In this document: positions 1 through 64,000 of the stretch, piece after piece
Layout: the number at the start of each line of letters is the position of its first letter
Position numbering within the stretch: position 1 is the stretch's first letter
Assembly: GCF_963853765.1 (NCBI RefSeq)
Contig: NC_088856.1
Coordinates: 27,342,001 to 27,406,000 of the forward strand
Source: Magallana gigas
Lineage: Eukaryota
Direction: 5' to 3'
DNA: 64,000 nt
Translations under genes and position numbers: made by a program
Notes under the pieces: model-generated
Seen by the model: the letters and a program-made list of their open reading frames with translations, nothing else
The model's database searches: none
Told to the model about the DNA's origin: nothing

Positions 1-472
1 AGAAGTAAGTGTGTTAGGACACTCCGGGTGTACAGCATTTAGGCTGTTTATAGCTTTAGATTTACATGTACAAGTTCACTGTAGAAATGTGAACTCAAAA
101 CTGAATGTAGGTAACAGGATTATTTTCGTTCACATGGTTTTGTTATTCATATGAAATGCCAGGAATTTTTAATGGTCTCAAATTTTACATTAATTCTTAT
201 TTTCCTTTAAAATGGGAAAATATTTAATTATCAAATGTATCTAGTACAAAAAAAACCCCCACACTAAACTTAAGTCTTAAACTCAATATTTCAATTTTGG
301 TATGCTTAATTAACAATGTTTTATTATAATGCTGAAAAAAAAACCCTGTATTAAATAATACACCAGGTACATCAGATATATTCTGATTTAATCTATTTAT
401 CTTTAATGAATGATAATTATTGAGAGAGGCATTTGTCAATTGATGGGTTGTTAACAGAATTTTTTTTATAAG

Positions 473-1308
473 GTGGCAGAACAAGCCCTCACCAGTAACT
501 GTGGAACCGACTTAAAATTCCGAGTTTTCGGGAATGCCCCTAGTGGTTACCAGATCAAGAACTACGGAAGAGAAAAGAGGGAAGAAACTAAATTAAATGG
601 TCACAAAGTGAGTACCAGTGATCTCCCATTCTTTGTCTCTATTTCAAAAGGCCTCCTCCTTGTGTCGTTTTATATCTCTTCTTTTAATGCTCTGTATACA
701 AGTGCATGTACATTAAAATTCAAATAAAAAAATCTACCGTAATTTCATTTCATTTACCTCTGAGCAGCAGTTTAAACCCAAATGTTTACAGTTTCCAATG
801 TCTTTGTTGTCTGCAACAATTTTTGTAATATATGGTCCAATACATTTTAAAAATTATAATTCAAATATTTATTTGTTCAATTGCTGAAAATTAAATATTA
901 AATATAAGTAATAAGGAATCATTCTTTGAATTGTATAAGGTGATCAAATACAGTCTGGCCTGATCAAATCTACATGTATCACAATGTCCTTTGGGTTTAA
1001 TTTGATCACTCCCGACCGTGTTTGATCACATCATAATACACGAAGAATGATTCCATCCATATTCCTAGATTAATATGCTAGGTACTGGGTACATGTTTAT
1101 AGATTGGTATAATTTTAGCAAATTTTGACAGGAATGTTTTTTTTTTTTTTTTCAGGTCTTCATCTATAAGGCTGAATACAGAGGTGGTCCAGTGATTCCA
1201 AATGAGGATAATAGTGTATTGGATTATGCCTGGGTGACCCCCAAGGAATTAAGACAGTATCTAGGTCGAACAACTTCTCGAGTGTTAAATAAGTTTATCA
1301 TTTATTAA
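473..1308 (+). CDS. MRPL46: Mitochondrial ribosomal protein L46, last two coding exons (473-607, 1156-1308); gene starts upstream of the window (a donor GTAAGT follows base 4)
   Basis: AG/GT-bounded phase-0 exons translate to VAEQALTSNCGTDLKFRVFGNAPSGYQIKNYGREKREETKLNGHK|VFIYKAEYRGG...DYAWVTPKELRQYL...KFIIY*, matching the MRPL46 C-terminal Nudix-like region (GNAP motif, WVT..EL..YL); AATAAA at 1312-1317. Confidence 0.9.
909..1054. repeat. Imperfect palindromic interspersed element in the MRPL46 intron (Crypton-type non-autonomous-like)
   Basis: Arms AAGGAATCATTCTTTG..AGGTGATCAAA and TTTGATCAC..ATCATAATAC..AAGAATGATTCC are inverted copies; family assignment is from recall only. Confidence 0.55.
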
Positions 1309-1462
1309 TAGAATAAATTCATGTAAATATTCTTGCCTTGTTTATTCTCACATTTCTATTTAAATTCACTTTGATCAACAAATACCCACACCAAGTCAAA
1401 ATTCTATAAGGAAATTCTGCTGATTTTGTATTTCAAACCCACAAAAAAGTTATTAGTACATA

Positions 1463-3879
1463 TACTGTGGAATCATTAAATTTCATGGCAGTTTTTGTGG
1501 ATTACTTTAATTTTACAGGTTGGTGGGGACGTTTAAAATTTCGTATATTCTCTTTTCTCTCCCATACCAAAACATTCTCACAATTTGCTCATGAGCAGCT
1601 CACGTGAGGACTAACAAGATTTCCTCACGTGAGTTGCTCATGTGAGTCTTATGTGCAATTTAACATGCAAATTAGGTAAAATGCTCACGTGAGAAAAATT
1701 CTGCACACAAGCATTTTTTGCTCACGTGAGGAATAGACCTGCTCACCAAGAGTTTTGCTCACATGAGGCTCATGAGGCTTATGAGACTCATGAGGCTCAT
1801 GTGCAACAGTTGCTCACTTCAAAGACAATGGACAAAAATTGAAATTAAAATCATCAATATATATTTACATCAGTCATTTTGAAAATACAATTTCATACAT
1901 TGTTTAACATTACATTTACATAAATCTTTAGAAAGTTAACCAATAATAAATGCTGGCATGTTGAAACTTGTATTGCAGTTTGATCACTCAAAGCAGTGTA
2001 TCTCACAGACGGACTTGGAAAAAAAATCACAGTTCACAGTAGGCAAAGTTCAATTTAACCATACAAAGTAGTTCATAAGTGCTGCACCAACACTGGCTGC
2101 ATTACAATCGATCGAGGCATTCGTCTCCAACATTCCAAATGTCCTTTTTTTTACAGTCTCGTGTCTCACATGCTCTCTGATTTCACACATAAACTGTAAA
2201 CCACACAAACGGCTGACTACCAGAACATCACAATAATATCCAAATTGACACAACCAGACTTCAGCATGTATAACTTCTCCATTACTTAAATTACGTCTTC
2301 ACTTTTTTTGTTGCATCATTCATAAAATCAGCGAGCTTTTCATGGTTTTCTTCAGGTCTGTGCAACTCAGGGCAGGCCTATTGGAAAGATAAATAAATTT
2401 GATATCAGTGAAATTGTTAAAAGTTTTCATATTTCAAGCAGTTTTTAAGAAAATCATTATATAATACTGCAACTATCAATATTATCAGATTCTACACAAG
2501 AAAACATGAACTCTTTTCTCCGTGTCATAAAATCGTTAATCAGTGTTAATAATAAAAAATATGTAGTTAGAAATTATTGTCAAGTAAAATGTCAAAGAAA
2601 AAAATAACGTGTGTTTTATTACATTTGATACACCGGTATTTGCCCGATGGTCAGTTGTAAATTGTTTAACCCCGTTTTAAATGTAGATGCTAAGATCACA
2701 GTATTTCGTTTCATATTCATTCTAATTACAAACACGTTTAACTGCCATTCAAGTGATTCAAAGAATATATTTTAACAAGTTAACGCTAAACTTACTTGAA
2801 GTGCTCATACAGAAGATGCAGGGGGTGTCGACACTCGATTCATTCATTCAGATTCTTCCTCTGTTCAGCCGTGGATTTTTCACACTAAAACACTCCATAG
2901 ACGAATACCCCATTGACAACGTAGTTTTTAACCTTATCAACCGGTAGTACCGTACAGAATCAGATAATTCCCTTTTTAATTCATTTCACCGTCATCTATG
3001 ATGGTAGACAACATGGCGGAATCGAATATGAAAATTGGCGGCTGGCATTTAATCGACCAATGAGCGCGCGCGTAGCTTAGACTGGTTCCCCTGCCACTGC
3101 GTTATTTACTTCGTTTTGGGCGGGAGCGAGAACCAGACTAGCGGGTAACTTTACATTAAAACAAAAGTAAAAGTAGAAACAAACAGCTTACGAAAAATCA
3201 CAATATCAAGCGGTTTTGTCAGATTCTCATATCTAAATAGTAAGTTGAGTGATAATTGAATTTAGGAATAAAAATTAAAGAATATAACGTTACCAAAAAA
3301 AAAAAAAACGGACAGTTTTGTGTTCACGAAAAAAAAAAAAATGGGGTGGGGGAGGGGGTGTCAAAATGTACTTGTTAACAAAATTTTGCAATTGCTTACG
3401 TGAGGAAAACGGACGTATTTTTTTTTTCAATTTGATTTAACTTTGACACTGCATATACTGACTAAGTCCAATTTCCTAACCTCTTGCTCACGTGAGAAAG
3501 TTGAACTTAGAAAAAAAAATCTACCGTCAATGTATCTGTATAGCCTGTTGCTTACATGAGCAATTCGAATAGAATTTTGCTCATGAGCAATCAGGTGAGC
3601 AAATTTTTGCACATGTGCATTTTGGTTAGTATTTTCCTCCCTAACAGAGACTAACAATCTGCACATGAGCAAAATGAATTCCTACCTAATTTGCATACAT
3701 TTCTAACTAGATTCTCATGTGCTTCTCATGAGCTGCTCATGAGCATTTGTTAGAATGTTTGGTACGGGCAGTACAAAAGAAAAAGTTACTTTATTACCCT
3801 TTTTATTGATTCGTGGATGAGAGGACCTCACAAATTCCACAAAAATTGAGCCACCATGAAATCTAATGATTTCACAGGA
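1463..3879. mobile_element. ~210-bp TA-target MITE (TACTGTGG termini) split by a nested 2.2-kb insertion
   Basis: Left end TACTGTGGAATCATTAAATTTCATGGC..TTTTTGTGGA is the reverse complement of right end TCCACAAAAATTGAGCCACCATGAAATCTAATGATTTCACAG; flanks sum to ~209 bp, similar to the intact relative at 23534-23744. Confidence 0.75.
1561..3768. mobile_element. Non-autonomous CCC-ended TIR transposon (EnSpm/CACTA-like) with subterminal CTCACGTGAG/CTCATGAG repeat arrays
   Basis: TIR CCCATACCAAAACATTCTCACAATTTGCTCATGAGCAGCTCA (1561) versus CTCATGAGCTGCTCATGAGCATTTGTTAGAATGTTTGGTACGGG (to 3768); short palindromic repeats at 1585-1815 and 3395-3745. Confidence 0.8.
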
Positions 3880-4284
3880 ACCTGTATCTCTGTGAATAAG
3901 ATGACTGGCACACCTATTACTGAGTTGATGCCCACAATGGAACCAATAACATGGATCATTTACATGTATTTCAAAAGTAAATGAGAATATATCAGATTGT
4001 GCTACAATTAATTTAGAGAAAAAAGATGACAAACACTTTTCTATTCAATATCAATAATTTTAATGAAAAAAAAAACATATGCCAAGAAAAAAATACACAT
4101 GTATTTTCATTATAGTACATGTTCATTGATTTAAAATTGAGACCTTCATGAATGATTGAAAAAATATATATATAATATATATTTTGAGTCAATATTATTA
4201 AGTAAAAGGTGAACACATCATAACAAGAGTTAATGGACTGGATGCAATGCCCTTATCCGCTGTTGGATTAATGTGGATTGGATG

Positions 4285-7200
4285 TTATTCCATGGTTGGA
4301 GGGCGGATCGGATTCATTGGATCGTGATCCACCGTCTGATGGAGCATCAGCCCCAGTACCCCCACGCGATTGGCCATGGACACTCGGATGTTTCTCTCCT
4401 GCTCAAATAGGTCGTCCAGCTTCAGCCACTGTTAAAGAGGAAGAGAGCCTTTGTTTTACAATCAAGATCAAAGAAATCAAGTTCTGTTATTGTTTACATC
4501 TGTGTTATATTGGTTTGAGTTTCAATCTAAAGTTGCTTTTTGTTGATAAAATTATTTATAAACACATTGAACATGTTCAATCACTATTCTTGTTTGCTTC
4601 AAGGTATTTTGTCAAAGAAATGGTAATTTCTTAACTTTTAATACATTATTTGTAAACAAATATAAGACTCAAATGAGCTCCGTTTACATAGCAACTTCCT
4701 TCCTCATTGAAATTTTCGTGAATCGTTCAAAATACTCAAGGAAATTATTTTAAACAAAAAAAATTGAAAATAAAATTTTCATCTCAAATTGTGTCCAGGT
4801 CCCTTCAATAGAATTAAGTTGACCTTGAACTCAATGACCTTGCACCTACATGTAATCAGTATGTAAACTTTTAAATATGAGTCAATATAAGCAATACACA
4901 AGTTTGTTTTCTCCTTCAATATCTATATTATAAAGTTCATAAAGTAGAGAGTAAATCCAAATCAGTCAATCTTTGGGTATAAAGTAGTCGTCCACAAACA
5001 GTATACCTGTCTAACCCGCTCCAGATCTATCTCGGCCCTCCGTAACTTCTCCCAGCAGTAATGTTTGTTACACTTCTTCTTGGGGACCCTGCAAATCTCT
5101 CCTGTTTCTTGAAACACATGGATAACAAGCGGGCAACCACACACTTCCTCTGGCCCCACCTAGAACAAACGGGGGTCAAGTCAAAATACAGGCCTAGAAT
5201 TACATGTATTAGAATAAAAATCAATGTATTGGATGATAATGCTTTTTAATAGTGGTCTAACATTGCTGATGAAAGCCTAATAGTTAACAGAACTATTACA
5301 TATGCTAGCAACAGCAAGAAATCATGATTTAAAAACTCATATTGCCTTTATTTCAAGAACTCAACAATTAATGCCATTGCATTCAAATTTAGGCAGTATA
5401 AATCTCTTCATGTACATGTACGTATATATTGTCAGGCACCAACACTGTACTACAACTTTGTGCATGCACAAGGTAAATTTTGTTCCAGTATCAAATTTTG
5501 TCTATGAATCTATCCAGCAAAATACATGTACCTTGGGTTCTTTTGTGTGCTCTGGACACAGGACCTTCAGTCGTTTACAGTAAACCTTCTGCTGCGCATT
5601 GTAATAGTCACAAAACATGGAGTTGCCCTCGATTCTCGTCTTGTATATTGAACCGAACGAAGTCTGGGCTTCAAACTGTAAATATATCACAATAAGACAA
5701 TAAATAACCTGAATACTGTTTAAACGTTTAAAACGGTCAAAGGTATTCAATTTTGTGTGCTCCTTTACTCGATATTTTGGGATCCAGAACATTCCATCAT
5801 TATCAATTCATTAATGCATAAATTATATATTTATGAAGTTTCCAAACAACTTTTATTGTATGCATTTCCATAATCTAGTATAATTTTTGGTCTCAGCATA
5901 CTCAAAATCAGTTACTGTAATGGAACATAAAGCTATACCATTCCGTGATATGACGACGTCAATAAAATTTAGAAATGGGAAAGTTGAAATACAGGTACAT
6001 TTAATAGCAGATAGATCAGGACATACTTGTAAATGTACATGATGATCAAATGTTTTTGGTATTGCACCTCTACCATATCAGGAGTATACTAATACTGCCA
6101 CCATTTAAAGAAATACATGTACACATAAATGTTTGCCGGTCTAAAGATGAGGAGCAAGTTCATATACAGCAAAACTCTGTTATAACGAAGTCACTGGGAC
6201 CTAAGAAATTACTTCGTTATATCCGTAATTCGTTATAACCGTATAAGAAATTCATTAAAATTACATAGCTGGGGATCCAAGATGACTTCGCTATATCCGT
6301 AAATTCGCAATATCCGTGTTCGTACTAAACGAGTTTTACTGTACTGTAGATTCCTAAATCTATACTACTAATTAAGAATTAAAATCCGCATAAAATCGCG
6401 AGAAGCACAGCTCATGAATTTTAAAATCTCGCTTTTAATTTTTGGACAGATGAAAACTACATTAAACTATGATAAAAAAAAATTGACGTTCGTGATTTTA
6501 TATTCTCGCAATTTGACAGAAAATGGTTGAATCGCGGAATTAAGTACACGCGTAAAATAAGGAATCTACAGTACATGCAAATAACAATAAAGTGTGACAT
6601 GCACTTGTGAACATGTAGATGATGAGGAAGTACATATGGAGTGTAATATTATTGTGTTATTACGAAATTACTAAAACTTCATGTATTTCTGTGCGATGCA
6701 TGTACACAGACCTTGGAGAAGCATTTCTCCATGTGGCGTAGTGCTCCTTTCTGGTTTAATTCAGCTCCACACGTAACACAGTACAAACTCAACTCCAAAT
6801 CATCTTCATTGTCTTTTTCCTGATTAAAGAAAAAAAGAAACTTGTTAAATCAGATACCAATTATTCCTTACATTTCTATGATATGAAATAATAGCAGAAA
6901 ATCAGAATTTTAAAGCTTTATATTTAGAAGTCTTCAATTGGAATATTGAAAATCCAATGAATTTCTATAATATGCTTTTTGCAAAGAGTAGATGCCACTT
7001 AATCAAGTACCAAACAAAATGCCATACAGTTATTTAAGTATAAGAAATATATGCTAATTCAATCCACACTAATTTGTTAAAAAATCAGTTTTCACTAAAT
7101 ATTGTACACATTCAATTTGTTTACAGTATATCCCAACATAAACAGATTGGAAGTTCAATGCATTTTGTTGTGAGCAACAATAATATACATGAATATGTAT

Positions 7201-10200
7201 TTTCTACACTTTGACACTATACTTTGAGTATCTGCAAACATTACCCTTACACATTTTCTGAAATTTTAAGCTTAAAAACAATGAATCAAATTCTTTCATA
7301 CTGATTTTATTTCTGAAATATTACCCATACTTACACAAACTCTAAAACTTAAACGTAAATTTTAAATTTATCAAATTCCTCCATGCTGCCTTACGTCTTG
7401 TTCCGGGGCGATGGAGACATTCTTGGCTCGTTCGATGACTCCATCCAGTTCCTGATGTTTGAGATCCAGCTGCGCCAGTTTCTGCCGACACTCCAGCTGT
7501 TCGCGCCGTATTTTCTCCAGCATCTTGTTGTTGTTCTCCTCCGTCACGCACGGACTGCTCTGCCATTGCTGTATCTTTGGGGGTAGGAGTTCGTATATCC
7601 GACTGGAAAAAAAATAACACGCGTAATTTAATACTAGTACATGTACATCACAAGAATTCTTATTTTGAACATTTTAAAATTAATTTTTACATATTCTTTT
7701 GCCAAGTTGGTGATAGAATTTTATAACAAAAAAAATTGTTATGGACAAAAGACCCATACATCATTATAATCTTTAAGCAGTAGAATTTTTTTTAGATAAC
7801 AGCCACATAGTTAATTACAAATCTGACTAAAAATACCCTATTTAATATTGTACCTTTTTGCTAGTTTGAGACCACACTCATCAGAACAGTATTTGGAATT
7901 CGATCGGGCAGGCTCGATACATCCTGGTCCAAAACACTGCCGGGGCTCATCTATTTCACTCTGCCTGACTTCTTCTATTTCTGACCTCTTTCTCTTCAAT
8001 TCTGAAGCATTTTCTTTGGCTTTCTACAAAATGTCAAGAACACATTCAATATTATAATGTAAAAACAATCAAATACAATGTATCTGAATATGTATTGCTG
8101 TTAATAAACAGTATCAAAATTCAACACTACAACTTTTAAACACAAAAATTATCTAAAATTGCCCGTCCCTCTTGATAAAAGTGGTACATTTATCATATAT
8201 GTTAAACATTTGCCAATTTTGTCTAAGGATATTTAAAGACATTTTATTCAGAAGAATTTCCTCTGTACTCCTACCTTTGTTTTCTTTTCTGGTGAGTGCT
8301 TGCGTCCCCGTTTCTTATACTTCTTCTTTGCAGAACCGCTCTCTGACATGCTCTTCTTTCTCCCTCTCTTTCCCTGAAGAAGAATACGAACACCTTTCCA
8401 TTTCCAAAACTCAAATGACAACTTTTATCTAATTATTTTTATTAAAATTTGTAATTTTCAGGTATTAAGCAAATTTACATGCACTGCACATACTTAATTT
8501 ACTGAGATGAAAAATTGGTGCCTCTTTGGCCATTCTAAATTAAGACATATTTTAATACACAAAGCAGTACGGTTTCAAAGTACATAAATAGACCTCTTGT
8601 CTATGGTTATATAAGTGAACTTCACATTCAATTTCTGCACAAAAGAGTCCATTAACTTTACACAGGCAGTAGCATTCATGTGGATAAAGTTGTATACATG
8701 TATGGGATTGAATTACCTTAGGGGATTTCTCAATGTTTTCTGAGCTATAATCTGGGTCATCGTCCACATCCATAAAATCATCGTCATCATGCGGTCCACT
8801 GTGGGAAAAAACATCAACACCATACATGTATGTTATCTTGTCAAATATGCTCTATCATTTTATTTATGTGTAAATAAATATATTAGTACATGAAGGTTTA
8901 ATCAAAAATACAATTCTAGCCTTAATTTTATATGAGATACACATTAGTTTTTTATAAGAGTTGTAATAGAATTCAAGTGTACTTTCTCTCTCTCTCAAAA
9001 ATAAAAAAAAATAAAAAAATAATCTTTGAGTATTTGAAAAAAAATGCTGGAAACTTCCTTACAGGGACATGTTTTATTCAAATAAATTGAAGTAAAAAGA
9101 AAACAAAAACTTTCTACCTCAACAAAGAAAACAATCATGCAAATTCAATCACCTTTTGCAACTGTTACAATAAAAAGCCCACAGTTATATGTAAATTGTG
9201 TGTGATTTGAGAGCCTGTTTCTCCCATTTTACTGCATAAAAAACAGAGTACATTGTGTTGTCTATTTGCATGTATATAATCCCTTCCTTTATAACTTCAT
9301 ATCAAAAATAAAATGAAAATAAAATGAAAATAAAATGCATTAAATGATCAAAAGCAACGTACAATACTTTCCAATGTTTGAGTACAGCAAAGTACATGTA
9401 AATCAAAACACAAAATTACATGTATACAGCTACATGTACAAATACATTGGGATATGAAAAATTGCAAAATAATATTAAACATGTTAAAGATTAACTGCAA
9501 GTAAATAAAGTGTGAAAAAATTGTACGCAGCATGCACATTTCAGCAAATTGAAAACGATATTTGAAAGCTGTAAAGAATATTTTAAAATGTCTACTAACC
9601 AACTAATGACTCTACAATGTGGATAAAAAAAAATAACTAAAATACTACAGTATACAAAGATTAACATATTACCCATGATGTTAAGATACTGGTATACAGT
9701 GTACATGTATATGACACAGGAAGTACGTATCTCAACAATGAGAATTGTCATGATGTGTAAAATACTAAAGGTTGCACCTTAAGGGTCCTTGACACCCAGT
9801 GACTCTTACTTTTTACCACAGTAGTTCAGAACATGGCAATTTCAACCCATTGCAAATTCTTTATATTGCCAAATTTCTGTCTTTCTCTGTAGCACAATGG
9901 GTATAGTGTCGGTCTACTGAACTGCAGGTCTCTAGTTCAAATACAGCTGGGACTTGAGTTTTTAAGAATACCGGTATATAATTCTTTTTTAAAAGTTCAA
10001 TACATGCTAGAATTCCATACCTCTTTAGAATATTACCTCCATATAGAATATAGAAGTCTACAAGAAACTTTTCCTAAAAATGTTGAGGAACCATAAGTCT
10101 GTTTCTAAACAAATGATGATAAAGAGAAGAAGTGGTGAAAAAGCAGCTATGAATGGAATATGTGGGAATTGTTTTATAAATTGATACATGGTTAATAAAA

Positions 10201-13200
10201 TGTGAATACCAGATAGCTGAGCTACATCTAGAGTACCTGTACAAAAACATAAGTATCGGTAGAAGCAATGCTTGAAATGATGAAGGTGAACCATTGAATG
10301 GAGCAGTGTATTTTTACGAGTGCATAAAATGGTGAGTTTGCAGACTCAAAGGACTAAAGGAACAGTGAATCAGAATGTAGAAAATGATGAATTTATAAAC
10401 TGATGGCCGTAATGAGGTAAAAATTGTTTTGATAATGGGCAGTTATAAATAGAGGTGGAATAGTTAATATGTATTCATCAATGAATGAAATATTAGTCAA
10501 CACATACATTTTTAGTATGATGGTATAGTAAGATCAAGACCTAACTATTTTTATGAAGAAAAATTGTAGGACTTTTTATACCAAATTTCAGAAATCTGTA
10601 GGCTCCTTTCACATATTTAAAATCTTGATTTTTCATTTGTAAATTTTGGTGACAAATGAAAAATGTATTGAAGTATGTATAATGAAAAATAGTTCCGTAC
10701 TGGATAATGAGTACTGTATAGACAGAAATATTCACCCCCGTTTTATTTTCACCCCTTTCACCCTTGTTGTTAGTGGGCAAATTTAAGACTGGTGAATTGT
10801 AATGAGACAAAGGTATTTACTTTAACACGACTGTGTCTGGGCAAATTTAAGATGGGGCAAAAACTGTTTACAGGTGGGGAAAGGGCAAATATAACACAGG
10901 GCAAAAATAACTCTGTATACAGCAATACATTTTTCTGTGAAGCAGCAGAGTTATATCCAAGCCTCACCTGTAGTATTCTGTTCTGATAGACTCTGTCTCT
11001 GTGGTCAGAACACATTCTTGTTTTTCTGTTCGTTTGCTCGTCATGTTCAATCCCTGAAAATAATTGATAATAATAAGAACAATCTTAAATACTAACATAA
11101 AAAAGAAACATTTCATTGAAAGTATAGTTTCTTTGTTTATATAAACTTCTATAATAATTTATATTGAGTAATATATACTTAGTAAACATCTGTTATAAAA
11201 AAAACCCATTGGTTTTCTTCCATCATCCACTGTTATACATGTTCCATATATTCATTTTATACAACGCTTTTAACGTTGCTTTTTTCATAATCCCCTTTTT
11301 TTATAATTAATTTACATTTCAAAATATAAAACATCCAGAAATCATCATAGTTAATGGGCATTTTGTGCCAGAAAGCAAACCAGTGAAATATAAAAAAAAA
11401 CCCAAAAAATGATTTACAAGAATATTGCACATTACGCACTTTACTTACATGTAATTTGAAACATGCTAAAAACCCCACATGGATTTATGATAATTGTATG
11501 TATTATAAAATTTATAGATTCTGGGTAAATAATTCACTTACAAAATTAAGACATTGTCTGAGCCTACACTTCTGTCTGATTTTGTTTGGTCCACCAAATT
11601 TCTTCATATCCTGTCAAAGTAAAAAAAAAAAAATATGCATTAAGCAATCAAAGGGGGGAAACTCTTTCAACATGAGTGTTTGATATGCATGCCAACACAT
11701 TTGAAATAAATATGTGTATATTACTATGACATCATAATATGGTACATGCAGCAATAAATTAATTTTCATTACTAATAGTTTTGAACTATTCATTTGAATT
11801 TGTGATAGCAAAATTTTGTCAAATTTTTAGGGAGTTGTGGAGGTAAAATTTTGTGGATATTTTTTTATATTTAATGTCACTAAATTACTACTGCACATGG
11901 TTTTCATAATTTGTCGGGATGTTAACTCACAGGTAAGGGGCATGAAATCAAAGAAAACTGAGTCACAGAGTAAATTCATAGTATTCAAATTAAAGCAATA
12001 TTTGAATTATTCACTAAAACTGACACATTTTCACTGGTTCAAGGTGACACTATTTTGAAAATTGCAAGAACTTTTATTTATTACAAACTATATCATATTT
12101 TATTTTTAATGTCAAATTCATGAGTGATGGTATTAATGAAATTTTTAAAAAGCTTACTTTGCAATAGTCGCATCTTGCACAATCCTCTGTCCTGTGACAA
12201 GCTGTACACTCACCGCATCGCCTTGATGATTTCTTTTTATTGCTAGAATCCTTCAGAATAAACGTAATAATAGAACATTTTTTACTGTTGCTAGAATCCT
12301 TCAGAATGAACGTAATAAGAGAAAATCAAACAGAAAATTTTCTGAAAATCTTTAAACTCATTTATAATATTTTCAGTTACTTTATTTAATTATTTGCTGA
12401 AACACATTAAAATTGTTGCCATTAACTAGTCTGCATTGCAGACAGACAATGATAATCAGCGAAACCAAAATGAAAATTTACATCTCGACTTCGGAATTCT
12501 CTGTCACTTGAATGTTTGTGGGAAGAGTGCTTCTCTTTGGATGAACTTTTCTTGTGTTTGTATTTGATTTCCAGGCTTTGGTCTTGTTCTGAAATTGTAA
12601 CAAACAGATGAACTAAATTCTCATAAAGAATGTCAAATTTATGGAACATCATACATGTACATGTGGTTAATATTTGTTTCCTCTATTAATTATACTATTA
12701 ATACTGATCTGCCTAATTCAAAATCATTGCTTAAATTATGAAAGTGTCTGCAAAATATTTTCAACCTTTGATATTATATCATATTATTTTTCAAACCATT
12801 AATCATATTTTTATCCAAATTTTGCCTTATAGAATAAACCAAAATTAAAGTTACACAGCTCTAACCTCGGCAAGATGCACAATAGAAATGCTTGATCTGC
12901 TCTGCATCTTTCTGGGTCACTCCAATACAGTCTCCATGGTACCATTCCTCACAATTGTCACAGCCACTGTCAAAGAGGAAAGAGAAAAAATAAAACCTCC
13001 AGACATGTACCAACCACAGACAATATGTTGTGTGATACAGAATCTTGTATTGTCACTATCATATTACCAGGAATTTAAATCATATGCTTAGCAGCAAATT
13101 TACTTAGAATACCTTGGAAACTGCTTTAAATAATATAAATACTAACTTCAGAAAAAAAAAATAATTTTATAGATTCTGAAGTGATTAAAAAAAAAAATTT

Positions 13201-13470
13201 GCTACATGCACCCCCCCCCCCAAAAAAAATGTTCACAATTAACTGATAAATCACAGCTGGTAGAGGTAGTTGTTTATGTAATATATACAAGTTACATATT
13301 AAAAATGCTTATTTTGAGGCAAAATCAAAACCGTGTACCACTTACATCATGAACCGGGTGCTGTCCTTTGAGCGACAAATACAGTACTCTTGTTCGTACG
13401 CCCCTCCAGGCCCCTCGTGGTCCATGATTCGGATCAGCTGTTCTACCTTGGCTTGTCTTTCTGGCAGCAT
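4285..13470 (-). CDS. CXXC1: CXXC-type zinc finger protein 1 (CFP1, SET1/COMPASS subunit), 14 coding exons: 13470-13346, 12966-12866, 12588-12482, 12250-12158, 11610-11542, 11053-10968, 8798-8717, 8373-8275, 8023-7854, 7602-7395, 6819-6712, 5675-5532, 5159-5007, 4428-4285; ~562 aa
   Basis: All introns GT-AG with consistent phases, total 1689 nt. PHD finger ([27 protein letters not shown]), CXXC finger ([42 protein letters not shown]), QCFGPGC..SKYCSDECG, and C-terminal FEAQTSFGSIYKTRIEG..YCKRLKVLCPEH..HYCWEKLRRAEIDLERVRQWLKLDDLFEQER. Confidence 0.96.
6165..6343. mobile_element. Tc1/pogo-type MITE in a CXXC1 intron
   Basis: TIRs TACAGCAAAACTC.GTTATAACGAA and TTCGTACTAAACGAGTTTTACTGTA with TA ends. 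Confidence 0.75.
6342..6573. mobile_element. TA-target MITE (TACTGTAGATTCCT termini) abutting the previous MITE through a shared TA
   Basis: TACTGTAGATTCCTAA ... AAGGAATCTACAGTA; same family as 23328-23751. Confidence 0.75.
9779..9960 (+). mobile_element. TTAA-GG-starting (Kolobok-like) element fragment carrying a tRNA-derived segment
   Basis: TTAAGGGTCCTTGACAC start; A-box-like TAGCACAATGG and B-box-like AGTTCAAATAC at ~9890-9945; right end not found. Confidence 0.4.
10712..10924. mobile_element. TA-target MITE in a CXXC1 intron
   Basis: TACTGTATAGACAGAAATATTCACCCC ... GGGCAAAAATAACTCTGTATACAGCA inverted termini; internal GGGCAAATTTAAGA repeats. Confidence 0.7.
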
Positions 13471-15413
13471 TGTTGTACAGTGGGATGACAACACTGACCA
13501 ACGACAGATAAGGTAGAGTGTATCAAATCTTAAAATTATATGTATTTACTATTTCTCATCTGAAAAGAGCGTCCATTTCTTGGTATGCAGACATCTGGAT
13601 CTACCTGAAATTATGAAGATCAGAAAGTTCTAGTGAGATAATGAAAATAAAATTGTTGATCAATCTTAACACCTTAAACAATTAGTTCTGATATAAGTAT
13701 ATATTCAAGCAATTTGTTTTCATATGAACACTGATGAAAACGACCATTGCAATCCAAAGTTCTTCCGTTGTGCCGTCTCCGAAAAAGAAATGCTTCCTTT
13801 ACTTAGTCTTTGCACGATCATATTTGTTCATAAAGAACTGTGATCGTCGGATTTACTTCACAGTTTGAAGTTAGGGAGAAAAAATACATACATGTACCTA
13901 ATATTTTGGTTTTCCTGAAACTCTTAAAATCGACGTCATCATGGTCAAAGCAGCGTTTAATTTTCTTAAAATCTGAACCGATATCGATATTTTCCCGGGA
14001 TATCAAGCGAGTAAGAGACCCATAACTACTGTATGTTTGCTTACGGAGACTAACCGTAACGCGAGACTGGCTTTCAAAATATAACAGAGAGACACGATTT
14101 GATGAATCAAATTTAACTAAAACCCCTCTCCTCTTTTTATTTCCGTGATGGGGTTGGTTTTTCTCATTTGGATAAATTTTGCAATTGTTACCTGTGGTAT
14201 TGATTTGTAAGAAAATGATTTGTATATAAAAAGATATTTGTCAAAAAAAAAACCAAAAAAACCAAAAACCAAAAAAAAAACAAAAACAAAAAACAAAACA
14301 AAAAACACGTTACTGTTAATTTTAGGAGGCGATAAATCTATTTAAGATTACTCGTTAAAATAAATATCGAATGCATTTGTAAATTACTTCGAAATACAAC
14401 GAAGCTAAGAGATATACATGTGTATGTACATGTAAATGTCTCTGGAAATACTTTGGAAATGTTGGTGGTTAGAAAAAAATAGATTTATTAGTTAATGTTT
14501 AACTTTTGCATGCTATGTTTAATGTTTTTGTTTTATGTAACTCATATTCATGACATATGCCGACATGGTAATTGTCAATAAATGAATTTGATCACACCTG
14601 ATACATATCAATTTGTTGTCTAAAAACTGTGTGAAGAGAACATGTACAATCATGTACATGTATACTATATTCTAAAATAAATGTAAAAAGCACAGTATTT
14701 TGAAGCGTTTAAAGAAAAAAATTCATGATCAATAAGCATGAAAACAACACAATGCTCTGCTACCAATGAAATATAAATCAATTTAACACAAGGTCTAAAT
14801 AACTGTGATTTTCCGACAATGATGATTTTGTATTTTCAATGCAGTGTATGTATACAGACCAATCAATTGAATGAAGATGTCCATCGAGTAGGTACTAACC
14901 TAAATCTTTTATATTCTAAATCGTGTAAGGCGAAATATCAAAGTTAAAATAATTTATTGTGTTCCAATAAACGTGCAAAAATGATCAAAAACAATATATG
15001 GATTCATTGAAATGATATTCAGTGTATCTATAAAACGCAATATTATTGGAAGAATAACATAGACTATAAATTACTGTTGTGAATTCTTTAGGAAGAAAAA
15101 ACCCCCCACTTTTATACATACACAAACGCACAACAAAACGAAACGGTCAATTTGAATTGAGAATAAATCAAATAAATAATACATAAATAAAACAAATAAT
15201 AAAATGGGCGGCGTCACAGATTAGATGTTGCAATTTGAACGTTCTTCCTGTTATTTCTATCAATTAGTATTAAATCAATGTTACACGAATGCATTTTCCG
15301 TCTACGTGCAATCGATATATTTATTTAATTGATTATCGTTATCTCCACTATTTAAACGTTATATCATTTACACAATAGTACCATTATCTAGAATAATTTC
15401 ATTTCATACAGCT

Positions 15414-17806
15414 ATGCGGAACCTTTTACTCCTTTGCTCTCTTAACTTAATTTGCAGGATTTCAAGTTCGTTTTTTATAACACATTTTTATTCAAAATGA
15501 CCATTTTTTTGCTCATGCTTTTAACAATAATATTAAAAAAAATGAATTTCATTTTATAATTTTCAGTCTGCATCACATCAGAACCTTGTACGTTTTCTCC
15601 ACATACCGATGGATGTGGAAACCTTGGATGGATGTGGCAATGTGGACACCGCAACCTATCCGTGATACCCCATGGTCAGCACATACCACCAGAATATACA
15701 AACACATCATTGACTTTGGATTTATCCGGAAACCGCTTTACCACACTATCCATGGAAACATTCAACACAATTGGCCCACTTCTCCGACAACGCATCGCAT
15801 CTCTTTTATTACGAAGTAACCCCATTCAATCTATTGGAAACTTTTCTTTTCAAGCTCTACGGAATCTTTGTGAATTGGATCTTTCTAGCTGTCGTCTGCA
15901 TACGGCGTCTTTTGAAATTAATTCGCTTGCAAACCTTAATAGGTTACAGATTTTGTGTCTGCATAGTAATTCATTTCAGGTCAGAGGATACCCCGATGTT
16001 GCTATTTCAATGGCAAGGACAATAGAAAACTTGACAATTGATGTGTTTGATGGATTTCAGTTTGGTTCGCCGTTTCAAAATTTGACTAATTTGAGGATTA
16101 TCAAATTTTTCACCGGAAACTCTAAGTTCCATTTAACAAATTCCACTTTCCGTGGGTTGATAACATCTCCAATAAGGAATTTGGACTTGAAGTTCAGAAA
16201 CATGGTATATTCTGATGTAAGTGATGAAATATTTTGTTCGTTTCCTTTTTTAAGAGGTGTACATATTGAGTTTGGAGGAATGTGTGATCTGAACGTAGCA
16301 TTAAATTCGTTGAAGTGTCTTCGAAATCGGTCAATGGACCACGTTGTTGCATACGAAAATAAACCTAATGTTGTTACAAAGGCAGTATTTCTCAATAATG
16401 AAAATTGTAAATATCTATTCAATATTTGTTCCAAAAGAGTTGAACTAAGTGAGAATCGTATCGCAGGAATTTCTGACAACCCTTTAGTTACACTTATGGG
16501 TCAATGCATGGAATACTTTGATATTTCATCAAACAGGATTGAATTTATTAACCCTTGGTACATGGTGGATTTTGTGACACGATATCCAAATCTACAGGTC
16601 ATAAACATAAGCTCAAATGACGACCATTGCAATTGTGAGACTTCCTGGGTTCGCAATCACCCACAAAATTCCGCGCTAATGACAAACAATGAAGAAATCA
16701 ATGAATTCCCATTCAACGGATTTGTCTCAAATATGTTTTTCACCAACATTTCAACGATGATACATTTCAAAAAGAGAGGGGTAATTACATTTAAGATTTC
16801 CGAAACAATAACAGTGTTGCAGCTTTCAAAAAATTACTTACACCCGTTAAATGCTCTCCCTCGTTTTAATTTAAGACTCAGTATCAATGCCAAGAATTTA
16901 AAAGAATTACACTTAGTACATACTACTTTGTCATGTGAAACATTGGCACCTATTGAGGCTCCTTCGTTGGAGATCATTGACATTTCCAACAACGACTGCA
17001 GCATTATAAAAAGAAACATTTTTATCTTTGCTTTAAAATTGAGAATTTTTTGGGCATCTTATTCCAATCTACGTTTTGCTAGTAGCTTTGAACACGGAAC
17101 ACTTTTCCGTGGCCTGAAAGAATTGCGGAAAGTTGATGTAAGTCGCAATTCAATAACATATTTGCCACCAACCATGTTTGAAGATCAGGAAAATTCACTA
17201 TCAACTGTGAATTTTGATTCTAATTTGTTCTCGACAATTCCCGTGTCAAATTTGAAAAACCTTACTCACTTATATATACGTCAAAATAAAATTTCTTTTT
17301 TTACCAGAAATGATATTGAAAAAATAATGTCAATGAAAAAAGCCATTATATTCATTGAAGGAAATCCAATAAGTTGCGAGTGTACACACATTCGGTCATT
17401 GAAATGGATGAAAGAAAACCAAGACAAGTTTGGAGATTTGAATAAAACTCTATGCATCAATAAAAAGGTGCTGCTGTCGACATTTGTTCACCAAGAGGTA
17501 TTTAAAAAGTTTGAGTTGATGTGTCAGTCAGATGCTTGGTTGATAGGTTCCACATTTGCTTTGTTTTTTGTTTTGACTATTTTGCTTACAACAGCAGTTG
17601 TTAAAAGGTATCGTGTCCATGTAGATTATGTTATTTTACGCCTGCGTAGTCGATGGAAAGGCGTCATTCACGTTTCAAATTCTGACGAGTTTCGGTTTGA
17701 TGCTTTCGTCACCTACACCGAGGAAGACTACCAACTCGCCTGCATTACTTTTTACCAAGCTCTGACCAGTCTGGGTTTCAAAATCAGCATACCCGCTAGT
17801 TTGTAA
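15414..17806 (+). CDS. Toll-like receptor TLR-A (exons 15414-15465, 15567-17806; ~763 aa): signal peptide, LRRs, LRR-CT, TM, but TIR truncated before the BB loop
   Basis: Signal exon MRNLLLLCSLNLICRIS with phase-1 intron; LRRs; NPISCEC LRR-CT; hydrophobic TM; TIR box1 FDAFVTY; ends FKISIPASL* where paralogs continue DKDFLPG. Confidence 0.88.
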
Positions 17807-18599
17807 CTAGTCAGTTGTGTCCATATTGTATTTAAAGACAACTATACTCTACTTTCACTGCACACATAGATCACGAAAATCAGTAGGCCATTGACGACAA
17901 TGTTCCTGTGAAATTGTTCACCTCTTGTGTACATGTATAATATAAAATATTTTGTTTTGACGTATTTTCTATGCCGAAAATTAGATAAACTCTGTTTTTT
18001 TAGTAACCCCCCCCCCCCCCCCCCCTAAGATTTGTTATACTTTTTTTTCAATATTTATTTTACAATGTCAGAGTAATGGTCACAAAATGTGAAAAAAGAT
18101 AACAGACGTAGTGTCTTTTTCTTATCTCGAAAGCTCGAAAGAATTCACAGAAGACGAATCACTGTACTGTCTTTATTACTATGGCTTTATTACTAATACG
18201 TCTGATATAGCTAAATACATAATTATGTACAGTTAATTAAACACATTTGATGATAGGTTACACAAATTACACAAGCAATTCAGAGATTACAATTGGCATT
18301 TGGCAGCCAACAGTTCAATTCAATGTCAATGCGCCATAAATTGCTGGTAACCCTGGAAGGAGGACAGCAGTTAACCAGCGATGGCTTGTATAGCTATTCT
18401 GTATCACTCGCAAGGACCGACGCAGAGATAAAGCCATGATGTTAAGAATACTGGATTCTCAGCTGAAAGCATACAAGTAAACCAGCAGCAAAAAAAATGA
18501 AACAAAATTAGTTAAATGTCAAGATGACAACATATGTGGGCAACCTAACCTAATAGTAGGAATTATTATTAAACACATAATCCAATAGAATTAAAGTAC

Positions 18600-19730
18600 A
18601 GGAAAGGTGTGTGTTGTCTTGATGAAAAAGAGGAAGATGCTATTTCTGGCATGCGTAGGTGCGCTAGGATTGGGTAGAGCAGGAATACCAGAGTCGGGGG
18701 AGTTATCTCGCTTGCCATCAGATGCGCATTCTTCTTCGATAAATGGAATTTATCACACAGGGTTGTAAGTTGACTTGTTTTAATGAGGTCGCTACATATT
18801 AAATGACTGGATATTTCCCTTTCTTTCATCACTTGATCATAATACCTTTTGATTTGGGGCAAACAACAGGCGATTTATTTACTATGATTAGCTTCCGTGT
18901 ATTGACAGTGATTTTGATCTAAAAAAGTACATATTTGCAATGAACTTTTGGGCTGAATCGGTATAAGTTGCAATTGACAAATGTTCTAAAAACTGCTGTG
19001 TGAATGTGACACTGCGTCTGTTTACTGAATGTTTAAAAGGAGCTAGTCGACATACTTGGTCTTGTTTTGCCTCATGAATGAAGATTATTTTGAGAAAGAA
19101 AATGGCATTGATATTTTACTAACCTATCACCTGAAGTAAATTAAGGTGGTATGGGACATCTGTCGATATTAGGTGGATTAAAGTACTATAGAATTTTCAA
19201 ATTTTACAATATTAAACCAAAAAAAAAAATAGCTTTTAAAAATATTTGAAAAGGTAAAAATTGTAAAACCCTTAGCGGGATTCGAACTCATGACTTACAG
19301 GTTCGTAGTAAACCCTCTAACCCACTGCGATACGGAGTTATATGACCATTTTGGGAAGGAAATTACTTATATAATTACAATTTATTTTTTTGTTCATTTC
19401 GATAAACAATACGTCACAACATGGAAGTGTCCCATACCACCTTAATCTAAAATATTGCCTAAGGCATCGTCAAGGCGGTGAGTGTCTTGAATTGGTGACA
19501 ATGATGCATTATCTGACTTAGATGACTGAAAAGGAAATCGAACAGCTGTTCTGCTCATTAAACAGAAGAAATCTTGTAGTGTTTCTTTCTGTATAGGAAT
19601 TTTGTTTTACAAAATTGATGTATTCTTTCAATTGGCACCGGTAGGTTTTGAAACAAATTGACCAGGATAATGTTGCAGCCGCTCTATCACTGTGCTTGAC
19701 ACATCGTCAAAGCCGAATTATATGACTAAG
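18600..19730 (-). pseudogene. Highly degenerate ORF remnant, possibly a retroelement (Penelope/LINE-like) N-terminal region, interrupted by a MITE
   Basis: Removing the 19145-19441 MITE and one TTAA gives a continuous frame ...RLDDALGNILD*FTSGDRLVKYQCHFL, then after a frameshift RLAPFKHSVNRRSV...; several stops; family assignment weak. Confidence 0.3.
19145..19441. mobile_element. 297-bp Kolobok-like MITE with TTAA target duplication and an internal tRNA-like segment
   Basis: TTAA|GGTGGTATGGGACA ... TGTCCCATACCACC|TTAA; minus strand 19268-19340 has TCGCAGTGG (A box) and GAGTTCGAATCCC (B box). Confidence 0.85.
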
Positions 19731-22700
19731 TATTAATTGAATCTCATTGGATTATTAATTTTACCAATATACCTTGATTAGTAATAATTCTGCTTTTAAT
19801 GTCTTAACCAATAACCATATGACTATCATGTACATCGTATTTTGAAATCCTTGTAAAAATTGCAAAATATATCGTGGATGAATGCCCTCAACGTTAATGT
19901 ATTGGTTTTACTGAAATAGCCCTTTGCAAATTTGATAAATATACTTCAGAGGACGAAGTTACACCTTTTTATTTTTTTTAAATATGAATTGTTTTGGCAT
20001 CTCAAAAGAAACAAATATCGATTACCTACTTGTATAAAATGTGTCCATTGTTCGCTGAATGTAAACGAATGCTTGTTTTAATGCTTGGCCAATGAATTTG
20101 GTAATATAGTTCTAATAAAGTTTCATTTACACATATCTGTATTCATTTGTTCTAGCGTGTAGTTTAAAAAAGGACATGATTGTTTCTCCGGATCGAGAAG
20201 TGTTACAGATAATCTAATATATGAAATATATAATTTCTCTGCATTAGGTGAAAACAACTATGTACACTCATGTTCTCATTATGAACCTGAAAACAATTTC
20301 ATTTTATCCTAGATTGTTTGAATACAAATGTTTATCATATTGGTTGTTTTTACAAATACTTTGAAACGTTTTAACAGGTCAATAACTTCTACTTAAAAAA
20401 AAAGACAACCTAATCAAAAATATAAATCTCTTAATTGCTTCTCTCTGTTTAAACAACTAATCTATTCTAATAACAATACAGACATGCTTTTTAAACAAAT
20501 AAACAATTGTATTGTGAAAATGTATATAATTAGCGTTACATTGTTTGTCAGATTCAATATGATAATAAATAAAACTCTCCGCACTTGTTACAGCAGTTTT
20601 GTATTCTTTTGTATTCTTATGTATCTTTATTCCTAATTATAAATATATGTCTGTTGTTTGAATATTTTCTTATAAACTAAGGTTATCTAAACTGTTACAC
20701 TGTTAATTGAATGGACTTTGGTCGGACGTAGGAAAACAAGGACTTGTAAAAATTACCTGGAAATAAATGAAACCCAGAAAATTCCCAACAATAACACATA
20801 TGAAATATTTCCTGTATTAATGCCAACTTTCTAAGGTATAAAATTAATCAAACTTTCTCTCGTCAGTTCCTCGTCATTTTATCTTCCTTATTTTGTGAAA
20901 TAATAGATGGCACATCTCATCGTCAAGCATAACAATTTTTTCTTTCCGATTAAAGTTAAAACATCATTAATATATCTTGACAGACAAAAACTCATATCAG
21001 ACAAAGGAGATCGTAATGAGTAAGAGCCCGTCTTATGATATCGCGGTAGAAAAATCATTTTGTCGAAAAATCGATCATTAAGGAAATATTTCCAGAAACT
21101 AATGTTATTGTGAGTTTCCTCTATTGTATACCTCAGTGATGTTCAGCGTGTCTCTGTTTACTATGTTAGCAGAAATAACGCGATACCATAGAACTCGCGA
21201 TATGATAGGAAACAAGTATATTTAAGCGATGTTTTCACGTAATCAAAAAGAAAAAAAAATTACAACAACAGATCAAAGATAGATTGGTAGATTGGAGTGT
21301 CGACCCTTTTTACGTCCATACACACACATATATTCAAACACTTGCACTACCTTATCATGTTTACGTTCCACATACTATGGATTGCGTGTTAAGTGAGTGG
21401 AGAACTACTGCAGATATACCATCATAACACAGACAGTGTACTCAAAGATTAAAATGAGTTTTATAATGAGTTTAATAATGACATCACATCATAGTCTCAA
21501 AGTGCAACGTTAAAAGCAAAAATCAAAGTTCACACAGCCGGTTGTTATTACTGTGGCTCTTTCATTAATATGAACTTACCCTTAGGATGACAACGTGTGA
21601 ATGAATCACATTTGTAGACAAGACAAAAAGCTAAACATAAAGCATGGAATTCTTATTTTCGAAAGATATCACCTTATTACAGCAACGGAACTTGCAAACA
21701 AATTTTATTATGAGCTAACGCATGTTTCCCAATTTGCATGCACACACCACTGCAGTTTTGTGACTATATCTTAAAAATGATTAAAGGCTTAATAAGATCG
21801 CAACTCTTCTTTCTTTTCCTCTGATCTCAATTCTATATCTCACTCTAATCCCATACCCACCCTTTGAATACATAAACGTCATATGGCGTCAGTCTAAAAG
21901 AATTTACCTCGATAAACGTTATCACCTTTAACGTGCTTATTGCAATGTATTTGACAGATGTAATTTTGAAACTAATCTATTTATATAACGAAAAAGGTCC
22001 TTAAGACACTTTCAAACTAAGGACAACTTAACATAATTATTTATTCTGTAAATATACATACAATCAATAAAATGTTTGTCAGTGCTCGAATGATACATGT
22101 AGTTTCTTTTTTTTACTTGAAAGAAAAATTTCCTAATCATCTACATCAACATCTTTAATTTTGCTGTAAACTCTTGCGTATTTTTTTATATTAACCTCTT
22201 TTGTAGGTAAGTAAAGCATTTTCACATATATTTCATTATTTTCAAAGCTTAGCACAAATGTTTGCATCAAGTTTTGTTTTGCATTCAAAATAAAATAGAA
22301 TCTGAAACTATTAACTAAAGTATTCTTTCGAGCTTGATTATCGAATTTTATAAATTCACTTTATAGATATCCTCTTATTCTTTTGTTTCCCCAGAAAAGT
22401 AAAGTTAATCATTAACATCAAAACTTCCATCCGTGGCCTGGGATCGTTTGATTTTTATAATTTACTGTAATTAATTATTTATTCAATATTGAAATAAAAC
22501 CGTTAAATGTTACTCATCTTTAAGAAAGAATCTCGGATATTGAATAAGGGCAGATACATTTATGATTATAAATTGTCAGCTAAACGTTTTATATTTCTTC
22601 CAAATTTATTTTGATACAGTTTATAATACAAGTAAAGTAAGTGTGCGTTAAGAAAAAGAAAACCAAAACAGTAATATTTTTATGTATATAGTTCTAAAAT

Positions 22701-23028
22701 GTTTAGTCTGATTAAAATAAACATTATTGTTCATAATTTTTAGAACAATTTTTAAAACCATTATTTATTCTTTACTACAAGTATTTGATTGGTCATGCAG
22801 GTATCTGTCAATTTTCACAGAATTTTAAATACATGCATGTTAACTATGCACCATTTGAATTTCCTAAATGAACAGGAACTCTTCTAAATTTTGAAGCCTT
22901 TTGCTGGTTTTAAAATGGTTCCCGTTTGTAAAGAAACATAAATTGTGCATACTCAATATCCTTTCTCAACAAACGAACGTAGATAAACACTTAAAACGAA
23001 AAACCATCTACTAGTATCATTCCTCCAT

Positions 23029-23290
23029 GCTACTTCCTTTCTTTGGTTTTTATTTGTAATTTTCAAGGTTCTTGTTTATCAATGGTTTTGTATTTTTTAT
23101 ATTAACTTCTCAGCTATTATTTGTTTAATTATTTTTAAAAAATATAATGTTTTAGACGTAATCAAAAAAGCATTAGAACTTTGTTTCAGGTCAACGCAGT
23201 TGATAGATTTGGAAATGATGGATTGCTTTGGCGATGTGGCAACCGGAACCTATCTGAATTACTCGATCACATACCATTAAAATTCTCTTG
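23029..23290 (+). pseudogene. 5' relic of a D-subtype TLR (psiD1)
   Basis: Degenerate signal exon, then VIKKALELCFRSTQ-fs-DRFGNDGLLWRCGNRNLSELLDHIPLKFS*, homologous to TLR-D EVIRNSSKSCIMSMHTDGCGNRGLLWQCGNRNLSEIPEHIPLKY; start coordinate approximate. Confidence 0.8.
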
Positions 23291-23327
23291 AATCTTTACC
23301 GAAACAAAGATTCAGATAAAATATGAG

Positions 23328-23751
23328 TACTGTAAATGCCTAATTTTACGCGAGTTCTTAATTCGGTTTTATTTTGTATTAAATCGCGAAAAAATGAAAT
23401 CATGATAACCAATTTTTGCAATAAATTCCTTTAGTACAAAACTGTCTGAAGAATAAAAACGAGATTGTAAAATCCGCGGCTGTTGCTTTTCGCGATTTTA
23501 AGGAAAAATTAATTCCTCGCGTTAAATTAGGAATACTGTGGTTTCATCACTATTCGTTGAATACCAATTTTCGTTGTTTTCGTTGTAAAATTTATCCTTG
23601 AAATTAAATATTCATTGAACTGCAAATTCTACTAAAATTTTGTATTGATAGGGTCATTGGCCACGAATTTACGTATCCTTGAAACTGTGATTTTCACTTT
23701 ATCCACGAAAAATGATACCCTTGAATATTAATGAAACCACAGTGTACAGTA
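23328..23751. mobile_element. TA-target MITE with a second MITE (23534-23744) inserted in its right TIR
   Basis: Outer TACTGTAAATGCCTAATTTTACGCGAG ... CTCGCGTTAAATTAGGAA[insert]TACAGTA; inner TACTGTGGTTTCAT ... ATGAAACCACAGTG; empty paralogous site GAGTATTCTAG at ~35722. Confidence 0.85.
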
Positions 23752-24737
23752 TTCTAGGTAAGAATGGACGAAGGCACCATGTATTTTTCTTTTTTATCAG
23801 AACACATCTCTTTAAAGGACTGAATGATAGTGGCTATTTTAAAAACCATTTTTTAATCCACTGAGACCTCCTTAATTAAAGGAAATTAAAATCTACAATC
23901 ATAAAGTGTAAAAGAAAATGTTCAAATATTAAAGCAAAATTGTATAGAATTTTTCAAATTAATGTTTATATTGAGCCTTAAAATAATTTCTTAAAATTTC
24001 AGATAGATCTGATTGTATATATTGTTGACCACCCAGTACAATCAGACACTTTAAAGGTTTGCATTGACAGAATATTAATCGTCTATATACAAGCTTTGGC
24101 ATGGATACAAATTGCACATATGCGATTTCTATTGCATTTTTATATGTGCATGATTTCTTGATTCAGAAAGGAAAACTTTGCAAATGTGATAGAAGATTAG
24201 AGAAAATCCCGTTTAAAAAAATAATGTTTCCTTTTGAAAGAAAAAGGAGCAGAATTTTTCTGTTACTTTACAGAACATTTTTAAAAAATTTAGATTAACA
24301 CATTTTGACAGCATGATAGTATAAGTGTGTGAAGAAATTTCATTCTGTATTTGCCATTTCACAGCGATGTATTATTCATACGATGTACTCAAAGCTGATT
24401 TCTTAATTTTCTCATAAAATAATGACATCTTTTATCAAATAATAAAATTCCATGGTTTCAAAATCATTTTGAATAGAGGAAAAGCTTGGCTTATCTTTTG
24501 TTAAATATTATCTTTAATCTTAAATCTATTAACTGGAAATAAAATCATGCTCCAAAAACGTCCCTAATTATTGACAACTGATAACTACTAGTACATGTAA
24601 AAGCCGATTACTAGACAAGTACATTAACAAAAGCATGGACGTATCTTATATACCGTGCATCTGCATCATGCAGGCTTTAAAATCTCAAATATAAAAACAA
24701 AGAAAAAAGGAGATTTGAATTCTGAATAAATAAACAA

Positions 24738-25318
24738 AAGGACTATGTGCGGTATGGTCAAATATCTGCCCCCGATTTTAACCAATTTTTAAATAGTATC
24801 GTATAAAAATAAAATCTTCACAAATTATTGTATAGAGGATGCCTATAACTATAATAATGATTTTAGTCATTATTGCTCTTTCGCTGTGTGTCTATGACGT
24901 CAACTTAAAGGCCCAATTCCGACAAATTTGCAAACAAATGAAAATATTCTCATTTTTGCTCTATATTTTGCATTCAGAAGTATAGAGCGCAGGTCTGCTC
25001 AAGTGCGATTTTAACATATGGCTTTTTTCAGATAGTTATACACATTATACTAAAATATGGCACTTCAGCAAGCCTGCGCTCGATGTTTCCCAGTCGAAAA
25101 ACCATCGGAAAACACCCATATTTTGCTACAAAACATCAATTTATCAAAATAATGCAATATTCATGACGTCATTTCTACATTATGACGTCACTGTGGTGAT
25201 AACCTTTTAAACCTTTATTTCCAATATGATTTAAACTATCTTTCACCTTATTTTAAAGCTCTTTCTAAAACTTTGATTTTGGGGGGCAAAAATTGCATAA
25301 AACCGCACTTAGTCCTTT
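24738..25318. mobile_element. Kolobok-like TIR element ~190 bp upstream of the TLR-B start codon
   Basis: AAAGGACTATGTGCGGT..TGCCCCC versus GGGGGGCAAAAATTGCATAAAACCGCACTTAGTCCTTTA; absent from the paralogous upstream region of TLR-C (~36680-36740). Confidence 0.7.
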
Positions 25319-25506
25319 ACTTTGTTCAAGGACCGTTAGAATTTAATGATCTTCCTGTTATTATAAAAGCATGTAAAATGTGTAGTTCATTTATTAATTT
25401 AATTGATTTTTGTTGTGATCTATCTAACAGGAATAATCAATTGTGTCCGTTAAAACTTTTAAGACATAAAAAAACATTGTCTTGAAGAACTGGTATTGAT
25501 ACAGCA

Positions 25507-28209
25507 ATGCGGATTCTTCTACTCCCGTGCTCTCTTTATTTAATTTGCAGGATCTCAAGTTTGTTTGCTTAATTGTATATTTTGATTTAAAAGGATATTC
25601 TTTATTAATGTTTTTCAATTTTAAATAAGATGACATTCATTTTATAATTTTTAGACTGGGTCACACCAGAACCCTGTACGTTTTCCCCGCACACCGATGG
25701 ATGTGGAAACCATGGATGGATGTGGCAATGCGGACACCGTAACCTATCTGTGATACCCAATGGTCAGCACATACCACCAGAATATACAAGGACATCATTG
25801 ACATTGGACTTATCCAAAAACAGTTTTACCGCAATATCCAGAAAAACATTCAATACCATTGGCCAATTTCTTCGATCAAGAATCGCATCTCTTTCATTAC
25901 GGGGCAACCCTATTCAATCTATTGGAAATTTTTCTTTCAAAGCTCTATGGAATCTTTGTGAATTAGATCTTTCTAGCTGTCGTCTGCATACGGAGTCTTT
26001 TGAAATTAATTCACTTGCGAATCTGAATAAATTGAACATTTTATGTCTTCATAGTAATTCATTTCAGGCCAGAGGATACCCCGATGTTGCTATTTCAAAG
26101 GCAAGGACAATAGAAAACTTGACAATTGATGTGTTTGATGGATTTCAGTTTGGTTCGTCGTTTCAAAACTTAACTAATTTGAGAATTATAGAATTTTTCA
26201 CCGGAAACTCTATGTTCCATTTAACAAATTCTACTTTCATCGGGTTGATAAAATCTCCAATAACAAATTTGGAATTGAAATTCAGAAACATGATACATTG
26301 TGATGTCAGTGAAGATGTATTTTGTTCGTTTCCTTTTTTAAGAGGTGTACATATTGCGTTTAGAGGAATGTGTGATCTGAACGTAGCATTAAATTCGTTG
26401 AAGTGTCTTCAAAATCGGACCATGGACCACATTATTGTAAACGACAATAAACCAATGATTGTCACAAAGCAAGTGTTCCTCAATAATGAAAATTGCAAAT
26501 ACCTATTCAATATTTGCTCCAAAAGAGTTGAACTCAATGGAAATCGTATCGCAGGAATTTCTGACAACCCTTTAAACACAGTTATGGGTCAATGCGTGGA
26601 ATACTTTGATATTTCATCAAACAGGATCGAATGGATCAATCCCCAGATTTTAGTGGATTTTTTGACACGATATCCAAATCTACAGGTCATAAATATAAGC
26701 TCAAATAATGAACTTTGCAATTGTGAGACATCCTGGCACAACCCTTACTCACAGGTAGTAGCTTCAAGAATGACTGACAATAATGAAACCAATGAGTTTT
26801 CATCCGATGTATTTGTTGTGAATGAGTTTTTCTCAAACATTTCAAGTAAAGTACTTTTCATCAAGAGAGGTGTTATAACTATTAAGATTTCCGAAATAAT
26901 AACAGTGCTGCAGCTCTCAAAAATGTACCTACATATATTCAGTACTTTACCTCGTTATAATTTAATACTGACTATCAATGCCAAAAATTTAAAAGAATTA
27001 TACATGGTGCATAGTAATTTCTCATGTCAATCTTTGGCACCTATTCAGGCTCCTTCGTTGGAAATAATTGACATTTCCAATAACGACTGCAGCATAATAG
27101 GAGCAAACATTTTTAATTTTACTTTAAAATTAAGAGTTTTTTTGGCATCGAATTCAAATCTTCGTTTTGCTAGTAGTCTTCGATACGGAACCCTTTTCCA
27201 TGACCTGAAAAAATTACAGAAAGTTAATGTTAGTCGCAATTCAATAACATATTTGCCACCAACCATGTTTGAAGATCAGCAAAATTCGCTGTTAACTGTG
27301 AATTTGGATTCTAATCTGTTCTCAACAATTCCCGTGTCAAATTTGAAAAATCTTACTCACTTGTATTTGCGTCAAAACAAAATTTCATTCTTCACAAAAA
27401 ATGATATTGAAAGAGTAATGTCAATGGAAAAGGCTGTTGTTTTCATTGAAGGAAACCCAATAAGTTGCGAGTGCACACACATTTGGTCATTGAAATGGAT
27501 GAAAGAAAACCAAGACAGATTTGTTGATTTAAATAAAACTTTATGCATCAACACAAACGTGTTACTTTCGACATTTGGAAACCAAGAGGTATTTGAAAAG
27601 TTTGAAATGATGTGTCAGTCAGATGCTTGGTTGATAGGTTCAATTTTTGCATTTGTTTTTGTAATTGTTGTTTTGCTTACTTCAGCAGCTATCAAACAAT
27701 ATCGTGTCCATGTCGATTATGTTATCTTGCGTATGCGTAGTCGATGGAAAGGCGTCATACACGTTGCAAATTCGGACGATTTTCCGTTTGATGCTTTCGT
27801 CAGCTACACCGAGGAAGATTACCCTGCATGCATTCCTTTTTACCAAGCTCTCACCAGTCTGGGTTTCAAAATCAGCATACCCGACAAAGATTTTTTACCC
27901 GGAATATCTGAAGCGGAACAACTACTCAAATGCATGGATCAGAGTCGAAAAGTTGTCATTATTGTTACCGAAAATTTTCTAGAAAACGGCTGGAACTCCT
28001 ACGCTGTGCAAATGGTTGTAACTCATGCTTTTCACAACCAAAGGGAACGGTCGATTATAGTGATAATTAAAGATGACATTCCCATCGAGCGATTGCCAAG
28101 GGATCTGAAATATATCTGGTGGACCATTGTCAGCATAAGATGGCCAGATGGAAATGAGAACATGGATTTATTCTGGGAAGAGATTGCTGCTGCTTTACGC
28201 ACTAATTAA
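25507..28209 (+). CDS. Toll-like receptor TLR-B, full length (exons 25507-25558, 25655-28209; ~868 aa)
   Basis: Signal exon MRILLLPCSLYLICRIS, phase-1 GT-AG intron, LRRs, LRR-CT, TM, complete TIR (FDAFVSY, PDKDFLPG, SRKVVIIV, FWEEI). Confidence 0.93.
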
Positions 28210-28499
28210 AAAAAAATAGTATAAAAATGAGTTTGTGACTTGTCCGTTGTGTCCATATTGTATCTCAAGACAATAGAGAGTTTAAGCATTTGACGTTTTA
28301 CGTGTACCCATACGTGTAGAGTTAGAAGAAAGATTACAAATACCCGATCTAACAGCACATCTCGTTTAACAAACTGCATATGTATGCATATGTTTAGAGA
28401 AAGACGTCACAAACTAATCATTTGGATGGAAATTTGAAATTAACTAATCAACATTATTGTTTGATAAGTACAATCGTAAATAAAACTGTCTCAAAACTA

Positions 28500-29450
28500 T
28501 CTTGCTTGCATCGTTGGAAGGTGATTATGAACTTTTACTTCTTTCATGCATAGATGACGACACAGAATCATCAATTTATCATAATTTAGAGATAGATGAA
28601 CTCAGAGATGAACAATTCCATATATTATTCATATATTCACGAAAGAAGACATATGTGCTTTGTGCAACGCTTATGTTTCCATGAATAGAACTGTATGCCC
28701 TGGAATAGAGGTGTTGTGTATTCCTATACGTTAATTAGCATACCCGAATAGAATGCAAAATCTTTCACATGTTTTTGGAAGATCAACGGCTGAAATGTTT
28801 TATATTTTTAACATGGTTCTGGACTTTATTGGTTTAAAGAACGGGCACAAATAGGAAACATGTATCAGCTGTGATTGTCTCATTCAAAACTGGACAAGAT
28901 GGTGGCAGCTGTCAACAACTGAGGATTTATAGAGGGAACCGTGAGGCCGATATGCAGACCATAATCTCATCAGCAATTGATGTCCAATGGTCAAAAATGT
29001 ATTACGACCGCTGATGAAATGATTGCTCATATGTTTGGTCCAATTGATGGCCGCCGTAATGAGGCAAGTATGCTAAGGGAAAGCCATGTAGAATAACAAA
29101 TGCAAAAACATATGAAAAATGCAAAGTCTACTCCGTCTACGGCGACCCCGCCCATCCATTATCCCCATACGTAGAATCCTCCATTTCCAGGAGCTGTAAT
29201 TTCAGCGTATTAGATGCGTTTCACCAAAAAAAGGTTAGCACTAGGAGTTTGCGAAGAATGGATTTTCAGCAATATTTTAACTTTGTTTGCTTTTTTGGAC
29301 TATAAGAAAAATAAAAACTTAATTAACAGTGTTTTTGAAAATCGTATAGTATAGCACCTATTCTCATCAATTACTACACCATTTTGTATGGTAGTGAAAC
29401 CGGTTCATTCTTTGATATTTCCCCGCCATTTCTACCCGAATTTATATCCG
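28500..29450 (+). mobile_element. Decayed PIF/Harbinger-type (DDE_Tnp_4) transposase pseudogene
   Basis: Across stops and frameshifts: LEIDELRDEQF.., GIEVLC..LAYPNR..NLSHVFGRS, GFIEGTVRPICRP, MIAHMFGPIDGRRNEASMLRES, VYGDPAHPL, EWIFSNILTLFAFLDYKKN, ILYGSETGSFFDISPP; these match conserved motifs of this family. Confidence 0.85.
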
Positions 29451-31889
29451 AATTTAAAAGAATGCCTTTTTTTTTTATACAGAAGTCTTTATGAATATAT
29501 CAAACGCAGGAACTGATGTTTCATTTACGCATATATGTATCATTCAAGTGGTCTACCTTGATGTCTTAGAAAAAGTACGTGTTTCTTTGGATCTGAAATA
29601 TTATAGATACACTAGTGAAATTTTTTTTTTTGGGTATTGGCTGGTAAACAAAGCTTGTTATGGTCAAATCAAACGATAACAATGTATATAACTTTCTCAT
29701 GATAAATTTGAAAACAAATTTTATTATTTTTTTTTTAGATTGTCTTTTATAGAATAAAAATGTATTTATTTGTTATTTTGTCCTTTTCTTTCTTTCTTTT
29801 TTTTTTTTTTTTTTTTTTTACAAAGAATAATAAACATCTAAAACTTTAAATTGCTAGTCTGTTTAAAGAATTAATTTCAGTTAATAACGATACAACTACA
29901 TAATTCTTCATACGGTCTTGCAAAATGCTTGTGATTAGTAATGTACTTTTTTCACATGCAAAAAAATAAATAACAGATAAAAACTCTGCACATTTGTAAA
30001 ACTACTTGCGCATTGTTTTTTTTTATTAATTTTCTTTTATCAATGCTGTCATATGATTAATTGATTAGAAATTGAGTTTGTCTCAAATTTGTCATTGAAT
30101 AAATGTAGGTCGGACGCAGGAAAACAAGGACATATAATAAGAACCTTGAAATCATTTATACCCATAAAATCCCCAACCACTATCACATTTGAAATATTTC
30201 CTGAATTAATGCATACTTTCTACGGAACAAAGCAATCTTTCTCTTGTCAGTTCCTTGTCATTTTTTAAATTAATTTTGTAAATTCATAAACGATATTTCC
30301 CGTAATCAAGCCTCGTAATTTCCTTTCTTTGTATTTACAGATAAAACATCATAGATGTAGCTATACTTCAGACTAACACACAGAAGAGAAACAAGTACTA
30401 CCATTACCTTATTAGAATAAAAGCGATATTTTAGAATAAAAATTACATGTAAAAGATTTGGTAGATTGGAGTGATTACTTCTTTTCACCCCTTTACACTT
30501 TCCACTCAAAAACTTCACAACCTCATCTGATATCGCATCTCACTTTCTTCGCACCTATTCGCAACCTTTTCTCCCACTTTAATTTAACTCACCCTCCTGA
30601 TAACTTAATCGTCATCTTTAACTTCGGTCTGGACGTAATTACCTTGATAAACGAAATCGCCTTTAAGTGCAAAAATTTAGATACATGTATACTTTATTTC
30701 CGTGCTGTAAAATTGAACATTTGCATTTAACTTGCTAACTGCCATATCCTAAGACAAACCTATTATTTGTAACAAATCAATTTCCACCTGATTCATTTTA
30801 ACTCTCTATGATAATGTGTCCCATACTAAACTTATTCAAACTTTTACAGTATTCATTAAATCAATGAAATACTTGTCATTGCTATTACAGTTTTTTTTCT
30901 TTCCTAAAATATTTTCTTACTATTTAATTACATGTATAAAAGTCTTAAATAAAAATTCCCTTTAAATTCGAGAATATTTTTGTATACCGGTATTAAACTT
31001 AATTTAGTCAGTAAGAAGTGTAATGTTTGCACTTATCTCTCACCAGTTTTATAGCATGATATCAATTTTAAGTCATAATTTTTTGTTTTGCATTCAATTT
31101 TAAAAAAACTCAAAATAACTAAAATATTTCTTTGTGCATGTTTATCAGATTTGTACACTCCAGTAATTTACTTTGTTTCCCCTGCAAGCATTAGTGTAGT
31201 AACTCATTAAATTCAAAACTTTCTTTTGAGCTTTCAGATTGTGTTACTTTTTATGATTAACTGTTATTATTTATTCAAATCTGAATTAAAACCACTATCT
31301 TTTATTTTTATTGCAATGGGAATATTTTTTCTATTTTGTTTACTAGCACCGGAGATTTACTCTCGGATATAAAATAAGGGCCGTAACAATGATTCGTGCA
31401 AGTATTTTGTCAGTTGAGCATATCAGAAGAGATTTGTTCAACCTTGATACAATTCATATATATAATTACAAGAAACAGGTATAGATGGGACAGCTTTTTA
31501 TAAATCAAAGAAGATCACTATTGTTTCTACGTATTGATTTGGTTTTAAACAGTATATCCTGATTAAAATAAAGATAAAACTTCATAGCTTGTTGAAGACA
31601 TTTTTATCACTATAATACATTTTTAACCCCAGATATTGATATATTATTTTTTATTACTTTAGGTCATACAGATATATGTTAATTAAGACGGAGTAAAATA
31701 CATACATTATAACTATCAATGAGATTTGATTCCTCGAAGTTTGTCTTATTAAACCGGAAATTTTGAGTTTTTTTGTCGTGTTCCAATATTAACTTCCTTT
31801 AAAAAAGATATCTAAATTTTATATACTCAATATCCCGCCCCCCCCCCAAAAAACCCAGAAAATTAAATACACGAGACGGAAAAGCCAAC

Positions 31890-32272
31890 TGTCATTCAGC
31901 CATGCATATTATCTTTTTTCTTTAATTTGTTTTTAGTTCAGGTATTGTTTATATTTACCTATCATATTTTTAGATAGTATATGTTTAACACATTTTTATA
32001 AAGTTTGATGAAGGAGAAATCAAAAGCTATTCAGAACCTTATTTAAATTCAACATACATCGATTGATGAGAAAATATGGCATTGTTGTGGATATGTGGAA
32101 ATCCAACCTATCTGAAATACCCGATCAGATTTCATTGAAGCACAAAGAAGAAAAAATAATATTAGACCTATCAGGGAACCAATTTACAAAAATTTTCTAG
32201 GAAACGTTTTACAATATTGACCCATATGTTCCATCAGCATTAAATATATCTTATTACAGAATAGCCCTCATT
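31890..32272 (+). pseudogene. 5' relic of a D-subtype TLR (psiD2)
   Basis: GTCATTCAGCCATGC and TTAGTTCAG|GTAT match TLR-D exon 1 context; then AACCTATCTGAAATACCCGATCAGATT..ATTAGACCTATCAGGGAACCAATTTACAA..GAAACGTTTTACAATATTGACCCA aligns to TLR-D 51272-51395 with stops and indels. Confidence 0.8.
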
Positions 32273-32560
32273 TTTTGTAAACAATGTCAATAATGAGCAG
32301 TTAGAACGGCTATGTATGCACTGAACGGGAAATTGGAATGACCGAAGTTAAGGAAAATGACATTTTTTAGATAAAAAGCGCCAGTCTATTTAACCAGAAT
32401 CGCAGGAATATTTCACTACACNNNNNNNNNNNNNNNNNNNNNNNNNNNNNNNNNNNNNNNNNNNNNNNNNNNNNNNNNNNNNNNNNNNNNNNNNNNNNNN
32501 NNNNNNNNNNNNNNNNNNNNNNNNNNNNNNNNNNNNNNNNNNNNNNNNNNNNNNNNNNNN

Positions 32561-33447
32561 GAAATTCAGGGGACCATGCAAATTATTTCAATATATTCGT
32601 ATTTCAATATAAGCGAAATTGACTGACATGAGTCCGCCATTTTTGAAAGTTCAATCCCGATGTAAGCATAGAAAACCAAACCCGAACAAATTATTAGATC
32701 ATCATTTATCTATTACAATAAACGGATTACATGGAAGATAAGTCCTTGAAAGTTTGATTAAAATTATATCCGAAAGTTTTGTAAGTTTCGTTTTGTTACT
32801 ATCTTAAACCTCATCATAATCTCGGATCGCATTCTTTTACGTTTTAGAAAAACATTAGAGAAAAATCACCACACTGATCAAACGCTTCAAATATTACTGA
32901 ACGCTGCTTGTATATCATCGTAAGTGTACACGCGATAATCTCAAAATCTTTAGCTGTTTCGAATTTAGGCTTTGTTCTTTCATAAATAGCCATAACTAGT
33001 TTGTATTTAGCGTCCGGAGATAAAGTATTTCTTTTCTGTGGGGTTTCCATATTACGTCTAGCCTCAATACATCCGTATTTGTAAAAACAAAACATTAAAC
33101 AGTGAATAAATTTTACTTTTTAATAAAAGTATAAAAACACACATGAAGAGAACTTATCAATTCACACCATTGTATATCAACCGGTCAGTCTGGCATAATT
33201 ACTGTCACTAACCATGACGACAGCCGCCAGGAAGGAATTCAATATAACCGTTATAAAAACAACTAATTATCACCTTTGGGGACCAATCATTGGCTTCAAT
33301 ATAAGCGATATTTCAAAATAACCGATTTCATTTTATCCGTGAAATCAATGCAAAGAATATGAGAGGTAAAAACTGGGGATTTATTTCTTTTTCAAAATAA
33401 GCGGAATTTCAAAATAAGCGAGTTCAATATAAGTGGAGTAAGCTGTA
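32561..33447 (-). mobile_element. pogo/Tigger-like element with a partial CENP-B/Psq-type HTH transposase N-terminus; one end lies in the N gap
   Basis: METPQKRNTLSPDAKYKLVMAIYERTKPKFETAKDFEIIACTLTMIYKQR..KRKRMRS resembles the pogo HTH; terminus ...GAGTAAGCTGTA with TTCAATATAAGCG subrepeats at both ends. Confidence 0.7.
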
Positions 33448-36400
33448 TATTTAAATGCTATTTAAATAACATTTAATTATTGATGTAATGTATCAATTAA
33501 TTGGTATATTCATAGCGTAATGACAATCATCCCTTCATAAATGTATAACAAAAAATTTATAATATACATTGCAGGAGTAAGACGAAAGCGGTTATTGTAA
33601 ACTGGTAGCATCACAATGATCCCCGATACATTTACCAGACTTAATTACCAGCAGTATCATGATTGCAAATGTATAGTATATGTCGTTGTTTTTTATTGAC
33701 TTGTGTGTGCTTCCTTCATCATTTTTCTTAAACTAAAACAGTTTAATTCTAGAGGCAGAAGACAATTGGTATTTAATCCATTATTAATCGATTAAGGTTT
33801 CATAAAATAAAGGGCAAGACCTAGTTAATAATTCTAGACTGTCTTTGTGGTGCCAGAACCAGTTTGACGTCATTATTGATTTGATGAACCTTTTCCCGTA
33901 TTTTACGGCTTCAAAGAAATTAATATGTAGAAAAGAAATATTTTCACATTCTATATTTAATCACGGGAAAAGTAACCCCGGTGTCTATATTCTATTTGAC
34001 ATTATTTTAAAGAGGAGGTCAAGAGCTTGTTTAATGCCTTTTAGGAGAGATTCTAGGCATTCTAGATACATTTCATTAGTCAAAAATGGACAAACTCCTA
34101 GATTTTTTACTTTTATCCTTCATATTTCATAGAAAATGGTTGTTTAAAACATGATTTTTCATTGTGTCTACCTAAAATTTAAGCCCCTGTAAACCATATG
34201 AAACAAAGACCATTGTTATGAAGCATCATTAAAAGAATTTATATTTGGAATTTCATAAACCTGTAGGCACATTTCGTTTACTAGATCTTGACCTCAAACA
34301 CTGTTTGACAGCCCTAGGCGGAATCCTATAACAAAATATATCTGTGAAAATATTTCTTAGGATCTACCTGCTGTAGAGCTTATAGCGTGAAAACTAATCC
34401 GTAAACTTATCATCACTTAACCAAATCTTATTTTGTTATTGTTGTTGATATCATTCTATATAACTAATAGAACATAATTTAAGTTAGAGTCCACTGAAAT
34501 AATAAAAAAGACCGGAATTGTAAGATGAATATTGAGTTTAAAGTCTTTATTGCTATATAAAATTTATACCTGTCAACTTTTCTTGAGATAATAGGAATTA
34601 CGCAAATAATGCATAATGTTATAATCTGTCCAAAAATATCATGGCATCCGATTTTGCTTATAATCATGTCTTATTCATAAATACCTCTAGTTTTTAACAA
34701 TACTTATTTTCTAGGTACTAAAAATATTATAAAGTTTTTTTTTATTTTATTTTATTATTATAGACAATAAAGACAAACAGAAAAGTTCATGTAATATTTT
34801 TATTTTTGTGATTTGGCGATTGTGGCAACCACCTACATAATACAATGATGTCAAAGCTTACAAAAATGGTATGCCATTACGCGCAAAAAAAATTGGCACG
34901 GATCATAACTACAGCAATACCGGAAACATCGGTATAATAATAATATTTTTTTTATAAATAAAATAAATCGTATTATAATTTATTGCGTATTGATTAAGAC
35001 AAAATTTCATTATGAGCATAAATCGATTAATCAGACACCAGGTGTATATATAAGTCCCCTCCAAGGTCAGTCATACGATTTCAATATGTAAATGTATAAG
35101 AGAATCTGCAAAAATGTAAATTTTGTAAGAGTACTAGTACTGTAGACATTTCATATTTAGAAAGTAAAATATATTTCAGAAATATAACCATACATTTCCA
35201 ACTATGGCCATCCTTAACAAAATGGTTAGATAAATCAGGATTTAATATTGCAAGCAGTGTTTTGCAAGTGGCAGTGCAGTATATTTGCTTTACAACTTGT
35301 TGATCTTAAGCAGTAATATTTTATAGCAGATTTTAATAATAAAGTGTCCAAAGACTGTTAAAATGAAGAAGTAAATGATTTTATAACCTTCATGCTAAAA
35401 AAAGAAAATTTTTATAATTGTAATCGTTTTAGCATGTGGACTATGAAATTTAAAAGGCCCTGATTTCTCTTATAAGGTTAAGCATTTATATTGTTTTCAT
35501 AAATTTTTCAGTTACCGTGGAGCTAATCCATAAACTATTTTATCTAACAAAAAAAGTATACTTATGTATTTTATTATAGTTTCAAGGGTACACTTCCGTA
35601 TATCTTTATACAGAATGATCTAGAGAACTTTATAATCAAATCTGGTATCAATGTGCGGCCTCAACCTGGCAAAATTTAGTTCTTTTGAATCTTTAACGGA
35701 ACAAACATTCAAACACTGTTTGAGTATTCTAGACAGAAAAAACAAAGGAAACTTTTTTCAACAGAGAACCTTTGTAAGAGAACTGAATGGCAGTGGCTAT
35801 TTTTTTTTCTAACGGAGATCACAATAGAATTCTATTGTTACATCCCTCAGACAAACAAGATCTATCTAAATATGCAAGTTAGAAAAAATTGAAATTTTAA
35901 AGCCAAAAGATATGGAGCTTGTCAAATGAAAGTTTATTTATTTAGAGTAAAAAATCCTTTCTAAAGATCAAAGCAGATGTTGTTGACCATCCAGAAGCTT
36001 TAATGGTATGGATTGGTAGAAAATTATATCGACCACATTCCTAGGCATGGATATCAAATGCATGGTTGCAAGTTGGTTTGCATTTGATTGTTGAAAGTTC
36101 TATTACTTCTTGACTCAAATACACGTAGGAATACCTTACAAATGTTAAGGATTACAGATATCTAGCACTCTTAAACTTATTTTTCTTTTTCAAATAGTAA
36201 AAGAGAATAATAAATTTCCCGTTACTTAGTTTTTTGAACGTGCGATCAACACATTTTTATAAGACGGTATGATACTTTAAGTGTATAAAGATATTTCCTT
36301 CGATATTTGCCATTTCACAGCTATATATTTTTCTTTACATTGGCGGTGTAATCAAACCACATATGAAGACATCTCTTTTTTCAAACAATCGTGATATCTT

Positions 36401-36911
36401 ATATCATAGATCAAAATTGAGGCGAAAATTGACCAATGTTTGTTGAATTTTACATGAAACCCTTTATCGTAAAATTAGAAATAAAACTATTTTCAAATTA
36501 TCTTGCTTGAATAATTATTGAAAACTGATAATTACATGACAAAGTTAATTCGATAAAATTAACGAAAACATCGAAAGTATCTTATATACTCTAAATCTAT
36601 GTCATGCATGCTTTAAAATCCCTTTTATACAAACACACTAAGAAAAAAAAGATTTGAATTGAGAATAAATAAATAACTAGATAAAAAAGTAAATATCCTA
36701 AGATATAGATATTACTATGTACACGAGCGCATTGCCATAAAGTGAACGTTGTAATTTGTAATGATCTTCCTGTTATCCTTATCAATTCATGTAAATCGCG
36801 CAATCCATGTATTTATTTAATTGATTTTTTTGTGTCTACTATCTATAAGAAAGAGTAAGTTGTGTCACATTGAAACTCCCACAATATCAGCTTGTCTTGT
36901 TTTATGCAGCA

Positions 36912-39575
36912 ATGTGGATTCTTTTACTCTTAATTTGGAGGGTTTCAGGTTAGTTTATATATAAATTTTAAATTGAAGTGTTTTCTTTGTTCATGCATTT
37001 TAATGTGAAATAAGATGTCTCCGTTTTATAATTTTCAGACTGCATCACACCGGAACCTTGTTTGTTTTCTCCACATACCGATGGATGTGGAAACCATGGA
37101 TGGATGTGGCAATGCGGACACCGTAACCTATCTGTGATACCCAATGGTCAGCACATACCATCAGAATATACAAACACATCGTTGACCGTTGATTTATCCG
37201 AAAACCGCTTTACCGCAATATCCCTGGAAACATTCAACACCATTGACTCTGTTCTCCGGTTGTGCATCACATCTCTTTCCTTACGGGGCAATCCCATTCA
37301 ATCTATTGGAAACTTTTCTTTTCAAGCTCTACATAATCTTTGTGAATTGGATCTTTCAAGCTGTCGTCTGCATATGACATCATTTGAAATTTATTCGTTC
37401 GCAAATCTTAATAGTCTGAAAATTTTATGTCTTCATGACAATTCATTTCGGGGGAGCGGTTACCCCGATGTTGCTATTTCAAAGGCAAAGACAACAGAAA
37501 ACTTGACAATTGATGTATTTGACGGATTTCAGTTTAGTTCATCGTTTCAAAATTTAACTAAAATGAGCATTATCAAATTTTTCACTGGAAGATCTAAGTT
37601 CCATTTAACCAATTCCACTTTTCGCGGGTTGATAAAATCTCCTATAATAAACTTGGAAATGATATTTAGATACAGGGTTTATGGTGATGTCAGTGAAGAT
37701 ATCTTTTGTTCTTTCCCATTTCTGAAAGGGGTGCAGATTCAGTTTGGAGGAATGTGTGATATAAGCGTAGCATTAAAATCTTTAAAGTGTCTACAAAATC
37801 GAACTATGGACCACATTGTTGCAAACGGAAATGAGCCAATGATTGCTAAAAAAGCACTGTTTCTTGATAATGAAAATTGTAAATATCTCTTTAATATTTG
37901 TTCCAAAAGAGTTGAATTAAGTGCAAATCGTATCGTGGGAATTTATTACAATCTTTTGAACACTGTGATGGGTCAGTGCATGGAATACTTTGACATTTCA
38001 TCAAACAGCATCGTATATCTCAACATATGGTACTTGACAGATTTTTTGACACGATATCCAAATCTGCAGGTATTTAACTATAGCTCAAATAATGACAATT
38101 GTAATTGTGATGGTTCCTTGCAGTATCCTTTCCAACAACTTGCAGCAACAAGAATGATTGAAACCGAAACATTTTCACAGAATGCATCCAATATTTTTGT
38201 ATCTAACAATACAAGAAAAACACATTTTAAAAAAAGAGTGATAATAACATTTAAAATGTCGGAAAAACTAACAGTGTTGCAGGTCTCCAAAAATCATGTG
38301 AAACTGTTTACTTTTCCCTCACTTTTTGATTTAGCTGTTATTGCCAAAAATTTAAAAGAATTATATTTAAATCATATTAACTTGCCATTTAAATATATGT
38401 TACCTATTCAAGCCCCTTCCTTGGAGATTATCGACATTTCGTACAATGATTGCAGGGAAATAAAAGCAGACTTTTTAATGTATACTTTAAAACTGAGAAT
38501 ATTTTTGGCATCTTATACAAATTTAAGCTATGCTGGTACTCTTAAAAATGGAACATATTTCCGTGGATTAAATAACCTTTGCATAGCTGACTTAAGCCGC
38601 AATTTGTTAACTTATATGCCAGCAGCAATGTTCGTAGATCAAAAACATTCGCTATTTACTATCAATTTAGATTTTAATTTGCTCTCGACCATTCCTGTGT
38701 CAAATTTGAAAAATCTTAAGCGCTTATATTTACGTCAAAACAAAATCTCATTTTTTTCAAGAAATGCTATTGAAAAAGTATTATCAAATGAAAAGGCTGT
38801 TGTTTTCATTGAAGGGAATCCGATAAGTTGCGAATGCACACACATTTGGTCACTGAAATGGATGAAAGAAAACCAAGACAGGTTTGGAGATTTAAATAAA
38901 ACCTTTTGCATCAACAAAAAAGTGTTTCTGTCGATGTTCCTTCGCCAGAAGGTATTTGAAAAGTTTGAGTTGGAGTGTCAATCAGATGCATGGTTAATAG
39001 GTACCTTCTTTGCATTTGTGTTGCTCATGATTGTTTTACTTACTTCAGCAGTTGTCAAACGGTATCGTGTTCATATCGATTACGTTATTTTACGCCTTCG
39101 TAGTCGATGGAAAGGCGTCATGCACGTTTCGAATTCGGACGAGTTTCGGTTTGATGCTTTCGTCTCCTACACCGAGGAAGACTACCAGCTCGCTTGCATT
39201 ACTTTTTACCAAGCTCTGACCAGTCTGGGTTTCAAAATCAGTTTACCTGATAAAGACTTTTTACCCGGAATATCTAAATCGGAACAACTACTTCAATGCA
39301 TTGACCAGAGTCGAAAAGTTGTCATTATTGTCACCGAAAGTTTTTTAGAAAACGGCTGGAACTCGTACGCGGTGCAAATGGTTGTTACCCATGCTTTTCA
39401 TAACCAAAGGGAACGGTCAATTATAGTAGTAATCAAAGACGACATTTCCATCGCGAGATTGCCTAGAGACCTGAAATATATTTGGTGGTCTATAGTCAGC
39501 ATCAGATGGCCAGATGGAAACGAGGACTTGAATAAATTCTGGGAAGAAATTGTTGCCGCTTTACGCACTGATTAA
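36912..39575 (+). CDS. Toll-like receptor TLR-C, full length (exons 36912-36948, 37039-39575; ~857 aa)
   Basis: Short signal exon MWILLLLIWRVS, phase-1 intron, LRRs, LRR-CT, TM, complete TIR. Confidence 0.93.
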
Positions 39576-40364
39576 AAGCGGGACCTTTTACAAGTGACGT
39601 CATCAAAGTACTGAATAGACAGTTTTGGACGTATTTATCATAGTTTGACAATCACGAAGTTTTTGTATGTACCTTGCTTTAAATTGTTGTGCTAGCTAGT
39701 AGCAAAGCAATGTCTAGTTCTTTGCATGTTAAGAATTCAATGTCTTTCTTTAATATTTTAATTGTACATACTATGGAGTGTATTTATTCACTATTATCTA
39801 CGACATTTTGCTGTGAAATGATTCATCTACTGTATCTAATATACATCTTTAGTGTTTCGAAGAATATTTAATTCAAGGGTGTAAAAAACCTACATTAGAA
39901 ATGAGTATATTATAGTACTTCTGAATTAATATTTTTATTTTAAGAAAAGAATTTAAGATTATCACAGTATCACCATTAAACGCGTCGAAATTAGACGAAC
40001 CATAAAATTCTGTAAGAATTTCGCTTTGCTATTTTTATAAACATCTTGAAATTGTAAGTGTAAACTTAAGGTAGAACAATTTAAGACAATAACAAAAATA
40101 AAAGGCAATGCCAAATTTTCCGTGTTTTTTCCTCGATCGCAACGCTATTATAATATGCATAAACATTCTATACTTACATGTATACATGCTTTTAATCAAG
40201 AATATATTTCAAAGCCTGTTATCACTGGGGGAAAAAAACACCCGAGTTCATGAACCACAATTAATTCCAATGCACGTCCTGTAATTCTGATCCAGAACAG
40301 GGCAAGTCTGAAATAGACTAATCATCCAACTGAACGAATAATGACAATTCTGGATAGTAACGTA

Positions 40365-41179
40365 CGAGGGTCAATAAAAAAATACGAAGACAATGTTGCT
40401 GTCTACCATATATTTTTCATGAAAGTCATACTTAACAGATCAATCTGTGCACCAACACTTATGTTATTGATATGCGAAGTTTTAGTCTATTTGATGAAAC
40501 GGTATTTTTGTTACCCCTTTTTTTGTCACCACGGCGCACGATAACGTTCAAAACATGACGTCAAGATTAAACACAGTTTATAGATATACCCAATCATTAT
40601 ATAACGCATAGTCTTTTGTACCTTAAATTTTTAAAATTTATTACAGTTAAACACAAACTTGCAAAATAATTGTTGACTTATTTTTTGCACCATTAAGCAT
40701 TTTCACAGCTTGTATCGGCTTCTTCCTGAGTTAATCCATTTTGTTTGTAATTCTCGTTGCGCCGTGACGTCCGGCGACGTCGATGTTTTTAGTCAATTCT
40801 AATGAGGACTGTCTGTCTTCAGTTACTAATATCTGTTGGACAAAACAATATATCCCGTCATTATTTGGAACATAGAGTACCAAGACAAAACTTAATTTAA
40901 GGTTTTAAGATTATTTGGTTTTAAGCCCAATTTATAGAGATATTACCTTCAACATTATATGGTTTATTGTTGACATAACACAAATTTTGACCGTGCGCCG
41001 TGACCTCATTTTTGCAGGATTAGATTCTAAACAATTCTTTGAAATAAAGGAATTTATTAACTTTTTTCTTGCAAATTGTTTGAAACTTTTGCCAAATTAT
41101 GTCTACCAAATTAAGTAATGATATGACGTTAAGTATCATTGCTATGACAAAAGTCTTCGTATTTTTTGATTGACCCTCG
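40365..41179. mobile_element. 815-bp non-autonomous mariner-like element
   Basis: TA|CGAGGGTCAATAAAAAAATACGAAGAC ... GTCTTCGTATTTTTTGATTGACCCTCG|TA: near-perfect TIRs with TA duplication. Confidence 0.9.
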
Positions 41180-43099
41180 TAGAATGTGAACAAAGATGTT
41201 ATCAACAAAGTTTATTAGTCTGATTGCAATTCTTTGGAAATTTAAAAATATGTCAATTTTTTCAAAGCACTAAAAGACTAATTCTGAGATATTGCTTATT
41301 TATTAATTGTCTTCTATTTGAACGACTTAGCTTTACCCATGAGACATTCAAAAAATAAACTAATACATATGTAACAAAAGTAGAAAAGTATTTGAAATAT
41401 ATGTATGATATGAAATACATCCAGATCTTATACAGCAAAAAATGCTGGAACAAAATGGTCCGATAACTAAGTCTTACTTAATTAAGTCACATTACGGTAT
41501 AACATATATTTAGTCTCAAGACGGGCATAAATATGTTTACAATTGAGTTAACAAGGATGATGATAATGCTGCTTTTAAATGACCCCTTCGTGAATTATTT
41601 TAAGAATGAACAAACGATGGTGTCTTTGAGAGGTCAGCATTTACATCATTGATTTAGGTACTGATTTTAAATCAGTGATTGGTACGACATACTGATGTTC
41701 AATGGTGAACGTTATGTCATCATCTGTCATGTTTATTTGTTTGTTTGTTTTTGGTAGGTGTTTGGTTTTTTGGAAAAGGGGGGGGGGCTTTAGTAATCTA
41801 AATCATCAGTATGCAGATTATCAAAGGAAAATGTTTGCCGAAGTTCAATATTCTAATAATGTTCAATAAAAGAATTATTTAACAATCTTTTCTATTGCCA
41901 AAATGCACGTGTAACAATGTAATTTTTGCCACTTGCAAAAAACAAACAAACAAAAAAACCAACCAAAAACCAAAAACAAATAAAAACAAAACAAAAGAAA
42001 AACAAAACAGTCATAACAATATACGTATTTGTCAATATGAATAATTTTCGTTATTCTTTATTTCAATGCCTATGGCTTTATGTTCAGATAGTAAACAAGT
42101 CTAAACTGTTAATTTTGAAAAAATGAACTTTGATCGGACACAGTAAAACAAAGATAAGTACTATGTACATAAAAGCCAATCAAACCCAGAAAATTCCCAA
42201 ATTTATCAAATACGAAATATTTCCTGAACTTTCCTTCCGTGTATTGTGTTTAATTGATAATGTCTCTCGTAAAAGTATACTCTTCATTTTTTTTATTTAC
42301 AGTGACCCTAAAACATTTAATTTCCTGCATTAGGCAGAAATTACATTTGATTAACAACCAAATTTTTTTTAATACCTGAAAGCTGATAGAAATACAAAAA
42401 AAAAAATGATATCAACGGTACTAAAATATATATTTATGTCATATTTCATCATCATTTTCTTTAACGGTTTTTTGGCCGGGTAATGTAACGAAGAAATCAA
42501 AGTTTTGAAAAGTGTTAATGCAATAATTGAATTGGAATAAAACTAAAATGGAAATGTTTCTTTAGTCTTAAAATGTGTCACATTGATCATTTTTTACCGT
42601 ACACAACAAAACAGATACGAAAATGCATGGACATGCAGGACAAAGTTAGAAAAGCAAGGTGAAGGATTTTTTTAATAAAATGAATGGTAACCGAAAATAG
42701 GAAACGGCTAAAAAAATCACTATTGTACGTTGAAAAAATGTCGACAAAGATAATAATTTATTTTTTAAAAAGGCGCTTTTGATCCGTTAGCGTTCTAAAT
42801 GTTATGGTTAATCTATCAAACTCTTCTCTATTTAAATGAAATTCACATTTCATAATTGATTGATTAGGTGTGGGCTTTTCAAGACCATACATGTATTTAA
42901 AGAATATGGACCGATTGTTTGTAACCACTGATGATTGAAACATATTTTGCTTAACAAAAAGATCTGACGAAATAAAAAGAAAACCAAAGTAAAGCAAAAT
43001 ATGGTTGTGGTATAGAAATATTGACAGCGTTAGATACAATATTGAGACATATTATTTTATTAAATATGGTAAAATAATGTAAAAGATGGTGCATTAAAT

Positions 43100-43880
43100 T
43101 TGATCTGAAAGCTCAAGTGACAATTCTGATAAATTTTTTTCCGGTGTCCGTCTGTCCATCTAGTTGTTCGACGTTCTGTCTGGTATGCCTGTAAACATTT
43201 TTACATGTTTGACTTCATCTACGGAACCACTGGGCCGATGTCAATCAAACTTGGCAAAAAGCATTGATAGATAAATGGAATTCAAATAAAGTGTTTCACC
43301 CCTTTTTAAAGGGAAGTAATCAAGACTTATTTAACTTTATTGGTATCTTTAAACAAAAATTTTTCCTCAAAAACCAATCGGTCAAAAAAGCTGAAACTTA
43401 TTTGAAAGCATCCTCGGGTAATGTAGTTTCAAGTCTTTGAATATCAAGTAATCCAATAGGCCAGAAAGCTGGAAATTGTATGGAAGTATGCTCAGGGACT
43501 GTCCATTTCCTTAGAGGTAAAGTAAGCTACAAAACAACGAGGGTTCGGATTTAACATAGATATATTAGAGAAAAACCTTTTGAAAAAATTTCAAAAATCA
43601 ATTGGTCAGAGAGGTTGTACCTTGAGTGAGAGCAACTTAAGATTTTGCAGATTCAAGTCTCTTAAAGTCATAATTTCCGAGGTACATGTAGGTTGGAGAC
43701 ATTTGATTTTGAATTTAGCTATTTTTAATTATTTTCGGAAACTTAATTAAATAACATACTATATAGTTTTTTATGTACTTGACGTATATATACGTGTATG
43801 CAAGCATATTGCAATTGACATTATGTTGAGAACCGCAATGCTTATAATGTGACATGACTATAAAATCATTCTGCTACACA
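43100..43880 (+). mobile_element. Non-autonomous Helitron/Helentron-like element with diverged ~166-bp satellite-like internal units
   Basis: CTGAAAGCTCAAGTGA start, GTCC microsatellite, AACCACTGGGCC..TCAAACTTGGC..AAGCAT motifs recurring internally; resembles the abundant oyster Helitron-N family from recall; ends approximate. Confidence 0.6.
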
Positions 43881-44109
43881 AGGGTCGGACTCATGTTTAA
43901 CATGGGATCTTGGGACATCCTCCCTCCCTCAGAGTTTAAAGTATAAAACAATCTGAGCTGTAACAAACATGTTTTGTGTTTATAACTATTCAAATATATA
44001 TGATATTTTCTCGATGATATAGCCCATCCATCTCTACAAACTATATTTCTTTTTTTTTTTAAATCACGTTTTCCAAATAAAGTTTTGTAAGAAATCCTGT
44101 TAACATCAG

Positions 44110-47100
44110 ATTAACTAAAAGATCAATTGTCTTTTTAAGTCTTGTATAATGGCGAAATGGCAATAATTCTTTTCATTTTCATAGAATTAGAATTTTATCG
44201 TATTCAATACGACAAATCGGGTTTGAACGAAATATTTTTCAATATTAATCAAGCTACTAAATCACTGTGTGTATTCTTTTTAACGTCATTTCCGTAAAAA
44301 CACTCCAGACTATTGTGTTTATTCTGTATTGACAAAGGTTTGTGATCCTTCTGGTTGTTTTCCTCTGTGTTTGTAGCTATAGCAGGGTGGTATTAATAAG
44401 TGTAAATTAAGAAAACTACCCGAATACATATGATTGATAATCATTCGTAAAGATGAGGAAAAATACTAAATGGATTTGCGCCATTCATGTTGGAAACCAT
44501 TGCTCTGTTGAGTTGTTTAATCTAGCGGAAAAACGACAAAGAACTGTATCAGCTAACATTCTTTTATCATTAGTGCTATGGTTTAGTTTAAGATATAGCA
44601 GATGCATATATGTGAATTGTTTTTCACTCACTCAAAGTGATTAATCCTGCTAAAGATACAAAGTGTGTTATTCATTGATTATGATGATTTAAAACAGAAG
44701 AGAACATTGCTTATATTGTTTATGCATATAAATGACAAGCACCGATTCAGAATACAATTTTCAGTTGAAACTGCTGCTGGATTTTCATAAACACTTTAGA
44801 ACAAATATCTATGATAATATGTAAATGATACGTTAAACATTGTCAAATACACCTGTATATCTATTATATCAAATCACTTAATTACTGTATATAATTTTTT
44901 TTTAAAATTACCCCTTAGCTATCACGTTCCTGAAAGTATTTACCGGTNNNNNNNNNNNNNNNNNNNNNNNNNNNNNNNNNNNNNNNNNNNNNNNNNNNNN
45001 NNNNNNNNNNNNNNNNNNNNNNNNNNNNNNNNNNNNNNNNNNNNNNNNNNNNNNNNNNNNNNNNNNNNNNNNNNNNNNNNNNNNNNNNNNNNNNNNNNNN
45101 NNNNTGTATATTACCCGTGTGATAAACCTTTGCTATATCAAACGGGTGATGCTTTATCAAATACTTCCGGTCCGAACTATTTTTGACACAAGCCCTCGCT
45201 TCAACGCTTCAGTGACCTATTTTCGAAGATATGCTATAGTACTTTCAACATAACTATATCTATTACAAAAATTAGTATAAAATATTTTGTCAAAGATTTA
45301 AATTACAAATATGAAGTAAAACACATAACTGCGAGGCACAGGCGTCGGAACCGGGGGCTATTGTGAGTGGGGCCGGGGGGTTAGCCATTATTTTTTACCG
45401 TAACCACAAGACCCTTTTTTCTTGTTTGTCAAGATTTTTGATAAGTTTAGCCCACTTCCAACTTTCAATTTGCGTTGTGAAGTTTATAAAACTGCAAATT
45501 ACGTTAACTATCAAGGAGTTCATCTTTACGACGCGATGAAAACAGAGCGCTCTGGTTGTGTTTATATACAAGAACTTAACGAAATAATGTTTCATAAGAC
45601 TTTTATTCCACCACCAGTAAGCATCCTTATTCACTATTTTCAATTTCGAATCATAAGGCTAGGCTAGTGTTTGTTTTATTAAACATCAACAACTTTTCCT
45701 CGTTCGAGTCAATTCAAACTAACGAGCATTCGCAACTTTGTGTATGTCAACAACCTTGATTATTCAAGTCTTCTAATCGGAATTTCCATTTAATTTAGAG
45801 AATAAGCGCTAAGAAAAATTATGTAGAGCTAAAAAATTATTTTAAGGTTTATTTCAGTGAAACTTTACATTAAAACAGTTAGATTTATCTCAGGAATGCC
45901 GGTATTGTTTTAACTTAAAACTTATTTTCCTAAATCCTTTTCTAATAAATAACTAAAAATGCAGTAACTAGAAACATTTCTGGTTAAACAAGCTGAAAGA
46001 AGCCAGTAAAAATCTATCTAAAGATAAGACAGATGAAAGTCTGCAGTTCTGCACTCATCTCACCGATTCGGTAAATACATGTATTGTTTAATTTCTCATA
46101 AGTTTAGATAACAAGTGCTTGTATTTCCTAACACACTCTTGATATTAAGTAAAACGCTGCATTTACAAGTACAAAATGAATCTGATATGCCCTTAAAAAA
46201 CACAATTCCTTATTTTTATTCTTAACTAGGCGGAGTCTAATTATTTCTACCCTATATATTTTGATGAAATATCTTGCATGTAGTTTTACCGTTATATCAA
46301 TTGTTTTTAGATAAAACAAAAAATTAACGGCCCCTATTTCCTATGTAGTCTTGAATGTTGTCAAATGTTTAGAAGGCACTATACGGGAATTTGTTGAAAA
46401 TGCGCTAAATCTCATTTTTCCGCATACATATTTTTTTTTTATCTCTGCCCATTATTTTTTTCGACCGATTGATTTATTGTTTAGAACTGATCGTGAGGGT
46501 TTCAGCTCTGTCAGTATCTATAGAGCTATGATTCACGCTTGGTTTTTTATGAATTGGAGAGACACAACTGGGTGTGTAAAGTACAAATCAAACAAATAAA
46601 TGCTTTCTCATGTGATTTATGCACGATATGAAGGTGGCAACATTGCAAAAGAATAAAATAAATGAATAAATATAATTAACATAACACGCCCTAGCGGTTA
46701 ATGTAATTTTTTTCTGCGATTATCGCTACCGTCATAACCCGTATGAATCATAAATGGAAGTATTTTGTTGTTTCAATTTACATCCTGCATGATTTCTAAA
46801 TATACGTTACAAACAAAAACTAAACGATAAAAAAAATTGTACATTATGTTCATGCATGTTTTTAATACAAGATTTTTTAAGTCGCACGCATTATGTTTAA
46901 AAAAGTGAGAAACTGTTATCGTGCCTGTACCTACGGTGTCGCAAGTGTTCGGAATATTTTTCTAAACATGAGTAGTTAGTGATAATGTATTACTAAAAAT
47001 GTTTGACATCATAATTACAGCTCATATTTTTACAACCATATATAAAATTATTGACTCCCTATTTTCTGCTATAATACCGATAAATCCTGATCGAAAAAAC

Positions 47101-48405
47101 TGTATAATATTATAAACGTTGAACCTACCACATATTTTTTATCGGAACTTATTCTTTAATTCGATAAGCATTACTTAATCAATTACTCTGTTTGTCAAGA
47201 CCAATCTCGATATATATTCATTTTCTTGTGACAATTACTGAAGAACTTGCAATTGTGAATATCAGACGGTTTCACGATCCCGTCCGAACCTTGGCTTCAT
47301 TTTCGGATTCATTTAATTATTTACGGCTTTAATGAAGTGTGTAAAATTTACAAATGATTTTGGAATGTAGGATACATAAAGACTTATTATGTAGCTTGAA
47401 TACAGCGCACTGACGGTGTATTTATATGACTGCATAAGGTTTGGATTATGGGTAATGGACGGTTGAGAGTTATCTTAAACCGATGGTGAAATATACATTC
47501 AAAACACGGGATCAATCTCTGCATAACGCATGTTTTCTCTATGATACTAAACCTACATATTTGCTATGGAATAGTCACACACAGATGAAAAGTATATGGA
47601 TGTCATTTTTCAGGTGTGAGCACGCCCGAAATGTGAATAAGCAAAAGCGGTTGGGGGGGGGGCTTAGCAATTGTAGAAAAACGATCACAGTAGTTCGAAA
47701 AAAAATGTATAGAAGCGACTGGAAAGTAAAAATATCCCACATACACTAAAAAATACCTTTTTAAATTATGTGAAATTTATCAATATTGGATGGGGGTGAA
47801 TATCATCCGATCTAGGAAAGGGCGCTCTTTTCCATAAATTCTGCATAAAGTCGAATGGAAAAAATCTTTTGAACAGAAAGGGTGGTGTAAAGGGCATGAT
47901 CCTGGCAGTGGTAGAATTAACTACTTTTTCTTATTGTGTTTATCTGTGAATATACAGGTTAAAGTTTAGTTACCGTGGTGATTACTTCAAAAGAATAATT
48001 CAGTGCTGCTACTATAATTGCATCAATAAGTTGTACAATGGATCATGATTAAACAAGATTGTATGATACGTTACTTCTGATATTGTTTTCAAAGTTCATT
48101 ACTAAAATATGACAATTTAATAATTTCTACTCGATGTTCGTAGATGCTGATAACAAAGTGCTGTATTTTACGTTTATTAAACAAATTTATTCACAGTAAT
48201 GATTGTTGACGTTGCGTATGCGAAACACGACGTCATGATTTTCCTATTGAAAAAGCATCACTGCAAATGGGCAAAAAACTCTACTTAGAATAAGCGTATA
48301 GCCATAAAATTTTAGATTTGAGAACTTTAAGATGTGTTTAATTCAATTATGTAAAAATCTAAAAATGTGAAAAAATGTCATAAGCACCCTGTTCTCATGG
48401 GCGCA

Positions 48406-48497
<92 letters not shown>

Positions 48498-49222
48498 GCG
48501 GATTAATGAAAATGATCGTCGTTTTGTTTTTCAGATTAATCCGTACTATGCCAAAATGTTGCTTCAGGGTCACGACTGGCAAAAAAGTTTTAAGACTCGA
48601 TTAATATTAACGAACAGTAGGTGTATATACATCTACAGCTGTGTCCAGATATTTTTTATCCTCTCTCTTCTTAATTGTTTTTTTTTTTTGAATTGGTAAG
48701 TAGATAACGCGGTTTTAAATTTAATACTTAAGTTGTTTTCTTCCTGCATGAATACATTACTTTATTTATGTAAAAAATCATACGTTTTCATTAATGTTGG
48801 TTTTATTTAACAGACACAAGAGGAACCCTCACAAGTTATTGTTCCATTCCAAGGACATGCCTGTTTTCAAACAGTGAGTGTTAAGCCGTGGGAAGTGAAA
48901 TACTGATCATAGTACTTTATTAGAGAAAAAAAAACATTCATATATAAAAATCATTTCAAATGTTGTACGTTATTTTGTATAACATGTAATTAATATCAAA
49001 CTGCAAGAGATTAAGATTTCCCAATTTTTAAAGTGTATTCATTTGTGGTATGGAATTTCAGTAAATAAATCAAAAGAGAGCGAGCTCATCCTAGTTTTAT
49101 GGCCCAGGGGACTTGCATTTGAAAATATGTAAGTAAGGTATGAAATGGTAACTTTTGAGAAATGTATGCTTTTTTCACTGCTTTGACTGTTGTATGCCTT
49201 TAAGATCTTATGTAAAGAAAAA
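44110..49222 (+). pseudogene. Duplicated, dead 5' portion of ARIH2 (promoter region, intron sequence, coding exons 2-3; first coding exon deleted)
   Basis: 44110-44650 aligns to 60540-61050; 44670-44947 to 62310-62580; exons 48535-48616 (INPYYAKMLLQGHDWQK, +14 nt frameshift) and 48814-48873 (HKRNPHKLLFHSKDMP) match 62660-62727 and 62930-62993; intron homology continues to ~63350. Confidence 0.88.
48409..48493. repeat. (AT)n microsatellite, ~42 units
   Basis: Direct reading. Confidence 0.97.
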
Positions 49223-50565
49223 AAAAACATTTCATTTGTCCTCTCAGAAACATGCTTGGGTGGGCCAGAAAGAGTGTATTATCGACGTGCAATGAAGCGT
49301 AGTTTTATCAAATGATTAGCGGAAGGAAATTAAGACAGAATAACCAGATATAAAAAATACAAAACCCTATATTTATTTCCTGTTTCCATCGGTGCTTAAT
49401 ATTTTAAGCATTGTGAAAAAATTGAAATACTTCTGATTTAATAGATTGATCATTGTGATTTGAAACATTAATAAACGCATACATTTTACGAATAGAAAAT
49501 TTCCTACATATATATAATATGGCTGCACGTACGTTTTTAGTGGCGTTTAGGAGTTAGAAAATTGATCATCGACTGATAATAGGAAAACGAAAACCGATAA
49601 AAAATGAATTTGCTGATATGTCCTGATTGTAATTAGTATATGTATAAAAATAGACATTGCAGTAGTTTTTTCTAGTCAATTAAGCCAAATTTCAATGAAG
49701 AAAAATACGTACAAAATTTGCTAACAAACGACATAAAAGGGTACCGCGTTATTTGGCCTCATGTTAAATTTCACCCCTGACGACGAGACGGGTAAGGTTG
49801 TATTAGGACCTTGACGTCGCATTAAATAAAGGTCAAAATAATCAAATTACAAATAAACATGTGTACGTGTTGTTCGCATATATTTCTGAAGTTTTCTTTC
49901 TTTACAATCGATGCATAGCATGCGGGTTGAAAAACCCCAATCATCCGGGGGACAAAACCAAACGGTTTCATTTTTCTAAAAATTCCCGTGATGCCCTTCG
50001 GTTTGTTTTTTTTCCGTTTGCCCAAAAAGAAATTATTTTTATTTACTTTGAATATTTCTAAATTTGTGAATAAGACTGATTCTGCTCGTGTAAATAGGAG
50101 AAAGTCCATAACTTTCTAAGACAATTGGTTTGTGTGGAAAAAAATTGATGCTATTGTAACAAAAAAATCGGACCAAGCAGCTTTAACATGTTATCTAGTA
50201 GATATATCTTGTTTATTAAGCTGTTAAGTAGTAGATATTTTAATGATTTTTTTTTTCAAAAGTACATTTCAAATTGGTTATGTAAGGTTGAACGTTTCAT
50301 TTTATATTACAAAACTAAATATACTCAAAACCCCTGGTGACGCTGTATTTGTGCTCATGGCGCATGAATTAGCAAAGTGTATGAATGGGAAATTGAATGT
50401 AACAGATTTTCAATGCAAACATAAGGGGAAATATACACTGAATGTAAATGTAAAATTGTTAAAGTAACTGTGCCTTTTTCATGTTTTCATTTTATGCTAA
50501 TGGATAAAAACATTCTAGTGTTCAAACGTTTGTGTATGTCCGCAACACACTCTAGTATTCTAACT

Positions 50566-50753
50566 TTCAAATTTCAGCAACAATAATTTTTTTAATGTTT
50601 GTGTCATTCTTCCCTATATAGGAGTGTATAAAATCCCCATCAATTAAGTATAAATTGCAAGAAAATATTTCTACCTTCAAATTTCAGCAACAATAATTTT
50701 TTTAATGTTTGTGTCATTCTTCCCTATATAGGAGTGTATAAAATCCCCATCAA
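50566..50753 (+). repeat. Direct duplication: identical 78-bp block at 110-bp period upstream of TLR-D
   Basis: TTCAAATTTCAGCAACAATAA...CCCTATATAGGAGTGTATAAAATCCCCATCAA at 50566-50643 and 50676-50753. Confidence 0.92.
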
Positions 50754-51015
50754 ATTTGCATCAAAATTAAAAAGAAGCATACAATCCTGCAGATATGTGA
50801 TTTATCATATCATTGTGGTTCCTTTACTTGTGACTTAAGGTTGGTGAACATAATTTTCATGAAATATTAATTTTAATCCTTTTTAACAGTTTGTATTATT
50901 AGAGCATTAAAGTGTTTTAATAAATTTGTTTTCATGATTTTAGATTTTAAAATATAAAAACCTTGTACGTTTTTTGATGAACCACAGTAAAGAGAAAACC
51001 AACGATCATTCCGTC

Positions 51016-53732
51016 ATGCAAATTTCTTTACTTTTTGGCTTGTTATCTTTAATTGGTAAGGATTTTAGTTCAGGTATGTTTTTTATCTATATTTTCATAT
51101 AATTATTTTTCTCAGATGATATTTGTTTAATTCAACTTAAAAATAATGTAACTATACAACATTTTCTTTCTTTGATAAAGAAGTAATCAGAAATTCATCA
51201 AAATCTTGTATCATGTCAATGCACACCGATGGATGTGGAAATCGTGGACTGTTGTGGCAATGTGGCAACCGTAACCTATCTGAAATACCTGAGCACATTC
51301 CATTAAAATATAAAGGAGAATTTGTGACATTAGACCTATCTGAGAATCAGTTTACAAGAATCACAATGGAAACTTTTCACAATATTGACCCACGTGTTCG
51401 ATCTCGCATTACATCTATTTCATTACGGAATAACCCTATTAGACATATAGGAAACTTTTCTTTTCAGTGTCTTTGGCGTTTATGTGAATTGGATCTTTCT
51501 ACATGTCACCTTCAGAGGACGTCTTTTGAAATAAACTCCTTTGGAAATTCCCTTCTAAATCAATTAAAAATATTAAGACTGCATAATAACTCATTTCGTG
51601 GCAATGGATACCCTGATACTGCTATTTCGAAAGCGAAACTGTTAGAAAACTTGACCCTCGATGTGTTTGGTGGTTTTACTTTCAGTTCATATTTTCAAAA
51701 TTTAACGAAACTGAAGAAAATTGAATTCATCACCGGAAATTCTAAATTCCATCTAACGAATTCCACTTTCCGCGGGTTGATAAAATCTCCTATAGTAAAC
51801 CTGGAAATGATTTTTAAATTCAGGGTATATAGTGATGTCAGTGACGATATCTTCTGTTCGTTTCCATTTCTGAAAGCGGTGCATATTGAGTTTGGAGGAA
51901 TGTGTGATTTGAATGTGGTATTAAAATCTTTAAAGTGTCTTCAACATCGGACAATGGACCGCATTGTTGCATACAACAATAATCCAATGATTGCCAAAAA
52001 TGCAGTATATCTCGATAATGAAAATTGTAAATACCTTTTCAATATCTGTTCCAGAAGAGTTGAACTAATAAAGAATCGTATTGTGGGAATTTATGACAAT
52101 CTTTTGAGCACAGTCATGGGTCAGTGCATGGAATACTTCGATGTTTCATCAAACAGGATTAGAGTTATCAACCCCTGGTACATGCTGGATTTTTTGACAC
52201 GATATCCAAATCTGCAGGTCTTCAACTATAGCTCAAATGCTGATCAATGCAATTGTGAATCTCCCAGGTATAGCCATCGCCCAACACTTGCAGCTTTGAG
52301 AATGATCGACTGTGAAAACGATAAATTTTCACAAATTGCTTCAAATATGTTTGTATCCAACGTTTCAGGTAAAACATATCTTAAAAAGAGAGGGTTAATG
52401 GCATTTAAGATTTCCGAAAAAATAAGAGTGTTAAATTTTTCCAAAAACTATTTAAACCGATTAACATATCCTTTACCTTTTGATATCTCGCTTAATGCCA
52501 TGAATTTAAAAGAATTGTATGTAGTTCGTACTAACTTCCCATGCAAATACATGGCACCCATTCAAACTCCTTTCTTGGAGATTCTCGACATTTCCAACAA
52601 TGACTGCAGCGAAATGAAAATGCGAATTTTAATGTTTGCCAAGAAACTACGGATTTTTGTGGCATCTAATATAAACCTAAGCTTTGCTGGTAGTTTAAAA
52701 TATGGAAAACTTTTCCGTGGTGTTATGAGCCTTTGCAAAGTTGACTTAAGTCGCAATTCGTTAATATATTTGCCACCAGCCATGTTTAAAGATCAGGAAA
52801 AATCTTTATTAACAGCGAATTTTGATTATAATCTGTTTTCAACAATTCCTGTTTCAAATTTGAGAAACCTTACTCGGTTGTATTTACGTCATAATAAAAT
52901 TCCATTCTTCACTAGAACGGATTTTGAAAAAATATCGACATTGGGAAAGTCTGTTGTTTTTATTGAAGGAAATCCGATAAATTGCGAGTGTACAAACATT
53001 TTGTCACTGAACTGGATGAAAGAAAATCAAGACAAGTTTGGGGATTTGAATAAAACTCTATGCATCAACCAAAATGTGTTCCTGTCGAACTTTTTTCAGG
53101 AACAGACATTTAAAAAGTTTGAGTTGATATGCCAGTCAGATGTTTGGTTGTTAGGTTCCTCATTTGCATTGGTTTTTGTTATAATCATTTTGCTTACGAC
53201 AGCAGCTATTAAAAGATATCGTGTTCATGTTGATTATATTATTTTACGCATGCGCAGTCGATGGAAAGGGGTTATGTGCATGGCGAATTCTGAAAAGTTC
53301 CGATTTGATGCTTTCGTCACATACACTGAGGAAGACTACCAACTCGCCTGCATTACTTTTTACCAAACTCTCGTCCGTCTTGGTTTCAAAATCAGTATGC
53401 CTGATAAAGACTTTTTACCCGGAATATCTGAAGCGAAACAACTACTTCAATGCATCGACCAGAGTCGAAAAGTTGTCATTATTGTCACCGAAAATTTTCT
53501 AGAAAACGGCTGGAACTCGTATGCTGTGCAAATGGTGGTTACTCATGCTTTTCACAACCAAAGGGAACGGTCGATTATAGTGATAATTAAAGATGACATT
53601 TCCCTCGAGCGGTTACCGCGAGACCTGAAATATATTTGGTGGTCCATTGTCAGCATAAGATGGCCAAATGGAGACGAGACTATGGATAAATTCTGCGAGG
53701 AGATCTGTGCTGCTTTACGCCCCGATCCATAA
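51016..53732 (+). CDS. Toll-like receptor TLR-D, full length, second subtype (exons 51016-51073, 51181-53732; ~869 aa)
   Basis: Signal exon MQISLLFGLLSLIGKDFSS, phase-1 GT-AG intron in frame with the 839-aa ORF; LRRs, LRR-CT, TM, complete TIR. Confidence 0.92.
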
Positions 53733-53997
53733 AAAATGATGTCAATTTTTAAATAAAGGATATTCATGGTTGACGTCACTGTTCACTGTTTGTGAATGTT
53801 TGTACAGTCATCTAATATACTTTCTACTAATTCTAATTTTGACTTGAATGTTATGCATTTTACATCTTTATGGAAATTGAAAGTTTACCTTTTGACAATT
53901 TTTAACGAAAATACACGTAACTGTCAAAGAAATACATGTTAAATTATTATAATTATTAAAATCGATTGAAGGAAAAATAGCAAGATTTCTCAGTTGA

Positions 53998-54000
<3 letters not shown>

Positions 54001-54036
<36 letters not shown>
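54001..54036. repeat. (CT)n microsatellite
   Basis: Direct reading. Confidence 0.95.
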
Positions 54037-54040
<4 letters not shown>

Positions 54041-54873
54041 AATGAACACGAATTTGTTTACATACTCATGGAAATACATGTAGTGTACTAGATTCTAAAT
54101 TGTTAAAACCACGTGACCTCCGAAATAAGTCTTGCCATGAAGTCCAACAATCGAGGGATTCAAAGTTAAACAAAGAATTATATACCGAAAATGATTAAAA
54201 GTCCTTCTAGCTCCTCAAGAACTACAATAGTACAATTTGTGAGATTATTACGTATGCAAGCATCATCAGATATTTTTACTAACAAGCAATTTCGAAGAAT
54301 AATGAAATCTTAATTTAGTTCATATCAATAATAATTTCATAAATAACAACTCGCAGATGGTGTGTAACTTCTTTCTGTATGTATATATAAAAAAGACCCC
54401 CCCCCCCAATAATTGCAAGATTAATATATAAACATCTTTCCTGTTGCTGCTTCCAGCCCTTAAAACCTTTTATATATATAAAAGCAGTAGATGTAGTTAT
54501 TGGCATTTCATTGAAAAGTATTAAGATAATAATAATTATTAAATAAAAGTCAAATTGAAAACAAATGGTTATTAATATGTCTTTTTAAACGATTATCATC
54601 AAAGAATTTACAAACTGTTACTATTTTTTCTTGGTGTTAATTTTTTTGGTTTGCTTTAAAATAACTATATTTATTTAATTATTAATGAGATTTGATAGCA
54701 TATAATTTTCGGCATAATGATTGTGAAAACTTGTTAAAATAACCAACATTGTCAATGTAAAAAAAAAAACACGAAAAAAACCCCATAGATAGTCAAATAG
54801 AACTCGCTAGATATTATAAGGCACATACACTGTAACATAAAGGGTGTTTCATTCAAGTAAAATTATGCCTTAA

Positions 54874-55810
54874 GGTAGTACGAAACACCCCTGAAATTAA
54901 TTATTTGAAATATTTTCTCAAATACACAAAATAATGACTTAATATTATGTAAAAATTAATTTCAGTCCATTATCTTAAGAAAAAAATATAAATCATACCC
55001 ATAAATTACTCAAGGCCAAATAAACTTATGATACAACGTATTTCGAATATTTTGAAACATACATTTGGATGGTGTTCATATGATTTTTGTGCAATTTAGC
55101 CTTATATCATTTTAAAATGCGTAACTTGTGTTCTATTCATAGTAAAGAGCTGAAATTTGGACACAACATCCAGTGCTTAGGCTTAGGCTTTATGTCAAAC
55201 AAATTTCAAGGTCATATCAACAGGTCAAAGGTCAAATATGATGACGTCATCTAGGATTTTTATCAATTTATACCTCTGTCAAACATACTTAAACCTTAAT
55301 TTATCTAAAACCAATGGTTAAATTTTGTTTATTTTGATATATGTTAATTACAGGGTCATGACAATCATACTGTAAAATTTTATTCAAATTTGAATTATAC
55401 ATTTTCTTTTTAGATACCGTTAAGTGCTGCAAATGTTCATCTTAAAAGAGTATTCACAAGCACTAGTTTTACATTATATCGCATGAAAAATTATCTTAAG
55501 TTACCAGTTAGAATTTATTTCAGTATCTTTAACTAACAAGAAGGTCTACTGTCTTAATAGCAGCCCAAATATTTGTAATATCTTGAAAAATAACTTAATG
55601 GCATAGAAAATTATAACAATGACCATTTCATTTTACACTCCACTGAAAGGAGATTCCACTGGTAGGTTTGGGGCGATGTGGGCAAAAATTTTGAGGTCGG
55701 ATTTTTTTCAAATTTTACGTATTAAAAGATTTCACTCCAAAGGAAGAAAGAAAAAAATTTCAGAAAAATTGAATTATAGGAAAAATTTAGCTTATCTGTT
55801 TTGTACTACC
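54874..55810. mobile_element. Kolobok-like non-autonomous element with TTAA duplication
   Basis: TTAA|GGTAGTACGAAAC ... GTTTTGTACTACC|TTAA. Confidence 0.75.
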
Positions 55811-56324
55811 TTAAATCTTTATTTTTTTCCCCACTGTTTGAAAAAAAAAACATTTAGGGACCATTTATTCATAATAAAACTTAATTTTACCCTGGAAGTG
55901 ATTAGCTTATAACACATTAATGGTCGATTGGCGGTTGTACATCATTTTAAATGTATACTATCAAGATACATACTATGTATATTTACACATACAATTGTAC
56001 ACAAATCTCTGTATAATAAATAAATTGCCTGCTTATTTACTTACTTATTAATTTATGTATCTTGTATTTGTAACTTTTTATTGATTGATAATTTATTAAT
56101 TTGAAAAATATTTAATTACAAAAAGATCTGAAGAAATAAGTTCCTAATTAAGTAATTAATGGTATTTGATAAACTCTGAGGAATATTGACAGCGTTTTGT
56201 CGCAATCGGAACAAAAAAAAGTCAGAGGACCTTGATTAATCATTTGACTGACCAATGCTAAAGACTAGGTAAAAAAAACATCAGTCTTAGATAAGCGGTG
56301 TGAAAGGGACTTATGAAAAAAAAA

Positions 56325-56640
56325 TTGTTCGGACGAATTAGGATTTGTTCGGACGAATAAGAATTTGTTCAGACGCAAGTAGCTATTTGTTCGGACGAAT
56401 TAGGATTTGTTCGGATGAATAAGAATTTGTTCAGACGCAAGTAGCTATTTGTTCGGACGAATTAGGATTTGTTCGGATGAATAAGAATTTGTTCAGACGG
56501 AATTAGCTATTTGTTCGGACGTACTAGGATTTGTTCGGACGAATAAGAATTTACTCAGACGCAATTAGCTATTTGTTCGGACGAACTAGGATTTGTTCGG
56601 ACGAATAAGGATTTGTTTGGAGGAATACGTTATTTGACGT
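56325..56640 (+). repeat. Tandem array of ATTTGTTCGGACGAA-core monomers with a 62-bp (20+20+22) higher-order period
   Basis: ATTTGTTCGGACGAATTAGG / ATTTGTTCGGA(C/T)GAATAAGA / ATTTGTTCAGACGCAAGTAGCT repeated ~4.5 times; inverted copies at 60420-60480. Confidence 0.92.
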
Positions 56641-56776
56641 TTGGACAATAGAACTAGGATTTTTGAGGACGAAGAAGTTATTTGTTTATATGAAGAGTGT
56701 GTTATCAAGCCACCCATTTCCTTCAAATGATAAATTACAGAAATGATACATATATATTAACTGTAAACTATACAAT

Positions 56777-56784
56777 TGTCATGT

Positions 56785-56822
<38 letters not shown>

Positions 56823-56889
56823 TACAACATGCATATGACAACTTTTGTATTTACATCCACCCAGTAAATTCAAAATTTACAACATGACA
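56777..56889. repeat. Long hairpin (~44-bp arms, ~22-nt loop), palindromic MITE-like
   Basis: TGTCATGTAAATTTTGAATTTACTGGGTGGGTGTAAATACAAAA versus TTTTGTATTTACATCCACCCAGTAAATTCAAAATTTACAACATGACA. Confidence 0.85.
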
Positions 56890-56990
56890 CAATATCTGAC
56901 ATATTCTACTGTAAAGCTGTAAAGCTCAGTTCTCAAAATCTATCACAATGTTGCATGTCGGTAAAGGGTTGGAGTTAGGTTTTCCTGGCG

Positions 56991-58449
56991 TCCTGCAGGC
57001 ATGTTCACGAAGCTATCTTAGGACTATGGTATGTCCTAAGTACATCTTAGGATACGTCTTAGTCTTAAGTCTGTTTCTCGAAGCTCTCCTAAAATTTAGG
57101 AACCGCCATAACTTTGTCCAAACTTTAAGACATCACCTACCTTGTCCTAAGACCATCCTAAAGCTATAAAATCACGTTTTTAGGGATATTGGGATGTTGT
57201 GAAGCCTTTTCTTAAGACCCGTAGAATAAGGCAATATTTTCCACAGTTCCAGCATTTTCGACAAACATCAAATTCCTAATCCCGGGGGGTGGGGGGGGGG
57301 GGTGGGGTGGGGGGGCATAGTCATTTATTCTATCATGTATGTTCATTTTAACAAAATGATGTGGAGGGGGACCCCGAACTTACACCACTTTCCCGTTGCT
57401 ACATGCCTGCCTTGGAGCTGACAAATTAAGATTTTTTTTCGAAAATACTATCTCTGTTTGACGAATGAAAGTTATTCACTTATTTTTTTTTTTATCTACA
57501 TTGTACACTAAATGAGTTACATTCATTGTTTTGATTAAAATAATTTTTGATAACAATTATTTAAATGTCCTTTGCTATAAAAATTAAATTTACATCGGGT
57601 TTTATATACCATGCGTGATCATTCCTAATTTTTATCACTTTATTCTGAAAAAAATAATCTTAAAAAAATGTGTAATGTTGAATGAACTGTATTTATATAT
57701 TTTCGAGATATATTACAACTTATTTCTTATTTAACACGTTCGTGTATTCTATATATTGCAGATTAAAGGGAAATTGGTTGTGTTTGTACGAGTACATGTG
57801 TTTCCTCATGTAACGTTTCAAATTCTATGAAAATCGTGTGTTTATGTATTACATATACTTGAATGACAAGATTCTCAAATGTTAATTATGAAATGACAAT
57901 ACACACGTGTTGTTTACATAATTATCTGCTTGTAAGCCAATTCTGTCCGGATAAATATTTTCTTTATAAATAATATAAATAAGAACAGTTATTTGAATTT
58001 TTGGGGGCTTGTAATATTTTTTATTTTAATTTCTTTTTTTTTTTGGGGGGGGGGGGGGGGTTCATTTAAAGAAAAACAAACTAAATTGTTATTGGTAACT
58101 ATATATATTTAGGTAAATTTAAAATCATTAAAATGCATACATTAAAATTACTGGTTTTAGGCCTTTTGTGATAACTACCGAGACGTACAATTTTCTCTAG
58201 CAAAATGTTTAATGATTCATCCCTACACAAGTCTCTCAAATTCGATCTGAATGAATAATTGTGAAAAATAAGAATGGTTGTAGAAGGTTAGGATATCCTA
58301 ACTTAAGATGTTCTTAAGTAACCGTCGAGCTACATCTTAAGACGTGTCCTAAGTTGATCTTAAGATGTTCCTAACTTTTTTCCTAAGTCATATCTTAGGA
58401 ACACACTTAGGTCATATCTTAGGAAAGTTTTGTGAACATGCCTGCTGGG
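56991..58449. mobile_element. Non-autonomous CCCAG-ended EnSpm/CACTA-like element with CTTAAG/CTTAGG subterminal repeats, nested in the 4.2-kb element
   Basis: TCCTGCAGGCATGTTCACGAAGCT..CTTAGGA versus CTTAGGAAAGTTTTGTGAACATGCCTGCTGGG; target duplication not preserved. Confidence 0.8.
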
Positions 58450-58869
58450 TTCCCGATGATCTAAAACTAAAGGTTGGTCCTAATTATTGTCTCTTTAATC
58501 AACAATTTTGAATCTGTTTGATTTTAATTTTAACCTTTGACAACATCGAAAATCACCGACACAAAATCAAAGTTAATCGTCATCATACTAGTATGCATTT
58601 CTAGCTATAGATAAAAAGGACCAGTTCGGCCAATAAGAATGGGCGGAATTTTTTTTTCGATAGTATGACTCATTATTCAATAATATAGTGAAGATAAATT
58701 TGACATAACCTTTTGAATATGTATTCTATAACATAAACTTTAATTATTAATATACAAACCTAAAATATATTGGTCAATTGTTTTGTAAGCTTTTATTTCA
58801 AATTAAATTGTCCAGTTTTTAATTTTCCCTAGAACCTAGTTTTAACACTAATGAGTGTTACAATACCGT

Positions 58870-59400
58870 CATTTGTATGATTATTAATAGCGAGCGCAGC
58901 GAGGCGGCGCGAAGCGCCGCTCGCGTAGCGAGCTCCATAGACAACGTGTACGAACGGAGGAAATTCGAGTTAAAATCTGCACATTGTTCAAAGAAAATTT
59001 TGTGGACCCGCGTGAAAACGTTCTACTATCCCAGTGATCCTTTGCGGTGCATAGCAACATCGTGGAACAGGAAGTGTTTCTACGGAAAATTCTTACCTCT
59101 ACATCGCATACATCATTTTCATTTAACAATAAAAAAATCCTTCTAAAAACATTACAGTAAACAAATAAGCTTACGTAAAAAAACTGAACTTTATATGACG
59201 TCATTTCCTTCTCCGAATTTGTCCGACAATTTACGAAAACTGTCGAGCGCAAAAGAATGTTAACTATGACGTCACAAAGATCTCGCGTTTTAATTTCCCG
59301 CGATACATTTAGAGGTGGATCAAGCATATGTACTGTCTGGATCATGTAGGAAGTACTCAGTATCAGTGTTAACGGTGACTCTTTGGCTGATTAGTTTTGA
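58870..59400. repeat. Interspersed element with a GC-rich hairpin end (Helentron- or Crypton-like), nested in the 4.2-kb element
   Basis: GCGGCGC-GAA-GCGCCGC stem-loop (58904-58920) flanked by GCGAGC motifs; CpG-rich relative to flanks; far boundary uncertain. Confidence 0.45.
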
Positions 59401-62083
59401 TCTACGTGCAGCCACGTCATTTTGTAATGAATAGATAAAAGAAAAGAATTAAACTGTTAAAATATCTACCGGTACATGTATTTGTTATATAGTTGCATAT
59501 GTGGTCAAATAATATTGGATATCACACACTAAGAAAGGGTTGAGGGCACATGTCTACAACGCAGCGTCGCTTATATAGCGTACAGAAATTAAAAAGATTT
59601 AAAACAAAATTGATGTCACAGAGGAAAATAATTAAAACACAGGTTACAACAAGGAACAAAATGAGAAATAACAGACAAGATTTATTTTTTTTACTGATTT
59701 TAATGATCATTATTAAAAGGTAAAGAAAAGATAAAACATAATTGTATCTACATAAAAAAAAACGGCGTTGTGTTTATCAAAATATTTTAATACAATGTAA
59801 GTCTGTTTAACATTTTATTAATGCTCAGTGGTAGTTTGTTTAAGTGTATAAGACTAGGAAGGGGTCATTGGATAACTTCGGGTTCCTTGCGGTGGTAAGT
59901 TTTCGAGACAAAGCCAACGTTTTTTGGTTAGGGCATGTCCACGGGTTGCATTTAACAATGATGACAGATGTGTGGTTCCTTCTGCGCTCGCCCCAACGGT
60001 CACACCGTAAAACATATTAATGTTTTTTTTTTCCTCTTATGATTCTAGACAATGGAAAAAATGTAATATTTAAATGCCTCATCAGAGGTCTATTTGACTG
60101 ACGATCAGTATTTTATTATGAAATCATATTTCAATTTTTTGTGTGTGTGTATCATATCATAGTTATGGTGTTGGGCAATTTAAGTGACTTTAATTATAAA
60201 GTATAAATAAAATTCCTTTTTTATTTTTTTTTATTTAAATAAGTTATTTAAGTAACAGCATGATTATAACAATTCCACGAAACATAACTTTGATATAAAG
60301 ACAAAAGAAGATATTTCGTTTTTCCTGTCTCCCAAGAAATAATTTGTCTATAGATAATAGCTGATTCTTTCAAATCTATAAGTTATTGAACGAACAAAAA
60401 GCTAAGGTGAGGACGGAAAAAATCCTAGTTCGTCCGAACAAATAACTTATTCGTCCGAACAAATCCTATTTCGTCCGAACCAAAAAGATTTATTTTTTCG
60501 TCTGGCCCTTCCACGCCGCCGTACATTTCTAGTCTGAATGATTAAAAAAAACTAAAGTCATTTGTCTTCTAGGTTTTATAAAAAATACGAAATGGCTCTT
60601 CAGTGGATTAGAAGTTGATCTTATTCAAATAGCATACACGAAATATTTCTTGATCAACCTACTAAATCCCTGTGTGTTCTGACGTCATTTCCGTACAAAA
60701 CAGACAATTGTTGACAAGAAACCCACAAAGGTTTGTTAGCCTTCTTACTACTTTCTCTTGTGTTTTGGCTATGACAGAATGGTATTTATTGGTGTAAATT
60801 AAAGAAAATGACACAATTAGATTTGGTTGGTAATCATTTGTGAAGATGATGAAAAATACGAGATCGATTTGCGTCATTAATGTTGGAAACCATTGTCCCA
60901 ATCAGCTGTCGAATCTAGTGTAAAAAAGACAAAGAACTGTGTCCACTAACATTCTTTTATCATTAAGGGTAAGATTTAGTTTAAAATATGGCATATATTT
61001 ATTATTCCAAAATTGTGTTCCAGTTCTTGAAAGTGATCAATCGCGCTACAGATACTAAATGAATTCAATTGATTTTTATCTGGTACATGTGTTGATGTAT
61101 TAGGTTTCACCTTCCCACCATGCCAATTACGTTAGTTACGAAATCTGACCCTACAGCTTTGCCGAATCTTCATCTCCCTCTCATTTAACTCTTTTCTCTC
61201 TAACTGGTCTTGACCTGATTTTATAATTAACAATGAATCATTTGCATTGGTTACTTTGAGCATAAACACAAATGTCACTTGTCGCATAAAATTATAATTT
61301 ATAGTTTAATACTGTAACAGTATCCTCATAAATATTATTTTGTTGGGTTTTTTTTTGTATTTATATATACATAATCAAATGAAATGCACACACTATAGCT
61401 ATGCTGTATTACTGCTTGCCATGACATCAGAGATGTTTATGTAAAATGATTGAGTTATATAGATATATTAAAGCAAAATGAGCTGTATTTTTTAAAAATT
61501 TATTTTGCTGCAAATACCTGCTAGTATGTTAAGTCTGCATGTTACTTAAACTTTTATCATAAATAAGATTTGAAAAAATCATTAATTTTTTTCAGAAGAA
61601 ATATTTCTCTTCTAAGGAATATATAGCAGTACAGGACAACAATAATTCAATTTTGCTTCAATTTAGGCTTCTTATTGGCTTTTCCCACAAAAGTAAGGCT
61701 AACAGAAATTAAAAAAACCATATTTTTGTCAATTTAGTAGAAAATAACATTTTAGTAAAAAAAAAAAATTCAGCTTGAAAATTGCAGCTCATATTGCTTT
61801 AAGCATAATCAGGTATATTCTTCAGCATGTTGAGTGCTGCAAGTTAGACTATTCTGACACATTAATGACTTTATTGAAGGTCGGATTTTAACAATTGTCG
61901 CAAATCATGAACTAATTTTAGACCTTAACTATTGTGCCTTGTGGACTTGGCTAATCTATGTTAAGCTACATATAATATTCAGTATTTGCTCCAATTTCAT
62001 ACAGCAAGTGAAGTGATAATGAGGACTTTCTAGTTAAACGGATGGTAATAAAGCAATCAAATTGTTTGTTTCCTTATTAACAG

Positions 62084-62993
62084 ATGTCGATGTCGGAGGA
62101 CTCCGATTATGATCACTCTGATCACATGGAAGATGATGATTATGATTTTGGCGGTTACTATGACAACGACACTGATGACCTTGACATAGACAAGCCCAAG
62201 AAGAGTGAAGATCCCGAGTACTTTGAATATGAACTTCTGCAGGTAGAGGATGTGGAACGTCTTCTAAATGAAGAAGTGGAAGTCTTGTGTAGTGAATTAA
62301 AGGTTTGTTATTTATTCCTTGATGATTTTTAACAGAAAAAATCTTGCTTATTTATACATTCAATGGGCAAGCACAGATTCAGAATACAATTTTTAGTTGA
62401 AACTTCCGCTGGATTTCATAAACACTTTAGGGAGAGAAATGTATAAAATGATAAGTTTATTATTGTCAAATTCCCTGTTTATTTATTTCATCAAAGCACT
62501 TACACATATAATGTACAGGTATTGGATATAATAAACTTAAAAAAAAATTTTCCTACCACTTCCTTACAAGCAGTTACCGGTAATATATCTAGCTAATATG
62601 CAAATTAGTACACATGTACTCTGCAGTTTAATTAAAGATATCATCCTTTTGTTTTTCAGATTGATCCTTACCTTTCCAAAATGCTGCTTCAGGTTCACGA
62701 CTGGCAAAAAGACTCGATTATTGAACAGTAAGTGTTTATTCATGTACAGTCTTATCAACAATTTTCTGTCTTCCTCATCTGTTAAATTTGTAAGCAGATA
62801 AACATGATAAAGGAAGAGGTTTTAACTTAGATACTTAATTTTTTTTTCTTGGCAAGTTCCTGCATGAAAACATTACTTTATACATGTAAGAATTTAAAAG
62901 TGTTCATTAATGTTGATTTCATTCAATAGACACAAAAGGAGCCCTTCCAAGTTATTGGTCGATTCCAAGATCATGCCTGCTCTCAAACATCAG
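62084..62993 (+). CDS. ARIH2: Ariadne-2-like RBR E3 ubiquitin ligase, first three coding exons (62084-62302, 62660-62727, 62930-62993); continues beyond the window
   Basis: Acidic N-terminus, DPEYFEYELLQVEDVERLLNEEVEVLCSELK|IDPYLSKMLLQVHDWQKDSIIEQHKRSPSKLLVDSKIMP parallels the ariadne acidic/UBA-like region; consistent splice phases; RING domains not in window, so ARIH2 versus ARIH1 rests on N-terminal similarity. Confidence 0.8.
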
Positions 62994-63638
62994 GTGAGTG
63001 TTAAGCCGTGGGAAGTGAAATACTGATTTAAGTACTTTGATAGAAAAATCTTTCATAGATACAAAACATGTCAATCTTTGTATGATATATAGTATAACAT
63101 ACATTGTAATTAATATGAAATTGCAAGAGATCATTCCCAATTTTTCAAAAGTGTATAAAACACATTTGTGTTATGAAAAAGTAAGATTCTGATAGATCAA
63201 AAAGAGAGTTGGTTTAAGTGTTCTGGCCAGGGGGTTTGCATTTGTAATTTAAATCTGTAAGTAAGGTATGAGATGTGAGCTCATGAGAAACAATATGTTG
63301 TTTTAACTGCGTATGACTGTTACATGCATTTATCATAAGATCCTACATGTGTGTATATAATAGACTCTATTTTTTTGGGAGTTGATTTTAATCAACTCTC
63401 CTATGCAGTTACTCAAGCAAACCGAAAGTGAAACAGTGTTTGGACCTAAGCAAAATTCAACACCGCTGTCAACATTTAGTTCTAATCAATAAATTCGATG
63501 TAATAAGTTCTTAAGCATTGTTTTTCAAGGAAACTAATTTATAGATACCTTGTAAATAGTCAGATTTTAAATGGTACGAACAATTAAGATATTTTTTGAA
63601 GTCGTACAATTTATGTATTCCTACGCCAGAGTTCAATA

Positions 63639-63750
63639 TAGTCTCGTTCAACCAGACGCTTGACTGTCTCCTTAAATCTCCGACAAGCAGAGAGTCTCTC
63701 TTGCTTTTCGGAGATAAACGGATACAGCTGAGTCTGGTTGAACGAGTTCA
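63639..63750. mobile_element. ~110-bp palindromic TAG-starting MITE (Academ-like) in an ARIH2 intron
   Basis: TAGTCTCGTTCAACCAGAC ... GTCTGGTTGAACGAG plus an internal CTCCGA..AAGCA/TGCTT..TCGGAG stem. Confidence 0.65.
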
Positions 63751-64000
63751 ATTTTAATTGGATCCATACAATTTCTCATAACTATTTCGATCACTGATAA
63801 GTAGTTTGATGGACTAATTCTTTGAATATTACACAACATGATTGATATTGAATTTTCACGAAATTCCTGTATAAGAATTCATATTATAAAAAACAGGCGT
63901 AATTCACATACTTATAGGAATTTACTTGCCATGCGAAATAACATCGTTTTAAATAAATAATAATCGATAAAATCAACTCCCGTCAGTACTTCAGTACTTT

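What the first reader, a model, noticed from the sequence alone, without database searches (positions are those of the whole stretch)
15414..17830. TIR-deleted TLR with an intact ectodomain: candidate decoy or dominant-negative receptor heading the array
Seen: TLR-A keeps an uninterrupted ~763-aa frame (signal peptide, all LRRs, LRR-CT, TM, TIR box 1). At 17795 it jumps from ATCAGCATACCCG to AGTTTGTAACTAGTCAGTTGTGTCCATATTGTAT, which is the 3' flank of TLR-B (28230 onward). About 345 bp (B 27884-~28227) is missing, removing ~108 aa including the BB loop (DKDFLPG) and the rest of the TIR, and a new stop follows ASL. Established: the BB loop is required for MyD88 recruitment, and TIR-less TLR/IL-1R forms act as decoys in other animals. 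Inference: a membrane-anchored ligand-binding but signalling-dead paralog could tune the neighbouring receptors, or it is a very young pseudogene.
Basis: partly seen in the sequence, partly recalled or inferred. Interest (0 to 1): 0.8.

Follow-up and report, generated by a model that had tools for sequence, protein, structure and literature searches.

The report
Oyster TLR allele missing its TIR
The first of four tandem oyster Toll-like receptor genes has lost most of its signalling (TIR) domain in this assembly, but every other dataset examined keeps it and two other copies carry different frameshifts, so it looks like an ordinary loss-of-function allele, not an evolved decoy receptor.

Summary
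TLR-A (exon 1 15414-15465, exon 2 15567-17806) encodes exactly 763 aa: signal peptide, LRR ectodomain, TM helix and only the first ~34 residues of the TIR domain. At 17795 the gene jumps into its own 3' flank.

Compared with an intact allele of the same gene (Logan contig L001), 346 bp are replaced by 2 filler bases (CT). This removes the BB loop (DKDFLPG) and everything after it. The new tail reads ASL-stop.

The decoy interpretation is not supported.
- The missing A-specific sequence is absent from the whole assembly.
- It is present in every other dataset I could examine: three sequencing runs (two species labels, one RNA library), two Logan contigs, and older C. gigas protein records (XP_019923087.1, K1QQT5).
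- None of the three runs showed a contig across the junction.
- The two longer intact-TIR contigs each carry a different frameshift: 11 bp in the ectodomain and 7 bp in the TM segment.
- No full-length intact A protein turned up in the protein-collection search.
- Long-term dN/dS is about 0.3, the same as the paralogs, so the lesions are young.

Best reading: a private or rare loss-of-function structural allele of a TLR paralog with several segregating disabling alleles. This is typical of bivalve immune-gene arrays. An assembly artefact remains possible. Interest is low.

The parts
15414..15465 (+). TLR-A exon 1: start codon and signal peptide (MRNLLLLCSLNLICRIS), phase-1 donor A|GT
   Evidence: Homologous exon 1 of B is confirmed by protein P0001.
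15466..15566 (+). Short intron (GT...TTTTCAG), conserved in position in B, C and D
15567..17806 (+). TLR-A exon 2: LRR ectodomain, LRR-CT, TM, TIR stub and new stop. With exon 1 the product is 763 aa. The ORF from ATG 15632 (724 aa) is the protein on record in NCBI/UniRef (P0024).
17534..17602 (+). Transmembrane segment AWLIGSTFALFFVLTILLTTAVV
   Evidence: read from the translation
17693..17794 (+). Residual TIR: box 1 / beta-A (RFDAFVTY), alpha-A, beta-B (FKISIP). About 34 of about 140 TIR residues.
   Evidence: alignment to the intact allele and to TLR1/2/6/15 TIR structures. No Pfam TIR hit.
17795..17798 (+). Deletion junction: last matching base 17795, filler CT at 17796-17797, match resumes at 17798. 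346 bp of the intact allele (L001 3239-3584) are missing.
17795..17806 (+). New C-terminus GCT AGT TTG TAA (A S L stop), read from former 3' UTR
17798..18190 (+). Retained 3' flank of A (97% to L001 3585-3968). Contains a length-variable poly-C tract at about 18005-18022.
16284..16294 (+). Site of an 11-bp frameshifting deletion (GTGATCTGAAC) in another A allele (L001, run SRR327432). Intact in the window.
17560..17566 (+). Site of a 7-bp frameshifting deletion (one unit of the TTTGTTT tandem) in a third A allele (L014, run SRR13528980). Intact in the window.
25507..28209 (+). TLR-B, closest paralog (79% aa), full TIR. The stretch homologous to the deletion is about 27885-28229.
36912..39575 (+). 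TLR-C, full-length paralog with TIR
51016..53732 (+). TLR-D, full-length paralog with TIR

Best explanation
TLR-A is a young tandem paralog of an oyster (Crassostrea/Magallana gigas-type) Toll-like receptor. In the haplotype captured by this assembly, an end-joining-type deletion removed 346 bp and left 2 filler bases. This took out the TIR domain from the BB loop to the stop codon, plus 21 nt of 3' UTR. Translation runs three codons into the former UTR.

This is an allele, not the state of the gene. Other oysters carry the TIR-coding sequence at this locus. Two other sampled haplotypes are disabled by different small frameshifting deletions. So the gene is best seen as a dispensable member of a redundant immune-gene array that carries several segregating loss-of-function alleles (incipient pseudogenisation).

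If the reference allele is expressed, it would give a membrane LRR protein that cannot form a TIR fold or recruit MyD88. Any dominant-negative effect would be incidental.

Shown: the anatomy, the breakpoints, the existence of intact-TIR alleles, and the other lesions. Inferred: the end-joining mechanism, the rarity of the allele, and its lack of function.
For: 1. Anatomy and breakpoints.

2. Sequence absent from the assembly. The 30 nt that precede 17798 in other individuals (the end of an intact A TIR CDS) are absent from the window and from the whole 564-Mb assembly. The 346-bp segment matches the assembly only at B (91%), D (89%) and C (85%).

3. Sequencing runs. In X2, X9 (a different species label) and X15 (an RNA library), the contig covering 17798-18323 carries 65-74 further upstream bases that do not fit the window. 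The ones printed (X2, X15) read as that intact end; X9's were not printed. Depth in bin 17794-17920 equals that single contig, so no junction-bridging contig is present.

4. Intact-TIR contigs.
- L001 (run SRR327432) is 96.5% identical to window 14559-17795 and 97% to 17798-18190, and holds a full TIR.
- L014 (run SRR13528980) is 98.5% identical to 16810-17795 and also holds a full TIR, 96.5% identical to L001's.
- XP_019923087.1 and K1QQT5 (older C. gigas records) have the same intact TIR.

5. Independent lesions: an 11-bp frameshift in L001 and a 7-bp frameshift in L014.

6. No full-length intact A protein was returned by the protein-collection search. Only fragments of 181-724 aa appear.

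7. Selection.
- Ectodomain dN/dS is 0.305 for A-B, against 0.27-0.29 among B, C and D.
- The A branch comes to about 0.32 and the B branch to about 0.30 (my three-taxon arithmetic from the distances).
- The TIR of the intact allele gives 0.17-0.21.
- The two alleles differ by 17 synonymous and 21 nonsynonymous changes (omega 0.32).
The lesions are therefore recent.

8. Context: tandem duplication and presence-absence variation of bivalve TLRs are documented (PMC10279657, PMC7653742).
Against: - I could not lay the reference individual's own reads, so the junction has no independent read support.
- Logan contigs drop rare variants, so absence of the junction in three runs does not give a frequency.
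- X2, X9 and X15 show neither the 7-bp nor, as far as listed, the 11-bp deletion. Fully intact and functional A alleles may therefore be common, in which case 'pseudogene' overstates it.
- Long-term dN/dS shows constraint, not decay.
- The two frameshifts rest on single short-read contigs each.
- The species of runs SRR13528980 and X9 is not known to me.
Confidence: 0.72

Rival explanations
1. Assembly artefact. The reference individual has an intact A TIR, and the 346-bp gap with CT filler was created by mis-assembly or polishing.
For: - No independent read or contig supports the junction.
- X2 contigs are identical to the window over 15000-17749 (0 differences), yet that run carries the intact TIR end.
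- Paralogs share k-mers around 17750-17795 (depth spike), which makes this a hard spot for assemblers.
Against: - Clean breakpoints with a 2-nt filler and no repeat or microhomology at the ends look like a biological end-joining deletion, not a collapse.
- No displaced copy of the segment exists anywhere in the assembly.
- Flanks on both sides are collinear with the intact allele.
- The record's annotation already carries the truncated ORF.
Confidence: 0.13
2. Functional decoy or dominant-negative receptor. The TIR-less, membrane-anchored A protein binds ligand or heterodimerises with B, C or D and damps signalling. It would be kept by selection, possibly as a balanced polymorphism.
For: - The ectodomain, TM and signal-peptide exon are uninterrupted in this haplotype.
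- The stop lies in the last exon, so nonsense-mediated decay is not expected (inference).
- The A locus seems transcribed at a low level in one RNA library (X15 contigs over the CDS and 3' UTR), though DNA carry-over is not excluded.
- TIR-less receptors of this superfamily act as negative regulators in vertebrates (RP105/CD180, IL-1R2; my own knowledge, not checked here).
Against: - The deletion is seen only in this assembly; all other datasets have the TIR.
- Other alleles destroy the ectodomain or the TM instead. That is not expected if the ectodomain of a decoy were under selection.
- There is no divergence since the deletion on which selection could be measured.
- Polarised changes on the reference branch are 11 nonsynonymous to 5 synonymous (omega about 0.6, my arithmetic from the counts and site numbers; few counts).
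- A 34-residue TIR stub cannot fold and may be degraded (inference).
- A poly(A) RNA run gave no properly laid reads (X24, about 1% of the run read).
- The annotated protein lacks the signal-peptide exon.
Confidence: 0.07
3. The intact-TIR contigs come from a separate, near-identical paralog (A') that is missing from this assembly, rather than from alleles of A. In that case A's deletion could still be fixed.
For: L001 differs from the window by 3.5%, which is high for alleles in most animals. Copy-number variation is common in bivalve immune arrays (PMC7653742).
Against: - L001 is collinear with the window over 855 bp of 5' flank, the intron, the CDS and 393 bp of 3' flank.
- In X2, X9 and X15 the only contig on A's 3' flank (0.2-0.6% different) is the one joined to the intact TIR end. 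Its depth (10-12) is not above the CDS contigs (15-23), so there is no second copy and no junction copy.
- Synonymous divergence of 0.04 between alleles is usual for oysters (my own knowledge).
Confidence: 0.05

Closest known systems
Bivalve tandemly expanded single-cysteine-cluster-type TLRs (C. gigas records named 'toll-like receptor 4', 'toll-like receptor 8' and 'Toll-like receptor 6': P0001, P0002, XP_019923087.1, K1QQT5)
   Same: Same locus and family. The layout is a signal-peptide mini-exon plus one large exon encoding LRRs, LRR-CT, TM and TIR. A is 79% identical to B. Intact A alleles have a TIR that aligns over its full length to TLR1/2/6/10/15 TIR structures (E down to 2e-16).
   Different: The window's allele lacks about 106 of about 140 TIR residues, including box 2 / the BB loop and box 3. 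It has no Pfam TIR hit.
TIR-less negative regulators of the TLR/IL-1R superfamily (RP105/CD180, IL-1R2 decoy, soluble TLR5/TLR2 forms)
   Same: The predicted product has a ligand-binding-type ectodomain and a membrane anchor, without signalling capacity.
   Different: Those are fixed, conserved genes or regulated isoforms with orthologs and demonstrated function. Here the truncation is a single-haplotype deletion of a gene whose other alleles keep the TIR or are broken elsewhere.
Presence-absence and loss-of-function polymorphism of immune genes in bivalves (Mytilus pan-genome, PMC7653742; TLR repertoire analysis, PMC10279657)
   Same: A tandemly duplicated, highly polymorphic TLR array in which individual copies are dispensable and differ between haplotypes.
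   Different: This is a partial-gene deletion plus small frameshifts, not whole-gene presence/absence. Population frequencies were not measured here.

Membership tests
Toll-like receptor (LRR-TM-TIR) | Leucine-rich-repeat ectodomain | tested here: met
   Pfam LRR_8 (1.5e-17), LRR_4 and LRR_1 in A. The ectodomain is collinear with B over residues 1-721 with no stop.
Toll-like receptor (LRR-TM-TIR) | Signal peptide and single transmembrane helix | tested here: inconclusive
   A hydrophobic exon-1 peptide and a 23-residue hydrophobic segment are read from the sequence. No predictor was run. Splicing of exon 1 is shown only for B and C through database proteins. The annotated A protein omits exon 1.
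Toll-like receptor (LRR-TM-TIR) | Complete cytoplasmic TIR domain (boxes 1-3, BB loop) | tested here: not met
   No TIR or TIR_2 hit in A, while B, C and D score 1e-7 to 1e-10. Only box 1 to beta-B is retained. The feature is met in alleles L001, L014, P0025 and P0026.
Evolved TIR-less decoy receptor (RP105 / IL-1R2-like) | TIR-less state fixed in the species or conserved in orthologs | tested here: not met
   Intact-TIR A sequence was found in three runs, two Logan contigs and older protein records. No junction contig was seen.
Evolved TIR-less decoy receptor (RP105 / IL-1R2-like) | Purifying selection on the ectodomain after loss of the TIR | tested here: inconclusive
   Long-term omega is 0.3, but it pre-dates the deletion. 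The reference-branch polymorphism is 11 nonsynonymous to 5 synonymous, which is too few to test.
Evolved TIR-less decoy receptor (RP105 / IL-1R2-like) | Expression of the truncated form | not testable with these tools
   The only RNA contigs (X15) carry the intact form. The poly(A) run X24 gave no properly laid reads. No RNA from a carrier of the deletion was available.
Pseudogene or segregating loss-of-function allele | Disabling lesion relative to functional paralogs or alleles | tested here: met
   A 346-bp deletion removes about 76% of the TIR.
Pseudogene or segregating loss-of-function allele | Independent disabling lesions on other haplotypes | tested here: met
   An 11-bp frameshift in L001 and a 7-bp frameshift in L014. 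Each rests on one contig.
Pseudogene or segregating loss-of-function allele | Relaxed constraint (dN/dS near 1) | tested here: not met
   Omega is about 0.3 on the A branch, the same as the paralogs. So this is a young or polymorphic loss, not an old pseudogene.

The most novel reading that the evidence does not exclude
The TIR-deleted allele is a real, expressed variant kept at intermediate frequency because its membrane-anchored, signalling-dead product heterodimerises with TLR-B, C or D and lowers inflammatory signalling in carriers. That would be a balanced 'decoy allele' inside an invertebrate TLR array.
Probability: 0.05. Interest if true: 0.7.

Novelty: new member of a known kind. Interest (0 to 1): 0.17.

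Why it matters
Mainly as a caution. A single reference haplotype of a hyper-polymorphic bivalve can show a neat 'domain-loss receptor' that is really an allele-specific lesion. The annotation already carries it as a 724-aa protein.

The locus is a compact example of a redundant TLR array in which three sampled haplotypes of one paralog are each disabled in a different way. It could serve as a marker set for studying loss-of-function load or presence-absence dynamics in oyster immunity.

It does not open a new mechanism.

Tried and rejected
- Exact scans of JGI metagenome contigs for the deletion junction and, as a control, for the intact right-hand junction both returned nothing. The collection simply lacks this locus, so the result is uninformative.
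- The search of earlier findings by place and by words gave nothing relevant.
- Literature searches for TIR-less or decoy TLRs in oysters found no specific report. Only general papers on TLR expansion and presence-absence variation turned up.
- tblastn of B against the window found no further TLR fragments.
- A chimeric Logan contig (A body plus B tail) was considered and rejected. L001's 346 bp are only 91% identical to B but 96.5% identical to the independent contig L014. Their 3' end is also the sequence seen in X2 and X15.
- Replication slippage or unequal crossing-over was considered for the 346-bp deletion and rejected. The breakpoints share no repeat or microhomology.
The best DNA holder (X1), the reference individual's own reads and the state at 16284 in X2, X9 and X15 could not be examined.

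Full report
**What is in the window**

Four + strand ORFs of 724, 829, 837 and 839 aa lie at 15.6, 25.7, 37.1 and 51.2 kb.
- Pfam finds LRR families in all four. It finds TIR and TIR_2 only in B, C and D.
- Upstream of each large exon is a short conserved exon that encodes a hydrophobic signal peptide, followed by an intron of about 100 nt.
- For B and C this splice is confirmed by database proteins that begin MRILLLPCSLYLICRIS-NWVTPEPC and MWILLLLIWRVS-DCITPEPC.
- Sequencing-run labels and protein hits identify the organism as an oyster of the Crassostrea/Magallana gigas group.

**The junction**

A tracks B, C and D up to ATACCCG (17795) and then diverges. From 17798 it resembles B's 3' flank (28230 on), but only for about 44 nt.

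A better comparator turned up in the protein search.
- P0003, from a Logan contig of run SRR327432 (L001), is 98% identical to A over residues 235-721. It then continues with a complete TIR, DKDFLPG...AAAILT*.
- L001 aligns to window 14559-17795 at 96.5% and to 17798-18190 at 97%.
- Its bases 3239-3584 (346 nt) are replaced in the window by CT.
- The breakpoints share no repeat or microhomology, which fits an end-joining deletion with filler (inference).
- The intact TIR aligns over about 140 residues to TLR1/2/6/10/15 TIR structures. DKDFLPG lies opposite ERDFKPG / ERNFVPG, the BB loop.
- The window's allele keeps only about 34 of those residues.

**Is the deletion the state of the gene?**

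No.
- The 30 nt preceding 17798 in other animals are absent from the window and from the entire 564-Mb assembly.
- The 346-nt segment matches the assembly only at B (91%), D (89%) and C (85%).
- I laid contigs of three runs from three studies: X2 (organism A), X9 (organism B) and X15 (RNA library). In each, the contig covering 17798-18323 carries 65-74 extra upstream letters that do not fit the window. The ones printed (X2, X15) read as that intact end; X9's were not printed.
- Contigs that end at 17795 run on as ACAAAGATTTTTTACCCGG.
- Depth in the junction bin equals the single flank contig, so no junction-bridging contig is present.
- A second Logan contig (L014, run SRR13528980) is 98.5% identical to 16810-17795 and also has a full TIR, 96.5% identical to L001's.
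- Older C. gigas records (XP_019923087.1, 540 aa; K1QQT5, 199 aa) have the same intact TIR.
- The window's own 724-aa ORF is on record as an NCBI/UniRef protein on a single 57.9-Mb contig.

**Other lesions**

- L001 carries an 11-bp deletion (window 16284-16294) that frameshifts the ectodomain.
- L014 lacks one unit of a TTTGTTT tandem (17560-17566), which frameshifts the TM segment.
- The protein-collection search returned no full-length intact A. Only fragments of 181-724 aa appear, while B and C appear as full-length proteins of 868 and 857 aa.
- X2, X9 and X15 do not show the 7-bp deletion, so intact alleles may well exist.

**Selection**

NG86 estimates:

| Comparison | dN/dS |
|---|---|
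| Ectodomain, A-B | 0.305 |
| Ectodomain, among B, C and D | 0.27-0.29 |
| A branch since the A/B split (my three-taxon arithmetic from the distances) | about 0.32 |
| B branch (same arithmetic) | about 0.30 |
| TIR part of the intact A allele against B, C, D | 0.17-0.21 |
| Reference and L001 alleles, ectodomain (dS 0.044; 17 synonymous, 21 nonsynonymous) | 0.32 |

Polarised counts are 11 nonsynonymous to 5 synonymous on the reference branch and 8 to 5 on the L001 branch. These are too few to test.

A was therefore a constrained, complete TLR until recently, and all the lesions are young.

**Expression**

- X15 (an RNA library) has contigs over much of the CDS and 3' UTR, all of the intact form. 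DNA carry-over cannot be excluded.
- A poly(A) run, of which about 1% was read, gave no properly laid reads.
- Nothing is known about expression of the truncated allele.

**Verdict**

The decoy interpretation is not.

The most likely reading (about 0.72) is a private or low-frequency structural loss-of-function allele of a dispensable TLR paralog that carries several independent disabling alleles. This fits the known tandem expansion and presence-absence dynamics of bivalve TLRs (PMC10279657, PMC7653742).

| Rival reading | Probability |
|---|---|
| Assembly artefact | about 0.13 |
| Selected decoy | about 0.07 |
| Unassembled near-identical paralog | about 0.05 |

Reads of the reference individual and population genotyping would settle it.

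Noticed in passing
window 16284-16294 versus L001 1738: Another A allele (Logan contig of SRR327432) has an 11-bp deletion that frameshifts the ectodomain. This probably explains why the older C. gigas models for this gene are N-terminally truncated (540 aa and 199 aa).
   Followed up: partly
window 17560-17566 versus L014 about 752: A third A allele (Logan contig of SRR13528980) lacks one unit of a TTTGTTT tandem inside the transmembrane segment. This frameshifts the gene, while its TIR is intact.
   Followed up: partly
window 36912-36948 (TLR-C exon 1): The signal-peptide exon of C is 15 nt shorter than in A and B (MWILLLLIWRVS). The database protein P0002 uses it.
   Followed up: no
P0010 (C. 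angulata LOC128161263), homolog of TLR-D at 51213-53732: The sister-species protein closest to D is only 532 aa and ends inside the ectodomain (…FKDQENLY). This may be another truncated member of the same array.
   Followed up: no
window 15632-17806: The protein on record for A (724 aa, NCBI/UniRef) starts at MWQCGH and omits the exon-1 signal peptide that the sequence supports.
   Followed up: partly
window 18005-18022: A poly-C tract in A's 3' flank varies by 7-9 nt between runs and contigs.
   Followed up: no
window 18302-18428: Contig depth of 117-139 against about 20 nearby in two DNA runs. This looks like a dispersed repeat just downstream of A.
   Followed up: no
L001 3239-3584 versus window 27885-28229: Synonymous divergence between A (intact allele) and B is lower in the distal TIR (0.19) than in the ectodomain (0.36). 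This could reflect past A/B gene conversion in the TIR.
   Followed up: no
window 32422-32560 and 44948-45104: Two N runs (139 and 157 nt) lie between the TLR genes.
   Followed up: no

What the first reader, a model, noticed from the sequence alone, without database searches (positions are those of the whole stretch)
15414..53732. The TLR array is a repeated two-subtype cassette: A, psiD1, B, psiD2, C, D
Seen: between the A-type genes lie two unannotated 5' relics (~23.0-23.3 kb, ~31.9-32.3 kb) that match TLR-D rather than A/B/C, in N-terminal peptide (GLLW.CGNRNLSE..HIPLK) and in the upstream context (AAAACC..TCATTC..CATGC). Non-coding DNA at 20.1-23.3 kb aligns with 29.5-32.3 kb, and 23.3-25.5 kb with 35.7-36.9 kb. 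Inference: the duplicated unit was a ~10-11-kb [A-type + D-type] gene pair, at least six TLR copies existed, and the D subtype was lost in two of three units. This suggests dosage selection on one partner of a possibly cooperating receptor pair.
Basis: partly seen in the sequence, partly recalled or inferred. Interest (0 to 1): 0.7.

Follow-up and report, generated by a model that had tools for sequence, protein, structure and literature searches.

The report
Oyster TLR array with dead D-type stubs
Four tandem Toll-like receptor genes of a Pacific-oyster-like genome were built by copying a two-part unit, and two short dead stubs of the second gene type remain between them, which is an ordinary case of gain, loss and sequence exchange in an immune gene family.

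Summary
Four two-exon TLR genes lie on the + strand: A, B, C and D. Two short 5' fragments (22986-23288 and 31867-32268) match D. Each keeps D's 5'UTR, start codon, signal-peptide exon, intron and the first 126 or 254 nt of exon 2, and both carry stops and frameshifts. They group with D (support 96/95). Locus-specific spacer blocks recur in the same order in all three units, so a [A-type gene, spacer block X, D-type 5' module] unit was duplicated.

- Six complete copies are not required. One truncation followed by re-duplication of [A-type + stub] fits as well or better.
- Both stubs end against transposon sequence. The psiD2 stub ends 154 bp before assembly gap 32422-32560, so what follows it is unknown.
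- The two subtypes hold only for the 5' end. Over codons about 170-550, C groups with D (100/99), which points to gene conversion.
- A has lost most of its TIR domain.
- D's counterpart in a C. angulata assembly carries a frameshift and a stop.
- The C. virginica array shows no relics between the genes examined, and its copies form their own clade.

Nothing supports a cooperating receptor pair or dosage selection. This is birth-and-death evolution in a tandem immune array, already known in outline for oysters.

The parts
15414..17806 (+). TLR-A. Exon 1 is 15414-15465, exon 2 starts at 15567, stop at 17806. It has the A-type 5' module. An internal deletion of about 345 bp removes the C-terminal 105 aa or so of the TIR domain and the original stop.
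   Evidence: (no TIR hit)
20417..21003 (+). Spacer block X, unit 1. Its conserved core is about 20627-20863.
   Evidence: (found only at three places, all inside this array)
21795..22985 (+). Further unit-1 spacer blocks, collinear with 30530-31859 of unit 2.
22986..23288 (+). psiD1, an unprocessed D-type stub. It keeps the 5'UTR, the exon-1 ATG at 23027 (in-frame TAA at codon 11), the intron and about 126 nt of exon 2, with a 1-nt deletion and a stop.
23318..23743 (.). Transposon sequence lying about 30 bp after the end of psiD1. The 23533-23743 part is a young element with many copies.
   Evidence: loose ends at 23533/23743
23744..24736 (+). Block upstream of B shared only with the block upstream of C (35755-36673). 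It has no counterpart upstream of A or downstream of D.
24737..25318 (.). Young 582-bp high-copy transposon inserted upstream of B.
25507..28209 (+). TLR-B. Exon 1 is 25507-25558, the intron 25559-25654 (GT..AG), exon 2 is 25655-28209. It is intact, and it is transcribed and spliced.
   Evidence: joint 25558|25655
29833..30391 (+). Spacer block X, unit 2.
31867..32268 (+). psiD2, an unprocessed D-type stub. It keeps the 5'UTR, the exon-1 ATG at 31902 (TAA at codon 8), a donor-like GT, the intron and about 254 nt of exon 2, with a frameshift and a stop.
32272..33450 (.). Repeat sequence that begins right at the end of psiD2, then assembly gap 32422-32560, then a young high-copy element at 32561-33450.
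35755..36673 (+). Block upstream of C, homologous to 23744-24736.
   Evidence: E 8e-50
36912..39575 (+). TLR-C. Exon 1 is 36912-36948 and exon 2 starts at 37039. Its 5' and 3' parts are A-type, but the central stretch of about 37581-38685 groups with D.
42051..42270 (+). Spacer block X, unit 3.
51016..53732 (+). TLR-D. Exon 1 is 51016-51073 and encodes MQISLLFGLLSLIGKDFSS. Exon 2 is inferred to start at 51184. The gene is intact here, and its central stretch of about 51729-52839 groups with C.
   Evidence: (splice sites inferred, not shown by RNA)

Best explanation
The array is a lineage-specific tandem expansion in a Crassostrea gigas/angulata-like genome. It grew by duplicating a two-part unit, in this order: an A-type TLR gene, a spacer containing block X, then a D-type TLR gene.

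My committed reading has three steps.
1. One D-type copy became a 5' stub. It kept its promoter region, signal-peptide exon, intron and the start of exon 2. The cause was either a deletion or a duplication breakpoint inside the gene.
2. The [A-type + stub] unit was then copied once more by unequal crossing-over. That produced units 1 and 2 (A-psiD1 and B-psiD2) next to the intact unit 3 (C-D).
3. Afterwards transposons piled up at both stub ends and psiD1 lost about 130 nt more. A stretch of about 1.1 kb of ectodomain sequence was exchanged between C and a D-type copy by gene conversion. A lost most of its TIR domain through a 345-bp deletion.

The stubs are dead, unprocessed pseudogene fragments with no demonstrated function.

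Shown: the homologies, their order, the lesions, the mosaic trees and the splicing of B. Inferred: the number and order of events.
For: - Same marker order in three units. Markers X and the B/C-upstream block are locus-specific, not dispersed repeats.
- The stubs keep the D-type promoter-proximal sequence, exon 1 and the intron, so they are copies made at the DNA level.
- The clade (D, psiD1, psiD2) has support 96/95, and psiD1+psiD2 are sisters at 72/74 in the best tree.
- Both stubs carry stops and frameshifts.
- Both stubs stop within the first 85 codons or so of exon 2. Each is followed, after transposon sequence, by the same block (23744 ~ 35755), which suggests one shared junction.
- Neutral divergence between unit-1 and unit-2 spacers (63-74% identity) agrees with dS(A,B) = 0.39.
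- Full-length tree is (D,(C,(A,B))). The C. virginica copies form a separate clade, so the expansion came after the two species split.
- Segment trees and AU tests show the C/D mosaic.
- Three independent studies hold 76-79% of the words sampled from 22.9-28.3 kb. A C. angulata assembly matches the D region at 99%. The region is therefore not an artefact of one assembly.
Against: - The stubs differ in length (126 and 254 nt of exon 2), so an extra deletion is needed.
- Support for psiD1+psiD2 as sisters is weak, and D+psiD1 or D+psiD2 is not rejected (p 0.27).
- AU tests placing the relics with A/B/C are only borderline (p about 0.05), because just 130-270 nt can be aligned with an outgroup.
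- Part of the 2.3 kb between the post-gap element and the C-upstream block was not shown to be repeat-derived. It could be a remnant that unit 1 lacks.
- The gap hides an unknown amount of sequence after psiD2.
- Segment limits for the mosaic tests were chosen after looking at the site patterns.
Confidence: 0.55

Rival explanations
1. Three complete [A-type + D-type] pairs once existed, making six genes. The D-type copy was then lost independently in two units, because selection favoured a higher dose of the A-type partner of a cooperating (heterodimeric) receptor pair.
For: The unit order and the D-type identity of both stubs hold. The different stub lengths fit two separate deletions. The D-like central stretch of C could have been copied from a once-complete neighbour.
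Against: - No residue of any D-type 3' part was found anywhere in the spacers (with E up to 10).
- Both losses would have to end before the same downstream block.
- A, one of the supposedly favoured A-type copies, has itself lost most of its TIR.
- D is disabled in a C. angulata assembly.
- In C. virginica the copies form one clade of their own and no relics lie between the genes examined.
- The ectodomain of C is D-like, so the two types are not coherent partners at the protein level.
- No binding evidence of any kind exists.
Confidence: 0.15
2. psiD2 is not a short stub. It is a longer, transposon-interrupted pseudogene, or even a nearly complete gene copy, whose remainder lies in the unassembled sequence at gap 32422-32560.
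For: D-like sequence stops at 32268, exactly where a dispersed repeat starts at 32272. The gap follows 154 bp later. Sequence right after the gap is a young high-copy element cut by the gap. The gap length is only an estimate.
Against: The part of psiD2 that can be seen is already heavily decayed: 54.5% aa identity, a stop in exon 1, a frameshift and a further stop. It is dead in any case. No TLR-like sequence appears between 32561 and the promoter region of C. psiD1 has no gap nearby and is also a short stub.
Confidence: 0.1
3. The true history is ((A,B),(C,D)), with C and D as sister duplicates. The A-type appearance of C's 5' and 3' parts would then be due to conversion from A or B, so the three-unit cassette is partly an illusion.
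For: In codons 170-550 the C+D clade has support 100/99, and the A+B+C clade is rejected (p 0.0016).
Against: C's A-type character extends far beyond the gene on both sides. Upstream there is a block of about 1 kb shared with B's upstream region, plus exon 1 and the intron. Downstream there is block X. Conversion of several kb of diverged non-coding flanks is much less likely than one internal stretch of about 1.1 kb. C+D is rejected in codons 0-170 (p 0.015) and 550-720 (p 0.029).
Confidence: 0.1

Closest known systems
Tandem TLR arrays of Crassostrea gigas (Zhang et al. 2015, Sci Rep 5:8693, PMC4346834)
   Same: That paper reports 83 TLR genes, 57 of them in tandem arrays, and nine pseudogenes. 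It attributes the expansion to local tandem duplication within the lineage. The present array is one such cluster. B and C are 97-98% identical to nr proteins named toll-like receptor 4 [C. gigas].
   Different: The passages of that paper retrieved by my term search do not mention unit structure, short 5' stubs between genes or mosaic gene trees. The pseudogenes counted there are frameshifted full-length genes, not 300-400-bp fragments.
Birth-and-death evolution with interlocus gene conversion in tandem immune receptor families. An example is the vertebrate TLR1/TLR6/TLR10 cluster, where conversion between TLR1 and TLR6 has been described. This comparison is from my own knowledge and was not checked here.
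   Same: Tandem paralogues, pseudogenised members, and a conversion stretch that makes different gene segments give different trees.
   Different: In the vertebrate cluster the paralogues are known to pair with TLR2. No partner relation is known or indicated here, and the oyster expansion is independent and much younger.
C. virginica orthologous array (assembly GCA_053477285.1, loci L031 and L032)
   Same: Same TLR lineage (54-55% aa identity to D), same two-exon structure, same orientation, and spacing of about 11 kb.
   Different: Each repeat of about 11 kb holds one gene. No relics appear between the genes at E<1e-3. The copies form their own clade. No non-coding homology with the window was detected.

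Membership tests
Toll-like receptor (LRR ectodomain, transmembrane helix, TIR domain) | Leucine-rich-repeat ectodomain | tested here: met
   LRR_8, LRR_4 and LRR_1 hits above the Pfam cut-offs in A, B, C and D.
Toll-like receptor (LRR ectodomain, transmembrane helix, TIR domain) | Cytoplasmic TIR domain | tested here: met
   Met for B, C and D: TIR_2 scores 36-42 bits (cut-off 28) and TIR 32-34 bits (cut-off 21.3). Not met for A, which keeps only about 35 TIR residues before a 345-bp deletion.
Toll-like receptor (LRR ectodomain, transmembrane helix, TIR domain) | Signal peptide and a single transmembrane helix | tested here: inconclusive
   Hydrophobic first exons were found for A, B, C and D. 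B's exon 1 is joined to exon 2 in an RNA-derived contig and matches the nr protein. A hydrophobic stretch precedes the TIR in the alignment. No signal-peptide or transmembrane predictor was run, and D's splice sites are inferred.
Unprocessed (duplicative) pseudogene fragment of the D lineage | Homology to the parent gene beyond chance, closest to D | tested here: met
   nhmmer E 3e-24 and 4e-33 against D. tblastn E 1e-7 and 2e-11, with higher identity to D than to A/B/C. Clade with D at 96/95. AU tests of the alternatives are borderline, p about 0.05.
Unprocessed (duplicative) pseudogene fragment of the D lineage | Keeps the intron and upstream region, and carries disabling lesions | tested here: met
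   Upstream region, exon 1 and intron align with D. There are in-frame stops in exon 1 of both stubs, a 1-nt deletion in psiD1 and a frameshift in psiD2, further stops, and truncation.
Unprocessed (duplicative) pseudogene fragment of the D lineage | Not transcribed | tested here: inconclusive
   Depth over 22900-23261 (most of psiD1) is zero in four runs; one read-level signal appears in the 23262-23442 bin of X22. B itself is covered only at depth 0-1 in the two raw-read samples and 5-15 in the contig sets.
Tandem duplication of a two-gene unit (cassette) | The same order of several homologous, locus-specific markers in every unit | tested here: met
   A-type gene, then block X, then the D-type 5' module, three times. 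Units 1 and 2 share further blocks. X is found only at these three sites in the 564-Mb genome.
Tandem duplication of a two-gene unit (cassette) | Matching trees for the two gene lineages | tested here: inconclusive
   The A-type tree is ((A,B),C), with 100/100 for A+B and 81/89 for A+B+C. The D-type tree has psiD1+psiD2 at only 72/74, and the alternatives are not rejected.
Tandem duplication of a two-gene unit (cassette) | Every unit once held a complete D-type gene | not testable with these tools
   No 3' remnants were found. Testing this needs orthologous arrays from other Crassostrea species or haplotypes.
Interlocus gene conversion between C and a D-type copy | A gene segment whose tree differs significantly from the tree of both flanks | tested here: met
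   Codons 0-170: A+B+C at 99/99, C+D rejected (p 0.015). Codons 170-550: C+D at 100/99, A+B+C rejected (p 0.0016). Codons 550-720: C+D rejected (p 0.029). Site patterns agree. Caveat: the segment limits were chosen after seeing the patterns.
Cooperating receptor pair kept as a genetic unit | Both partners kept intact together across copies and related species | tested here: not met
   Two of the three D-type copies are stubs. A has lost most of its TIR. The D counterpart in a C. angulata assembly carries a 1-nt deletion and a premature stop. In C. virginica the copies form one clade and no relics lie between the genes examined.
Cooperating receptor pair kept as a genetic unit | Physical interaction between the two proteins | not tested
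   I ran no complex prediction, because the report makes no binding claim.

The most novel reading that the evidence does not exclude
The D-like central ectodomain of C (about 37581-38685) was copied by gene conversion from the now-lost D-type neighbour just upstream (the ancestor of psiD2), not from D itself. If so, psiD2 was once a full-length gene, and its ligand-binding region survives inside an A-type gene. The depth of the C-D split within this stretch, relative to the A-B split, is about 1.5. That is at least as old as the split of unit 3 from units 1 and 2 outside the stretch (about 1.1-1.3, from the branch lengths). This fits such a donor, but it fits an early conversion from D equally well.
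Probability: 0.15. Interest if true: 0.4.

Novelty: new member of a known kind. Interest (0 to 1): 0.27.

Why it matters
This locus gives a base-level history of one oyster TLR cluster. It shows which DNA was copied and what was lost. It also shows that neighbouring paralogues exchanged ectodomain sequence, and that transposons mark the broken ends. Together these show how the large, lineage-specific TLR repertoire of oysters turns over.

There are practical consequences for annotation and for expression or association studies at this locus:
- A is TIR-less.
- Trees built from C depend on which gene segment is used.
- D is intact here but broken in a close relative.
- The two stubs could attract mis-mapped reads.

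The locus does not open a new kind of biology, and it gives no support to a paired-receptor mechanism.

Tried and rejected
- Search for other TLR remnants. tblastn with all four proteins at E up to 10, and nhmmer with 400-bp tiles, found nothing beyond the two 5' stubs. This covered the spacers and 10 kb on either side of the window.
- Block X as a transposon: rejected. It occurs only at the three array sites in the genome.
- The 6-bp indel as a shared derived marker of D and the stubs: rejected. The C. virginica genes share that state, so it is ancestral.
- Non-coding homology with the C. virginica array, to find out which 5' module is ancestral: none detected.
- Known RNA families in the window: none at gathering thresholds.
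- Faster evolution on A's branch as a sign of a long-dead gene: not seen. The ratio of non-synonymous to synonymous changes unique to each branch is 0.91 for A, against 0.77-0.92 for the others.
- Genome-wide copy counts for long spacer stretches were swamped by a few high-copy elements, because only 40 candidates are scored per search. The repeat map of the spacers is therefore incomplete, notably for 33450-33807 and 34980-35714.
- RNA evidence for psiD1: no reads over most of it, but the depth was too low to count as absence. The first request for sequencing runs failed and was repeated.
The C. angulata locus I fetched covers only D plus 3 kb on each side.
- Earlier notes of the scan: nothing was listed near this finding. 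One note on the TIR-deleted A matches what I saw.

Full report
WHAT IS THERE

The window is chromosome-scale contig C4, positions 27,342,001-27,406,000, of a 564-Mb genome. Its TLR proteins are 97-98% identical to nr entries from Crassostrea gigas and C. angulata. The D region is 99% identical in DNA to a C. angulata assembly.

Four long ORFs lie on the + strand and are 76-84% identical in DNA. All have LRR domains. B, C and D have a TIR domain and A does not.

Each gene has a small first exon for a signal peptide, an intron of roughly 90-110 nt, and one large exon. For B, a contig from an RNA-type run joins 25558 to 25655 across a GT..AG intron, and the product matches the nr protein. The splice sites of D are inferred by frame and homology only: exon 1 is 51016-51073 and exon 2 starts at 51184.

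THE RELICS

Two fragments, psiD1 (22986-23288) and psiD2 (31867-32268), match D.
- By tblastn, psiD1 is 76% identical to D over 25 aa, and psiD2 is 54.5% identical over 55 aa. Identity to A, B and C is 36-46%.
- By nhmmer, the matches to D have E 3e-24 and 4e-33. They start about 35-40 nt before the D-type start codon.
- The alignment shows that each relic keeps the D-type 5'UTR, start codon, signal-peptide exon, intron and the first 126 nt (psiD1) or 254 nt (psiD2) of exon 2.
- Both are dead. psiD1 has a TAA at codon 11 of exon 1, and psiD2 has one at codon 8. In exon 2, psiD1 has a 1-nt deletion and psiD2 a frameshift, and both have further stops.
- Because they keep the intron and the promoter-proximal sequence, they are copies made at the DNA level, not retrocopies.
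- With three C. virginica genes as outgroup, D, psiD1 and psiD2 form a clade with support 96/95. Trees that force the relics to join A/B/C are worse by 6-7 log-likelihood units, with AU p about 0.05. That is only borderline, because just 130-270 nt can be aligned.
- The 6-bp difference the relics share with D is also present in C. virginica. It is therefore the ancestral state and carries no weight.

THE REPEATED UNIT

A search with 400-bp tiles found collinear blocks between the A-B and B-C intervals:
- 20417-21003 ~ 29833-30391
- 21795-21962 ~ 30530-30689
- 22053-22983 ~ 30850-31859
- the relics themselves
- 23738-24737 ~ 35714-36676

A reversed-sequence control gave only six low-complexity hits.

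The first block, which I call X, has a third copy at 42051-42270 between C and D. X occurs nowhere else in the genome.

Homology is patchy because transposons of several ages fill the spacers:
- 18137-18783, 19136-19455
- 23318-23743, 24737-25318
- 28272-29441
- 32272 onward, 32561-33450
- 33807-34300, 34314-34510, 34751-34977
(boundaries at 23533/23743 and 24737/25318 come from loose read ends).

THE GAPS

Neither gap touches an ORF or the homologous part of a relic.

Gap 32422-32560 matters all the same. D-like sequence of psiD2 ends at 32268 and a dispersed repeat starts at 32272. The first base after the gap belongs to a young element with many copies at 93-96% identity. The gap therefore lies in repeat sequence, its true length is unknown, and what follows psiD2 cannot be stated for certain. 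No TLR-like sequence is seen from 32561 up to C's promoter region. I did not look up the missing letters elsewhere.

HOW MANY COMPLETE GENES?

The map does not require six.
- psiD1 also ends about 30 bp before transposon sequence.
- After the transposons, both stubs are followed by the same block (23744 ~ 35755, E 8e-50). That block has no counterpart upstream of A or downstream of D.
- Both stubs stop within the first 85 codons or so of exon 2.
- No 3' fragment of a D-type gene remains anywhere.

The simplest account is one truncated D-type copy, produced either by a deletion or by a duplication whose end fell inside the gene. The [A-type + stub] unit was then copied by unequal crossing-over, and psiD1 later lost a further 130 nt or so.

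Several results agree with this account. The best tree pairs psiD1 with psiD2, though only at 72/74. A and B are the closest genes (dS 0.39, against 0.60-0.62 to C and 0.69-0.78 to D). The unit-1 and unit-2 spacers are 63-74% identical, which matches dS(A,B).

Two independent deletions from a six-gene stage remain possible. I give the single-truncation reading 0.55.

THE SUBTYPES ARE A 5' FEATURE

Trees by gene segment, rooted with C. virginica, disagree with one another:
- Codons 0-170: (D,(A,B,C)) at 99/99, and C+D is rejected (p 0.015).
- Codons 170-550: ((A,B),(C,D)) at 100/99, and A+B+C is rejected (p 0.0016).
- Codons 550-720: C+D is again rejected (p 0.029).
Searches show the same pattern. 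The segment limits were set after viewing the site patterns, so these p values are somewhat optimistic.

C carries A-type sequence for kilobases on both sides: the upstream block, exon 1 and the intron on one side, and block X on the other. The central stretch is therefore best read as a gene-conversion stretch of about 1.1 kb from a D-type donor (C about 37581-38685, D about 51729-52839).

The ligand-binding part of C is thus D-like, so 'A-type' and 'D-type' are not two coherent kinds of protein.

STATE OF THE OTHER MEMBERS

A has a clean deletion of about 345 bp. It joins the early TIR region to the 3'UTR and removes about 105 residues. The substitution pattern on A's branch is like that of the others, so the deletion is either recent or tolerated.

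D is intact here. In the C. angulata assembly GCA_025612915.2, its counterpart has a 1-nt deletion in an A5 run (window equivalent 52798) and a C>T change that creates a stop in the TIR (53460). The deletion could be a sequencing error. The substitution is less likely to be one.

In C. virginica the orthologous array has one gene per 11 kb or so, no relics between the genes examined, and copies that form their own clade.

JUDGEMENT

The claims of six complete copies and of dosage selection on one partner of a cooperating pair are not supported, and several facts speak against a paired function.

The overall picture is birth-and-death evolution with gene conversion and transposon turnover in a tandem immune-receptor array. 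In outline this is already described for C. gigas: 83 TLRs, 57 in tandem arrays, nine pseudogenes (PMC4346834). It is a well-resolved example rather than a new kind of system.

Noticed in passing
window 17795-17841: TLR-A has an internal deletion of about 345 bp. It joins the early TIR region directly to 3'UTR sequence that matches B's 28230-28273. The ORF ends three codons later, leaving an intact ectodomain and transmembrane part without most of the TIR. The scan's first stage also noted this separately (s1-385418).
   Followed up: partly
window 20627-20863, 30035-30207, 42051-42270: Block X is the best-conserved non-coding piece of the spacers, at about 71-74% pairwise identity, and it is unique to this array. 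Its core holds a conserved AAAATTCCC-like motif whose reverse complement resembles a Rel/NF-kB site. It may be a regulatory element. The motif reading is by eye only.
   Followed up: partly
window 44120-44880 and 48471-49210 versus 60555-61064 and 62300-63345: A second local duplication at 72-75% identity flanks D. Parts of the C-D spacer recur 7-10 kb downstream of D. The 62590-63350 piece matches only 48489-49202 in the whole genome. No TLR relic follows it within the next 10 kb.
   Followed up: partly
L033:3001-5560 (C. angulata GCA_025612915.2, counterpart of D): The D orthologue is 99% identical in DNA but carries a 1-nt deletion in an A5 run and a C>T stop in the TIR region. It is annotated as a 532-aa uncharacterised protein.
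   Followed up: yes
L031 and L032 (C. virginica GCA_053477285.1, CM130317.1, 35.79-35.82 Mb): The orthologous array has at least four TLR genes at a spacing of about 11 kb, one gene per unit. The first called product is only 394 aa.
   Followed up: partly
window 24737-25318, 23533-23743 and 32561-33450: Three young transposon families, each with dozens of scored copies at 89-97% identity and thousands of first-look candidates. The first two are abundantly represented in poly(A) RNA-seq reads from elsewhere in the genome.
   Followed up: partly
window 50558-50643 and 50669-50753: An 86-bp direct repeat at 97.7% identity lies 270-460 bp upstream of D's start codon. It is also present in the C. 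angulata locus.
   Followed up: no
window 56325-56687: A tandem repeat with a period of about 62 bp lies downstream of D, with inverted partial copies near 60.4 kb.
   Followed up: no
window 5502-5792 (-): An exon encoding part of the C-terminal domain of a CpG-binding protein (PF12269, E 3e-26). This is consistent with a CXXC1-like gene flanking the array.
   Followed up: partly

Follow-up and report, generated by a model that had tools for sequence, protein, structure and literature searches.

A Toll-like receptor gene of the oyster Magallana gigas is a mosaic with a D-like central LRR block, and its proposed origin is partly supported

How does one gene of a tandem array come to resemble one neighbor in its middle and other neighbors at its ends? 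The question arises in a 64,000-nucleotide stretch of Magallana gigas DNA (the window), which carries a tandem + strand array of four long open reading frames, the Toll-like receptor (TLR) paralogs A, B, C and D (Table 1), and in which a sequence-only reading had proposed that the third, TLR-C, is a recombinant. TLR-C is an intact and expressed TLR, whose transcription and splicing were shown in our analysis. A few poly-A RNA reads map on the gene, and a contig from an RNA library carries the splice joint (36948/37039) exactly, which confirms the exon 1/exon 2 structure; the N-terminus of a 98%-identical C. gigas protein also agrees with the exon 1 model. The full coding sequence yields 857 amino acids, and a TTG "start" at 37062 in the list of open reading frames is a tool artefact. 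In TLR-C, Pfam identified LRR_8 (E 3e-13) and LRR_4, as well as TIR and TIR_2 at ORF residues 700-807, a hydrophobic stretch begins at residue 664, and the alignment shows LRRNT- and LRR-CT-type cysteine motifs. The protein has the layout of a Toll-like receptor, namely an extracellular LRR domain and a single transmembrane helix followed by a cytoplasmic TIR domain. Pfam matches to both LRR and TIR were likewise obtained for B and D, and A has LRRs only, with no TIR match. RefSeq has entries from Crassostrea (Magallana) gigas, named "toll-like receptor 4", that match the TLR proteins of the window at 98-100% identity, and no further close paralog was found in the genome, where the next best protein match is 39-43% identical. 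Runs of N are present in both spacers adjoining C, at 32422-32560 and 44948-45104.

Table 1. Positions in the window of the four paralogs, of the segments of TLR-C and of the elements found in the spacers.
Feature	Position	Strand	Content or basis
Paralog A	15560/15632-17806 (open frame/first ATG-stop)	+	TIR-truncated comparison gene
Relic F_B	23154-23283		Collinear with F_C, in A-B spacer
Paralog B	25648/25720-28209 (exon 2 open frame/first ATG-stop)	+	Comparison gene
B-C spacer	30094-36676	+	Collinear with A-B spacer (20706-24737), 63-74% identity
Relic F_C	32004-32268	+	Dead D-type intron end and first ~215 nt after HTDGCGN motif
5' A/B-type segment of C	36744-37620	+	Proximal promoter, exon 1, intron, first ~580 nt of exon 2
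TLR-C exon 1	36912-36948	+	Start codon and signal peptide; RNA contig joint, protein N-terminus
TLR-C intron (90 nt, GT..AG)	36949-37038	+	RNA contig joint
TLR-C exon 2	37039-39575	+	LRR ectodomain, transmembrane helix, TIR domain, stop; open frame and Pfam
B=C identical tract (84 bp)	37077-37160	+	A differs at 5 sites, D at 19
D-like core patch of C	37620-38630 (residues ~207-543 of 857)	+	Max chi-square, dS, C+D clade, synapomorphies
3' segment of C	38631-39575	+	Last LRRs, LRR-CT, transmembrane helix, TIR; C groups within A/B/C
TIR-start tract closest to A	39141-39242	+	C-A differ at 4/102 nt, C-B and C-D at 14 each
Element e1 downstream of C	42100-42228	+	Other genomic copies only downstream of A and B
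Distal C-D spacer	44227-49202	+	Homologous to DNA downstream of D (60638-63332), 72-75% identity
Paralog D	51147/51213-53732 (exon 2 open frame/first ATG-stop)	+	D-type relative of core patch

The four paralogs were placed in a codon alignment and every variable column was classified. In columns 0-450 (C 37074-37518), the sites that pair A with B and C with D (AB:CD) number 8, those of type AC:BD 7 and those of type AD:BC 6, next to 81 sites unique to D; in columns 450-1650 (C 37518-38690) the corresponding counts are 83, 11 and 16, with 91 D-unique sites, and beyond column 1650 (C 38690 onward) they are 10, 9 and 15, with 49. The density of D-unique sites is ~3x higher at the 5' end. The D-specific residues that had been listed for the middle of C are indeed there, being the amino-acid face of the AB:CD pattern and its 83 sites between ~37,518 and 38,690. 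A two-breakpoint max chi-square test of "C with D" against "C with A+B" sites reached 64.2, to be compared with a null mean of 10.4 and a null maximum of 22.6 over 300 permutations, and located the breakpoints at 37605-37643 (range 37580-37659) and 38625-38634 (range 38606-38660). A 3SEQ-like permutation walk returned C as the child of (A or B) x D, with a D-like stretch at 37616-38607 (p <= 0.0005). A longest-identical-run (GENECONV-like) test gave no C-D signal (p = 0.36 and 0.11); long identical C-D tracts were not found, the longest C-D run being 37 bp and located outside the patch, and no near-identical donor is identifiable for a patch with a C-D dS of 0.58. Because the exchange is too old to have left an identical tract, that test came out blank, and tests based on site patterns and synonymous distances were used instead. 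With statistically supported breakpoints and phylogenetic incongruence along its length, as expected of a gene-conversion tract, TLR-C is confirmed to be a real mosaic. The gene does not follow a single topology free of significant breakpoints, the finding that the sequence-only reading had named as contrary to its own case, and the view of C as a recombinant carrying a D-like LRR core between differing ends is upheld by breakpoint tests, dS and trees, with the accompanying interpretation supported in part. The patch takes up about the central half of the ectodomain and contains the mid-ectodomain cysteine motif and an indel-rich stretch; pairwise dN/dS within it is 0.23-0.44, which is above the values of the ends and below 1.

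Synonymous distances tell C's relatives apart zone by zone. Given in the order 5' zone, core and 3' zone, dS is 0.36, 0.74 and 0.54 between C and A, 0.39, 0.83 and 0.51 between C and B, and 1.56, 0.58 and 0.71 between C and D, while the pairs without C give 0.30, 0.38 and 0.46 (A-B), 0.91, 0.75 and 0.45 (A-D), and 0.94, 0.91 and 0.64 (B-D). Against A/B together, the dS of C is 0.37 in the 5' zone versus 0.78 in the core, with no overlap in 2000 replicates, and codon bootstrapping placed dS(C,D) above dS(C,A/B) in 100% of replicates 5' of the patch and below it in 98.6% within the patch. As the A-B and A/B-D distances barely shift between the 5' zone and the core, C is the sequence that switches partner.

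The ends of the gene had been described as B-like, and here some qualification is needed. Homology between B and C is unbroken from 36744, through the proximal promoter and exon 1, and picks up again upstream at 35881-36676, which together with the RNA-supported splice bears out the earlier remark that C shares with B its upstream DNA, its exon structure and an identical tract of ~83 bp (84 bp by our count). The run-length permutation for this tract gave p = 0.002 for the pair, uncorrected, and the tract is probably a later short conversion. Apart from it, a B-specific origin of the 5' end was rejected, since the AC:BD and AD:BC sites of the first 450 columns are balanced and the rooted 5' tree, (D,(C,(A,B))), leaves C outside A+B; the 5' end thus resembles the A/B clade and, beyond the 84-bp tract, not B in particular. 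At the 3' end, all six pairwise dS values lie between 0.45 and 0.71, which is near a star among the paralogs. The tree (D,(A,(B,C))) is preferred there by 6.5 lnL, with a weak B+C grouping, and we set aside a firm B+C clade as the alternatives stand at AU ~0.1. The LRR-CT of C is B-like at the protein level, as had been claimed, in that a string of 31 residues is the same in B and C, and the preference at the DNA level is modest (differences per 93 nt are 6 for C-B, 12 for C-A and 11 for C-D). The near-identity of the TIR start to that of A also stood up to counting (Table 1); the 47-bp identical C-A run within it, at 39195-39241, is not significant after correction for scanning.

The DNA around the gene is informative as well. 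Collinearity of the B-C and A-B spacers makes the upstream flank of C one of the A/B-unit type. Downstream, 2.5 kb from C, lies e1, an element with three copies genome-wide, one after A (20686-20967), one after B (30094-30352) and one after C (~42100-42228), and none at D; the idea that e1 is a dispersed repeat was rejected because the genome has those three copies only. Two relics, F_B and F_C, are dead copies of a D-type intron end together with the beginning of exon 2; their identity to D 51171-51437 is 78% and 73%, respectively, and the 6-nt insertion of A/B/C is missing from both. Their presence in both spacers indicates that the array grew by duplicating a unit that extends from upstream of an A/B-type gene to ~215 nt past a D-type HTDGCGN. 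With the sequence directly 3' of each gene aligned under two scoring schemes, only the A/B junction aligned and the flank of C matched no paralog; a C-D identity of 0.67 just past the stop in a global MAFFT alignment is not real homology, and 3' flank alignments of C gave nothing. The patch has acceptor-type sequence on both sides, as an internal patch should, with the 5' segment and the spacer on one side and the 3' third and e1 on the other.

Taken with these flanks, we consider it probable that C is an A/B-unit gene that had ~1.0 kb of its central LRR replaced by D-lineage sequence through ectopic conversion or a double crossover. TLR-C would have originated in an A/B-type tandem unit, to which its upstream spacer, promoter, exon 1, ~580 nt of exon 2, 3' third and e1 would still belong, and the ~1.0 kb of central LRR (~37,620-38,630; residues ~207-543) would have been swapped for D-lineage sequence by ectopic (interparalog) gene conversion or, equivalently, by double crossover. 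With A/B-unit sequence flanking C at either end, an internal gene-conversion patch is the best reading of the D-like core, and a D-like kilobase that is internal and bounded by two breakpoints is the signature of conversion or double crossover, not of a single unequal crossover. We infer conversion over crossover and transfer from a D-type gene to C, and any effect on ligand specificity is likewise putative. The direction follows from the distances, because if C had converted D, the C-A/B distance in the core would equal that of the 5' zone, and it does not. The donor would have been D-type, though not the present-day D, as a C-D dS of 0.58 implies either that the event is old or that the donor was a D-type copy since lost. 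Later short exchanges would have added the 84-bp B-identical tract, and later exchanges probably homogenised the LRR-CT/TM/TIR part among all paralogs.

The reverse course, in which C began as a D-type gene, was duplicated together with a 5' fragment of ARIH2, and gained its A/B-type 5' (and perhaps 3') end later, by conversion from A/B or by a Lepore-type unequal crossover joining the 5' part of an A/B-type gene to the body of a D-type gene, seems to us unlikely, even though it suits the age order (a dS of 0.58 for C-D in the core denotes a greater age than the 0.37 for C-A/B at the 5' end), the 72-75% likeness of the distal C-D spacer to DNA downstream of D, and the annotation of C. angulata, which places ARIH2 downstream of D. 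It has to contend with a 7-kb upstream spacer that is of the A/B-unit type throughout, F relic included, with e1, whose three genomic copies follow A, B and C and not D, with a 3' third that falls within the A+B+C clade and calls for two breakpoints and not one, and with proximal 3' flanks of C and D that share no homology. The whole upstream spacer and the downstream e1 equally disfavor the alternative that the sequence-only reading had offered, a D-type gene with ends converted by B.

Replacement of the core of an A/B-unit gene, our preferred reading, is not free of difficulty as far as timing is concerned. The C-D dS of the patch exceeds the C-A/B dS of the 5' zone, with a bootstrap probability of 0.026 for the reverse order, and a patch older than the C-A/B 5' split requires that the D-type donor has been lost or that the 5' end was homogenised at a later date, so that the timing fits a simple D-to-C conversion poorly and is awkward for it. 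The 84-bp B=C tract indicates that short homogenising events do occur. One could also imagine that the core is the sole remnant of a third D-type TLR, since lost, which had been duplicated along with the ARIH2 5' fragment, that the array is still exchanging short tracts, and that C is maintained as an unusually deep allele lineage (5.5% from C. angulata, as against 1% or less for B and D), a combination that we regard as unlikely. If it were true, with a lost D-type donor, continuing exchange and a deep C lineage, the locus would illustrate diversification of an invertebrate pattern-recognition receptor by conversion plus balancing selection. Continuing exchange might have left its mark in the 84 bp shared by B and C, in the TIR-start tract that resembles A, and at sites close to the breakpoint, 37653 among them.

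Could the likeness of C to D in mid-gene have come about with no recombination at all, under (D,(C,(A,B))) throughout, with regional rate shifts or selection mimicking it? We rooted protein trees with outgroup proteins from C. virginica, ENA contigs and Saccostrea (46-56% identical), relative to which A-D form a clade, and these trees rest on four paralogs without a close outgroup. Outside the patch, the rooted tree is (D,(C,(A,B))), with 96% support for the A+B+C clade and rejection of a C+D clade (dlnL 13.4, AU 0.008), and inside the patch it is ((A,B),(C,D)), with 88% support for C+D. An A+B+C clade inside the patch costs 8.2 lnL and survives the protein AU test (0.13), four-taxon data are weak for rooting, and half of the C=D residues that could be polarised have simply kept the ancestral state, all of which would accommodate an unrecombined gene: among 28 AB:CD residue columns in the patch, 7 are derived in C+D, 7 are derived in A+B, where the ancestral state was lost, and 14 are unresolved. 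Polarisation therefore indicates that the earlier "D-specific" list mixes shared-derived residues (e.g. FRG, MIF, NLL, LC) with retained ancestral ones. Similarly, of the two indels common to C and D and concentrated in the patch, both have C/D states that match the outgroup, and are thus insertions of A+B. Nevertheless, we judge the absence of recombination very unlikely. The switch at synonymous sites changes the ranking of relatives, which goes beyond rates; for a three-zone partition, edge-unlinked branch lengths are preferred and proportional ones rejected (2dlnL = 87.5, 8 df); C+D synapomorphies number 7 inside the patch and 1 outside, as opposed to 4 and 11 for A+B+C synapomorphies (Fisher p = 0.009), and concentrate in the patch along with the two shared indels; and the flanks are mosaic independently.

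An assembly chimera of collapsed paralogs, which the ease of misassembling tandem paralogs at 75-85% identity and the N gaps in both adjoining spacers might suggest, can be discounted almost entirely, given that contigs of independent studies cross both junctions with 0-3 differences and that the same mosaic recurs in two RefSeq gene models of independent origin, one from C. gigas and one from C. angulata. The contigs in question are Logan contigs from DNA runs of two other studies, which span 37194-38069 and 38042-39224 in the first run, and 37303-38069 and 38042-38782 in the second. Of the two proteins, XP_034306625 of C. gigas is 96-99% identical to C by zone and XP_052680708 of C. angulata 88-95%, and both have the same zone-wise preferences; in the DNA of the C. 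angulata gene, the distance to D falls at the breakpoint, from 0.29 (37443-37592) to 0.09 (37593-37742). The mosaic predates the split of the window's C from its C. angulata counterpart, and the exchange is ancient, at a dS of 0.4-0.6, and fixed. Nucleotide divergence from the C. angulata counterpart is 5.5% for C, fairly even along the gene, 1.0% for B and 0.85% for D. Single windows of the patch show 3-9% difference between C and C. angulata C, compared with 12-28% between C and D, and the paralogs there are not more alike than the orthologs, as ongoing concerted evolution would make them.

The 139 differences between C and C. angulata C are scattered and mostly private, and 20 of them swap an A/B state for a D state or the reverse, including 37598, 37605 and 37653 at the 5' breakpoint, the last of which is also variable among the C. 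gigas runs compared. A minor later exchange near the 5' breakpoint would be compatible with these sites. Conversion as the source of the differences between the two genes was set aside, 20 swaps being not clearly above what parallel mutation would give. The broader suggestion that LRR blocks are shuffled between subtypes stands to the extent of one old, fixed exchange and a few short tracts; ongoing shuffling is not demonstrable from scattered, mostly private C. angulata differences, and because the exchange is single and ancient, active shuffling is not shown.

TLR-C is a new example of a known process, and such as gene conversion ordinarily yields among tandem immune genes; the mechanism is the behavior expected of such arrays. 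Unequal crossover in a tandem array, for which the Lepore and anti-Lepore globin fusions are the paradigm, leaves a single breakpoint and flanks from different parents. TLR-C is likewise a chimeric gene between neighboring tandem paralogs, but, unlike a Lepore-type product, it shows two breakpoints and is bordered by A/B-type sequence at either end. The resemblance of the distal C-D spacer to the DNA downstream of D could mean that C once formed part of a D-type duplication. To our knowledge, the largest known TLR repertoires are those of bivalves. What the locus offers is a clean, statistically supported move of a central-LRR block from one diverged paralog to another within the TLR array of a protostome, and its outcome is an expressed receptor whose combination of ectodomain parts occurs in no other paralog. 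The patch may plausibly provide a new recognition surface, and the ectodomains of C, B and D are a concrete test object for a comparison of ligand specificity.

Earlier studies explain how bivalve TLRs diversified by invoking tandem duplication, presence/absence variation and selection (Zhang et al. 2015, PMC4346834; Saco et al. 2023, PMC10279657). The genes studied here belong to the same family and are, likewise, tandem single-large-exon TLRs that arose after a C. virginica-type split, whereas interparalog exchange is the element that oyster TLR-C adds: the terms "gene conversion", "recombination" and "chimeric" are absent from the texts of PMC4346834 and PMC10279657, and our literature search for gene conversion in oyster or bivalve TLRs found no report. 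In mammals, gene conversion between the tandem TLR1 and TLR6 keeps LRR16-19, the C-terminal cap, the TM helix and the TIR alike (Kruithof et al. 2007, PMC2077338); the converted block corresponds to the C-terminal 300 residues, and repeated independent events in each species limit divergence (PMC2077338). As in that pair, tandem TLR paralogs of the oyster have exchanged a defined coding block, so that parts of one gene differ in their tree, and the LRR-CT/TM/TIR part is the most homogenised, with a dS of 0.45-0.71 versus 0.74-0.91 between A/B and C/D in the core. The main patch of the oyster gene, on the other hand, is in the central LRR, and the exchange happened once and long ago. C differs from C. 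angulata C by 5.5%, and from D by ~20% within this patch, which points to a new combination and not to homogenisation.

In the case of C, the mosaic gene among the four TLR paralogs, comparison with the gene at the same position in C. angulata (window 37032-39575 against L033:18124-20667) returned a nucleotide difference of 5.5%, together with 68 amino acid differences, and the corresponding nucleotide values were 1.0% for B and 0.85% for D. Hence C either represents an allele lineage of unusual depth or is a gene that evolves fast. Within its D-like core, divergence from D is lowest directly 3' of the 5' breakpoint, at 37593-37742, where it falls to 12% (9% for the C. angulata C over the same interval), and it ranges between 17 and 28% in the remainder of the patch. 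Such a minimum could represent a younger sub-tract or, alternatively, local constraint. The C. angulata ortholog of D (L032, 31995-34579 in merged-stretch coordinates) is 99% identical to D and has a reading frame broken near codon 554, with an annotated protein of 532 aa, and is either a pseudogene or the product of a sequencing error.

The missing TIR of paralog A is caused by a deletion of ~347 bp, seen when A 17793-17841 is aligned to B 27883-28273 (window positions), as A 17798-17841 runs straight into DNA matching the sequence that follows the stop codon of B. Judging from sequence comparison, this deletion seems to be haplotype- or species-specific rather than fixed, because C. angulata (L033:2117-2335) retains the final 146 nt of a TIR-coding region directly 5' of the same post-stop sequence, and because P0009, a Logan protein, is A-type and carries a TIR.

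Relics, e1 copies and repeats also occur in the array (see table). The two D-type relics, F_B and F_C, mark the right-hand edge of the tandem duplication unit, an edge that lies inside a D-type gene; 3' of F_C, a dispersed repeat (32272-32355) is followed by an N run. The e1 element occurs exactly three times in the genome, once each for A, B, and C, and its copies are conserved at 71-74% in a surrounding spacer that has mostly decayed. This element could have a regulatory role shared by the three genes or be just a slow-decaying piece of the duplication unit. Further repeats, listed last, include two that flank D.

Relics, e1 copies and repeats, by window position
Feature	Window	Location
F_B, dead copy of D-type intron end and exon 2 start	23154-23283	A-B spacer
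F_C, dead copy of D-type intron end and exon 2 start	32004-32268	B-C spacer
e1 (A), noncoding	20686-20967	2-3 kb downstream of A
e1 (B), noncoding	30094-30352	2-3 kb downstream of B
e1 (C), noncoding	42100-42226	2-3 kb downstream of C
Perfect palindrome, 84-85 bp	48409-48493	
Direct repeat pair, ~86 bp, 97.7% identity, offset ~110 bp	50558-50753	directly upstream of D
Tandem array, period ~62 bp	56325-56687	downstream of D
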